This document shows, piece by piece, positions 1 through 64,000 of a DNA stretch of 64,000 bases. The notes under the pieces were generated by a model. That model did not search any database. It was not told the origin of the DNA and was given only the letters and a program-made list of their open reading frames with translations. Both the position numbers and the translations under genes were made by a program. Numbering within the stretch: the stretch's first letter is position 1; each line of letters starts with the position of its first letter. This DNA is from Geosiphon pyriformis uo1 (taxonomy: Eukaryota; Fungi; Glomeromycota): positions 523,107-587,106 of the forward strand of contig JAAOMT010000213.1 in the NCBI GenBank assembly GCA_016748015.1, written 5' to 3'.

Positions 1-178
1 ACCATTTAACCTATATACCGATCACAAAAGACTTATTTGGTTACTCAATAATCCACAATTAGAAGAAAAATATGCGAGATGGAGTACTTATTTGCAACAA
101 TTTCCACTCAAAGTCTATTACAAAGAAGGATCTAAGAACACTAATGTCAACAGTTTGTTGAAGATACCACAAACCTAA
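1..178 (+). pseudogene. C-terminal end of Gypsy RNase H (element C)
   Basis: Translates TIYTDHKRLIWLL...ARWSTYLQQF...NVNSLLKIPQT, stop TAA 176-178. Confidence 0.8.
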
Positions 179-188
179 TTTCAGACCC

Positions 189-1513
189 ATGGACACACTC
201 ACTTATCAACAACTACATCAGTACCTATCAACACTATGTTTTAAGAAGATATTATTTTAACAGAAATGAGATACCATATGAAAACAAGCCCAAAATTATT
301 TTATTTAAGACAACCAATTATAAAGAACAGTGAAAAGGAAACTATATTATATAATATGCATTCTGATTCAACCACAAGACACTTTAACAAAGATGCTACT
401 CTCGAAAGAACACTAAATTTATATTATTGGCCAACAATGTACAAAGACATTTTCGAATATGTGCTCAATTGTGATGCATGCCAGCAAAAAGAAGGAGCAA
501 AATTAACAGAACCACTTTGATCCATTCCAGTTGGAAATCTATTTAATAGAATTGGAATCAATTTGGTTGGACCTCTCTCGATTACATTTCAAGAAAATCA
601 CTATATCACTGTAGCCATAAATTATCTTACAAAATGGCCAGAAGCCAGAGCAATCCAAGTGGCCGATGCCAAAACAGTAGCTGAATTTGTGCATCAAGAC
701 TTAATTTGCTGACATAAATGCCCAAAAGAATTATTATCTGATCAGGAAACACACTTTGTTAATAATACACTAACTGAACTAAGTCAATGGTTTGAAATAA
801 AGAGACTTTTATTGTCACCATACCACCCACAAACAAACAGACTGGTAGAACAATTTAACAGAACACTGTGCAAAGCACTAGCAAAAATAAGTCATGAAAA
901 CAGACAAAAATGAGACTTATTCATACTCTTTGTACTCTTGGCATACCGAACATTAAAACAAGATATGACTCAGTTCACACTATTCAAACTAGTCTATAAA
1001 AGAAAAGCTACATTACCAATTAAATGAGTGATACCATCATATCCAACAAAAACAATCAATGAAGAGAATTTTGAAGCTACCTTATACCAAAAAATGTACC
1101 AGCTAATGGAAACATTGGAAAACAATTGAAGAACAGCAGCTAACAATATTAATTATGCTCAAGAATGACAAAAAGAAAAACATAATAAATGTCTAGCAAA
1201 ACAACCAATGGAATTCAAGATTGAAAACCAAGTACTGTTACATCATACAAAAGCTGAGAAACAGTAGAGTGGAAAGTTTGACCCAAAATAGAATGATCCA
1301 TTCCACATACACAAAGCATTAGAAAATGAAGCTTACAAATTACAATTGGAAGACAGGATTTTAAAGAAAGTAGCACATGGAAATCGGTTAAAAATTTATC
1401 ATGTAAAACAGGAATCATCATCATCAGTACCTTAACTAGAAACACAAATTTTATTAATCAGACCAGAAGATATATCATGAAATCTGAAACCAATCATCAT
1501 CATTGAAATATAA
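189..1513 (+). pseudogene. Gypsy integrase (element C), multiple stops
   Basis: ATG 189; HHCC (MHSDSTTRH...YYWP...CDACQ), core (YLTKWPEA, LSDQETHF, YHPQTN), GPF/Y-type C-domain, tail LKPIIIIE. Confidence 0.9.
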
Positions 1514-1576
1514 ACAACATACAGCAAATTAAATTGGAAAATTCAAATATATATAGCATCCAAAAAGCAACAAAAA

Positions 1577-1945
1577 ATGATTGAAATTTTAACATAGACC
1601 TTTCAGATCAAATTTTAAAATTATCTAAACAATTATTTAAAACAATTCAAAAATCGATATTTCCAATAGAAATTATAATTAATAGAAAAGAGATAAGATA
1701 TAGAAATAAGGGGAAGAGAGGGATGGGCAAAAGTTCAACTAGAACTAATCATTCCTATCCCTACATCCTGTCCGAGAAAAAAATTTTACAAAAAAAAAAT
1801 TAATTTGTCTTGGGTGGAACTTGAAAAAAGTGTGGAGGAATGAGAAATATTTTATAAAAGAAAATACTTGGTTCCCGAGCTCGAATATTACACAAACAAA
1901 GACATAAGAACAGATACATATAATTTTGCAGAAGCTCAATTCTAA
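1577..1945 (+). pseudogene. Remnant of accessory ORF3 (element C)
   Basis: QILKLSKQLFKTIQKSIFPIEIIINRKEIRY matches the ORF3 N-terminal motif of families A and B; frame-disrupted and shorter. Confidence 0.55.
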
Positions 1946-1959
1946 AAAGAGAGGGATAA

Positions 1960-3005
1960 TATTACTTGAGTAAAAAAACTGATCTGAAGTTATAAAAAAA
2001 TGTGACCAAAACATGACATAATACAGAATAGTGTGCAATAACATTGAATAATGTATTATAACTTAGAATAGCATACAATAACATTGAATAATGTGTTATA
2101 ACTTAAGATAGCACAAGATAACGTGTTACAACATAGGATAACACAGAATAACACTAGATAATGTGTTATAACATAGGATAACTAGTAATAACATAGAAGA
2201 ATGAAGCAATAACAGAAATAACAAAGCAATAGTTAGCAATAATGAAACAATCAGAAGCAATCCTGTAAAACCAAAAGAATGTATAAAAGCAAGTAGTGAT
2301 AGAAAGTAGAAAAAAGAACAGATAGATATGAACCACTAGACAAGAAACAAATATCCATCACTCCTCCTCATTTATTATATTTCTATATTCATCTTCTGAA
2401 ATAAATCAATTATTAAAGAAATCAGAATTATGAATTCATATTCTCAAACTGTGTGAAATTTACATAAATTAACTATTGTTTCATACCTTTGTTTTAGGAC
2501 AGATGCTCTTAGCATAACCACCTTGGACTATTAACAATTTGGACTAATTGCTCTTAATCATGGTGATTGACAATACTAATTTATATATATATATTTTTTT
2601 TTTTTTTTCTTATTTTCTTTTGTGGAGTGACAACATAATAAAATTGACTGTCTGAGAATAGGCTTTGTGATAGCCTGGTAAAAGAGGGAGGCTCCTCCTA
2701 AGTTTTGGATATTAACATTATCTTGTTAGCTTATCAGAAAAGCGAAAAGACACCACCAGACCCTAACAACTGTGCTTATTAGCTTAGAGAAGAAAGCTCA
2801 CATTTATGGAAACATTGTAATTGACAAAAAACGAACTCTGTGCCTTATAATCAAAGAATTCAATGAGTAGATTTACATCCAGAAATAGACCTTTAGAAAC
2901 TGATAATTGAGACTAAGCCAACAGAATTATGTGGAAGATACATCACCAATAATTAAAAGCACCAAATATTATTATTTCCATTACCCACCAAGTTTACCCA
3001 TAACA
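1960..3005 (+). repeat. Putative 3' LTR of element C
   Basis: Follows the PPT; starts TATTAC (decayed TGTTAC), ends CCCATAACA; TATA-like GTATAAAAG at 2281; shares the GCCTGGTAAAAGA motif with family B LTRs; partner LTR not in window. Confidence 0.65.
2015..2260 (+). repeat. Degenerate ATAAC/GCAAT tandem array in U3 of LTR C
   Basis: About 10-nt periodic ATAAC units with a roughly 40-nt higher-order repeat (AATAACATTGAATAATGTRTTATAACTTA twice). Confidence 0.8.
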
Positions 3006-3009
3006 GTGG

Positions 3010-3845
3010 TGTTACTCATAGAAATATAGGAAATATATTAGCATAATTATTAGCCAATCAGAAGTAGATATAGTAAATGTGGAATTTCAAGATTCCAGGA
3101 ATTACAGGATTCTCACACAAGGAATTGCAGAATTCCAGAATTCCAGGATTCCTCTTGAAGGAATTGTAGGATTCTAGGAATTCTGGAATTCCTGTCATAA
3201 AGAATTGAGGAATTGAGAAATCTTAATTATGTATATATAGCAGTAGCATTAGAAGCTGAAAAAAAAGGATCTCTGAGTTTAAATGTAATCTAAGCAACTC
3301 TCCAAATCACAGTCATCTAATAAATAACTATTTGTTATCTCAAAAAACCACTTCTACTATCAACTATTTATGTTGATAGTAATTGATACTTAACTACACT
3401 AGAACAATAGTTTTTGATTACGGTTATTGATGGGATATTAAAGTTGCACACTATTTTGGCTTATTTCTTTATATTTCTTTATTTTCTTTATTTTTCTTTG
3501 ATTTTTGTTATTGTGCACTAACCAATTGATTAAAAGTGCTGATTACTGACATCAAGGATTGCCTGGTAAAAGACCCCTGCGAGTGGGTAGAACATGTACA
3601 GAAGATACAGATTACTTACCAGAGGATTGCCGGCCACCAAGCCGAGAAAAGAATTAACAAACTTGTGAGTCTGAAAAGCTATGAATAAAACAACTATTGA
3701 ATCTCTGTCCATTATACAAAGAACTCATTTGGAAAACCTTCAGATACCAACCACTTAAAGATATTATCAACAATGTGAGTAGTTTTTGAGCACCAAGTTA
3801 TGGGTTTATTATTTAATCCAACAACAGAAATTGTCACCTGTAATA
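3010..3845 (+). repeat. 5' LTR of B1
   Basis: TGTTACTCATAG...CCTGTAATA (decayed CA); GGAATTCC-type array at about 3080-3215; TATA GTATATATAG at 3231. Confidence 0.95.
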
Positions 3846-3847
3846 TT

Positions 3848-3864
3848 TGGTGCTCCCTGTAAGG
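3848..3864 (+). promoter_or_regulatory. Primer-binding site of B1
   Basis: TGGTGCTCCCTGTAAGG, 2 nt (TT) after the LTR; B2 copy reads TGGTGCTCTCTGTGAAG; primer tRNA not assigned (Ile-UAU or elongator Met are candidates by recollection). Confidence 0.85.
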
Positions 3865-3907
3865 TATAATCCTACAGAGAACCAGCACCAACAAACACCA
3901 TCCAAAA

Positions 3908-4995
3908 GTGGCAGAATTAGAAAATATAAGAGCAAATCATTTAGAATTTGCGAAATTCTTATTTCAACACTATTGTCAACACTTGAGATTAAACCACAAT
4001 TATATATCCACCAAATCAGCCTTTAATTTCTATGTCAACAAAAAGATTTCCTTTTTGTTAGGAACACCAGTGAATACTAAATCAGCAAGAGAAACTTTCT
4101 ACAGAGAATTAATTCAAAACACCAACCTACCAACAAATCATAATTTTACATCCATTATTACTGAGATTAACAAAGAAATTGAACATCACACCCAACAAAG
4201 ATATCCAATTACATACACTAGTAAAGACAAAGAAAAATTACAAACACCAGCAGTAACTCCCAGAAAAATACAACCACCTACTTGGAAGAAGACAAAAGTT
4301 GAATCACCAACCAATCCATCTTATTACTATACACTCGGAAGCACCATCAACATTTTATCAACAGATGCATCCACATTAAATGCAACATCAGCATTTGGAT
4401 GATTCCCATTCCAAAGTAAACAAAAGAAAACAGAATTATTAGGACCATATAGCAAATACTTCAAAGGATTTAAATCACAATCACCAATGCCATCAGGAAT
4501 TTGATCACCGCCACCTCAACCAGATTTTGGAACCACTACCCCATAGGAACTATTTGAAGAAGAAAAGAAAGAAGAATCAAAAGATCAAAAATTTATTTAC
4601 CAAAACCCAATCACTGAAAACCCGGAAGTTGAAACACCGAATCTTCAAATCCAGCAAAATTTAAATTTAGAAAACCCAGAAATCAAAACCCTGAATATTC
4701 AACCATCACCAAATTAGAACAATCAGAACTCCAATCTAATTAATCAACCAGACTTACTTCTCATTATCATCATTAACCCACCACCAGTTGAACTGATTGG
4801 CCAGCCACTACAACAATCACACCAGCAGATTCAACAGCCACTAATACCACTTTAACAACCACCACAACACAACTTAGATCCAATGGCATATGCACCAATA
4901 GCCAAACTTGAGAAATTCACTGGCAAAGAGGATGACACTTAAGCCTGAATTAATGATGTCGCCAAAGCAATTACTGCCAATAACTGGAATGACGC
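3908..4995 (+). pseudogene. B1 gag-pol segment 1 (N-domain, linker, capsid start)
   Basis: GTG start; MAYAPIAKLEKFTG...ANNWND, broken by the A1 insertion. Confidence 0.85.
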
Positions 4996-6010
4996 TGTTA
5001 CTGGAGGTTTTTGGTCTCTTTTCTTAAATGTTGGTAATGTTAATTTGCTATAAATTCACATTTTCAGGAAGTAGTTGAACCTCCAATAACTGAATTTATC
5101 TTCAAATTATCTCCTATAATTTGAACTGCTGGGCTTATAAGTAGAATGGCCAATTCTTTGCCAGTTACTTTATGTAGTTATGTTGTAGTAAATGTCAACT
5201 CTTTCCCAGGAATTGCTTGTCTGGAAGCTCACTAAAAATGTGTAGTTACTTTGCTGTAAAAGTCAACTCTTCTACAGAAATCTTGTCTGTAGACTACCCT
5301 AATGATTGTAATAAGAAAAGAAAAGAAAAAAATAAAAGAAATGTAAAAGAAATAGAATTTTCTCAAGAGAAACGTTTTCTATCCAGGCCTGGAGTCACTA
5401 ACAGTTTACTGAAATTGGTAGCTAATCAATTTCAAAATGTTAGTTGGGTTTTGAAGATTTTTTCAAGTGCAATAATTAAAGAATTTGGTTTTTTTTCAAA
5501 TTATTTGATATTTATTTCTTTTTGTGTATAAGAACGGTTTTAAAAAATAAATCTAAAGTAAGATACATTTTCCAGAAGAGAAAAGCTCTTTTTTTATACA
5601 ACTTGTTGTAGTACTAGTCTATAAACTTGCACTTTTTCTCTTTGCTCAAATTTCGGCAAACTAAAGATACATTTGATGAACTACAAGTTATTTTGCTGAA
5701 CTATTGATTAATTTGGGTGAACTATTCATAATTTTGGCGAATTTCTATAAATTTCGGCGAATTTTTTATAAATTTCGGCGAATTTCTGTAAATTTCAGCG
5801 AATTTTTGAATGTTACAAAGTTCAGGGTATTGTGTAATTTGATCATTCTACTCTCTGTTATTCTAATTAGATTATTTTAATTGAATTGTGATATGTAATG
5901 ATTGATTAAATAATAAATGATAATTTGAAATAATATTAATATACTGATTAATTATAGGAATTATAAGAGTAATTTCATGCTAATTAATAGCTAAAATTCT
6001 ACTGGTAACA
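4996..6010 (-). repeat. 3' LTR of A1
   Basis: TGTTAC...GTAACA termini; near-identical to 23832-24808. Confidence 0.95.
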
Positions 6011-6698
6011 TAATCTTCTTCTCAAGACTGAGCTCCGTCGAAGTTCAAACACTATCTGTAATATTGAGATAGTGATCTAAAATAATTGAAGTAATCTGGT
6101 CTGAAAATTGTTGAAATTTCAGTTCTGTGAGTTTGCCAATGTATTGGACTTTCATTGGTTGCAGTATTGGATTTTGTAGAACATTTTCACAAGTATTAAA
6201 CAAGTCATAGAGTTTAAGAGCTGCTCTAAGTTTGTAGTGAGTGTTTGTTGGTCCAGCTGCTGTTTTGAATTCATTGTGGATTTGTTTTTGTATAGCTTCA
6301 GGAGAGAGATTTGTTGCTTCAAGTTCTAGTTTTCGTTTATAAAGTGTTTTTCCAATGTGAAAGTATTTATAGATAGAGGTGTGTTCATTGTTTTGTTCAT
6401 TGAGAAGTAGTAAAAGTTTTTGTTGCATTGTAGCATTTGGTGGAATGTCAATAAGGGCAATTAAAAGATTTTCTTCTAGTGCTTGCTTCAAAAGTCTTGG
6501 TAATCTATTCTTAAAGTGACTTCTTGTTTTTTTTCTATAGAGGTGATAGTTCTGTAAATGTTTTGCTACTGGGGCTGTGGTTTTTTTTTGAATGTAATTA
6601 ATTTGACTTTCATTAATCGTTATAGATAAGTCAGGAAGTGTTTTCAAGGCTAACATTAATTTTTGGGATATTTGTTAAATGTTTCGGGAAATAATTAT
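5991..6698 (-). pseudogene. Accessory ORF3 of A1
   Basis: Colinear with A3 ORF3 53346-54053; start decayed to ATA, internal stops. Confidence 0.8.
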
Positions 6699-6841
6699 GA
6701 TAAAATTGACTATTTATGAAAAGAAAGAATAAAGAAAATTATTTTTGGATATGGGGTTTTTATTTGTTTTTGGGTTTGGGTGTTTTGTAATTATTTACTA
6801 TTTTTGTCTTTTTTGTTTTTATTAGAGAATTATTGTAAAAT

Positions 6842-8227
6842 TTAAGTGTTCAAGTTTGGTTGTTGTTCTATTATAATTATTGGTTCTAAATTTTAGGGAA
6901 TATCTTCAGAATTAATTAAAGGGGAATGTATACCAATTTGTGGAATTAATGGTTCAGAATTGTTTCTGGAATGATAGTGTTTCAATCTGTTTCTATGTGC
7001 AACTTTTGCTAATATTTTGTTATTAAGTCTTAACTTATATGATCTATTGCCTAGAATTTCATAAATATAAAATGGTCCATCCTATTTGTTTTCAAATTTC
7101 CCACTCCATTGTTTTTCAGCCTTAGTTCTGTGTAAGAGAACTTTATTTCCAACTTTAAATTCGTTGGTAATAGATGGTAATTTGTTGTCATGTTTTTCTT
7201 TTTGTTGAGCTTGGGAATGTTCAATATGAGTTGCTGCTATTCTTTTTTTTCCTTCTAGTGTACTAAGAAGAGTGTAGGCTCTTCTTTGGAGTGTCTTTTG
7301 AAAGTTTTCTTCATTGATTGGTTGCACTGGGTATGTTTCCACTGTGAAATTAATTGGTAATGTTGCTGTTCTTCCATAAGTAAGATCAAATGGTGTGTGT
7401 TTCATAGTATCTTGTTTTAGTGTTCTGTATGCTAGTAACACTGATGGAATAAAGATATCCCATTCCTGCTCAAAGTCTGTTGAGACTTTGGCTAAAGATT
7501 TACACAATGTTCTGTTGAAACGTTTTACAAGTCCATTTGTTTGAGGGTAATAAGGTAATGATAGAGGTCTTTTGATATTGAACCGTTTACAAATTTCTTG
7601 TATTAAGTTGTTCACAAAATGTGTTCCTTGATTAGATAAGAGTTCAATTGGGCATCCATGTCTACAGATAATGTTTTCATAGATAAAATTTGCTACTGAT
7701 TTTGTGTCTACTCTTTGGATGGCTCTAGCTTTAGGCCATTTGGTAAGATAATCTACTGCAACTGCAATATAACAATTTTCTTGGATTGTAATAGGTAATG
7801 GTCCAACTAAATCAATTCCAACTCTGTCAAAAGGTTGTCCAACTTTGATTGGATTTAAAGGTTCTGTGGGGCGAGTTCCTCTTTTTTTTTAACAGTTATC
7901 ACAAGATTCTACATATTGTCGAATGTTTTTTTGCATGTGAGACCAAAAATAATGTTCAAGGGTTCTTTGAATTGTTCCCTCTTTTCCCAAGTATGCTAAA
8001 GACGGATCTGTGTGCATGTTGTATAAAATTGTTTCTTTTTTATTCTCTTGTACTAATCTGAGTGGCTGGTTTGGTTTTCTGTGATTTTTATAATAGATTT
8101 TGTTCTGGTGTATGAAATATTGTTTTAATTGGTGTTGTAAGTGGTGTTTTTTACTTGGAGACCAGTTTTCTGGCATGGTAAGAGTCTCCAAATAATTTTT
8201 AAGATTGCTGTAATTTCTGGGATTCAT
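6842..8227 (-). pseudogene. Integrase ORF of A1
   Basis: MNPRNYSNLKNYL start, HHCC, DDE core, KWDGPF-type C-domain. Confidence 0.9.
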
Positions 8228-8284
8228 TTTTGTTTGGTTATTTTGTTGGTAAGTTGGTAAGTTGTGGTGGAATTATTGTTGGTA

Positions 8285-11177
8285 TTAATCTTGTCTTATT
8301 CTTGAGAGGCTATCAACATTAGTATGTAGTTTTCCTGGTTTGTGATGTACAATATATCTGTAGTCTGCTAGGAAGTCATTCCATTGAGACTGTTTGGCAC
8401 TTTGTTCAGTTTTCTTTTTATTGAGCCATTTGAGGCCAATGTTGTCTGTTATTATGTCAAATTCTTTTCCATTCTTCAGATATTGTTGAAAATGTTTAAG
8501 ACCCTAAATAACTGCGGCAGCTTCTAATTCAGTTGAACTGTATTTTAGTTCTGTTGGTTTGAGTGTTCTACTAGCATAAGCAATGACTTGTTCTTGCCCC
8601 TTTTCATCTATTTGTGATAAGATGGCACCAAATGCTATGTGTGAAGCATCAGTGGCTAGTTGAAATTGTTTGTTGAAGTCTGGGTAAATAAGAACTGGAG
8701 CTGTTGTTAGCTTTGTTTTGAAGGTTTCAAATGCTTTTTGTTGTTCTTCAGTCCATTTGTATGGCACATTTTTATTGGTGAGATAATTGAATGGTTTGGC
8801 AATTTCTGAGAATTCTTTGATGAATTTTTGATAATAGGAGGCTAATCCTATAAATCTTCGTAGCTCTGTGGTATTTTTTGGGGTTTGGAAGTTTTTGACA
8901 GCACTAATTGTTTCAGGGTTTGGTTTGACTCCATCTTTGCTAACCATGTATCCAAAAAAGATTAAGCTTGTTTTTCCAAAGTGACATTTCTCAATATTCA
9001 ATTTTAATTCTGCTTTCTGTAGTCATTGAAAAACTTCTCGCAGATAAATAAGATGGGCTTCAAAGCTTGGTGAGTACACATCAGTGTCATCAAGGTAAAC
9101 AACTACTGATTACCATAAGAGTCCTTCATATACAACATCCATGAGTCATTGGAATATTGCTGATGCATTGCAAAATCCAAAAGGCATAATATTGAACTCA
9201 TAGTTTCCTCTTTGGGTGGTGAATGCTGTTTTGGGTCAGTCTTTTGGGTCCATTTCGACTTGCCAGTATCCACTTTCCAAGTCTAAAGTTGAGAAGAACT
9301 TGGCTTTTCCTAGAGCATCTAGCATGTCATCAATTCTTGGAAGAGGGTAGGCATCTCCAATTGTAACACTATTCAATTGTCTATAATTGACACAGAATCT
9401 GATTTTTCTATTTTTCTTTTTAACTAAAACTACTGGTGAAGCCCAAGGACTTCTTGATGGTTGAATCAATCCATTATTGAGCATTCTTTGGACCTCTTCT
9501 CTGATAAATTGGTGGCTGGCAGGTGGCATTCAATAGACTTGTTGATGTTTTGGTGGAGCATCTCCTGTATGGATCTGATGTTGAACAATGTTTGTTTTTC
9601 CCAAGTCATTGTTGTCTTTTGCAAATATATCTGCAAATTCAGCTATTAATTGTTTTAATTGTCTTTGTTGTTGAGGTTCTAAGAGACCCATATTGATTCA
9701 AGAGAGTTTTTCTTCCAACAAGTGGTAGTTTTCAGTAGTGGAAATAATATTTGGATTTGGAAGTAGAGTGTGCTTTACAATTTCGATGAAATTAGAGACA
9801 ATTTGAGGATTTTCATCTTGAAAGATATTGCTGTGTATGATTCCAATTTCTAATTTGTTTAATAAGACAATAGGGTAATTATTAAGGTTGTAGAATGTAA
9901 CTCGAATTTTTTTCATTCCTTTGGAAATATAAACGTTTGGAATTGATATTTCATGCTTCAAACAAATTTGTTCATTGGATTCAAAGATTTGTTGGGTAGT
10001 AGTGGGTTTTAAGCAAGTGTAAATTTTGTGATGTTCTCTAAAAAGTGAAATGGTAATTGGTTGAGGAAGTTGAAGAATCTGGTGAGATTCATTTTGTATA
10101 TTAAAAGCTATGTTTACTGGAACTGTAAATTGTCTAGTTGAACCGAAACCTTGAGTTCCTTTTTCACTTTTTCCCAATTGTTTTCTGTTGTTTACTGATT
10201 GTAAACCCGAAATGTTGATTAAGGGTAAGTAAATTGCTTGAGCAATTTTTTCAGCATGTTCAATTTTGAATGATTTGTCTGTCTCATTCTGTAACATGAT
10301 AGTAATGTCTCCAGTGTATTCTGCATCTATAACTCCTCCTCTAATATTGATTCCTTTGCTTGCCAATAATAATCTGAAGGCAATTTGAACCATTGCTCCT
10401 GGTGGAATTTTAAGAGCAATTTTTAGATTGATTTTTGTCAAAGACTTTGGTTAGAGAATCAAAGTATCTTTTCCTGGGTATCTTAGATCATATCCAGCAT
10501 CAATTTCGTGTGCTTTTTCTGGTCTGATTCCTTGGCCATGGTTGTCAAAATATTTAAGTTGTAGAGGTGGTTGCTTTTCAAGAAGATAGATGGGAGTGGT
10601 TGGTAGTTCTTCTACTAGTTCAGATACTCCAAATTCGATTTCATTTTCATTATTTTCATCTGGCAGAGAAATGCTAAGAGCATAACATTCTAAACACCAT
10701 TGGTCATCACAAGGCATGACACATTTTTCACACAATTGAATGTTCATTTGCTCTAATTATTGAATTTGAGCTTCTTTGGTCGGATATGTGTGGCTTGCAA
10801 TTTGGTGGTAGGTTTCTACTTTATCTTCATAATCAAATCCAGCTAATTCCATGGTATACTCAATATATTCAGCTTCTTTCATTTGGTGGACATCTTCTTG
10901 GGTGGCTTTATTGATCAATACTATTGCTAGGTCAAAAATCATTTCAGCATTATGAGGGTAGTAGTAAAGTTTATTGAAAGCACTGTTGTATGCTGTATTA
11001 AATGGTGTTCCTCTTCTGACTTTTTCCGAAATTAATAGAGCATATTGACAAATTTGATCACATACTTCTCCTCTCATTGCTACATCAATCCAATTGCATT
11101 CTTCTAGTAGCATTTCTCTACATGTAAGGCAAGGTATATTGTCCCATTTTCTACTTCTTTTTGGAGATCTAAATCAT
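8285..11177 (-). pseudogene. A1 pol 3' part (Cys-rich domain, dUTPase, RT, RNase H)
   Basis: AGYDL, GVIDAEYTG, GFGST; SPWASPVVLV, YLDD; ATDASH, VIAYASR. Confidence 0.92.
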
Positions 11178-12193
11178 TGTTACCGGAGGTTTTTGGTCTT
11201 TTTTCTCGAATGTTGTTAATGTTGATTTGTTGTGAATTCACATTTCTAGGAAGTAGTTGGACCTTCAGTAACTGAATTTATCTTCAAATTATCTCTTATA
11301 ATTTGAACTGCTGGGCTTATAAGTGGAATAGCCAATTCTATGCCAGTTACTTTGTATAGTTACGTTGTTGTAAACGTCAACTCTTTCCCAGGAATTGCTC
11401 ATCTGGAAGCTCACTAAAATGTGTAGTTACTTTGCTGTAAAAGTCAACTCTTCTACAGGAATCTCATCTGTAGGCTACCCTAATGATTATAGTAAGAAAA
11501 TAAAAAGAAAATAAAAGAAATGTAAAAGAAATAGAATTCTGTCAAGGGAAACGTTTTTAATCCATGCCTGAAGTCACTAACAGTTTATTCTTCTCCTTCT
11601 TTTTTCGAATTACTTAATCCTTTGAAATTGGTAGCTAATCAATTTCAAAACATTAGTTGGGTTTTGAGAATTTTTCCAAGTGCAATAATTAAAAAATTTG
11701 GTTTTTTTTTTGAATTATTTGATATTTATTTTTTTTTGTGTGTGTAGAAATGGTTCTAAGTAATAAATCTAAAGTAAAATACATTTTCTCGAAAAGAAAA
11801 GCTCTTCTTTTATACAACTTGTCATAACACTATTCTATGAACTTGAACTTTACTATTTTCTACAATTTCGCTGAACTAAAGATACATTTCGGCAAACTAC
11901 AAGTTATTTCTGCAAACTATTAGATATTTCGGTGAACTATTAATTATTTCGGCAAATTTCTACAAATTTTGGTGAACTTTTGAATGTTACATAGTTTGGG
12001 GTATTGCATGATTGATTATCACAATTAGGTTATATTTGTGTTGTATACAAATTGGGTTATTAATTAAATGATAATTTCGAACATTTTGCTAATGTAATAA
12101 GTAATAATTTGAAACAATAATATATGCTAATTAATGATAGGAATTATAAGATAATTTTATGCTAAATAATATCTCTAATTTTGTCTGGTAATA
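11178..12193 (-). repeat. 3' LTR of A2
   Basis: Matches 20071-21053; PPT GAGGAGGAAG adjacent on the minus strand. Confidence 0.93.
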
Positions 12194-12865
12194 TAACTTC
12201 CTCCTCAAGACTGAGCTCCATCGAAGTCCAAGTACTGTCTGTTATTTCCAGATAATAATCCAAAATTATTGAAGAAATTTGGTCTGAAAATTATTGAAAT
12301 TTCCAATGTATTGAATCTTCAAAGGTTGAAAAATTGGGTTTTGTAGTACATTTTCACAGGTGTGAAATAGGTTATAAAGTCTAAGAGCAGCTCTGAGCCT
12401 GTAGTGACTGTTTGTTGATTCAGCTGTTGTCTTGAATTCATTGTGGAGTTGTTTCTAAATGGTTTTTTTTGTGAGGTTTGCTGTTGTAAGTTCCAGTTTT
12501 CATTCATAGAGTGTTTTTCTAATGTAGAAATATCTATAAATTGGAGGATATTCAGTGTTTTTCTCTTTAAGACACAGTTGAAGTCTTTGTTGAATTGTAG
12601 AATTTGGTGGAATACTAATCGGAATGAGCATTAGGTTTTCTCTTAAAGCAAGCTTTAAAAGTTCTGGCAGGTGAATTCCAGAATAACTTCTTGTGTTTTT
12701 CTTATATGGGTGATATTTTTGTGAATTTGGGGCTAAATTTGTAACTACTTTTGTTTGGGTATAATTAATGTGGTTTCCAGTAACAGTAATGGATAATTCG
12801 GGTATTGTTTTTAAAGCTAATATTAGTTTTTGGGATAATTGTTGAATGTTTTGAGGAATAGTCAT
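12162..12865 (-). pseudogene. Accessory ORF3 of A2
   Basis: MTIPQNIQQLSQKLILALKTIPELSITV...IYRYFYIRKTLYE, homologous to A3 ORF3. Confidence 0.8.
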
Positions 12866-12971
12866 TATAAGAGATTTGAAATAAAAGAAAATTATTTTTG
12901 GTGTATGGGTTTTTATGTTATTTTTGTTTTGATTGTTTCTAAATTATAAGGGAATAACTAGTAAAATTAAA

Positions 12972-14356
12972 TTAAGTGTTCAGGTTGGAAGATTGTTCAA
13001 TAACAACTATTGGTTCTAAGTTTTGGGGAATATCTTCAGGATTGACTAAAGGGGAATGTGTACTAATTTGTGGAATTAATGGTTCAGGATTGTTTCTGGA
13101 ATGATAGTGTTTTAAACGATCTCCATGTGCAACTTTTGCTAAGATTTTGTCATCAAATCTTAGCTTATATGATTCATTGCCTAGGACTTCATAGATAAAG
13201 AATAGTCCATCCATTTATTTTCAAATTTTCTACTCCATTGTTTTTTAGTTTTAGTTCTGTGTAAGAGAACTTTGTTTCCAATTTTAAATTCATTAGTGAC
13301 TGGAGGCAATTTGTCATCATGCTGTTCTTTTTGTCGAGCTTGGAAGTGTTCAATATAGGTGGCTGCTATTCATCGTTTTCCTTCCAATATGCTAAGCAGA
13401 GTGTAGGCTCTTCGCTGAAGTGTTTCTTGGAAATTGTTTTAATCAATTGGTTGTGCTGAGTATGTTTCTACTGTGAAACTAATTGGTAATGTTGCTGTTC
13501 TTCTGTAAGTTAAATCAAATGGTGTGTGTTTTGTGGTATCTTGTTTTAGTGTTCTGTATGCTAGCAACACTGATGGAATAAAGATATCCCACTTTTGCTC
13601 AAAATTAGTTGAGACTTTGGCTAATGACTCATACAATGTTCTGTTAAAACGTTCCACAAGCCTATTTGTTTGTGGATGGTAGAGCGAAGACAGAGGTCTT
13701 TTGACATTAAATCATTCGCAAATTTCTTGTATCAGGTTGTTCACAAAGTGTGTTCCCTAATCAGATAAAAGTTCAATTGGACATCTGTGTCTACAAATGA
13801 TGTCTTCATAGATGAAATTTGCTACTGATTTTACATCTGCTTGTTGAATGGCTCTGGCTTCAGGCCATTTAGTAAAATAGTCTACAGCTACTGCAATATA
13901 ACAGTTTCCTTAAGTGGTAATAGATAGTGGTCCAACTAAATCAATACCAACTTGGTCAAAGGGGTGTCCAACTTTGATTGGATTTAATGATTCAGTAGGG
14001 TGTGTTCCTCCTCTTTTTTGACAACTATCACAAGATTCAACATATTTGTGAATGTTTTTCCTCATTTAAGACCAAAAGTAGTATTCTAGTGTTTTTTGGG
14101 TGGTGCTATCTTTTCCAAAGTGTGCTGATGAAGGATCTGAGTGCATGTTATATAATATGGTCTCTTTTTTCTGTTCTTGTATTAATCTGAGTGGTTTGTT
14201 TGGGTTTTTGAAATTTCGATGATAAATAATGTTGTTGTGTAGAAAATATTGTTTGGCTTGTTGTTGTAGTCAATGTTTTTTATCTGAAAACCAATCTGTT
14301 GGGATTGTTAATGTTTCCAAATATTGTTTGAGATTGTTGTAGTTTTCCAAATTCAT
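12972..14356 (-). pseudogene. Integrase ORF of A2
   Basis: ATG at 14356 (MNLENYNNLKQYL); ERFNRTL core; tail PEDIPQNLEPIVVIE. Confidence 0.9.
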
Positions 14357-14407
14357 TGTTTGTTGGTTGTTTTAATTGGTTAAGTTGAGTGTTGGTTTTT
14401 GTGTTTT

Positions 14408-17400
14408 CTAATCTTGTCTCATTCTGAAGAGACAGTCAACATTGGTATGGAGTTTTCCTGGTTTGTGATGTACTATGTATTGATAGTTTGCTAAAAATCT
14501 TGTCCATCTGGTTTGTTTGGCATTCAGCTAAGTGTTTTTGTTTTGTAACCATTTGAGTCTAATATTATCAGTGATAATATTGAATTCTTTAGGCCAAAGA
14601 TAAAAATTGAAGTGGTATAGGGCCCAAATTACAGCTGCTGTTTCTAGTTCTGTGGCAGGGTAGTTTTTCTCAGCTGGTTTTAATGTTCTGCTAGCATAAG
14701 CAATTACTCGGTCATTTCTGTTGTCATTTAGTTGTGATAAGATAGCACCAAAGGCAGTATACAAAGCATCTGTAGCTAGTCAAAATTGGTTGCTGAAATC
14801 TGAGTAGGCGAGGATTGGAGCTGTTGTCAGTTTTTTCTTGAAAATTTCAAAAGCTTTTTGGTGTTTGGTAGTCCATTTGTATTCAACGTTTTTGGTGGTG
14901 AGCTGGTTGAGGGGTTTTGCAATTTCCGAGAATTTTTTGATAAACTTCTGATAATAAGATGCTAATCCTATGAATCCTCTTAGTTCTGTAGTGTTTCGAG
15001 GAGTTTTGAAGTTTTTGACAATGCTGATTTTTCTAGGGTCTGGTTTGATTCCATTTTTACTAATGATATGCCCAAGAAAGACCAAGCTTGTTTTTCCAAA
15101 GTAGCATTTTTTGATGTTGAGTTTTAGTCCTGCTTTTTGTAATCATTGAAAAACTTTTCACAGGTGTTTTAAGTGTAATTCAAATGATGGAAAATAAACA
15201 TCAGTATTGTCAAGATAAATGACTACTGACTTCCAAAGAAGTCCTTGGTACACAACATCCATTAATCTCTGAAACATTGCTGGTGCATTGCATAATCCGA
15301 AAGGCATTACATTGAACTCGTAATTTCTGTTTTGAATGGTAAATGCTGTTTTGGGGCAATCTTTGGGATCCATAGCAACTTGCCAGTAACCGCTTTCTAA
15401 ATCTAGTGTTGAAAAGTATTTGGATTTTCCAAGGGCATCTAACATGTCATCAATCTGAGGAAGGAGGTAGGTATCTCCAATTGTAACACTGTTGAGTTGT
15501 CAATAATCAACACAAAATTGGATCTTTCTATTTGTCTTTTTAACTAGCATTACAGGTAAAGCCCAAGGACTCATAGAGGATTGGATAAGCCCATTGTTAA
15601 GCATTCATTGTACTTTTTCTCAGATGAATTGGTGGCTTTCTAGAGCAACTCAATATGCTTGTTGTCTTTTTGGTTTGGCATCTTTTGTATAAATTTAGTG
15701 TTGGACCAAATTGGTTTTTCCTAAGTCATTGTTGTTTTCGGCAAAGATATCAGCAAATTCTGCAATTAACTCTTTGAGCTGGATCTGTTGTTGTGGTTCA
15801 AGTTGTCCCATGTTGATTTGAGACAGTTTTCCATGACAACATGGTAGTTTTTAAAGCTGGGGTTTGGGTTGATTTTTGGTAGTGAATGTCCAATAATTTC
15901 AGAGAAATTGGGAACTGTTTGGAGTAATTCTTGTTGAAATATATTACTGTGAATAACTCCAATTTCTAAATTATTTAATAAAATTATGGGGTAATTATTG
16001 GGGTTGTAAAAAGTAACTCAGACTTTTTTTGTTCCTTCTGGAATATAAATGTTTGGGATCAAAATATTATGTTCCAAGCAGACTTGTTCATTGGACTCAA
16101 AAATTTGTTGTGTGGTTGTTGGCTTTGGGCAGGTGTAGATTTCCGGATGTTCTCCAAAGGGTGAGATGGTAATTGGTTGTGGAAGTCTGAGAATCTGGTG
16201 GAATTTGTTCTGTGTATTAAGAGCTATATTAACTAGAACTGTGAATTGTCCAGTTGAACCAAAACCTTGGGTTCTTTTATTGCTTTTTTCTAATTGTTCT
16301 CTTTGATTGACTAGTTGCAAACCCGAAATGTTGATTAGGAGTAGATAAATAGCTTAGGCAATTTTTTTAGCATGTTTGATCTTGAATGGTTTGTCAGTTT
16401 TGTTTTGAAGCATCACTGTAATGTTTCCAGTATATCCAGCATCAATTATTCCTCCTCTGACATTGATTCTTTTGTTTGTCAGAGAGGACCAGGAGGCAAT
16501 TTGAACCATTGCTTCTGGCGGGATTTTGAGTGCAATTTTAAGGTTGATTTTTGTGAGAGATTTGGGTTGGAGAACAAGAGTATCCTTATCTGGATATTTT
16601 AGGTCATATCCAACATCAATTTCGTGTGCTTTTTCAGATTTTATTCCTTGTCCATTGTTGTTGAAGTATTTGAGTTGTAAGACAGGCTGATTTTTGATAA
16701 GATAGGTGGGTGTTGTTTCAATTTCTTCCATGGCTTCAGGTTTTCCAAATTCAATTTTGTTCTCATCACTTTTGCTGGACAAAGGGATGCTAAAAGTGTA
16801 GCATTCAGGACACCACTGTTTATCACAAGGCATAATGCATTTTTCACATAGTCTAATGTTCATTTGCTCTAATCATTGAATTTGAGCTTCTTGGGTTGGG
16901 TAGGTGTAACTTGCAATTTGGTGGTAGACTTCTACTTCATTTTCATAATTGAATCTAGCTAATTCTATGGTGTATTCAATGTATTCTGCTTCTTTCATTT
17001 GACGAATATCTTCTTTGGTAGCTTCATTAATTAATGCCATTGCTAGGTCAAAAATCATCTCAGCATCATGGGGGTAGTGATAAAATTTGTTGAAAGCACT
17101 GTTGTATGCTGCATCAAAAGGTGTTCCTCTTTTGACTTTTTCTGAAATTGATAAAGCATATTGGCAGGTTTGATTGCAGACTTCTTTTCTCATTGCTATA
17201 TCAATTCAATTGCATTCTTCTGGTAGCATATCTCCACAAGTCAAACAAGGGGTGTTGCCCTATTTTCCACTTCTTTTTATTAGATGGCCCCATTGTTCTT
17301 TGTGGCAAGCCTTACAGTAATAACAAGTATAATTTTCATATTCTTCTTCAAGTGAAATGCAGGCTCCCATTAACAATAGTTTCTTGTGACAGTCTTTACA

Positions 17401-20025
17401 TTTAAGGGGAATATAGGGGCATTGTTTTCTTGGTTCGGGTTTTGAGTAAGGGATATTCTATCCAGAGGTTTTGGGTTTAGAGTGTGGGGTAAAATGTTCT
17501 TGTTCCATTTTATCAGCCCAGTTGGATGTTGATCCAAGAGCCATGAATGTTTTAATAAGGGGTTTTTCCTCTTCCGGTTCGAATTCAAAAGCCGGGGCTT
17601 TTTCAGAGCATTTGTTGAATGTACCACAAGTGGCAGGTACCCAGGCATGTTGTCCTTGGTAGGAGATTGTTAACTCTTGTGTTTCCCAATTCAGATTAGC
17701 ATTGGCTTTTTGAAACCAATCATTTCCGACAAGAGCTTAGTACTGGGGTGTGTCCATTACAAGAACTTTGACTGGAATGATGATTCCATTAAAAGTGAAT
17801 GGAAAATTGTCAATTTCTCCTACTGGAGTCTTTTTCATGCCATTGGCAGTAACAATTACTGTTTGAGCTGGTCGGTCAACATTTTTCTTTAACTGTTGCA
17901 TTAACTGGTAGGTAATAATGCTTTTAGTGGATCCACTGTCTAGGATCAAGCAAATTGTCTTTCCTTCGACTTCTGCTTTGGTGTACATAGCAGTGATTGC
18001 TTTTTGTTTATTGGCGGCTGCATTGCTGAGTAGAAATGGTAATTCATTGGCTTCGAACTCAAAAGGAAATATATCAGAGAGATTGGCATTTCCAGCAATT
18101 CAGGCTGGTAGAATAGTGGTGTGGTTATGAGAAGAGTTTTATTGTTGTACTGCAGCTCTACCTTCCAAGGGTGCAGTATGGTAAAAATTCTGTTCTTTTG
18201 ACATTTTTAAATAACTGGGTTGAGTGTGATAGTGGTTGGGTCTTGGTTGAGTGGAATTTTGGGAAACCAATTGGTTGTTTGAACTGATTCTATTATTGTT
18301 TACTTGGTATTGGTTTTGTGGTGTGAATTGATTTTGTGTACTCAGTCTTCGAGCAGGTACTTGATAATATTGTGTGGGTGGTTGTTGGTATTGCTGTTGG
18401 ATTGGCTGTGGAGTGGGCTGATAATAGTTATTTTGGTATTGGGGTCTTGGTGGATAGTAAGCTGGTGGTGGTAGTTAATAATAAGATTGCTATGGTGGAG
18501 GATAATGTTGATTACTTCTATTTTGTTGGTCTCATTGTAGCTTTCTGCAATCTCTTTTCCAGTGGCCAGAGATTTCACAGTAATGGCAATTCTGAGACTG
18601 GTTATTAGAAAGTAGTGCAAAGTTATTTTGATTTTGTCTTTGGAGTAGTTGATATTTTTGGGGTTGCTGTTGTTGTTGATTGGTAAAATAGTTTTTAACC
18701 TTCTTTGTGAGTTGGTCAATTTTTTCCTCAGCTACTGAGCTGGTTTCTCTAATTGCCAAATTTACAAGTTTTGTGCAATTGGCCTCTTCTATGGCCATTT
18801 TGTATCTTTTCGCATGCTGTATAGCAAAGTTTAAATCTTCTGGCGCATGTGGACAAATCTTTTTAATTAGTTTATCTTTTAGACCAGTGATAAATTGATA
18901 CAAGATTTGAGCATTGGAATAATAATTGTTTGTTTCAAGTTGGCAAATTTGTCTGAGAAGTTTGTTGAATTTCCCAATATAAGTTATAACAGATTCGGAG
19001 GGTTCTTGTTTGATATTTTGAAAATGATTGCGAAGAGTGATGGAGGTATTATTGTCGGTGAACTGTTCAAGGAAGGCTGCTTTAAAAGCATTCCAATCAT
19101 TGAATGGAGTGACCAAGTTTTCAAACTATTCTCCTGCTGTTCCTTTAAGAAAGTAGAAAATTGTTCTTAACATTCTGGCAGCATTTCATCCATTTGCATC
19201 TCCAGCTTTAGTAACTTGGTTGAGCCATTCTTGGGGACTGGTCTCAATGTCTTCTCCATTAAATTCTGGAATTTTTGTGATGTATGTTGTCATTTCGTCT
19301 TTTTCGTTTTCACTGTTTATTGATTCTTCTTCAGATATTTCAGGTTCGTTTTTTTCGTTTGCTGCTGTCTCAGAGTGTTCACTTTGATTTTCAGCTAGAA
19401 AGTCAAGGAGATTGGAACTAGTTTGAAAGGATTTTTGTTGTCTGATGGGACTTCTAAGTAATGTAAAATCTTCTGGTCTTGTAAATTGATTTAAAGGTAA
19501 ATTAGGTGTTTGTGCCTGTGCAAGTAAAGCTGGAAAAGGTGTGATAGTAAGTGGAAGTTTTGAACTGGTTTCTTGTTCAGGTGTTTGTAAATGTTTGGCA
19601 GTTGTTTTTAGTAGTGTCAGAGTATTTGGGGTGGTTTTTGAGTATTGCTTCAATTTGTTTTTGCCTTTGTTGCTTGTTTCTGTTTTCAATTCAAAATTAA
19701 TAAAGTATTGAGACTGCACTGGATATGTTTTTTCACAGTATTTGATAATATTAAAATTAAGTTCGTGAAAGTAAGTAGCAAGTGTTTCACTGTTAAGGTC
19801 TTCAGTTCCCAACTGTGAATAGTATGCTAAATTATTGTAAAGATTGCTTCTAACTTCTGAGATATTGTAATTTCCAAAAAGATAATTGTTGATACGGTTT
19901 TCAATGTATTGGTATACTGATTTCTTAACAACTTCAATTTCATCTGGAATGTTGAATCTTTGCTTGCAGTAGGTGTAAATTGACTGGTAATACTTTAGAG
20001 TTGTTGTGTCTGGTGTGGTTGTCAC
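14408..20025 (-). pseudogene. A2 gag-pol polyprotein (Gag, PR, Cys-rich, dUTPase, RT, RNase H)
   Basis: CHYCEISGHWKRDC knuckle, LILDSGS protease, VGYDL/GIIDAGYTG/GFGSTG dUTPase, RT and RNase H motifs. Confidence 0.92.
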
Positions 20026-20070
20026 TTTGAATTTGTTGTTGCTGTGTTATTTCCGTGGAAAAGCACCAAA

Positions 20071-21053
20071 TGTTACCAGAGGTTTTTGGTCTCTTTTCTC
20101 GAATGTTGTTAATGTTGATTTGTTGTGAATTCACATTTCCAGAAAGTAGTTGGATCTTCAGTAACTGAATTTATCTTCAAATTATCTTCTATAATTTGAA
20201 CTGTTGGGCTTATAAGTAAAATGGCCAATTCTATGTCAGTTACTTTGTATAGTTATGTTGTAGTAAATGTCAACTCTTTCCCAAGAATTGCTTATCTGGA
20301 AGCTCACTAAAATGTGTAGTTACTTTGCTGTAAAAGTCAACTCTTCTACAGGGATCTCGTCTGTAGACTACCCTAATGATTATAGTAAGAAAATAAAAAG
20401 AAAATAAAAGAAATGTAAAAGAAATAAAATTCTGTCAAGGAAAACGTTTTCGATCCAGGCCTGGAGTTACTAACAGTTTATTGAAATTGGTAGCTAATTA
20501 ATTTCAAAATGTTAGTTGGGTTTTGAGAATTTTTCCAAGTGCAATAATTAAAGAATTTGGTTTTTTTTTTTGAATTATTTGATATTTATTTCTTTTTGTG
20601 TATGTAAGAATAGTTCTAAGTGATAAATCTAAAGTAAGATACATTTTCTCAAAAAGAGAAGCTCTTCTTTTATACAACTTGTTGTAACACTATTCTATAA
20701 ACTTGAACTTTGCTATTTTCTACAATTTCATTAAACTAAAGATATATTTTGGCAAACTACAAGTTATTTCTGTGAACTATTAGATATTTTGGTGAACTAT
20801 CAATTATTTCTACAAATTTCTACAAATTTCAGCAAACTTTTGAATATTACATAGTTTGGGGTATTGCATAATTGATCATCACAATTAGGTTATATTTGTG
20901 TTGTGTACAAATTGGGTTATTAATTAAATGATAATTTCGAACATTTTGCTAATATAATAAATGATAATTTAAAACAATAATATATGCTAATTAATGATAG
21001 GAATTATAAAATAATTTCATGCTAAATAATATCTCTAATTTTATCTAGTAACA
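20071..21053 (-). repeat. 5' LTR of A2
   Basis: Followed on the minus strand by TT and PBS TGGTGCTTTTCCACGGAAAT. Confidence 0.93.
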
Positions 21054-23786
21054 TTGTTCTCTATGGCATGCTTTGTAAAAGTAACAGATACGAGTTTCAT
21101 ATTCCTCTTCTGGAGAAATACATGCTCCCATTGATGAAAGTTTTTTGTTGCAATCTTTGCATTTGAGTGGAATATAGGGTGGTTGTTTCTGTGGTTCTGA
21201 TGTAGAATATCTAACTTTCTTCCATCCCCTTGATTCTTCAAAAATCTCTTGTTCTGTTTCTTCAGCCCAATTGGATGTTGATCCAAGAGCCATGTAGGTT
21301 TCAGTAAGTGGCATTTCTTTCTCCTCTTCAAATTCAAATACTGGAGCTTTTTTTGATCGTTTGTTAAAGATACCACAGGTTGCAGGTACTATGGTATATT
21401 GTCCTTGGTATGAGATTTTAAGTTCTTGAGTTTCCCAGTTCAGGTTTGCATTGGTCTTGAGAAGCCAATCATTTCTGACTAGAGCTTGGTATTGGGGTGC
21501 ATCCATAACAAGAACTTTAACTGAAATGGTAATTCCATCAATTGAAAAAGGGAAATCATTAATTTCTCCTACTGGAGTCTTCTTCATACTATCAGCTGTG
21601 ACAATAACTGTTTGAGCTGGTCTGTCTACATTTTGTTTAAGTTGTTGCATCAGCTGGTAAATGATGATACTTCTAGCCGATTCACTATCTAAGATTAAGC
21701 GAATGGGTTTTCCTTCCACTGTAGCTTCTGTGTATATAGCAGTAATTGCTTTCTGTTCATTGACTGCTGCATTACTAAGCAAAAATGGTGATTCATTTGC
21801 TTTAAATTCAAATGGAAATATGTCTGACAGATTGGCATTTTGGGCAATTTAAGCTGGTGAAATGGTGTGGTTGGAAAGGTTTAATCTTGGTGCTGCAACT
21901 TTACTTTCAGAAAGTGCAGTTTGTTAAAAATCCGATTCCTCTGGTATTGTGAGATAACTGGATTGAGTGTAATAGTGATTGGGTCTTTACTGACCCGAAT
22001 TTCGGAAGACCAACTGGTTATTTGGATTAATTCTGTTGTGGTTATTCTGCAATTGATTTTGAGGTGTGAATTGGTTATGTTGAACTAATTTTCTTGCTGG
22101 TACTTGATATTGTTGAGTGGGTGGTGTCTGATATGGCTAAATTGGTAAAGGTTGTTGATATTGTTGCTGCATTGATTGTGGAGCTGGTGGATAGTAGTTT
22201 TGATTTTGTGGTCTTAGTAAATAATAGGTTGGTAGTGAAGATTGGTAATAGGATTGTTGTGGTGAAGAGTAATGTTGATTACTCCTGTTTTGTTGGTCTC
22301 TTTGTAATTTTCTACAATCTTGTTTCCAGTATTCTGGAATTCCACAATAATGACAATTTTGAGATTGGTTGTTGGATGGTGATCCAAAATTGTTTTGGTT
22401 GTGGCATTGTGGGAGTTGATATCTTTGTGGTTGTTGTTGCTATTGTTGTTGGTTTGTAAAGTAGCTTTCAACTTTTTTTGTGAGTTGGTCTATCTTCTCT
22501 TCAGCTGTTGAGCTGGTTTCTCCAATTGCAAAGTTTACAAGCTTGGTGTGATTTGCTTCTTCCATTGCCATCTCATAGCTCTTTGCATGTCTAATAGCAG
22601 TTGCTAAGTCTGCTGGAGCATGTGGACAGACTTTCTTAATCAGTTTGTCTTTTAACTCTGCTATAAACTGATTCAGAATTTGAGCATCAGAATAGTAGTC
22701 ATTGGTTTCCAATTGTCAGATTTGTCTGAGAAGTTTGTTAAATCTTTCAAAATAAATCATAACAGTTTCAGATGTTTTTTGTTTGATATTGTGAAAGCAG
22801 TTTCTGAGAGTAATAGAGGTATTGTTATCAGTGAATTGTTGTAAAAAAGTATCTTTGAATGCTTGCCAGTTTTCAAATGGTTCTTCTAAGTTTTCAAACC
22901 ATTCTTCTGCTGTTCCTTGGAGAAAGTAGGGAATTGCTTTGAGCATTCTTGCTGCAATCCAACCATTTGCATCTCCTGCTTTTTGAACCTTGTCAAGCCA
23001 TTCTTGAGGACTGGTATCATTGTCTTCACTTGTAAATTCTGGGATTTTTGCAATGTAAGCAGTTGCCATTTCTTCTTCGTTTTCTGTAATTTCTTCTAGT
23101 TTTGATTCAGTTTCTTCACTTTCCAAGCTTTCTGAGTAATTACTTTCGTTTTCCTGTAAGTAGTCAATGATATTAGCACTTGTTGATATTGGTTTTTGCT
23201 GTTGAGTAGGGTTTCTAGGTGACTGAAAATCTTCTGGTCTGGAGAAGCAGTTGAGTAATGAATTTGGTGTTTGTGGTTGAACAAGTGAAATTGGAAAGGA
23301 TGTAATAGAAAGTGGTAATTTGACACTAGTTCCTTGTTCAGGTGTTTGCAAGTGTTTGGCAGGTGTCTTTTGTATTGTTGGAGTGTTTGGAGTAGTTTTT
23401 GAGTATTGCTTCAATCTTTGTTTGCCTTTGTTGCTTGTTTCTGTCTCTGATTTAAAGTCAAAAGAGTATTTAGACTGTACTGAGTATTTTTCTTCACAAT
23501 ACTCAATAATGTTAAAATTAAGTTTTTGGAAGTAGGTAGCAAGTGTTTCACTGTTCAGGTCTTCTGTTCCCAATTGTGAATAGTGCACTAAATTATTGTA
23601 GAGGTTGTTTCTAACTTTTGAGATGTTGTAGTTTCCAAAAAGATTATTGTTGATGTGGTTTTCAATGTATTGATATACTGATTTCTTGACAACTTCAATT
23701 CCGTTTGAAATGTTGAATCTTTGCTTGCAGTGGGTGTAAATTGACTGGTAATACTCTAGAGTTGCTGTGTTTGGTGTGGTCGCCAC
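21054..23786 (-). pseudogene. A1 gag-pol 5' part (N-domain, capsid, knuckle, protease, start of Cys-rich domain)
   Basis: GTG start at 23786; AKIPEFTSEDNDTSPQEWL capsid; PIRLILDSES protease; rejoins at 11177 as CHRERF. Confidence 0.92.
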
Positions 23787-23831
23787 TTTGAATTTGTTGT
23801 TGCTGTGTTATTTCTGTGAGAGAGCACCAAA

Positions 23832-24808
23832 TGTTACCAGCAGTTTTTGGTCTCTTTTCTTAAATATTGGTAATATTGATTTGCTGTGAATTCATGTTTT
23901 CAGGAAGTAATTGAACCTCCAATAACTGAATTTATCTTCAGATTATCTCCTATAATTTGAACTGCTGAACTTATAAGTAGAATGGCCAATTCCTTGCCAG
24001 TTACTTTATGTAGTTACATTGTAGTAAACGTTAACTCTTTCCCAGGAATTGCTCGTCTAGAAGCTCACTAAAAATGTGTAGTTACTTTGCTGTGAAAGTC
24101 AATTCTTCTACAGAAATCTCGTCTGTAGGCTACCCTAATAATTGTAATAAGAAAAAAAAAGAAAAAAATAAAAGAAATGTAAAAGAAATAGAATTTTGTC
24201 AAGAGAAACGTTTTTTATCCAGGCCTGAAGTCACTAACAGTTTACTGAAATTGGTAGCTAATCAATTTCGAAATGTTAGTTGGGTTTTGAAGATTTTTTC
24301 AAGTGCAATAATTAAAGAATTTGGTTTTTTTTCAAATTATTTGATATTTATTTCTTTTTGTGTGTGTAGAAATGGTTCTAAGTGATAAATCTAAAGTAAG
24401 ATACATTTTCTCAAAAAGAGAAGCTCTTCTTTTATACAACTTGTTGTAGTACTAATGTATGAACTTGCATTTTTTCTCTTTGCTCAAATTTTGGTGAACT
24501 AAAGATACATTTTGATGAACTACAAGTTATTTTGATAAACTATTGATTAATTTGGGTGAACTATTCATAATTTCGACAAATTTCTGTAAATTTTAGCAAA
24601 TTTTTGAATGTTACAAAGTTCAGGGTATTGTGTAATTTGATCATCCTACTCTCTGTTATACTAATTAGATTATTTTAATTGAATTGTGATATGTGATGAT
24701 TGATTAAATAATAAATAATAATTTGAAATAATATTAATATACTGATTAATTAAAGGAATTATAAGAGTAATTTTATGCTAATTAATAGCTAAAATTCTAC
24801 TGGTAACA
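23832..24808 (-). repeat. 5' LTR of A1
   Basis: Followed on the minus strand by TT and PBS TGGTGCTCTCTCACAGAAAT. Confidence 0.95.
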
Positions 24809-27800
24809 ACACCAAAACCATGCAAGTTATCTCCTATTTTCTCAAAGACATGGCACACTCTTGGTATTACAGTCTAGCCCAGAAACCTCAAAACTTTAAT
24901 GTCTTCAAATTAGAATTTTTGAGGTATTTTAGTGACAACAACAGCATCAACCGCTTGGCAAGTACTTTTACCACCATTAAACAAGAAGACACAAAAGCAG
25001 TCACCACTTACTTGGGATACTTCCATAGAAATCTGTGCCAAATTCAGGCAATCCAAGCTGACTACTTTACAGCACCACAGATCTTGAACCAATTCATCTG
25101 AAGATTGCACAGTAGCATCCTCCAGCGAGTATGTTTAATGCATCCAGTTGATCTCCCAACCGCCATGACTCATGCCAAAGATTTTGAAACCACCAAGTTA
25201 AAAGCTAACCACGTCCAAGCTGTGAATTTAGTAATGAATGGATCATCTGACCTGGATTCCAAGCTAAAACAATTCAGTGACAACATCAATCAGAAATTAG
25301 AGAGCTACTTAGCTGACAATTGTGCAATTTATCAGTCACCCCAACAACATAATGATTTAGAAAACGCAAATCATTTCCAGAATCAATCACGTCCAGAATC
25401 ATCCACTAATCAGTCACGACAGCCAGAAACGTGTGTTTATTACAACTATAATAAACAAGGGCATATTAGGACAAACTGCCATACTTATAGCAACTCATGA
25501 TCAGGAAATTATTATTGAAACCCTGATCGCCAGTTTCAGACTCCAAATCACCAATCCAATCAAGAGCAATATCAAAATGCTTACCTGCCTATGACACAGC
25601 AACCAATTTATCAGCCAACAATATATTAACCGCCCATTTATCAGCTGCAGTTACCAACAATTTATCAACCACAGCCACAAGTTATTTATCAGCCACAGCC
25701 TCAAATGATTTATCAATCTCAACAAGTTCAAATGCTGCACCAAAACTCAGCTATAATGATGTCAGAAAACCCGAGATTCAGAATCACCCAAAACTGAAGA
25801 TCAGTGATAGTTGTTCATCAACCGATCTCCAGTTCATCAGGCCAACAATCAGGATCTCGTCAGCGGAATTCAGGTATCGGTTCTATCCAAAACCCAAATT
25901 CTCAGAATTATTTAAGTCTCCTGGTTATCCCAGAAGATGTTACCTCCAACAACCCAGAACTCAATCAACAACCAACAATACTTACCAACAACATCTCACC
26001 AGCAATCGTTACCAACAACAAGTCTTTAGCAGCCATCTTTTTGTTTGAACTTGAGAAAGTTACATCAGTCCCCTTATTCAGTGAAGCAGCTCTGAAAAAA
26101 AAACCCATTACTGCCATGTACATTGATGTGAAAGTTAATGGCCATTCTATCAAGTTAATTCTTGACAGTGGTTTAGCAAGCAGTATTATTACACAACAAC
26201 TCATGAATTAATTAGATCACTGAGTTGATCGAACTGCCAGTGCTAAAATCATCACTGCCAATGGTGCCACGAAAATGCCTATTGGTGAAATTGACAACTT
26301 CTCAATTGAAGTTAATGACATCATTACTCCCATCAAAGTTTTGGTAATAGAAGCAACCCAATACCAAGCACTAGTGGGCAATGATTGGTTGTCTAAAAAC
26401 AATGTTGTTCTCAACTGGACCATACAGGAGCTCCAGCTCAGCCAAAATGGCCAACACATGCAAGTACTGACAATGTGTGGCCATTTCAAATCTAACAATG
26501 TCACAACATTAGCACTGCTTATTGACCTCAAGAAGGAAAAACTAAAGCTTACTTGGGAGGTGTACCAAGTATCGTGGACTGATATTGACCACAATAAACT
26601 GCCACCAATATTCATCTGGGATGATGATAACAATAGAAAGAAGGAACAAGAAAAAGAACCTACCTGTGGAACCACTATCGACGCTTGGACCGATGACAAA
26701 GACCACCACAAGCTACCACCAATACGATTGTGGGATGACAACTCCAAGGGAAAGCAAAGAAAGGAACTTACCTGGGAAACGTACGACCTGATCTGGACCA
26801 ACAATGATGAAAGGGAACCAACACTGAGCTGGAAATGGAAAGAAAGCAACAAAGGGAAAAAAAAAGCAAAAGAAGAAGAGCCACTGCCAACAAACCCATA
26901 TACCTCCTATTAATACACAATACCACAACAATTCACCTATCGCCGACCCAAACTAGTGTGCATTAATTGTGGCAAGAAATTGTCATCAATGGGCGCATGC
27001 TGTGGCGATGATGAAAAATATCAGATGGCAACCAAATTCTATTGTCGCACATGCCTTGTCGAATGTTTTGGAAAACCAAAATGAATAGAAAAATGGGATA
27101 ATACACCATGTTTAGCCTGTAAAGAAACTCTCCTCAATAAAAGAATGTGGAACAACATTCCTGGGAGAGGAGGAATGTGCAATGTTTCTTGCCAATACAC
27201 AATCCTCATCAGTGACTGGGTCAAGAAAAGGACACCAATAGAAGCCACCTGGAGAAGAGCTGTACAGTGATTGGACAGTTGTCCACATAATGACGATGAA
27301 TTATGGCGAATGGTAATCACCAACATTGAAGGCGCATTACCAAAAGAAATCAGGACAATTAAAAACAACCCACCAGAACCCATCGAGCTTAACTGAGATG
27401 CAGAGCCAGTCATAAATTTCCTGGAACCAGAAGAGTTCCATAAACACTACCAAAACTTGGCACCCATTAGAGAGGAGCAAGAACAACGGCTAGCACAGTT
27501 AAATACAAGACTGTGTCACCATTGTTTAATTTCCAGTGACTTTGAATATTGTGACAATTGTGACCTCATTTACAATCCACCACCATGCATGATCTACACA
27601 ATCCCTGAAAAGGAAGAACCAATTAGCAGCTGCACATCGGAGTCAGAATCACCATTTGATTCTGATTCAAACTCCGATAACGACAACGATAAGAATAACG
27701 GTTCCAGCTCTATTCAAAATGGCAATAACAATGACAACAATATCAACTCAAATTCAAACTCTGACTTAAACTATGAACAATATATCGTACTTTCTAACCT

Positions 27801-29393
27801 TACCAAGGAACAAAAACTGAAATGGTTCAGCGATAATAATAAAGGTATTATGCCAGAATGTATACATAATATTGATGCTGGATTTGACTTGAGGTATCCA
27901 AGAAAAAATGCCATCAAATTGGAACCACATTTGTGCATCTGCATTGATCTGAAAATAGCACTAGAAATCCCAGCAACAACAATGATTCAATTAGCATCCC
28001 AGAGTAGTTTAGTGAAAAGAGAAATAAACATCAAAGGAGGAATAATTAATGCAGAATATGTAGAAAATATCATTGCTATGCTACAAAATGACTCAGAAAA
28101 GACCTATGTTATAAAGCCAAATGAAAGAATAGCACAAGCAATATTCCTGTCTCTGGTGAAAATAGCTCAGTTAGTGTCAGTGGGAAATAAGAAAGAATTA
28201 GGAATAACAGCTAAAGGGATACAGGGATTTAGATCAACAGGTAGAATAGATGTATTAGTTAATATAGTGGAAGAAAAAATTGTTGACCAAGGAAAAATTA
28301 TCTCAACCAGCCAAGCAATTTCCATTCCACCATATAACCAGTACATGGTAGTCATAGAGAGAAAAATGAAGGATCAAGCACAAATTTTTGAAGTAGAAGC
28401 AAGCCTTTGTGAATTAGGAGAAATTGAATTTATCAATCTACACATACCAGCCAAGAGTCATAACCATATCAAAATTCTCATCTACAACAATACTGAAAAT
28501 ATTGTAAAGATACCAAAAAGAACCACTCTCAAATATTTAACCATAGAAATTGAAGATCAAGCACCAAGCAGCATTCCAGATTTTCCACAGCTTTGTGAAT
28601 ATGTGGACATTACATCACAAACAATCTATGGACAAAACAAATGTTATTTGCTATAACCAGAACAATTAGAACAGATAAACATGTAAAATCTAGACCCACT
28701 TCAACAGATACAACTAAAGATATTACTCAATAATTTCAATGACATCTTTGTCAGTAAAAACAAATTTGGCAGAATTGATATTATTCAGCATCAGATCAAG
28801 ACTGGAGATGTAATGCCAATCAAACAGTGAGCATACAAGATATCACCAGCCAGCCATGAAATTATCTGTCAAGAGATCAACCAAATGCTTGACAATGGGC
28901 TAATTCAGCCATCAATGAGCCCATGGTCGTCACCAGTGGTACTCATTCAGAAGAAAAATGGAAAGATTTGCTTTTGTGTGGATTATAGAAAGCTTAATAG
29001 AGTTACTTATGGAAACAGCTATCCAACTCCACGAATTCAAGAATTATTTGATGCTTTCAGTGGAAACAAATGGTTCTCAACATTAGACTTGGACAGTAGT
29101 TATTGGCAAGTAGCTATGGATCTAGCAGACAAAGAAAAGATGGCTTTCACAATAAGAGAAGAGAATTTTGAGTTTGAAATCATGGCATTCGGTTTAATGA
29201 ATGTTCTAGCCACATTTCAATGGCTAATAGAAATAGTATACACTAGCTTATTATGGAAATCAGTAGTATTCTATCTGGATGACACCAATGTGTTCTCAAA
29301 AACATTTGATGATCATTTTCATTATCTCCAACAAGTATTCGAAAGACTATGACAAGCAGGATTGAAGCTAAATGCAACTAAATGTTTTTTCGG
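24809..29393 (+). pseudogene. B1 gag-pol segment 2 (capsid, knuckle, protease, Cys-rich, dUTPase, RT)
   Basis: MQVISYFL capsid; LILDSGLA; AGFDL...RIAQ...GFRSTG; SPWSSPVV, YLDD; ends at KCFFG. Confidence 0.92.
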
Positions 29394-30256
29394 TGTTACC
29401 GGTAATTATTTCTGCTGTTGAATTAAATAACAAACCCGTAACTTGGTGCTCAAAAGCTACTTCCATTGAGGCTGTTCTAAAGGTGCTGTATCTGAAGGTT
29501 TTGATGGATCTGAAGGTTTTGGTTGATCTGAAAGTTTTGGTTGAGTCTTTTGTATAATAGACAGAGATTCAATAGTATTGATAGTAGAGATATTTTCCAA
29601 GAGTTTTCCCAATTTCTTTCTCAGCGTGGTGGCTGGATTTAGTCTGGCAGTTGTGCCCTTTTGGTAAGTTATCCAATAATATATAAAATCCTATCCATAT
29701 TTCTGGGTCTTTTACCAGGCTATTCTTGACGTCAATAACTCAGCGCTTAATCTTTTATCAATTAGTATATATAACAACAAATCAAAATAAAATAAAAAAA
29801 AAGAAATAAAAGAAAATAAAGAAAGCAAAGAAATAAGCCAAGGCAATTTGCAGATTAGTATCTCGTCAATAGTCGTGATCAAGAGCTATTGTTCCAGCGT
29901 GGTTAAGTATCAATTACTATCAACATAAAGGGTTGATAGTGGGAAGTGAATTTGAGATATGAAATAATTATTTATTTGATGATTGTGTTTCTAGGTTAAG
30001 GATTCTGTGGTATCAATTCTGTCTTTTCTGTTTCTAACACTACTGCTATATATACATAATTGAGATTCCTCAATTTCTCAATTCTTCACGACAGGAATTC
30101 TGGAATTCTGGAATCCTGCAATTTCTCGTTGGGAATCCTGAAATTCCTGAAATCCTGTAATTCCTGAGAGGAATCTTGGAATTCCACATTTACTATGCTT
30201 CTTTCTGATTGGCTAATAATTATGTTAATATATTTCTTATATTTCTATGAGTAACA
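29394..30256 (-). repeat. 3' LTR of B2
   Basis: TGTTAC/GTAACA ends; 18-nt tandem GATCTGAAGGTTTTG repeats at about 29480-29545. Confidence 0.95.
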
Positions 30257-30269
30257 TTATTCTCTTCTT

Positions 30270-30929
30270 TTAATATTGAGCTCTGTTAAAATCTAAATCA
30301 TGTAATTCCCTCTCTTGAAGTATTTTCTGGATTTCGTTTTCGAGAATTACTTGTGTTATTTGGGTCTGTAATTCTTTAAATTGAGCATTGGTAATTTTTC
30401 CCTATTGATTACTGGTAACCAGATCCATTGCTCTGTTGAACAATATTTCTGGTTTATCTTGAAAGACTGTGTGTATTTGGTATATGGCTCGGGCTTGTGT
30501 GGATAAGTTGTTTTTTCCCACAAAATGTTCTAATTGTTGTAGTATTTTTTGGTCGAATAATTGCTTTGTTTTATCTGTATATAAATTCTGGATATTTACG
30601 TGTTGTCCCAAGTAAAAATAACAATAGTTTTGTGGAAATTGTTGTATCCACCAATTCCAAGTTTCTTTAGTCAACTCTTGATATAGTGACTCTTTTGTTG
30701 ATTCTTTTATTGCTAATTTTACTTTTGCCATAATTTTGTCCACAGTATTTTCAGTTTTCTTCCGTGTTCTAAGTTGAAATGTCTTTCTAGTATCTTGATA
30801 TCAAATGGTTTGTTGATTGATTGTAATCTCCATTTCTTGGTGTTGGATTAATTGAAAGAGTTGTTGTGCTAGTGAGTGAATGTTGTCTGTAATTTCCATT
30901 TTTCTGATATTTCCTGTCGTGTCTACCAT
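30270..30929 (-). pseudogene. Accessory ORF3 of B2 (about 219 aa)
   Basis: ATG at 30929; colinear with B1 ORF3; YCYFYLGQH core; stops just before the PPT. Confidence 0.8.
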
Positions 30930-30953
30930 GTCTTTATATATTCTTTTGATGAA

Positions 30954-32336
30954 TCAATTTAACGTGTTGTTGTCGATAATAATGATTGGTTCCCGATCTC
31001 ATGGAATCTCATCTGGTTGGACTAGTATTCTCTGTACTCCTAATTGTGGAATATTACTGGTAGATGGTAGTGTAATGTTGTGATATGGTTTCAGTCGATC
31101 TCCATGTGCTGCTTTGGTTAAAATTTTGTTATCCAATCTTAATTTGTAAGCTCCATTTCCTAGAATTTCTTCTATGTGAAATGGTCCATCCCATTTGGGG
31201 TCAAATTTTCCACTCCATTGTTTTTCCGCTTTGGTATGATGTAGTAATACTTTGTCTCCGATCTTGAATTCAACTGGTTTGTCTAGTAGTTGACTATCGT
31301 GTCTTTCTTTCTGTGTTTCTTGTAACTTTTGGATATTATCAGCTGCTCTTCTTTGTTTGTTTTCCAATGTTTCCATTAAGTCATATGTTTTTCTCAGCAA
31401 TGTTTCTTGAAAATTTTCCTCTGTTATTGGTTCAGCTAGATATGTATTAATTTCTCTCTCTACTGATAACATTGCTATTCTCTCATATACTAATTCAAAT
31501 GGTGTTGCTTGTGTAGTATCTTGTTTTGTTGTCCAATAAGCAAATAGTACTGATGGTATGAACAAATCCCAATCGTTCTGGTTTTCTTGGCTAAGCTTGG
31601 CTATTGCTTCACACAATGTTCTGTTGAATCTTTCTACTAATTCATTGGTTTGTGGATGGTATAATGATAATAATGGTCTCTTGATTCCGAATCTTTGGCT
31701 TAATTCTGTTAATGTTCTGTTCACAAAATGAGTTCCTTGGTCTGATAATAATTCTTTTGGACATCCATGTTGACAAATCAAATCCTGATGAACAAATTCG
31801 GCAACAGATTCTGCATCCGCTCTTTGAATTGCTTTCGTCTCTGGCCATTTAGTGAGATAGTTCATAGCTACTGCTATGTATCTGTTTCCTCTGCTGGTGA
31901 TTGTTAATGGTCCCACTAAATTAATTCCTATATGGTCAAATGGTTGTCCCACTTTGATTGGTCTTAATGGTTCACTGGATCTTGTTTCTCCTCTTTTTTG
32001 ACAAGCATCACAATTTTTCACATATTGAATGATGTCTGGATACATTGATGGCCAATAGTATCTTTTTCTAGTTCTTTCTATGGTTGCTTCTTTGTGAAAA
32101 TGTCCTGCTGTTGGATTTGAGTGCATGTTGAATAATATTGTTTCTTTTTTTGGCTCCATAATTACTCTGGTTGGTTGATCTGAATCCCTTCTATTTTTCC
32201 GATAAAGTATATTTTGATGAGTGATAAAATATTTTGATTGTTGTTTAATACTCCTTCGTTCCGTATGAGATAAATTCTTCTTGAACTGTTGAGTGTTTAG
32301 ATAATGTTGCAATTGTTGATATTTTTGTATGTTCAT
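30954..32336 (-). pseudogene. Integrase ORF of B2, nearly intact (445 aa open)
   Basis: H-x6-H...CDAC zinc finger, LLSDQGTHF, ERFNRTL, KWDGPF; first catalytic Asp decayed to Asn (GINLVGP). Confidence 0.95.
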
Positions 32337-32399
32337 TTTTTGTTGTATTTTTCCATTGGTATTGTTCTGGTTTTATTATATTTTTGGGTTGAAATGTTC

Positions 32400-35300
32400 T
32401 TAGATTTGTCTTATTTGCAATAAACTGTCAGCATTTCCATTGTCTTTTCTCTTTTTGTAATATATGGTATAATTGTATGGTGCAAGTGCCATTTTCTATC
32501 TTGACTGTCTTCCATCTCCAAATTCTTATTTTTGGAGTAATGTTAATCTCTTGTGATTTGTGTATACTTCAAACTTCTGGCTCAAGTATTCTTTCCATTT
32601 TATGACGGCCCAGTATATTGCTAAGTGTTCTTGTTCTGGTGTTCCATAGTTCTTTTTGGCTGGTGTTAAATCTCTGCTGGCATATGTTACTGGATGTTCT
32701 CTGCCATCCGGTCCTCTCTGAGATAATACTGCTCCCAATGCTTGGCTGGATGCATTGGTGGTGATGATGAATGGTTTGCTGTAATCTGGATAGATCAGTA
32801 CTGGAGCTTGGATGAGCTTTTTCCTCAGAATATCAAAAGCTTCTTGTTGACTTTCTGTTCATTCATATTTCGCATTTTTGTTTTATAGTTGATTGAGTGG
32901 CTGTGCTATTTTGGAAAAGTTCTTGATAAAACGACAATAGTAGCTAGCAAATCCCAAGAATGATTTCAGTTCTGTTATATTAGTCGGCACTGGAAAGTTC
33001 TTTACTATCTCTATTTTCTCTGGATCCATTTTGATGCTGTCTTTGCTGACTATGTGTTCTAAGAATTTGAGTTCCGTCTTGCCAAAGAAGCATTTTGTCG
33101 CATTTAACTTTAGTTCTGCACTTTTCAGTCTTTCGAACACTTGTTGAAGATAATGAAGATAATCATCAAATGTCTTTGAGAATATATTGGTGTTGTCCAA
33201 GTATACAACTACTGATTTCCACAATAAGCCAGTATAAATGATTTCTATTAGCCGTTGAAAAGTTGCTGGGGCATTGGTTAAGCCGAATGGCATTACTTCA
33301 AATTCAAAATTCTCTTCTCTAGTAGTAAATGCTGTCTTCTCTTTGTTAGCTGAATTCATGGCTACTTGCCAGTAACTACTGTTTAAATCTAATGTGGAGA
33401 ACCATTTGTTCCCACCGAAAGCATCAAATAATTTCTGTATTCGTGGAGTTGAATAACTGTCTCCACGAGTTACACCATTGAGTTTCCTATAGTCTACACA
33501 AAACCAGATTTTTCCATTTTTCTTACGGACAAGTACCACTGGTGACAACCATAGACTTATTGATGGTTGAATTAGTCCGTTGTCAAGCATTCTGTTTATT
33601 TCTTGATGAATAATCTCATGGCTGGCTGGTGGCACTCTGTATGCTCTTTGTTTGATTGGCATTGCATCTCCAGTCTTGATCTAATGCTGGATGATGTTAG
33701 TTTGGCCAAACTCATTTTTGCTGGCAAAGATGTCGTTGAAATTGTTGAGTAACATTTTGAGCTGCATACATTGAAGTGGATCTAAGTTTCCCATGTTCAT
33801 TTGTTCCAATTGTTCTGGTTAGAGCAAATAACATTCGTCTCGTCCATAGATTGTCTGTGATGTGATGTCAACATATCCACAAAGTTGTGGAAAGTCTGGA
33901 ATAGAGTTTGGTGGTTGGTCTTCTATTTCTGTGGTTAGATATCTGATGGTGGTTCCTTCTGGTATATTGATAACATTACCAGTGTTGTTGTAGATGGGAA
34001 TTTTTATGCTGCTATAGCTTTTAGCTGATATGTGGAGATTGATCAACCCAATCTCTCCTGATTCACAAAGGGTTGCTTCTGCTTCAAAAATCTGTTCTTG
34101 CTCCTTTTCCTTCCTTTCTATTGCTAACATATACTGACTATATGGTGGAATGGAAATAGCTTGACCAGTTGAGATAATTTCTCTTTGGCCAACAATCTCT
34201 TCCTCCACCATATTAACTGATACCTCTATTCTATCCGTTAATCCAAATCCTTGTATTCCCCTTGTTGTTATTCCCAATTGCTCCCTCTTTCCCACTGACA
34301 CTAACTGAGCTACTCTAATCAGAGACAGGAATATTGCCTGTGCTATCTTTTCATTGGGCTCTATTATATAGGCCTTTTCTGAGTCATTTTGTAGCATGGC
34401 AATGATATTTTCTACATATCCCGCATCAATTATTCCTCCTCTTATATTGATTCCTCTTTTTGCTAAACTACTTCTAGATGCTAATTGAACCATTGTTGTT
34501 GCTGAAATTTCTAGTGCTATTTTCAGATCAATGCAGATATGTGAATGCGGTTCTAATTTGATGGCATCTTTTCCTGGATATCTCAGATCAAATCCTGCAT
34601 CAGTATCATGCACACATTCTGACATAATACCTTCCCCATTGTCACTATACTATTTCAACTCTTGTTCCTTGGAGAGATCTGGTAGTGTAATATATTGTTC
34701 ATAGTTTAAATCGGAGTTTGTATCTGAGTCAGAATCATTGTCATTGTCATTGTCATTTTGAACGGAGCTTGAACCATTGTTGTCATCATCATTGTCGGAG
34801 TTCGAATCGTGATTGATCGGCAATTCTGATTCTGATGTGCAGCTGCTGATTGGTTCTTCTTCTTCCGGGATCATGTAGATCATGCGTGGTGGTGGATTGT
34901 AAATGAGATCACACTCATCGCAATACTGAAAGTCACAGGGAATTAGATAGTGTTGACATAGTCGAGTGTTCAACTGCTCTAACTGTTGTTCTTGTTCTTC
35001 CCTTGTGGGTGCTAATTCTTGGTAGTGTTCATAGAATTGTTCTGGATCCAGGAGGTTTATAATGGGTTCTGCGTCTCAGTCAAGCTCTAAAGGTTCTGGG
35101 GAGTTGTCTTTAATTGTTTTTATCTCTTCTGGCATTGCCCCTTCAATTTTTGCCAAATGCCATTTGCCAAATTTTGTTGTCATCATGTGGACAACTGTCC
35201 AGTCACTGCATGGCTCTTCTCCAGGTTGTTTCTATTGGGGTTTTTTTCCTTACCCAGTCACTTATTAGAATCGTGTATTGACACAACATGTCACACATTT

Positions 35301-38300
35301 CTCCCTATCCTGAGATGTTATTCCACATTCTTTCATCTAGCAGGGTCTTCCCACAAGCAAGACAAGGTTGGTTATCCCATTTTCTTGCCTTTTTGGTCAT
35401 CCAAAGCATTTGAGTAAGCATAGATGACAGTAGAATTTTGTCGCAGTGTGGTATTCCTCATCATCACCACAGCATGCACTCATTGACGACAATTTCTTGC
35501 CACAATCGATGCATATAAGCTTAAGTCAATGATAGATAGATTGTTGTGGAATAGTGTAGGTATTATGATAAGTGGTGATGATTTGGGTGGTCTCTTCTTC
35601 TTTCCCTTTTCCTTTATTTTCTTTGTCCTCTTCCCATTCCCAGCTTGAAGTCAGTTTGCTCTCATCGTTGTCGGTTCATATCAGGTCATCAGTTTCTCAG
35701 GTAAGTTCTTCCTTTTGTTTCTCTTTTCTCTTGTTGCTGTCATCCCAAGAGAGTATGGACAGTAGTTTGTTGTGCTTTTTGTCTGCCCACAATACTTGGT
35801 AGGCTTCTCAGATCGGCTTTTCTTTCTCCTCCTCCAGTTCGATCAATAGTTTCTCTCTTGGAAGAGTTTTGAAGTGGCCACACATGGCTGGGACACGTAT
35901 GTGTTGGCCCTAATACATTAGCTGGAGTTTCTGGGTGTTCTAGTCTAATGTTGCATTGACTTTGGATAGCCAGTCATTACCAATGAGAGCTTGGTATTAA
36001 GTGGCTTCCATTACTAGAACTTTAATGGAAGTCATGATGCCATTGACTTCAAAAGGAAAGTCGTCAATTTTGCCGATTGGAGTTTTGATCGCTCTATTGG
36101 CTGTAATGATTCTGGCACTGGCAGTTCGATCAACTTGGCGACCTAATTGATCCATGAGTTGTCTTGTGATTATGCTGCTTGCAGAACTGCTGTCCAGGAT
36201 TAATTTGATGGATTGTCCTTCTACTTTGGCATCAGTGTACATTGCGGTGATTGGTTTGGCTTCAAGAGCGGCTCCACTAAATAATAGCATTGCAGCTGTT
36301 TCCTCAAATTCGAATGAGAAGATAGCAGCCAATGACTTGTCTTTGGTGATGGTAGTGGGTGGGATATTACTAGTGAGTGGTTGTTTTTGGGTAAATGCCA
36401 GGTTATTGGTTGAAGCGTCTTCTGGAGTGATCAGAAGACTTAAATAGTTTTGGGAATTCAGGTTCTGGGGTTGACCGGTACCCAAATTCCACTGGCATAA
36501 TCCAGATGGTTGTTGTGAAGAACTGGGGATTGGTTGATGGACTACTATTGCCGATCTCCAGCTCTGTTGAGTCATTCTTGGTCTTTGAGTTCCATTGGGT
36601 AATAAGCTTTGGGGTGGTGTTTGGATCTGTTGGGGTTGATAGATTATTTGTGGCTGCGGTTGATATATTACTTGTGGCTGTGGCTGATAAATCAGAGGTT
36701 GATATACTGGAGACTGATAGACTGATGACTGCGTCACTGGTAGGTAAGCGGGTGGATTTTGATTTGGGTACTGATTTGGAGTTTGGAACTGGTGATCGGG
36801 GTTTCGATATTGATTTTCTGATCGTTGGTTATTTAAATGCTGGCAACAGTCAATTTGGATATGTTCTTGTTTACCACAATAGTGGCAGATACATGTTTCT
36901 TGTTGTCACTGTTGATTGGTTGATGAAGATGAACGTGGTTGATTTTGGGCATGATTAAAGTTTCCTTGATTATTGCATCATTGTAGAGACTGATAAATGG
37001 TGTGATTGTCAGCTAAGTATCCTTTCAATCTCTTATTGATTGATTCACTGAACTTCTCCAATTTGGAATCCAATTCAGATGATCCGTTCATTACTAGATT
37101 AATGGCTTGGGCATGGTTAGCCTCTGACTCAGCAGATTCAAAATCTCTGGCACATGTGACTGTGTCTTGAAGCGTGCTAGGATACAACGGACATACATGT
37201 TGCAAGATGCTGCTGCATAGACCACGGATAAACTGGTTGAGTATCTGTGGTACTGTGAAATAATCATTGTCAATTGCTTAAATTTGGCACAAGTTTCAAT
37301 GAAAGCATCCCAGGTAAGTGGTAACTGCTTTGGTTTTTCCTTGTTTCATGGTGGTAAATGCATTGACTAGGTAATTGATGCTGTTATTGTTGCTGAAGTA
37401 TCTGAGGAATTCCACTTTGAAGGCATTAAAATCTTGTGGTTTATTAATCAAGCTCTGGTATCATGAATTGGCGGTATCCTTGAGAAAGTAGGGAATGGCT
37501 TGTATTGCTCGAGCATCATTTCATCCATTGGCTGCGATGGTCTTTTCTACATTATTCAGCCATATTTGAGCATCATTCTCATTGCCCGTAAAGTTGTCAA
37601 GTTTTGCAATTGGTACATAGGCCATTGGATCTAAGTTAGGTGGTTGTGGTGGCTGTTGAAGCAGTTGTTGTTGTTTTGGCTGTTGGGGTGGTAGCTGAAG
37701 TGGCTGCTGTATGAGTTCGGCTATGGAATTAATTGGTGGTTGATTGATGACAATTACCGGAGGTAAGTTTTGCTGATTAATTAATTTGGGTTTTTGATTT
37801 CTTGGATTTGGCGGCATTCGAATATTCGGAGTTTCGATTTCCAGATTTTCTAACTGTTGCTGAGTTTGAATGTTCGGGGTTTCAACTTCCAGGTTTTCAG
37901 GAATCAGGTGTAGGTAAGTGAATTCTTGATTCTCTGATTCTTCTTCCTCCTTTTCTGATTCTGCTGCTTCCCATGGATCAGAAATTCCGAAATCTGGTGG
38001 AGGTGGTGGTGATCGAAGTCCTAATGGGGTTGATGATTGTGAATTAAATCTCTCAAAATATTCACCATATGGTTCTAACAATTCTGTTTTCTTTTGTCTA
38101 CTTTGGAATGGGAATCGTCCAAATGTTGATGTCACAGTTGATGAAAATGCATCAGTTGATGATATGTTGATGGCGCTTCCAAATGTATAGTGGTATAATA
38201 GATTACTTGGAGATTCAATTCTGTTTTTCTTCCAAGCAGGTGGCTGTATTTTTCAGAGTGTTACTGCTGGTGTTTGTAATTTTCTCTTGCCTTTACTAGC

Positions 38301-38609
38301 ATATGTAATTGGATATCTTTGTTGAGTGTGGTGTTCAATTTCTTTGTTGATCTCAGTGATGATGGATGCAAAATTATGGTTTGTTGGTAGGTTGGTGTTT
38401 TGAATTAATTCCTTATAGAAAGTTTCTTTTGCTGATTCAATGTTCACTGGTGTTCCTAATAAAGAGGAAATCTTTTCATTGACATAGAAATTGAAGGCTG
38501 ATTCGGCAGATATATGATTGTGGTTTAATCCCAAGTATTGACAATAGTGTTGAAATAAGAATTTTGCAAATCCTAAATAGTTTGCTCCTATAATTTCTGA
38601 TTCTGCCAC
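32400..38609 (-). pseudogene. B2 gag-pol polyprotein, single frame, about 2069 codons
   Basis: All polyprotein ORF fragments from 38609 to 32400 share one frame; interrupted only by point-mutation stops. Confidence 0.93.
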
Positions 38610-38671
38610 TTTTGGTTTGGTGTTGTTGGTGCTGGTTCTCTGTAGGATTATACTTCACAGAGAGCACCAAA

Positions 38672-39574
38672 TGTTACAGGTGATTATTTCTGCTGTTGAA
38701 TTAAATAACAAACCTGTAACTTGGTGCTCAAAAGCTACTTCCGTTGAGGCTATTCTGAAGGTGCTGTATCTGAAGGTTTTAATGGATCTGAAGGTTTTGG
38801 TTGATCTGAAAGTTTTGGTTGAGTCTTTTGTATAATAGACAGAGATTCAATAGTATCAATAGTAGAGATATTTTCCAAGAGTTTTCCCAATTTCTTTCTC
38901 AGTGTGGTGGCTGGATTTAGTCTGGCAGTTGTGCCCTTCTGATAAGCTATCCGATAATATATAAAATCCTACCTGTATTTCTGGGTCTTTTACCAGGCTA
39001 TCTTTGACGTCAATAACTCAGTGCTTAATCTTTTATCAATTAGTATATATAACAATAAATCAAAATAAAACAAAGAAAAAGAAATAAAAGAAAATAAAGA
39101 AAGCAAAGAAATAAGCCAAGGCAATTTGCAGATTAGTATTCTGTCAATAGCCATGATCAAGAGCTATTGTTTTAGCATGGTTAAGTATCAATTACTATTA
39201 ACATAAAGGGTTGATAGTGGGGAGTGAATTTGAGATATGAAATAATTATTTATTTGATGATTGTGTTTTTAGGTTAAGGATTCTGTGGTATCGATTCTGT
39301 CTTTTCTGTTTCTAACACTACTGCTATATATACATAATTGAGATTCCTCAATTCCTCAATTCTTCACGACAGGAATCCTGGAATTCCTGGAATCCTGCGA
39401 TTCCTTTGAGAGGAATCCTGGAATTCTGGAATCCTGTAATTCCTCATTGGAAATCCTGAAATTCCTGGAATCCTGCAATTCTTGAGAGGAATCCTGGAAT
39501 TTCACATTTACTATGCTTTCTTCTGATTGGCTAATAATTATGCTAATATATTTCTTATATTTCTATGAGTAACA
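38672..39574 (-). repeat. 5' LTR of B2
   Basis: Matches 29394-30256; followed by the PBS on the minus strand. Confidence 0.95.
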
Positions 39575-40260
39575 TTGGCAAAACAGAACTAAAATTCTTG
39601 GGACATATAGTTAGCAAAGATGGCATCAAGATGGATCCAGATAAGATAGAGATAGTAAAGAAATTCCCAGTACCAATCAACACAACTCAGTTAAAATCAT
39701 TCTTAGAATTTGCAGGCTACTATTGCCACTTCATCAAAGATTTTTCAAAGATAGCTCAGCCATTCAATCATCTTCAAACCAAGAATACAAAATATGAATG
39801 GACTGAAACACAGCAAGAAGTTTTTGACATCTTAAGAAGAAAGCTTATTCAAGCTCTAATATTGATCTATCCAAATTATAGCAAACCATTGATCATCATC
39901 ACTGATGCATTAGGCCAAGCATTGGAAGCAGTACTATTTCAGAGAGGATGGGATGGAAGGGAACATCTAGTAGCTTATGCCAGTAGAGGCTTAACACCAG
40001 CCGAAAAGAACTATGAAACACCAGAATTAGAACATCTAGCAATCTATTGGGCAGTTATAAAATGGAAAAAATACTTGAGCCAAAAGTTTGAAGTATACAC
40101 AGATCACAAAGGATTGACATCACTCCAATAACAAGAATTTGGAAATGAAAGACAGTCAAGGTAGAAAATGGCACTTTTGCCATATACTTATATCATACAT
40201 TATAAAAAGGGAAAAGACAATGGAAATGTCAACAGTTTGTCACGAATAAGACAAATCTAA
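39575..40260 (+). pseudogene. B1 gag-pol segment 3 (RT thumb, RNase H)
   Basis: GKTELKFLGHIVS...ITDA...VAYASR...VYTDH...SLSRIRQI, stop. Confidence 0.92.
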
Positions 40261-40321
40261 GAACATTTTAACCCAAAAATATAACAAAACCAAAACAATA
40301 CTCATAAAAATATAACAAAAG

Positions 40322-41698
40322 ATGAACACACAAAAATATCAACAACTTCAACATTATATAAATACTCAATAATTCAAGAAGAAATTATCTCAACTGGAAC
40401 AAAAGAGGATCAAACAACAATCCAAATATTTTATCACTCACCAAAATATACTTTATCGGAAAAATAGAAAAGATTCAGATCAACCAACCAGAGTAATTAC
40501 AGAACCAGAAAAAGAGACAATACTGTTCAACATGTACTCAAATCCAACTGCAGGACATTTTCATAAAGAAGCAACCATGAAAAGAACCAGAAAGAGATAC
40601 TATTGACTATCAATATATCCAGACATCATATAATATATACAAAATTGTAATGCTTGTCAAAAAAGAGAAGAAACAAGACCCAGCAAACTATTGAGACCAA
40701 TCAAAGTGGGACAACCATTTGACTGCATTGGAATCAATTTAGTCAAACCATTGACAATTACCAGCAGAGACAACAGATATATTGCAGTAGCCATGGACTA
40801 TCTTACTAAATGGCCAGAAGCAAAAGCAATTTAAAGAGTGAATGCAAAATCCATTGCCAAATTCGTTCATCAAGAGTTAATCTGTCAACATGGATGTCCA
40901 AAAGAATTACTGTCAGATCAAGGAACTCACTTTGTAAACAAAACACTAGAAGAACTAAGTCAAAGATTTGGAGTTAAGAGACCATTGTTATTACCATACC
41001 ATCCACAAACCAATGGACTAGTTGAAAGATTTAATAGAACACTGTGTGAAGCAGTTGCCAAGATCAGTCAAAAAAACCAAGATGAATGGGATTTGTTTAT
41101 ACCATCAATACTATTTGCTTATCGGACAATGAAGCAAGACACTACACAAGCAACACTATTTGAATTAGTATACAGTAGAACAGCAACACTATCAATTGAG
41201 ATAAAAGTCAACACTTATCCAACAAAACCAATAACTGTAGACAATTTTCAGAAAACATTACTAAGAAGAACATATGATTTGATGGAAACTCTAGAAAACA
41301 AGTGATGAAGAACAGCTGATAACATTAAAAAGGCACAAGAGAAACAAAAAGAGAGGCACAATAACCAACTACCAGACAAACCAGTTAAATTCAAGATTAG
41401 AGACAAAGTATTTTTACATCATACTAAAGTGGAAAAACAATGGAGTGGGAAATTTGACCCCAAATGAAACAGACCATTTCACATAGAAGAAATTCTAAAA
41501 AATAGAGCTTACAAATTAAGACTGAACAACAGAATTTTAGCCAAAGCAACACATGGTAATCAACTGAAACCATATCACCAGATAGCATCAGCATCTACCA
41601 ATAACATTCCACAACTGGGAGTACAAAAAATACTAGTCCAACCAGACGAAATTCCACGAGACCGGGAACCAATCATCATCATTAGACCAAACACGTAA
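40322..41698 (+). pseudogene. Integrase ORF of B1
   Basis: ATG at 40322 (MNTQKYQQLQHY); colinear with the B2 integrase. Confidence 0.92.
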
Positions 41699-41727
41699 AA
41701 TTGAACAACAAAAGAGTATATAAAGAC

Positions 41728-42384
41728 ATGGTCGACGCAACAAAAGATACCAGAAAAATGGAAATCACCAACATCCACTTACTAGCACAACAACTTTTTC
41801 AATTGATCCAACACCAAGAAATGGAAATTACAATCAATCAACAAACCATTTGATATCAAGATACTAGAAAGACATTACAACACAGAAAACAAAAAAAACC
41901 AGAAGATACTGTCAACAAAATCATTGCAAAAGTAAAACTGGCAATAAAAGAATTGACAAAAGAGTTAATATATCAAAAGTTGACTAAAAAAACTTGGAAT
42001 TGGTGGATACAACAATTTTCAAGAAACTATTGTTATTTCTACTTAGGACAACACGTGAATATCCAGAACTTATATATGGATAAAACAAAGCAGTTATTTG
42101 ACACAACAATACTACAACAACTAGAACATTTTGTGAGAAAAAACAATTTATCCACACAAGCTCGAGCTATATACTGAATACACTCAGCATTTTAAGATCG
42201 ACCAGAAATTTTACTCAACAAAGCAATAAATACAGTTACCAGTAATCAATTGGAAAAGATTACCAATGCTCAATTTGAAAAATTACAAACTCAAATAACA
42301 CAAGTAATTCTCAAAAACAAAATTCAGGAAATACTTCAAGAGGGAGAATTAAAAGAGTTGGATTTCGATGGAGCTCAATATTAA
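41728..42384 (+). pseudogene. Accessory ORF3 of B1 (about 218 aa)
   Basis: ATG at 41728, single frame to TAA at 42384 with C-to-T stops; ends LDFDGAQY. Confidence 0.8.
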
Positions 42385-42397
42385 AAGGAGAGAATAA

Positions 42398-43214
42398 TGT
42401 TATTCATAGAAATATAGGAAATATATTAGCATGATTATTAGCCAATTAGAAGTAGACATAGTAAATGTAGAATTCCAGGATTCCTCTTAGGAATTGCAGG
42501 ATTCCAGAATTTCAGAATTTTTCTTAAAGGAATTGCAGGATTCTAGGAATTCTAGGATTTCTGTCATAAAGAATTGAGAAATTAAGGAATTTCAATTATG
42601 TATATATAGCAATAGTATTAGAAGCTAAAAAGAAAAGACCTCTGAGTTTAGATGTAATCTAAGCAACTCTCCAAATCACAGTCATCTAATAAATAACTAT
42701 TTGTTATTTCAAAAAACCACTGTTATTATCAACTATTCATGTTGATAGTAATTGATACTTAACCACACTGGAACAATAGCTCTTGATCACAACTATTGAT
42801 AGGATACTAAAGTTGCATACCGCCTTGACTTATTTCTTTATATTTCTTTATTTTCTTTATTTTTCTTTGATTTTTGTTATTGTGCACTAACCAATTGATT
42901 AAAAGCGCTGATTACTGACATCAAGAATTGTCTGGTAAAAGACCCCTGTGAGTGAATAGGACATGTACAGAAAATACGGATTACTTACCAGAGGATTACC
43001 AGCCACCAAGCCAAGAAAAAAATTGACAGACTTGCAAGTCTGGAAAGCTATAAATAAAACAATTATTGAATCTCTGTTCATTATACAAAGAACTCATTTG
43101 GAAAACCTTCAGATACCAACCACTTAAAGATATTATCAACAACACGAGTAGCTTTTGAGCACCAAGTTATGGGTTTATTATTTAATCCAACAACAGAAAT
43201 TGTCACTTGTAACA
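42398..43214 (+). repeat. 3' LTR of B1
   Basis: Preceded by PPT AAAAGGAGAGAA; matches 3010-3845. Confidence 0.95.
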
Positions 43215-45111
43215 GTGGTCTGTATTTCATCATAATCCATGTCACCAAAGTCAACTTTAAATCTAAGACAAACAATGTTCTTAGATACACCAATCAAAAG
43301 ATTGGCAAAATTGTTAGAAGCATATTTTATAGAAAGAAGATCTTTCTCTAACTGAACAGTCTTAACAGCATTATTATTAAGGAGATGAGATACCAAGGCA
43401 ACCAAAGAGCCAACAGGCTCAACAATAGACTTTACCAAAGCAGCCAAATCCGAAATTTGCTTTTTCAAAGAGTCCAATCTGGATCTAATAGCAGGATCAA
43501 CAACAGCTACAAGAGGGGTGAAAGCCACCAAAGAAGGAAATTCAGACATAACAGAGGGGGTAGATGTCTTAGCATAAGACAAAGAACCAACAAAATGTGG
43601 TTTGAACACCTTGGGAGCCTTAGAAAAGGGAAATGAAACAACTTTACAGTCTACAGCCAAGTGATTTGTTTCTTGGCACTGAAAACAATGCCAACAATTA
43701 AGAGTCTCCCATCAGATATAGCACTTTCTAAATGTACTAGTATTGGCAACAGCAAGGTCCAAATCAGCTTGGGAGCCAAACATAACTAGAGCAAAGTGGA
43801 GATGACAACCAGAATTAGGAGACTGAGGAATGAAACAAGTTCTGCCACCAATCTGAAAAATCATATTACTGATTTTAAAAGCAGTACAGCCAAGAAAAAA
43901 ATTAACCAACTTGGTCTTAAACCTATCACGAGACAAAATAGTTTCATTTTGATTCACCAAAGAAAGGATTTTAACACTATTCTTGCCCACTAATATTGAT
44001 CAATGATTCAAAGCAGACACAACAGAATCCAACTTCTCAAAATAAACTACTACATACTGCCAAACACCAGCAGGCTTTAGCACAACACAAACAACACTAC
44101 CAAACACACTAAGAGCTGTCTTAATGTCAATAGCAGACACATCCAAGGGCATATCACGCAGTGCAACAGCAGCAGAAAGGGAACCAGACTCAAAAATTAC
44201 CAAAGACTTGGCAATTTTAAAGGTGGCCAAATGTATAAAGCTTGTAAGCTTAACTAAGAATGCAGCTTTCAAAGACACTTGAGAAACAAACTCCACACAA
44301 AGCAGCTTTACATTGTCTTTTAATACTGACTGAAAAACAGTCTTAACATGAGCCAATTTGATCTTAAAAGTAATACCAGGCACTAAAGTGGAGGCCACCC
44401 ACTCAGCAAACCTTTGATGACTAATAATAATTTCCCAAGCACTACCAAAAGTAGCACCAGAAACTAGAGGGGAAGATGATTCAGTTTCCATTTGATCAGC
44501 CCAGTTCTCAAGAAAAGGTGACCCAACAAGAGAAGATTGCTTTGATTCTAAAACTGGCAATAATCTACCAAAAGACACCACATTTGGCAACACAGCCAGT
44601 AGTTGATCTTGGCCCATCTTGGACAATGTGCCAGATAATGCTATGAAGATCTCATCTAAGATCTCATTGGGAACCACAAAAGAGTTTGGTGTAACAATAG
44701 CAAAGGCAAACAACTGCCCCACTTTTTTGAACTTTTGGTTTTTTTGACCATTTTTTTTGAAGAGGTGGTGCTAGAAGCACCAGGTGTTAAATCTATAGAA
44801 GAGAAGACCAGTTTATTTACTGGTCTATTATTAAAAACTTTTGGGCTCTTAGTTGAAGTGAAGGCAACACTGGGACTAACTCAAGTATGTCTCTTTGAGG
44901 AAACTTTGACTGGTAAGAAACCAGCCAAAGATGAGGAAGTTGTTTCAGTGGCTACCAAAAGCAGCTTATTATGATTACTGGGTAAAAGAAAGGCTTCTAA
45001 AACATTCTGCTTAGTTGCTTCTACAATAAAGAAAGCTTTTTTGGTTGAAATTTTATTAGATATTTCAGGACAGATATCAAATGCAGCTTTTTTACTTTTT
45101 GTTCTGGTCAT
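43215..45111 (-). mobile_element. LINE ORF1-like element copy 1 (its first codons and leader lie at 54982-55020, split off by A3)
   Basis: RRM-like segments (AVALRDMPLDVS...YVVVYF; KTKLVN...FALVMF), CFQCQETNHLAVDC knuckle, coiled-coil-like C-terminal part; ATG at 54991; homologous to 55554-57679. Confidence 0.75.
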
Positions 45112-46076
45112 TGTTACCAGTAAAATTTTAGCTATTAATTAGCATGAAATTACCCTTATAATTCCTATAATTAATTAGTATATTAATATCATTTCAAATT
45201 ATTATTTATTATTTAATCAATTATCACATATCACGATTCAATTAAAAGAATCTAATTAGTATAACAGAAAGTAGGATAATCAAATTACACAATATCCTGA
45301 ACTTTGTAACATTCTAAAATTCGCCGAAATTTACAGAAATTCGCCAAAATTATGAATAGTTCACCCAAATTAATCAATAGTTCAGCGAAATAACTTGTAG
45401 TTCATCAAAATATATCTTTAGTTCACCAAAATTTGAGCAAAAAGAAAAAGTGCAAGTTCATAGACTAGTACTACAACAAGTTGTATAAAAGAAGAGCTTT
45501 TCTCTTCAAGAAAATGTATCTTATTTTAGATTTATTTCTTAAAACCGTTCCTACACACAAAAAGAAATAAATATCAAATAATTCGAAAAACCAAATTTTT
45601 TTAATTATTGTACTTGAAAAATCCCCAAAACCCAACTAACATTTCGAAATTGATTAGCTACCAATTTCAGTAAACTATTAGTGACTTCAGGCCTGGATAG
45701 AAAACGTTTCCCTTGACAGAATTCTATTTCTTTTACATTTCTTTTATTTTTATTTTCTTATTACAATCATTAGAGTAGCCTACAGATAAGATTCCTGTAG
45801 AAGAATTGACTTTTACAGCAAAGTAACTACACATTTTTAGTGAGCTTCCAGATGAGCAATTCCTGGGAAAGAGTTGATGTTTACTATAATGTAACTACAT
45901 AAAGTAACTGGCAAGAAATTGGCCATTCCACTTATAAGCCCAGCAGTTCAAATTATAGGAGATAATTTGAAGATAAATTCAGTTATTGGAGGTTCAACTA
46001 CTTCTAGAAAACGTGAATTTGCAACCAACAGACAGTTACAACATTCAAGAAAAGAGACCAAAAACCTCTGGTAACA
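45112..46076 (+). repeat. 5' LTR of A3
   Basis: TGTTACCAG...CTGGTAACA inverted termini; TATA-like GTATAAAAG at about 45483. Confidence 0.96.
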
Positions 46077-46078
46077 TT

Positions 46079-46096
46079 TGGTGCTCTCCCATAGAA
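46079..46096 (+). promoter_or_regulatory. Primer-binding site of A3
   Basis: TGGTGCTCTCCCATAGAA after a TT spacer; primer tRNA not assigned (Thr is a candidate by recollection). Confidence 0.85.
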
Positions 46097-46121
46097 ATAA
46101 CACAGTGACAACAAATTCAAA

Positions 46122-49100
46122 GTGGCAACCACACCAGACACAGCAACTTTAGAGTATTACCAGTCAATTTACACTCACTGCAAACAAAGATTCAACATTC
46201 CAGACGGAATTGAAGTTGTAAAGAAATCAGTATACCAATACATTAAAAACCGTATCAACAATTATCTTTTTGGAAACTACAACATTTCAGAAGTTAAAAG
46301 CAACCTCTACAATAATTTAGTGCACTATTCACAATTAGAAACAGAAGACCTAAACAGTAAAACACTTGCTACCTACTTCCAAAAACTTAATTTTAACATT
46401 ATTGAGTATTGTGAAGAAAAATACCCAGTACAGTCTAAATACTCTTTTGATTTTAAATCAGAGACAGAAACAGGCAACAAAGGCAAACAAAGATTGAAGC
46501 AATACTCAAAAACCACTCCAAACACTCCAACACTACAAAAGACACCTGCCAAACACTTGCAAACACCTGAACAAGGAACTAGTGTCAAATTACTACTTTC
46601 TATTACATCATTTCCAATTTCACTTGTTCAACCACAAACACCAAATTCTCCACTTAACTGCTTCTCCAGACTAGAAGATTTTCAGTCACCTAGAAACCCT
46701 ACTTAACAGCAGAAACCAATATCAACAAGTGCTAACATTATTGATTACTTACAGGAAAACGAAAGTAATCATTCAGAAAGCTTGGAAAGTGAAGAAACTG
46801 AATCAGAACCAAAAGAAATTACAGAAACCGAAAAAGAAATGGCAACTGCTTACATTGCAAAAATCCCAGAATTCACTAGTGAAGACAATGATACTAGTCC
46901 TCAAGAATGGCTTGACAAAGTTCTAAAAGCAGGAGATGCAAATGGTTGGATTGCAGCAAGAATGCTCAAAGCAATTCTCTACTTTCTTCAAGGAACAGTA
47001 GAAGAATGGTTTGAAAATTTAGAAGAACCATTTGAAAACTGGCAAGCATTCAAAGATACTTTTCTACAACAATTCACTGACAACAATACCTCTATCACTC
47101 TCAGAAACTGCTTTTGCAATATCAAACAAGAAACATCTGAAACTGTTATGACCTACCTTAAAAGATTTAACAAACTTCTCAGACAAATCCGACAATTGGA
47201 AACCAATGACTACTATTCTGATGCTCAAATTCTGGATCAGTTTATAGCAGGGTTAAAAGACAAACTGATTAAGAAAGTCTGTCCACATGCTCCAGCAGAC
47301 TTAGCAACTGCTATTAGACATGCAAAAAGCTATGAGATGACAATGGAAGAAGCAAATTACACCAAGCTTGTAAATCTTGCAATTGGAGAAACCAGCTCAG
47401 CAGCTGAAGAAAAGATAGACCAACTTACAAAGAAAGTTGAAAGCTATTTTACAAACCAACAACAATAGCAGCAACAACCACAAAGATATTAACTATTACA
47501 ACGACGCAACCAAAACAATTTTGGATTACCATCCAACAACCAATCTCAAAATTGTCATTATTGTGGAATTCCAGGACACTAGAAATGAGATTGTAGAAAA
47601 TTGCAAAGAGACCAACAAAACAGGAGTAATCAACATTACTCTTCACCACAACAATCCTATTACCAATTTTCACCACCAACCTATTATTCACCAAGACCAC
47701 AAAATCAAAACTACTATCTACTAGCTCCACAATCAATGCAGCAACAATATCAGCAACCTTTACCAATTCAGCCATATCAGACACCACCCACTCAACAATA
47801 TTAAGTACCAGCAAGAAGATTGGTTCAACATAACCAATTCACACCCCAAAATCAATTGCAGAGTAACCACAACAGAATTAATCCAAATAACCAGTTGGTT
47901 CTCTAAAATCTTGGTCAGCAAAGACCCAATCACTATCACACTCAACCCAGTTATTTTACAATACCAGAGGAATCGGATTTTCAACAAACTGCACTTTCTG
48001 AAGGTGAAGTTGCAGTACTAAGATCAAACCCTTCCAACCACACCATTCCACCAGCTCAAATTGCCCAAAATGCCAATTTGTTAGATATATTTCCATTTGA
48101 ATTTGAAGCAAATGAATCACCATTTCTGCTTAGTAATGCAGCAGTCAATGAACAGAAAGCAATTACTGCTATGTACACTGAAGTTACAGTAAAAGAAAAA
48201 CCCATTCGCTTAATCTTAGATAGTAGATCGGCTGGAAGTATCATCACTTACCAGCTGATGCAACAACTCAAACGAAACGTAGATAGACCAGCTCAAACAA
48301 TTATTGTCACAGCTGATAGTATAAAGAAAACTCCAGTGGAAGAAATTGATGATTTCCTCTTTATAATTGATGAAATCACCATTCCAGTTAAAGTTCTTGT
48401 CATGGATGTACTCCAATATCAAGCTCTAGTCGGAAATGATTGGCTTCTCAAGGCCAATGCAAACCTGAACTGGGAAACTTAAGAACTTAAAATCTCATAC
48501 CAAGGACAATATACCATCGTACCTGTAACTTGTGGTATCTTTAACAAATAATTAGAAAAAGCTCCAGTAATTGAATTTGAAGAAGAGAAGGAAATGCCAC
48601 TTATTGAAATCTACATGGTTCTTGGATCACCATCCAATTGGGCTGAGGAAACAGAACAAGAGATTTTTGAAGAATCAAGGGGATGGAAGAAAGTTAGATA
48701 TTCCATACTAGAACCACGAAAAGAACCACTATACATTCCACTAAAATGCAAAAATTGCAAAAAGAAGCTTTTATCTATGGGAGCCTGCATCTCCCCAGAA
48801 GAGGAATACGAAACTCACACTTGTTATTTCTGCAAGGCATGTCATAGAGAACAATTTGAATTCCCAAAGAGAAGTGGAAAATGGGACAAAATTCTTTGCC
48901 TTACATGTAGAGAAATGCTACCAGAAGAATGCAATTGGATTGATGTAGCAATGAGAGGAGGAGTATGTGATCAAACCTGTCAATATGCTCTAGTAATTTC
49001 GAAAAAAGTCAGAAGAGGAACACCATTTGATGCAGCATACAACAGTGCTCTCAATAAACTTTACCACTACCCTCATGATGTTGAAATGATTTTTAACCTA

Positions 49101-51743
49101 GCAATGACATTGATCAATGGAGCCACCCAAGAAGATGTCTGCCAAATGAAAGAAGCTAAATATATTGAGTATACCATGGAATTAGCTGGATTTGATTATG
49201 AAGATAAAGTAGAAACCTACCACCAAATTGCAAGCCATATATATCCGACCAAAGAAGCTCAAATTCAATGATTAGAGCAAATAAACATTCAATTGTGTGA
49301 AGAATGTATTATGCCTTGTAACGACCAATGGTGTTTAGAATGTTATGCTTTTAGCATTCCTCTGCCAGATGAGAATGATGAAAATGAAATCGAATTTGGA
49401 GTAGCTGAACTAAGAGAAGAACTACCAACCACCCCCATCTATTTTCTTGAAAAGCAACCACCTCTACAACTTAAATATTTTGACAATCATGGCCAAGGAA
49501 TCAGACCAGAAAAAACACACAAAATTGATGCTGGATATGACTTAAGATACTCAGGAAAAGATACTTTGGTTCTTCAACCAAAGTTTTTGACAAAAATCAA
49601 TCTCAAAATTGCTCTTGAAATTCTACCAGGAGTAATGGTTCAAATTGCCTCCAGATCATCATTGGCAAGCAAAGGAATCAATATTAAAGGAGGAGTTATA
49701 GATGCAGGATACACTGGAGACATTACCATTATGTTGCAGAATGAGACAGACAAACCATTCAAAATTGAACATGCTAAAAAAATTGCTCAAGCAATCTACT
49801 TATCCTTAATCAACATTTCGGGTTTACAATCAGTAAACAACAGAGAACAATTGGAAAAAAGTGAAAGAGGAACTCAAGATTTTGGTTCAACTGAACAATT
49901 TACAGTTCCAGTAAACATAGCTCTTAATACATAAAATGAATCTCACCAGATTCTTCAACTTCCCCAGCCAATTACCATTTCACTTTTTGGAGAACATTAC
50001 GAAATTTACACTTGCTCAAAACCCACCACTACACAACAAATCTTTGAATCCAATGAACAAATCTGTTTGAAGCATGAAATCTCAATTCCAAACGTTTATA
50101 TTTCCAAAGGAATGAAAAAAATTCGAGTTACATTCTACAACCTTAATAATTACCCTATTGTCTTATTAAACAAATTAGAAATTGGAATCATACACAGCAA
50201 TATTTTTCAAGATGAAAACTCTCAAATTGTCTCTAATTTCATCGAAATTGTAAGGCACACTCTACTTCCAAATCCAAACATTATTCCCACTACTGAAAAC
50301 TACTACTTTTTGGAGGAAAAACTTTCTCAAATCAACATGGGTCCCTTAGAACCTTAACAACAAAGACAATTGAAACAATTGATAGCTGAATTTGCAGATA
50401 TATTTGCAAAAGACAACAATGACTTGGGAAAAACAGATATTGTTCAACATCAGATCCATACAGGAGATGCTCCACCAAAATGTCAACAAGCTTATCGAGT
50501 ACCACCTGCCAGCCACCAATTTATCAGAGAAGAGGTCCAAAGAATGCTCAATAACGGATTAATTCAACCATCAAGAAGTTCTTGGGCCTCACCAGTAGTT
50601 TTAGTTAAAAAGAAAAACGGAAAAATCAGATTCTGTGTTGATTATAGACAACTGAATAGTATTATAATTGGAAATGCCTACCCTCTTCCAAGAATTGATG
50701 ACATGTTAGATGTTCTAGGAAAAGCCAAGTTCTTCTCAACTTTAGACTTGGAAAGTGGATACTGGCAAGTCGAAATGGACCCAAAAGATCGACCCAAAAC
50801 AGCATTTACCACCCAGGAAAGAAACTATGAATTCAATGTTATGCCTTTTGGACTCTGCAATACACCAGCAACATTCCAGCGACTTATGGATGTTGTATAT
50901 GAAGGACTCTTGTGGCAATCAGTAGTTGTCTATCTTGATAACACTGATGTATACTCACCAAGCTTTGAGACTCATCTCATTCACCTGTGAAAAGTTTTTC
51001 AATGATTACGGAAAGCAGAATTAAAGTTAAACATTGAGAAATGTCACTTTGGAAAAACAAGCTTGATCTTTCTTGAACACATAGTTAGTAAAGATGAAGT
51101 CAAACCAAATCCAGGAACAATCAGTGCTGTCAAAAACTTTCAAACTCCCAAAAATACTACAGAACTAAGAGGATTTGTAGGATTAGCCTCTTACTATCGA
51201 AAATTCATAAAAGGATTCTCAGAAATTGCTAAACCACTTAATTATCTTACCAACAAAAACGTACCATACAAATAAACTGAAGAACAACAAAAAGCTTTTG
51301 AAACTCTCAAAACAAAATTGACAACAGCCCCAGTTCTTGTTTACCCAGACTTCAACAAACAATTTCAATTAGCCACTAATGCTTTACACATAGCATTTGG
51401 TGCCATCTTATCACAATTGGATGAAAATGGCCAGGAACAAGTTATTGCCTATGCCAGCAGAACACTCAAGCCAACAGAACTCAAATATGGCTCAACTGAA
51501 CTGGAAGCTGCTGCAGTCATCTGGGCTCTCAAACACTTTCAACAATATCTAAAAAATGGAAAAAAATTTGACATAATAACTGACAATATTGGCCTCAAAT
51601 GGCTTAATAAAAAAAAAACTGAACAAAGTGCCAAACAGTCTCAATGGAATGACTTCCTAGCAGATTACCAATACATTGTACATCATAAACCAGGAAAACT
51701 ACACACCAATATTGATAGCCTCTCAAGAATAAGACAATATTAA
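46122..51743 (+). pseudogene. A3 gag-pol polyprotein, single frame, about 1873 aa (N-domain, CA, NC, PR, Cys-rich, dUTPase, dUTPase-like, RT, RNase H)
   Basis: Ten ORF fragments all in one frame; CHYCGIPGH knuckle, LILDSRSAG, AGYDL/RSSLA/GVIDAGYTG/KIAQ/RGTQDFGST, RT, DSLSRIRQY stop. Confidence 0.95.
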
Positions 51744-51811
51744 TATCAACATTAACACCAACAAAATACCAACAAACTTAACAGCAGAACCAAACAACAA
51801 GATTACCAACA

Positions 51812-53198
51812 ATGAATCCAGAAAATTACAACAACATCAAAAAACTATTTGGAGACTCTCACTATACTGGAAAATTGATCTCCAAGTGAAAAACATCGAT
51901 TACAACATCAATCCAAACAATATTTTATACATCATAACAAAATATATTACAAAAATTATAAAAACCCAGACCAACCACTCAGATTAGTACAGGAAAATAA
52001 AAAAGAAACAATTCTATACAATATGCACACAAATCCTTCTTTAGCACACTTGGAAAGAAATAAAACAATTCAAAGAACCCTTGAACATTATTTTTGGCCT
52101 CACATACAAAAAGACATTCGCCAATATGTAGAATCTTGTGATAGTTGTCAAAGAAGAGAAGAAACTTGTCCCACAGAACTTTTAAATCCAATCAAAGTTG
52201 GACAACCTTTTGACAGAGTTGGAATTGATTTAGTCGGACCATTACCTATCACAACCCAAGGAAATCATTATATTGCAGTTGCAGTGGATTATCTTACCAA
52301 ATGGCCTGAAGCTAGAGCCATCCAAAGAGCAGACGCAAAATCAGTAGCAAATTTCATCTATGAAGACATTATCTGTAGACATGGATGTCCAATTGAACTC
52401 TTATCTGATCAAGAAACACATTTTGTAAACAACTTGATACAAAAAATTTGTGAATGATTCAATGTCAAAAGACCTCTATCATTATCTTATTATCCTCAAA
52501 CAAATGGACTTGTAGAATGTTTCAACAGAACATTGTGTGAATCTCTAGCCAAAGTCTCAACAGACTTTGAACAGGAATGGGATATTTTTATTCCATCAGT
52601 GTTACTAGCATACAGAACACTAAAACAAGATACTATGAAACACACACCATTTGATCTTACTTATAGAAGGACAGCAACATTACCAATTAATTTTACAGTA
52701 GAAACATACCCAGTGCAACCAATTAATGAAGAAAACTTTCAAGAAACACTCCAAAGAAAAGCCTACACCCTTCTTAGTACACTGGAAGGAAAAAGAAGAA
52801 TAGCAGCAACTCATATTGAACATTCTCAAGCTCAACAAAAAGAAAGACATGACAACAAATTACCACCTATTACCAACAAATTTAAAGTTAGAAATAAAGT
52901 TCTCTTACACAGAACTAAGGCTGAAAAACAATGGAGTGGAAAATTTGAAAACAAATGGAATGGACTATTTTATATTCACGAAATTCTAGGCAATAAATTA
53001 TACAAGTTAAGACTTGATGACAAAATACTAGCAAAAGTTGCATATGGAGACAGATTGAAACACTATCATTTCAGAAACAATCCTAAACCATTAATTCCAC
53101 AAATTGGTACACATTCCCCTTTAATTAATCCTGAAGATATTCCCCGAAATTTAGAACCAATAATTATAATAGAACAACAACCAAACTTGAACACTTAA
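51812..53198 (+). pseudogene. Integrase ORF of A3
   Basis: ATG at 51812, one extra A near 51840; GIDLVGP, LLSDQ, CDSCQ; no chromodomain. Confidence 0.93.
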
Positions 53199-53345
53199 AT
53201 TTTACAATAATTCCCCAATAAAAACACAAAGAGAAAAAAAAATTGTAAATAAATTACAAAAACACCCAAACCCAAAAACAAATAAAAACCCCATATCCCA
53301 AAAATAATTTTCCTTATTTTCTTTTCATAATTAGTCAATTTTATT

Positions 53346-54053
53346 ATGATTATTCCCCGAAATATTCAACAAATATCCCAAAAGTTAATGTTAATTTTAA
53401 AAACACTTCCTGACTTATCCATAATGATTAATGGAAGTCAAATTAATTACATTCAGAAAAAAACCACAGCTCCAGTAGCAAATCATTCACAGAACTATCA
53501 CTTCTATAGAAGAAAAACAAAAAATCACTCTGAAAATAGGTTATCAAGACTTTTGAAGCAAGCACTAGAAGAAAATCTTTTAATTGCCCCTATTGACATT
53601 CCACCAAATGCTACAATACAACAAAAACTTCTACTACTTCTCAATGAACAGAACAATGAACACACCCCTATCTATAAATACTTTCACATTGGAAAGACAC
53701 TTTATGAATGAAAACTGGAATTTGAAGCAACAAATCTCACTCCTGAAGCTATACAAAAACAAATCCACAATGAATTCAAAACAGCAGCTGAACCAACAAA
53801 CACTCGCTACAAACTTAGAGCAGCTTTTAGACTCTATAATTTGTTTAATACTTGTGAAAATGTTCTACAAAATCCAATACTACAACCAATGAAAATCCAA
53901 TACATTGGCAAACTCACAGAACTAAAATTTCAACAATTTTCAGACCAGATTACTTCAATTATTTTAGATCACTATCTCAATATTATAGATAGTGCTTGGA
54001 CTTCAACGGAGCTCAGTCTTGAGGAGGAGATTATGTTACCAGTAGAATTTTAG
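53346..54053 (+). pseudogene. Accessory ORF3 of A3 (235 aa, one CGA-to-TGA stop), unknown function
   Basis: ATG at 53346; single frame running through the PPT and 20 nt into the 3' LTR. Confidence 0.85.
54021..54030 (+). promoter_or_regulatory. Polypurine tract of A3
   Basis: GAGGAGGAGA, 3 nt upstream of the 3' LTR. Confidence 0.85.
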
Positions 54054-54981
54054 CTATTAATTAGCATAAAATTATCCTTATAATTCCTATAATTAATTAG
54101 TATATTAATATTATTTCAAATTATTACATATCACGATTCAATTAAAAGAATCTAATTAGTATAACAGAAAGTAGGATAATCAAATTACACAATACCCTGA
54201 ACTTTGTAACATTCTAAAATTTGCCGAAATTTACAGAAATTCGCCGAAATTATGAATAGTTCACCCAAATTAATCAATAGTTCAGCGAAATAACTTGTAG
54301 TTCATCAAAATGTATCTTTAGTTTGCCGAAATTTGAGCAAAAAGAAAAAGTGCAAGTTCATAGACTAGTACTACAACAAGTTGTATAAAAGAAGAGCTTT
54401 TCTCTTCAAGAAAATATATCTTACTTTAGATTTATCTTTTAAAACCGTTCTTATACACAAAAAGAAATAAATATCAAATAATTCGAAAAACCAAATTTTT
54501 TTAATTATTGTACTTGGAAAATTCCCAAAACCCAACTAACATTTCGAAATTGATTAGCTACCAATTTCAGTAAACTGTTAGTGACTCCAGGCCTGGATAG
54601 AAAACGTTTCCCTTGACAGAATTCTATTTCTTTTACATTTTTTTTATTTTTCTTTTATTTTCTTATTACAATCATTAGGGTAGCCTACAGATGAGATTCC
54701 TGTAAAAGAGTTGACTTTTACAGTAAAGTAACTACACATTTTTAGTGAGCTTCTAGACGAGCAATTCCTGGGAAAGAGTTGACATTTACTATAACGTAAC
54801 TACATAAAGTAACTGGCAAGGAATTGGTCATTCCACTTATAAGCCCAGCAGTTCAAATTATAGGAGATAATTTGAAAATAAATTCAGTTATTGGAGGTTT
54901 AACTACTTCTAGAAAACGTGAATTTGCAATCAACAGACAGTTACAACATTTAAGAAAAGAGACCAAAAACCTCCAGTAACA
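54034..54981 (+). repeat. 3' LTR of A3
   Basis: Matches 45112-46076, differing mainly by transitions. Confidence 0.96.
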
Positions 54982-55422
54982 TCGTGGTCATAAAATTAAG
55001 GAGACAAAGAGTCTTGACTATTAAAAATAAATTTACTTAAAAACAATTTGTTTTTTTTAATATTATATCTAATATTAAAATTACTTATTTGTCAAAAAAC
55101 TATCAAATAATTAAAGATTTTATTATTTAAAAAATGTTTTAACAGTACTTATATTATTTTTATTTATAATATTAAAATTAATTTTAGTCTTAAAATTAAC
55201 AAAGTTCTTAAATAAATTAACCAAAAGACTAATAAAACTTTTAATAACTTTTATTATAATAATAATAATTATTTTTTATATTAAAATTTTTGCACAAAAC
55301 TTTATTCAAAAAAAAATAATCAGAATAATTAAAAAACCAATTAATTTAATAATAAACTTAATTAAAATAGTTAATTCAAAATTTTAAATTTTAAAAAATT
55401 TAATATAAAATTAATTACAAAA

Positions 55423-57790
55423 TTTTTTTTTATTGCTTAATAAGTGCAGCTCAAAAGCTATCTAGCACAATACATCAAACTAAGTGATTTAAACTAAGTG
55501 CTAATCATGTGTTTTCTATATGTGACTAGTTATTCGGACCAATTAAGAACACACTATGTTGAAGTCTTAGAAAAAAACTTATTTAAAGAAGACATCTTCT
55601 AAATAATACCAAACAAAGTAACACTATTAGGAACCAACTCAACCAGTCATTTAGCTGTTTTCAAGAGATCAGTTTTAATATAAACAGACTCATGAGTCCA
55701 AAGAAATATCAAGTTAGAAAATGTATCATTATCCACACTAATTGGATGTTTCAAATTACCAGACATATTAATATCTTCTATGCAGCACTCTTTTTTCAAA
55801 GAAATCACTTTTTTTGCCAGCTTATCAACAGTTCTACTAAAAAAAACTCATATGCATCAAAACTTCTTTGATTCTAAGACCAAAAGCACTACTTAAAACC
55901 AAATCATTATTAATAAACTGTTCAAAAGTTGTAATCAAAGAACCAATAAGCTTAACAATAGACTCAATCAAAACAGAAAGCTTAGTTAAATCAGACTTCA
56001 AAAAAAACAATCAGAACAGCACCAAAAGATTACCAATAACAACTAAAGAAAAAGCAAAAGATGACAAAGATAGAAATTCAGAGGAACTCAAAAGAGCAAA
56101 AGTCTTGGCATAAAACTTAGGATCAACAAAGCATGGTGTAAACACCTTGAAAAACTTGGAAGAAAGAGATGGAGAAACCTTACAGTCCACAGCCAAATAG
56201 TTTAGCTCTTGACACTTAAAACAATGCTAACAACCAGGAGTTTCTCACTAAATACAGCATTTTTTCAGTGTACCAGTTTTAACAATAGCAGAATCTAAAT
56301 TAGCTTGGAAACCAAATGTAACTAAAGCAAACCAGAAATAACAACCAGACTCAAAAAAACAAGGGATAAAACATGTCTGACCACCAACTTAAGAAATCAT
56401 ATCACTAATTTCAAAAGCTGTACATCCAGAAAAAAGATTGACCAACTTGGTTTTAAATCTATCACAAGACAAAATAGTCATATTTTAATTTACCAAAAAG
56501 AAAATTCTAACACTATTTTTACCCACCAAAACTAACCAATGACTCAAAACAGACACAGCAGAGTCCAACTTTTCAAAATAAACCATCACATACTGTCAAA
56601 TGTCAGCAGACTTTAGCACAACATAAGTAACATTACCAAACATACTAAGAACTGTCTTAATGTTAGCAGCAGACACACTCAAGAGCATATCACACAGTAC
56701 AACAGCAGCAGAAAGAGAACCAGACTCAGAAATTACCAAAGACTTGGCAATTTTAAGGGTGGCCAAATGTACAAAGCTTGTAAGCTCAACTAAAAATGCA
56801 GCATTTAGAGACACTTAAGAAGCAAACTCCACACAAAACAGTTTCACATTGTTTTTTGATATTGACTTTGCACCCAAAAACTATGTATTAACTGAAAAAC
56901 AGTCTTAATATAAGCTAATTTGATCTTAAAAATAGCACTAAGCACCAGAGTAAAGGCCACTCATCCAGTAAACCTTTAATGATTAATAATAGTTTCCTAA
57001 GCATCACCAGTGGCAGCACCAGAAACCAGAAAAGGAGATGATTCAGTTTCTATTTAGTCAGCCCAGTTCTCAAGAACAGATGACACCATAGGAGATGATT
57101 GCTTTGTTTCTAAAACTAGTGATAATCTGCTGAAAGACATTACATTTGGCAATACAGCCAGTAGTTGATCTTGGCCCATCTTGAATAATGTGCCAGATGA
57201 TGTAACAAAGATCCTATTTAAAATCTCATTTGGAACCACAAAGAGGTTTGGCATAACAATAGTAGAGACAAATGACTGCTCCCACTTTTTTGAACTTTTG
57301 GTTTTTTGACCATTTTTTTTGAAGAGAAAATGCTAAAAGCACCAGATGTTGAAGCTATGGAGAGAAATACCAACTTGTTAACTGGTTTATTATTAAACAT
57401 TTTTGGGCTCTTAGTAAAAGTGGAAACAACACTGGGACTAATCCAAGTGTGTTTCTTTAAGGGAACTTTGACTGGTGAAAAACCAGTCAAAGAAGAAGAA
57501 ATTGCTTCAGTGGCTACCAAAAACAGCTTTTTACGATTACTAAATAAAGAGAAGACTTTTAAAACGTTTTGCCTAGTTGCTTTTACAACAAAAAAAGCTT
57601 CTTTAGTTGAAATTTTATTAGATATTTTAGGAAAAATATTAGATACAGCCTTTTTATTCTTTGCTCTGATTATAGACATAAAATTAAGAAGACAAAAAAT
57701 TATGGTTTTATTACAAAATTAACAACAAAAACAACCAAAAATATAGTAACAAAAAAAGTCAAAGAAACAAAAACATTAATATATATTTTA
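55423..57790 (-). mobile_element. LINE ORF1-like element copy 2, apparently ORF1-only with poly(A) tail
   Basis: ORF1 remnant from 57679 to 55554, about 120-nt 3' UTR, then GCAATAAAAAAAAA on the minus strand at about 55423-55436; 5' boundary approximate. Confidence 0.7.
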
Positions 57791-59033
57791 CATTAACAAA
57801 AAATAAATTAAAAATTTTAAAGCCATTAATAAACTTTAAAAAAGACCTAAAAAAAAAAAAAAACACTTTATAATTTGAAAATAAATAATTTAAACTCTAA
57901 TATTTATAGCAATATTAATATTTAAAAGTTTTTTATTAAATATAATATTTATACAAAATACTAATTTTCAAAACAGTTGAACTTAAAGTTTCTAAAAAGT
58001 TAAAAATTACAACAATAAAATATTAATAATAATAAAAATTAAGAGATTGCAAAATAAAACACATAGGTACTAATTTGTAAATTCAAATTACTAATTTTAA
58101 AGACAATAGGACTATAAAAAAGATTGATTAATTTAGTTTTAAAAGTATTTCTTAAATTAATAACTTTTTTTTAATTAAACAGAAAAAAAATCTTATTATT
58201 TTTTTTAATCAATACAAACTAATTAATAAAAGCAGCAACATTAAAAAAAAAGTTTTTAAAATAAACAACAACATATTATTACAAGTTAATAGACTTTAAC
58301 TTAACCAAAATAATAATAATAAAACATTTTTAATATTATTAAAACATATTCCAAAAAAATATTACAAAATACAACAAATATATAAAAAAAACAAAAGTTA
58401 CTACAAAAAACTTTGTAATTTTAAGTATAATTAAAAAAAAATTACCAATAAAAATTTTAATAATAACAAAAAAAGTCTTAAAATTAATTTGAATTTAACA
58501 AAACTAAACAATAAATAAAACAAAAAATTAACCAAGCCAATTTAATTTTAAAAATAACACTAAATACTAAAATAGAAGTTATTTATTTAAAAATTTTTAA
58601 TAATTAAAAATTGTTTTTCAAATACTATTAAAAACAATATTAAAAAACAAAAAAAAGTGGTCAATTTAGTTTTTATATAATCAGTTTAATTTAGTTTCTA
58701 TATAATCAGTTCAATTTTTAAAATTAAATAACTTAATAGATTAATTAATTAAAAATACACTTAAAAATATATCTTGTTTTGCTTTTAAAACCAATAATAA
58801 TTTATTAAAAAATATTATAATTGGTAATACAATTATTAATTAATCTTAATTTATTTTAGAAAATGTGTTGTTATTGTTATTGTTTATATTAAAAAAAAAC
58901 TGGTTGTTATTATAAAAATTTTATTTAAAAGTTTGATTAAAATTACAAATAAGTTTGATATAATAATAGCAAATACAAATAACTCTTGCTGTTTTTTAAA
59001 GTCTTTAATCTTTTTAATTTTTGTAAAATAGTG

Positions 59034-59127
<94 letters not shown>
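59034..59127. repeat. (ATA)n microsatellite, about 31 units
   Basis: Perfect trinucleotide run. Confidence 0.98.
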
Positions 59128-59130
<3 letters not shown>

Positions 59131-60558
59131 CAAAAAAAACCAGCCTGTTAATTAGTTTGTTATTAAAAATTTTAGAGCTTTTAAAAAAAATAAAAACAAT
59201 ACTAAAATTAATTTTAATGTGTTTTTTAAAAAAAACTTTGACTAAAAAAAAATCATTAACCAAAAGTAAAAAAAATGTTTTAAAAACTGTTAAAGACAGT
59301 TTTTTATTATTAATATTTAAAAAAACATTGTCAAAACATTTTGCTTAGTTATTTCTATAACAAAAAAACTTTTTTTTATTGAAAGTTTATTAATTATTTT
59401 AGAAAAAGTAATATTTAAAACTCTTTTATTCTTTGCTTTAGTTATAGTTATAAAATTATAAATTTTTTATTATAATATTAGGTTTTATTTAACAAGTTTA
59501 ATAATTAAATTATTAAATTTTAATTAATTTTAAATTTATAAAATTTATAATTTTTTTTTACTTTTATATAAATAAAATTACTTAATTTAATTTATTATTA
59601 GTTAGATTACTAATTATTAATTTTATATTGATATATTAATACTGTTTTTTTTGTATTAAAAAAATATGTTAATTTTAGTTTAAACCAATTTAGATTATTT
59701 TTTATAATTTTTAAACAGTTATATTTTTTTAAGTTTAAAATAAAAATAAATTAATTAAATTTTTCAAAGTTAATAGCTAATTAATTTTAAAATTATTAAT
59801 TATAATATAATATAATAAATTTATAAAAAATACTTGTCTATTATAAAATTTTAAATGTAAATTTTGTCAAATTATTAAATATTTTAATATATTATAATTT
59901 GAAATATTACATAGTATTTAGTTGTACTTGTAAATTATATAAATTGAATTATTAATAAAATAATAATTATAAACAATTTAATTAAATAATAATTGAATAA
60001 TTAATGCTAAAATATAAAACAATTTATATTAATTAATAATTAAATATATGAACTTGAACATTAGCTAAATAATTTTTAGATTTTAATAATGCTTTTGTTT
60101 ACTAATATGGTAAGAAATTTTTTTTAATAAATTGTTAAAAACTGTTAAGACTTATAAGATTGAAAAATATGTTAATAATATAATTGTAAACACGGTGTTT
60201 TAGTGTACTGTAATCTTGACTGGTCTAAGTAAAAAGTACATAATTCATGTTTATAATCGGACATGTATATGTACTTTAACATAGATTGTAAAAATCAATA
60301 GTATTATGCAAATATAAAAATGAATGAAAACAAAAAGTGTTTTTTTAATTAATAGAAATTAATTTCTTAATTACTTTTAATACAATCTGTACATATTTAA
60401 GATAAATTAAATTAAATTAATCTTACATATTTTAATTAAAGGGTATAATACTTCGTTTTTGATTATCATGAATGACTTCAATAAATCCTCAGTGGGTAAC
60501 ACTAAAAATCAATAACTGATAGACCAAAATAATTTTTTGACAAATTAACTCGTTTACA

Positions 60559-62357
60559 ATGCAGAAGAAAGCACTGAACCCACCAACCACTGAATACGAA
60601 TTCTTGGGTCCCATCGGGGCCTTTCTAATGATAATTGTACTTCCGTTACTTCTCTACATGTTACATTTGGGTTGTACACCCCAAGGCTGTCCTTCCCAAG
60701 AATTTATTGCACAGCTCATATCCCCGTCATATCTTTTTTCGTTAATCACACCCAATAGTATCGTCGCGTTATTTGACCCTACTGCTTTTTTCGTTTATTC
60801 TTGTTTTATGGTGTACCTTTTAGTCTCCTGGTACTTGCTCCCAGGTCTGTGGGTTGAGGGAACCCCACTCCGCAATGGCAAAACAATTTGGTATAAAGTG
60901 AATGGATTTAAAAGCTATCTAGTTCTAGTATTGGGGATTTTGACTTTTTTGTGGTCTAAAGGACCCGAAGGACTTTCATTTATTTCGGATCGATTTATTG
61001 GTTTGCTCACCGCCTCTGTGATATTTTCGTTTGCTGTTTCTCTTTATGTGTATTTGGCTTCATTTCGTGCAGGAGAAGTTATTTTAGCATTGGGGGGTAA
61101 CTCGGGGAATATAATTTATGATGTAAATTGATTGAATCTAAACCAGGTTTCTTTTGTAAGCGCAGAACATAAAACTAAATGTTCATATAATCATTTTTTC
61201 GTGCCAAAGTATATGATAGGTCGTGAATTGAATCCGCGTATCGGTTCGTTTGATATAAAATATTTTATCGAGCTTCGACCTGGATTATTTTCTTGGACAA
61301 TCATTAATATAGCGATGGCAGCTAAGCAATATCAGGACCTTGGAAATTTAACAATGGGTATGTTTTTAGTGACGCTCTTTCAAGTATGGTATTGTGCTGA
61401 TGGCATCTTCAATGAGGTGTGTATCGAGCTAATAATTCAGGTTTAGGATTTAGTCATTTTGGAATATAATATCTATTTCAATTATTTTAGCCCGCAGTGT
61501 TAACTACCCTGGATATCACAATGGACGGCTTTGGTTGGATGCTTTCATTTGGTAATATATCATGGGTAGCTTTTATGTACCCTTTACAAACGAGATATCT
61601 CGCATTGCATCCTGTCCATTTATCCTGGCTGCAGATTATAGGTATTGTGAGTTTAAAGGCAATCGGGTTTGCCATATTTCGTGGAGCAAATAATGAAAAG
61701 AATATTTTCCGAACCAATCCTGACGATCCGAAAGTTAAGCGTATGTGTTTAAAATTACGTCATATCATTAAAATATAGTTATTCTAAATTTATACAATTA
61801 ATATTGGTAGATTTAAAGTATATATCAACAAAGGCTGGTTCACGTCTTATCACTTCTGGATGGTGGGGTAGAGCACGACACATAAACTATTTGGGCAAGT
61901 ATAAAATTCAAACTCTAAAACTCTCTTATAGTTCCTTTGCTAATTTTTATAATATAAGAAAGTTTCTCATATCTTTGTATCTCTAAAGGAGATTTTTTGA
62001 TGTCATGTGCATGGTGTTTGCCTTGTGGTAAGGAATTCTATACAACGTTCCAGATTCTCCAATCATCATCATCATTAATTGGATAATTATTTCTCAATGT
62101 TAAGGATTCGACGATATCTTTCCCTACTTTTACCTTGTCTACTTTGCTGTACTCTTGGTGCACCGCGAGCTACGCGACGAAGCAAAATGTCAAAAAAAGT
62201 ATGGAAAAGATTGGACGCGCTATTGTGAGATTGTAAAATGGCGAATAATACCAGGTAAGCAGCAAAAATTCTCTTTTATTATTTTTAATTCAGTAGTCAG
62301 CTCTGGTTATTTGAAAGATTCATCTAATACATTATTATTTCTCTAGGAGTTTATTGA
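60559..62357 (+). CDS. ERG24: Delta(14)-sterol reductase, 434 aa, 7 exons: 60559-61122, 61210-61416, 61491-61740, 61811-61894, 61989-62027, 62105-62254, 62347-62357
   Basis: [83 protein letters not shown]; spliced frame is intact. Confidence 0.93.
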
Positions 62358-63174
62358 AAGTTTACCTAATTTTTGTTATAGCTTTCGAATTTCACATCCT
62401 GAATATTTTGTAGCTTATTTTTGTTGATCAAAAATAAAATTTCAGACAAATTTATCATCCCTCTTCCATTTCTCACTAGTTAAACCATAAGAGGTATAAC
62501 TCTCTGAAGTGATCCATGAATGTTAACAAATATTGTAGAAATGAGGCAATTTTTTTAGGCAAGTCAAATTTATATACTATTAACTGAGAGGCTGGAGGGT
62601 TATGATAAACTATAAATTATCGTTCCATATTCTTTCCAAACTACCTATTTGCCACTAAACATCTTTGGATTTTATCTCCCACCTAAGATATATAATTATT
62701 TCTAAAAGGTTGTTAGGATATTTAAAGGTTAAGTTGTTTCCACACTAATTTTTTGAAAGGATAAAAAATGAAAATATACAATATTAGCGAGTGTTCCGAA
62801 GATCCAAACGCCCTAGCCCAAAATATTTAATAATACAAAGTTCTACCGGATTGAACGGCAGGAAATTGAAAAATGTGTACAAGAAAGCAAAATTTGAAAA
62901 TTCCTGAAATCAGTTCAAAGGTTTTGTGTGTGAAATGACACACAAAACTCGGATAATTGGAAGGCGTTGGACTCCTGAGCCTTAAAGTGTAGGAGATAGA
63001 TGCAGATGCGGATGGTAGAATATAGTGAGATATTAAACTCGAATTCCCAGCCCAGATCTTCGAATAATGCAATGTTTTATGGTGTTGCAAAGTTGAAGAG
63101 ATATAGATAACCTTCTCCTTCTAACTTGTTCTTCAGGAATATCAGGAAAGCTCGCGGTGCGTAAAAATGTTAAG

Positions 63175-64000
63175 CTACCGTTCATGAGTATCGGCATAAC
63201 CATTGATATGGCCATTTAGATATCCATTCATTGGATAACCATTTATGTAACCATTTTCTTCGGTGCTTACGTGACCATTTTCATATCCATGTGCGTACCC
63301 ATTTGTATACCCATTTGTATGCCCATTTGCATATTCATCCTTATAAAAATGCATAGATTCTTCAGATTGATCGTTTGTGACTCCATTTCCATCTCCAATA
63401 ATGTATCCATTCACATAGCCATTGGGATACCCATCATTGACCTTTCCAATAACTAAAAGCTCTTCGCTATCATGATTAACGTATAGTGGGTATAAAGGCC
63501 CATTTACATAGAATCCGTAATTATTACCCGGATGGTGAGGATGAATAGGATGTGGGGGAGCCAATTGAATATTATTATTCCATTCATGTTCGTCACCATC
63601 ATGGCTCATTGATCTTCTGGCTAGTTGCAAACTGCCCAGTACGTAGTAATCCAAAATTGCAAACACTGAGGTAATTAAAACACTTATACGAAAGCCCATG
63701 TTCACCCAATATCCATTTTTGAGCATATGAAAGTTTTCGTAAGGTCCAGCACTTTCAAATCTGGTTAGACCTAACACTCGGACTAGGGCGGGTAAAGAAG
63801 AGCTTATTACCAACAACAAAGCAACATTGCCGATAGTTTTTTGCATGTTCATCCTCTCCCATCGGGGCCTTAATTGCGCAAAAGGCCTTTTCGAGTATAC
63901 ACCAATGATGGTCGCCAAGGTGAAATAAAGTATTAAGGCAATCTCACTGAGCCTGCCTAAAGCACCAAAGATTTTGAGAAAAGAAGAAGTCTGTTTACCA
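63175..64000 (-). CDS. LMBR1-family membrane protein, 3' part (runs off the window), with an NGY/NGH-repeat tail
   Basis: EIALILYFTLATIIGVYS...MNMQKTIGNVALLLVISSSLPALVRVLGLTRF matches the LMBR1/LIMR C-terminal motif pattern. Confidence 0.8.
   Translation of the reverse strand, partial: GKQTSSFLKIFGALGRLSEIALILYFTLATIIGVYSKRPFAQLRPRWERMNMQKTIGNVALLLVISSSLPALVRVLGLTRFESAGPYENFHMLKNGYWVNMGFRISVLITSVFAILDYYVLGSLQLARRSMSHDGDEHEWNNNIQLAPPHPIHPHHPGNNYGFYVNGPLYPLYVNHDSEELLVIGKVNDGYPNGYVNGYIIGDGNGVTNDQSEESMHFYKDEYANGHTNGYTNGYAHGYENGHVSTEENGYINGYPMNGYLNGHINGYADTHER

What the first reader, a model, noticed from the sequence alone, without database searches (positions are those of the whole stretch)
3006..54985. 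All five resolvable LTR-element insertions have 4-bp TSDs consistent with a central CpG (NCGN)
Seen: A1 ACGC/ACAC (4992, 24809); A2 TCAT/TTGT (11174, 21054), the two deamination products of TCGT; B2 TCGG/TTGG (29390, 39575); A3 TCAT/TCGT (45108, 54982); B1 GTGG/GTGG (3006, 43215), compatible with a decayed GCGG. The host sequence rejoins only with a 4-bp duplication. CG is visibly scarce in this AT-rich DNA, and no wider consensus is evident. Known: sequence-specific 4-bp targets exist in insect errantiviruses (ZAM duplicates CGCG), and most fungal Gypsy elements make 5-bp TSDs. Inference: two divergent families that lack a chromodomain integrate at CpG, possibly methyl-CpG. That would steer them into already methylated transposons and explain the deep nesting. 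Seven of the ten TSD copies have lost the CG (counting B1 as inferred), implying these sites were methylated.
Basis: partly seen in the sequence, partly recalled or inferred. Interest (0 to 1): 0.92.

Follow-up and report, generated by a model that had tools for sequence, protein, structure and literature searches.

The report
Fungal Gypsy elements insert at CpG
Four of the five nested retrotransposons in this window, and seven of eight related young elements in the fungus Rhizophagus irregularis, inserted exactly across a C-G step, so their integrase picks CpG; there is no evidence that it reads methylation.

Summary
Four targets were CpG-centred: ACGC, TCGT, TCGG and TCGT. In each, the two copies, or a copy and a paralogous empty site, differ only by CG>TG or CG>CA. 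In this DNA C>T changes outnumber T>C five to one. The fifth target (B1, GTGG/GTGG) shows no sign of ever having held CG, so "all five" is an overclaim. At least four of five by chance has p about 1e-5, even with all lost CpG restored.

Independent support comes from Rhizophagus irregularis. Two young Gypsy families there, forming one integrase clade, have TSDs ACGT, ACGG, CCGT, CCGG, ACGC, GCGA/GCGC and GCGG, plus one exception (CTGC). Three elements from another clade have CTAG, CTAT and ATAT. All 16 insertions have a pyrimidine-purine centre.

The best reading is a lineage-specific integrase preference for a central CpG. This sharpens the central flexible-step rule of retroviruses with 4-bp duplications and parallels the Drosophila ZAM group (CGCG). 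Methyl-CpG reading and "this explains the nesting" remain untested. TSD CpGs decayed at the same rate as LTR CpGs, and CpG is now 3.5 times rarer in the nest than in the adjacent genes.

The parts
1..3005 (+). C0: 3' part of a third Gypsy family, cut by the window start. Integrase is at about 323-1506. The 3' LTR probably starts at 2094, 2124 or 2164 (TGTTAY) and ends ...CCCATAACA at 3005, directly abutting the GTGG at 3006-3009.
3006..43218 (+). B1, the oldest element and host of A1 and B2. TSD GTGG at 3006-3009 and 43215-43218. LTRs 3010-3843 and 42398-43214 (90% identical). The centre is TG in both copies, so a CpG target is not shown.
4992..24812 (-). A1, inserted in the gag-side region of B1. 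TSD ACGC (4992-4995) / ACAC (24809-24812), which is GTGT/GCGT in element sense. LTRs 4996-6010 and 23832-24808 (93%). The paralogous site in B2 reads ATGC.
11174..21057 (-). A2, inserted in A1. TSD TCAT (11174-11177) / TTGT (21054-21057). LTRs 11178-12194 and 20071-21053 (93%). The paralogous sites in A2 (about 17285) and A3 (about 48860) both read TTGT. The inferred target is TCGT.
29390..39578 (-). B2, inserted in the reverse-transcriptase region of B1. TSD TCGG (29390-29393) / TTGG (39575-39578). LTRs 29394-30258 and 38672-39574 (94%). Its own homologous site (33082-33085, reverse strand) reads TTGG. It carries the 445-aa integrase ORF 30999-32336.
45108..54985 (+). A3, inserted in a tandemly duplicated 2.65-kb unit. 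TSD TCAT (45108-45111) / TCGT (54982-54985). LTRs 45112-46077 and 54034-54981 (96%). Gene order is gag, protease, dUTPase, RT, RNase H, integrase.
30405..30800 (-). ORF3 of B2, downstream of the integrase. B1 has its copy at 41854-42174 (+). The A family carries an unrelated-looking ORF3 at 6048-6674 (-) and 53331-54032 (+). The FYLGQ motif is shared with the ORF3 of all R. irregularis relatives. There is no chromodomain and no methyl-binding domain.

Best explanation
These are Ty3/Gypsy LTR retrotransposons without a chromodomain and with a dUTPase between protease and RT. Their integrase cuts the target with a 4-bp stagger and strongly prefers a CpG step exactly on the dyad of that stagger (N-CG-N).

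Shown:
- The element ends, the 4-bp duplication and the CpG centre for 4 of 5 window insertions.
- The same CpG centre in 7 of 8 insertions of two young R. irregularis families, which form one integrase clade.
- A TA centre in a separate integrase clade.
- A pyrimidine-purine centre in all 16 insertions.

Inferred: as in the PFV and MLV intasomes, the target must be sharply bent and unstacked at the central step. In this lineage the two symmetric inner integrase protomers additionally select C at TSD position 2 on each strand, which yields the palindromic CG. The preference is strong but not absolute (CTGC in R. irregularis; probably GTGG for B1).

After insertion both TSD copies sit in DNA subject to heavy C>T decay, fastest at CpG. 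That decay turned 5 of the 8 CG copies into TG or CA.

Whether the enzyme distinguishes methylated from unmethylated CpG is open.
For: TSDs and LTR ends. 4-bp overlap against paralogous empty sites, and ancestral CG inferred from CG/CA/TG triplets. C>T polarity (50 C>T/G>A against 10 T>C/A>G) and a 4-fold higher rate at CpG. Binomial tests: >=4 of 5 gives p=1.2e-5 at a generous CG frequency of 0.04, and p=0.004 even when conditioned on a YR centre.

R. irregularis loci: L012 ACGT, L017 ACGG, L020 CCGT, L021 CCGG, L015 ATGC/ACGC, L018 GCGA/GCGC, L019 GCGG, L022 CTGC. CG frequency in those loci is 0.024, so 7 of 7 has p=5e-12. The TA-type controls, L001 CTAG, L013 CTAT and L014 ATAT, show the result is not a property of the genome or of my method.

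Tree: the CG-type families form one clade (SH-aLRT 100). The TA types lie in a separate clade (95). The window's B2 integrase falls on the CG side of that split.

The symmetrised 11 CG sites show T avoided at TSD position 0 and A at +3, and T enriched at -3 / A at +6. This is the pattern reported for retroviruses with 4-bp TSDs (PFV consensus KWK\VYRBMWM, central YR unstacked; PMC4422553). The closest solved relatives of the integrase are Ty3 (7q5b) and PFV (3l2q).
Against: There are only five insertions for the window's own families, and one of them is not CG. The source genome is not in any searchable collection, so the family-wide census could not be done. The R. irregularis families are only 44-49% identical in integrase to B2, and B2's position in the tree is on a long, poorly resolved branch. 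No residue could be tied to the specificity: the PFV Ala188-equivalent is Thr or Ser in both CG-type and TA-type families.
Confidence: 0.8

Rival explanations
1. One reading: the integrase (or a cofactor) prefers methylated CpG specifically. New copies are therefore funnelled into already methylated transposons, which builds the nest.
For: All five insertions are in repeats with CpG o/e of 0.05-0.25. R. irregularis has bimodal CpG methylation concentrated on TEs (PMC8647823). A review cites Kitamura, Lee & Coffin 1992, whose title is on the effect of CpG methylation on retroviral integration in vitro (reference list of PMC5408687; the paper itself could not be read). The tolerated exceptions are TG-centred (L022 CTGC; B1 GTGG), and the sister clade uses TA. 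Thymine carries the same 5-methyl group as 5mC, so a methyl contact could underlie all three centres; this is my inference. The CG-type R. irregularis elements are themselves CpG-poor (o/e 0.54-0.75), whereas the TA-type elements are at 1.18-1.28.
Against: Nothing measured here bears on methylation at the moment of insertion. TSD CpGs decayed at the same rate as LTR CpGs (5 of 8 copies against q=0.59). No MBD, SRA or other known methyl reader is found in any ORF, and the ORF3 model has no structural match. Flanks of the R. irregularis CG-type insertions are often not CpG-depleted (o/e 1.11, 0.97, 1.3, 0.84). Nesting is equally explained by selection against genic insertions.
Confidence: 0.15
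2. There is only the generic preference of 4-bp-stagger integrases for any flexible pyrimidine-purine central step, and the run of CGs is luck.
For: All 16 centres are YR, including TA, TG and CG. PFV-type intasomes select YR (PMC4422553).
Against: CG makes up at most 17% of YR steps in the window, even with decay restored, and 10% in the R. irregularis loci. Conditioned on a YR centre, 4 of 5 has p=0.004 and 7 of 7 has p=1.4e-7. The centre dinucleotide also follows the integrase phylogeny.
Confidence: 0.03
3. Artefact: the LTR ends are misplaced by a base or two, or mutation after insertion created the apparent CGs.
For: A2's two copies differ at 2 of 4 positions. The elements are old (LTR identity 90-96%).
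Against: The PBS and PPT fix the ends. Paralogous empty sites overlap both flanks by exactly 4 bp. Mutation runs C>T, not T>C, so CG is lost rather than made. The R. irregularis elements with 99-100% identical LTRs give perfect CG-centred TSDs.
Confidence: 0.01

Closest known systems
Drosophila errantiviruses and their two-ORF derivatives: gypsy, ZAM and Idefix subgroups with TATA, CGCG and ATAT targets (PMC5408687; PMC3276498)
   Same: Ty3/Gypsy elements with 4-bp TSDs. They show a short palindromic, pyrimidine-purine-centred target motif that differs between integrase subgroups. Here a CG clade and a TA clade sit side by side in one fungal genome.
   Different: Only the central CG is fixed here; the outer two positions vary (A/C/G/T-CG-N), so the motif is not CGCG. 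The LTR ends are TG...CA rather than the errantivirus type. The host is a fungus with CpG methylation, not Drosophila. No env-like gene was recognised. A dUTPase is present in the window's families.
Retroviral intasomes with a 4-bp stagger (PFV, MLV): central flexible YR step, consensus KWK\VYRBMWM (PMC4422553; PMC4005685)
   Same: 4-bp TSD. YR at the dyad in 16 of 16 insertions. T disfavoured at TSD position 0 and A at +3, with T at -3 / A at +6 enriched. PFV integrase is the second closest solved structure.
   Different: Retroviral preferences are weak and statistical. Here one YR step (CG, rare in the genome) accounts for 7 of 8 and 4 of 5 insertions.
Arthropod Copia elements that captured a methyl-CpG-binding domain (PMC6673714)
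   Same: A retrotransposon lineage proposed to be guided by CpG or methyl-CpG.
   Different: Those elements encode a recognisable MBD that binds methylated CpG-dense regions. Here no such domain exists, and the CpG lies at the strand-transfer dyad itself, so it is a catalytic-site preference rather than tethering.
Chromoviruses (fungal and plant Gypsy elements with an integrase chromodomain)
   Same: Fungal Ty3/Gypsy elements that accumulate in repeat-rich, silenced DNA.
   Different: No chromodomain. 4-bp TSD.

Membership tests
Ty3/Gypsy (Metaviridae) LTR retrotransposon | LTRs ending TG...CA with PBS and PPT; gene order gag, PR, RT, RNase H, IN | tested here: met
   Pfam hits: Retrotrans_gag, Asp_protease_2, dUTPase, RVT_1, RT_RNaseH, Integrase_H2C2, rve, SH3_Tf2-1.
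Chromovirus | Chromodomain at the integrase C-terminus | tested here: not met
   No PF00385 hit in any frame between the integrase SH3 domain and the 3' LTR of A1, A2, A3, B1 or B2, even at E<=1.
Errantivirus ZAM subgroup (CGCG target) | 4-bp TSD | tested here: met
Errantivirus ZAM subgroup (CGCG target) | Tetranucleotide CGCG as the preferred target | tested here: not met
   The targets are ACGC, TCGT, TCGG, TCGT; in R. irregularis they are ACGT, ACGG, CCGT, CCGG, ACGC, GCGM, GCGG. Only the central CG is constant.
Errantivirus ZAM subgroup (CGCG target) | Third ORF encoding an envelope protein (or descent from such an element) | tested here: inconclusive
   An ORF3 exists but has no Pfam hit. 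Its model is an all-helical bundle with no PDB match.
Integrases with 4-bp stagger and central-YR preference (PFV/MLV type) | YR dinucleotide at the centre of the TSD | tested here: met
   16 of 16 insertions. The background YR frequency is 0.23.
Integrases with 4-bp stagger and central-YR preference (PFV/MLV type) | T avoided at TSD position 0 and A at +3; T/A enriched just outside | tested here: met
   Symmetrised counts for 11 sites: T is 3/22 at position 0; T is 13/22 at -3. The sample is small.
Methyl-CpG-guided retrotransposons (MBD-Copia type) | An encoded methyl-CpG-binding domain | tested here: not met
   No MBD or SRA hit in any ORF scanned, nor in the precomputed Pfam hits of the R. 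irregularis genes.
Methyl-CpG-guided retrotransposons (MBD-Copia type) | Preference for methylated over unmethylated CpG | not testable with these tools
   This needs methylome data on empty alleles or in vitro integration assays.
dUTPase-bearing fungal Gypsy elements | dUTPase domain between protease and RT | tested here: met
   PF00692 hits in A3 (49293-49934), B1 (27457-28656) and B2 (33819-34625).

The most novel reading that the evidence does not exclude
The integrase of this fungal Gypsy lineage reads the 5-methyl group of the pyrimidine at TSD position 2 on both strands. It would then accept 5mCpG (and, less well, TpG; TpA in the sister clade) but not unmethylated CpG. If so, host CpG methylation, laid down to silence transposons, would itself mark the landing sites. 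That would create self-reinforcing transposon nests and spare unmethylated genes.
Probability: 0.12. Interest if true: 0.85.

Novelty: new variant of a known kind. Interest (0 to 1): 0.6.

Why it matters
Sequence-specific target choice by LTR-retrotransposon integrases has been regarded as essentially an errantivirus peculiarity (PMC5408687). Here a fungal Gypsy lineage shows an equally sharp, phylogenetically structured choice: CG in one clade, TA in its neighbour.

Because CpG is also the methylation and hypermutation site in these fungi, the preference has three consequences:
- TSDs decay quickly, so TSD-based annotation tools that demand perfect duplications will miss many elements.
- The density of targets depends on how far the host DNA has decayed.
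- It gives a clean, testable system for asking whether an integrase can sense cytosine methylation. R. irregularis suits this, with published nanopore methylomes and young copies.

It also offers natural CG-type and TA-type integrase pairs for mapping the residues that read the central step.

Tried and rejected
1. Finding more copies of families A and B.
- An exact-pattern scan of metagenome contigs with the conserved A-family LTR end found nothing.
- Protein-guided scans of viral contigs returned only unrelated bacterial or phage integrases.
- The best protein relatives of the B2 integrase are only 45-50% identical.
The second allowed metagenome scan was not used, because the contigs of the relatives are too short (<9 kb) to hold both LTRs.

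2. RIP as the cause of the AT-richness: rejected. TpA is depleted (o/e 0.70) and CA/TG are enriched.

3. Single-strand-gap deamination at integration as the source of TSD mismatches. The strand prediction fits only 4 of 6 decayed copies, so there is no support.

4. A specificity residue. The PFV Ala188 / HIV Ser119 equivalent does not separate the CG and TA clades.

5. ORF3 as a targeting or methyl-reading module. It is present in both CG and TA families, has no Pfam hit and no structural match.

6. Organism identification. The best match is 57% to unnamed metagenome/Logan proteins. The named hits are Ganoderma (48%) and Halteromyces (38%). This points to an unsampled fungus. Nothing suggests human DNA.

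7. One look-up (P0301) found no record. Kitamura et al. 1992 could not be read.


Full report
WHAT IS IN THE WINDOW. The first 55 kb are a nest of degenerate Ty3/Gypsy LTR retrotransposons at about 33% GC. Pfam scans give the gene order gag, aspartic protease, dUTPase, RT, RNase H, integrase (H2C2 zinc domain, rve core, Tf2-type SH3). The layout is as follows.
- C0 (1-3005, + strand) is cut by the window edge.
- B1 (3010-43214, +) hosts A1 (4996-24808, -) and B2 (29394-39574, -).
- A1 hosts A2 (11178-21053, -).
- A3 (45112-54981, +) sits in a 2.65-kb unit that is tandemly duplicated at 55906-57673.
- Ordinary genes follow: an ERG4/ERG24 sterol-reductase exon at 60559-61131 and an LMBR1-like ORF at 63175-63918.

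Nothing suggests human DNA. The nearest relatives of the integrase come from Rhizophagus irregularis and soil metagenomes at 45-50% identity. The sterol-reductase exon was searched alone, by reference, with no exons joined. It is at best 57% identical to unnamed metagenome proteins and 38-48% to named fungi. The source is therefore an unsampled fungus.

CHECK OF THE OBSERVATION. The element ends do not depend on judgement. All LTRs begin TGTTAC and end GTAACA. Each 5' LTR is followed by T/TT and TGGTGCTC (primer-binding site). Each 3' LTR is preceded by a purine tract.

Three insertions lie inside other copies of the same families, so the paralogous copy serves as an empty site. In each case the two flanks overlap the paralog by exactly four bases. 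The same holds for A3 against the second copy of the tandem unit. The 4-bp duplication is therefore confirmed.

WAS THE TARGET CpG? LTR pairs differ by 291 transitions and 15 transversions. Changes polarised with four LTRs give 50 C>T/G>A against 10 T>C/A>G. The per-site C>T rate is 0.14 at CpG against 0.035 at CpA or CpT. CpG o/e is 0.28, CA and TG are at 1.28, and TA is at 0.70. This is methylation-type decay, not RIP. With that polarity the targets read as follows.
- A1: ACGC/ACAC with paralog ATGC. All three states derive from CG in one step, so the target was ACGC.
- B2: TCGG/TTGG with paralog TTGG, so the target was TCGG.
- A3: TCAT/TCGT, so the target was TCGT.
- A2: TCAT/TTGT with paralogs TTGT. 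CA and TG share only CG as a one-step ancestor, so the target was TCGT.

B1 is GTGG/GTGG and offers no evidence for CG. A CG target would give two TG copies only about 9% of the time. The result is four of five, not five of five.

The probability of four or more CG centres is 1.7e-8 at today's CG frequency. It is 1.2e-5 if every excess TG/CA is turned back into CG (frequency 0.04). It is 0.004 even if the centre is required to be pyrimidine-purine.

INDEPENDENT TEST IN ANOTHER GENOME. The source genome could not be found. I therefore fetched the loci of the integrase relatives annotated in R. irregularis DAOM 197198. They were chosen only by protein cluster, without any knowledge of their TSDs. 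All are young (LTR identity 93-100%) and all have 4-bp TSDs.

Two families share the PBS AAGTGGTGATTCCTGCCAGG and form one integrase clade (SH-aLRT 100).
- The P0030 cluster gives ACGT (L012), ACGG (L017), CCGT (L020) and CCGG (L021).
- The P0100 cluster gives ATGC/ACGC (L015), GCGA/GCGC (L018), GCGG (L019) and CTGC (L022).
That is seven CG centres and one TG, in loci where CG is 2.4% of dinucleotides and not depleted. Seven of seven has p = 5e-12.

Three elements of other families give CTAG (L001), CTAT (L013) and ATAT (L014). They lie in a separate, well-supported clade. The window's B2 integrase sits on a long branch on the CG side of that split.

The central dinucleotide is thus a heritable property of the integrase lineage. 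The window's two families behave like the CG clade. The L022 exception has 100% identical LTRs. It shows that TG is tolerated, which makes a true GTGG target for B1 the simplest reading.

MECHANISM. All 16 insertions have a pyrimidine-purine step at the dyad, against a background of 0.23. Pooling the 11 CG sites and symmetrising shows T avoided at TSD position 0 and A at +3, with T at -3 / A at +6 enriched. This matches what is reported for retroviruses with 4-bp duplications. In the PFV target-capture complex the DNA is severely bent and the central YR step is unstacked; the consensus is KWK\VYRBMWM (PMC4422553).

The closest solved relatives of these integrases are Ty3 (7q5b) and PFV (3l2q). 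I therefore infer the same geometry, with an added lineage-specific selection of C at position 2 on each strand by the two symmetric inner protomers. I could not identify the residues responsible. The PFV Ala188 equivalent is Thr or Ser in both clades. The only clade-specific difference near the active site is Ser against Thr before the second catalytic Asp.

THE METHYLATION CLAIM. Five of the eight CG-derived TSD copies have decayed. CpGs inside the LTR pairs have decayed with per-copy probability 0.59 (16 CG/CG, 38 CG/decayed and 16 TG/CA columns). The TSD CpGs therefore behaved like any CpG in the nest after insertion. This says nothing about their state when the element landed.

No ORF carries a known methyl reader or a chromodomain.

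CpG is now 3.5 times rarer in the nest (0.0072, o/e 0.25) than in the neighbouring genes (0.0253, o/e 0.80). A bare CG preference therefore does not push elements into old transposons. Selection against genic insertions explains the nesting as well. In R. irregularis the flanks of CG-type insertions range from CpG o/e 0.5 to 1.3.

Three points keep the methyl idea alive.
- R. irregularis methylates about 31% of its CpGs, mainly in TEs (PMC8647823).
- Thymine and 5-methylcytosine share the 5-methyl group, so the tolerated TG and the sister clade's TA could reflect a methyl contact (my inference).
- A 1992 study of CpG methylation and retroviral integration in vitro exists. I know it only from a reference list (PMC5408687) and could not read it.
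I put this idea at roughly 0.12-0.15.

COMPARISON AND NOVELTY. The nearest precedent is the Drosophila errantivirus group. Its three integrase subgroups use TATA, CGCG and ATAT, and that specificity has been called exclusive to them (PMC5408687; population data in PMC3276498). The present elements work like that, but they are not members of the group. Only the central CG is fixed, the termini are TG...CA, no env was recognised, and the hosts are fungi.

They are not chromoviruses, because they lack a chromodomain. They are not like the MBD-bearing Copia elements of arthropods (PMC6673714), because they lack an MBD.

Text searches found no report of CpG-centred TSDs in fungal Gypsy elements, though the library is incomplete. 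I rate this a new variant of a known kind.

LIMITS. The window's own families contribute five insertions. The R. irregularis sample is 11 insertions from five families in one assembly. The tree was a quick search, and the window's integrase is a decayed copy on a long branch.

Noticed in passing
window 2990-3015 and 43215-43218: The 3' end of element C0 (...CCCATAACA, 3005) is separated from the 5' end of B1 (TGTTAC, 3010) by just the 4 bp GTGG that also forms B1's TSD. Two different families therefore used the very same 4-bp target, one landing in the other's TSD copy. By chance this is about one in tens of thousands. It suggests either a strongly preferred site or integration attracted to an existing LTR-flank junction.
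   Followed up: partly
window LTR pairs (3010-3843/42398-43214, 4996-6010/23832-24808, 11178-12194/20071-21053, 29394-30258/38672-39574, 45112-46077/54034-54981): LTR pairs differ by 291 transitions against 15 transversions. Most of the C>T changes lie outside CpG (33 of 41 polarised C>T changes with scorable context), although the per-site rate is 4-fold higher at CpG. TpA is depleted, so this is not classical RIP. A general cytosine-deamination process acts on these repeats.
   Followed up: partly
window TSDs of A1, A3, B2; locus L015 4100-4103 / 13671-13674: In all four pairs where only one TSD copy lost its CG, the decayed copy lies next to the 5' LTR in element orientation, and the copy next to the 3' LTR keeps CG. 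This includes L015, whose LTRs are 99.6% identical. Four of four is not significant (two-sided p=0.125) but is unexplained. A single-strand-gap deamination model fits only 4 of 6 decayed copies.
   Followed up: partly
window 30405-30800(-), 41854-42174(+); L012 11343-11711, L015 12714-13124, L014 11474-11923, L013 11505-11852, L001 11323-11937: A small ORF3 downstream of the integrase is conserved across all the R. irregularis families and the window's B family (motif FYLGQ). It has no Pfam hit. Its AlphaFold model is a confident helical bundle (pLDDT 81) with no PDB match. The A family has a different-looking ORF3 (6048-6674 -, 53331-54032 +). Several R. irregularis copies also carry an antisense ORF just downstream of ORF3.
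   Followed up: partly
loci L012, L017, L020, L021, L015, L018, L019 versus L001, L013, L014: The CG-targeting R. irregularis elements are themselves CpG-poor (o/e 0.54-0.75). They show a TG excess (1.09-1.18) on the coding strand but no CA excess. The TA-targeting elements are CpG-rich (o/e 1.18-1.28). This could reflect avoidance of autointegration, heavier methylation of these families, or shared ancestry. Only two lineages were compared with two.
   Followed up: no
window 43380-45111 + 54986-55905 versus 55906-57673; also 57365-57686 versus 59135-59458: The DNA hosting B1 and A3 is a unit of about 2.65 kb, tandemly duplicated at 79% identity. It has long minus-strand ORFs without Pfam hits (43178-43660, 44000-44722, 57218-57679) and the lowest CpG o/e in the window (0.05). 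Its nature (an unknown repeat or a decayed gene array) was not resolved.
   Followed up: no
window 58001-60000: This stretch has only 11.6% GC. It lies between the repeat nest and the first ordinary gene.
   Followed up: no
locus L013 12049-19510: The 3' LTR of the R. irregularis element is split by a 7.5-kb insertion bounded by inverted repeats (CACTGGTCAAAATC...GATTTTGACCAGTG). The insertion is full of internal tandem repeats and is probably a DNA transposon.
   Followed up: no
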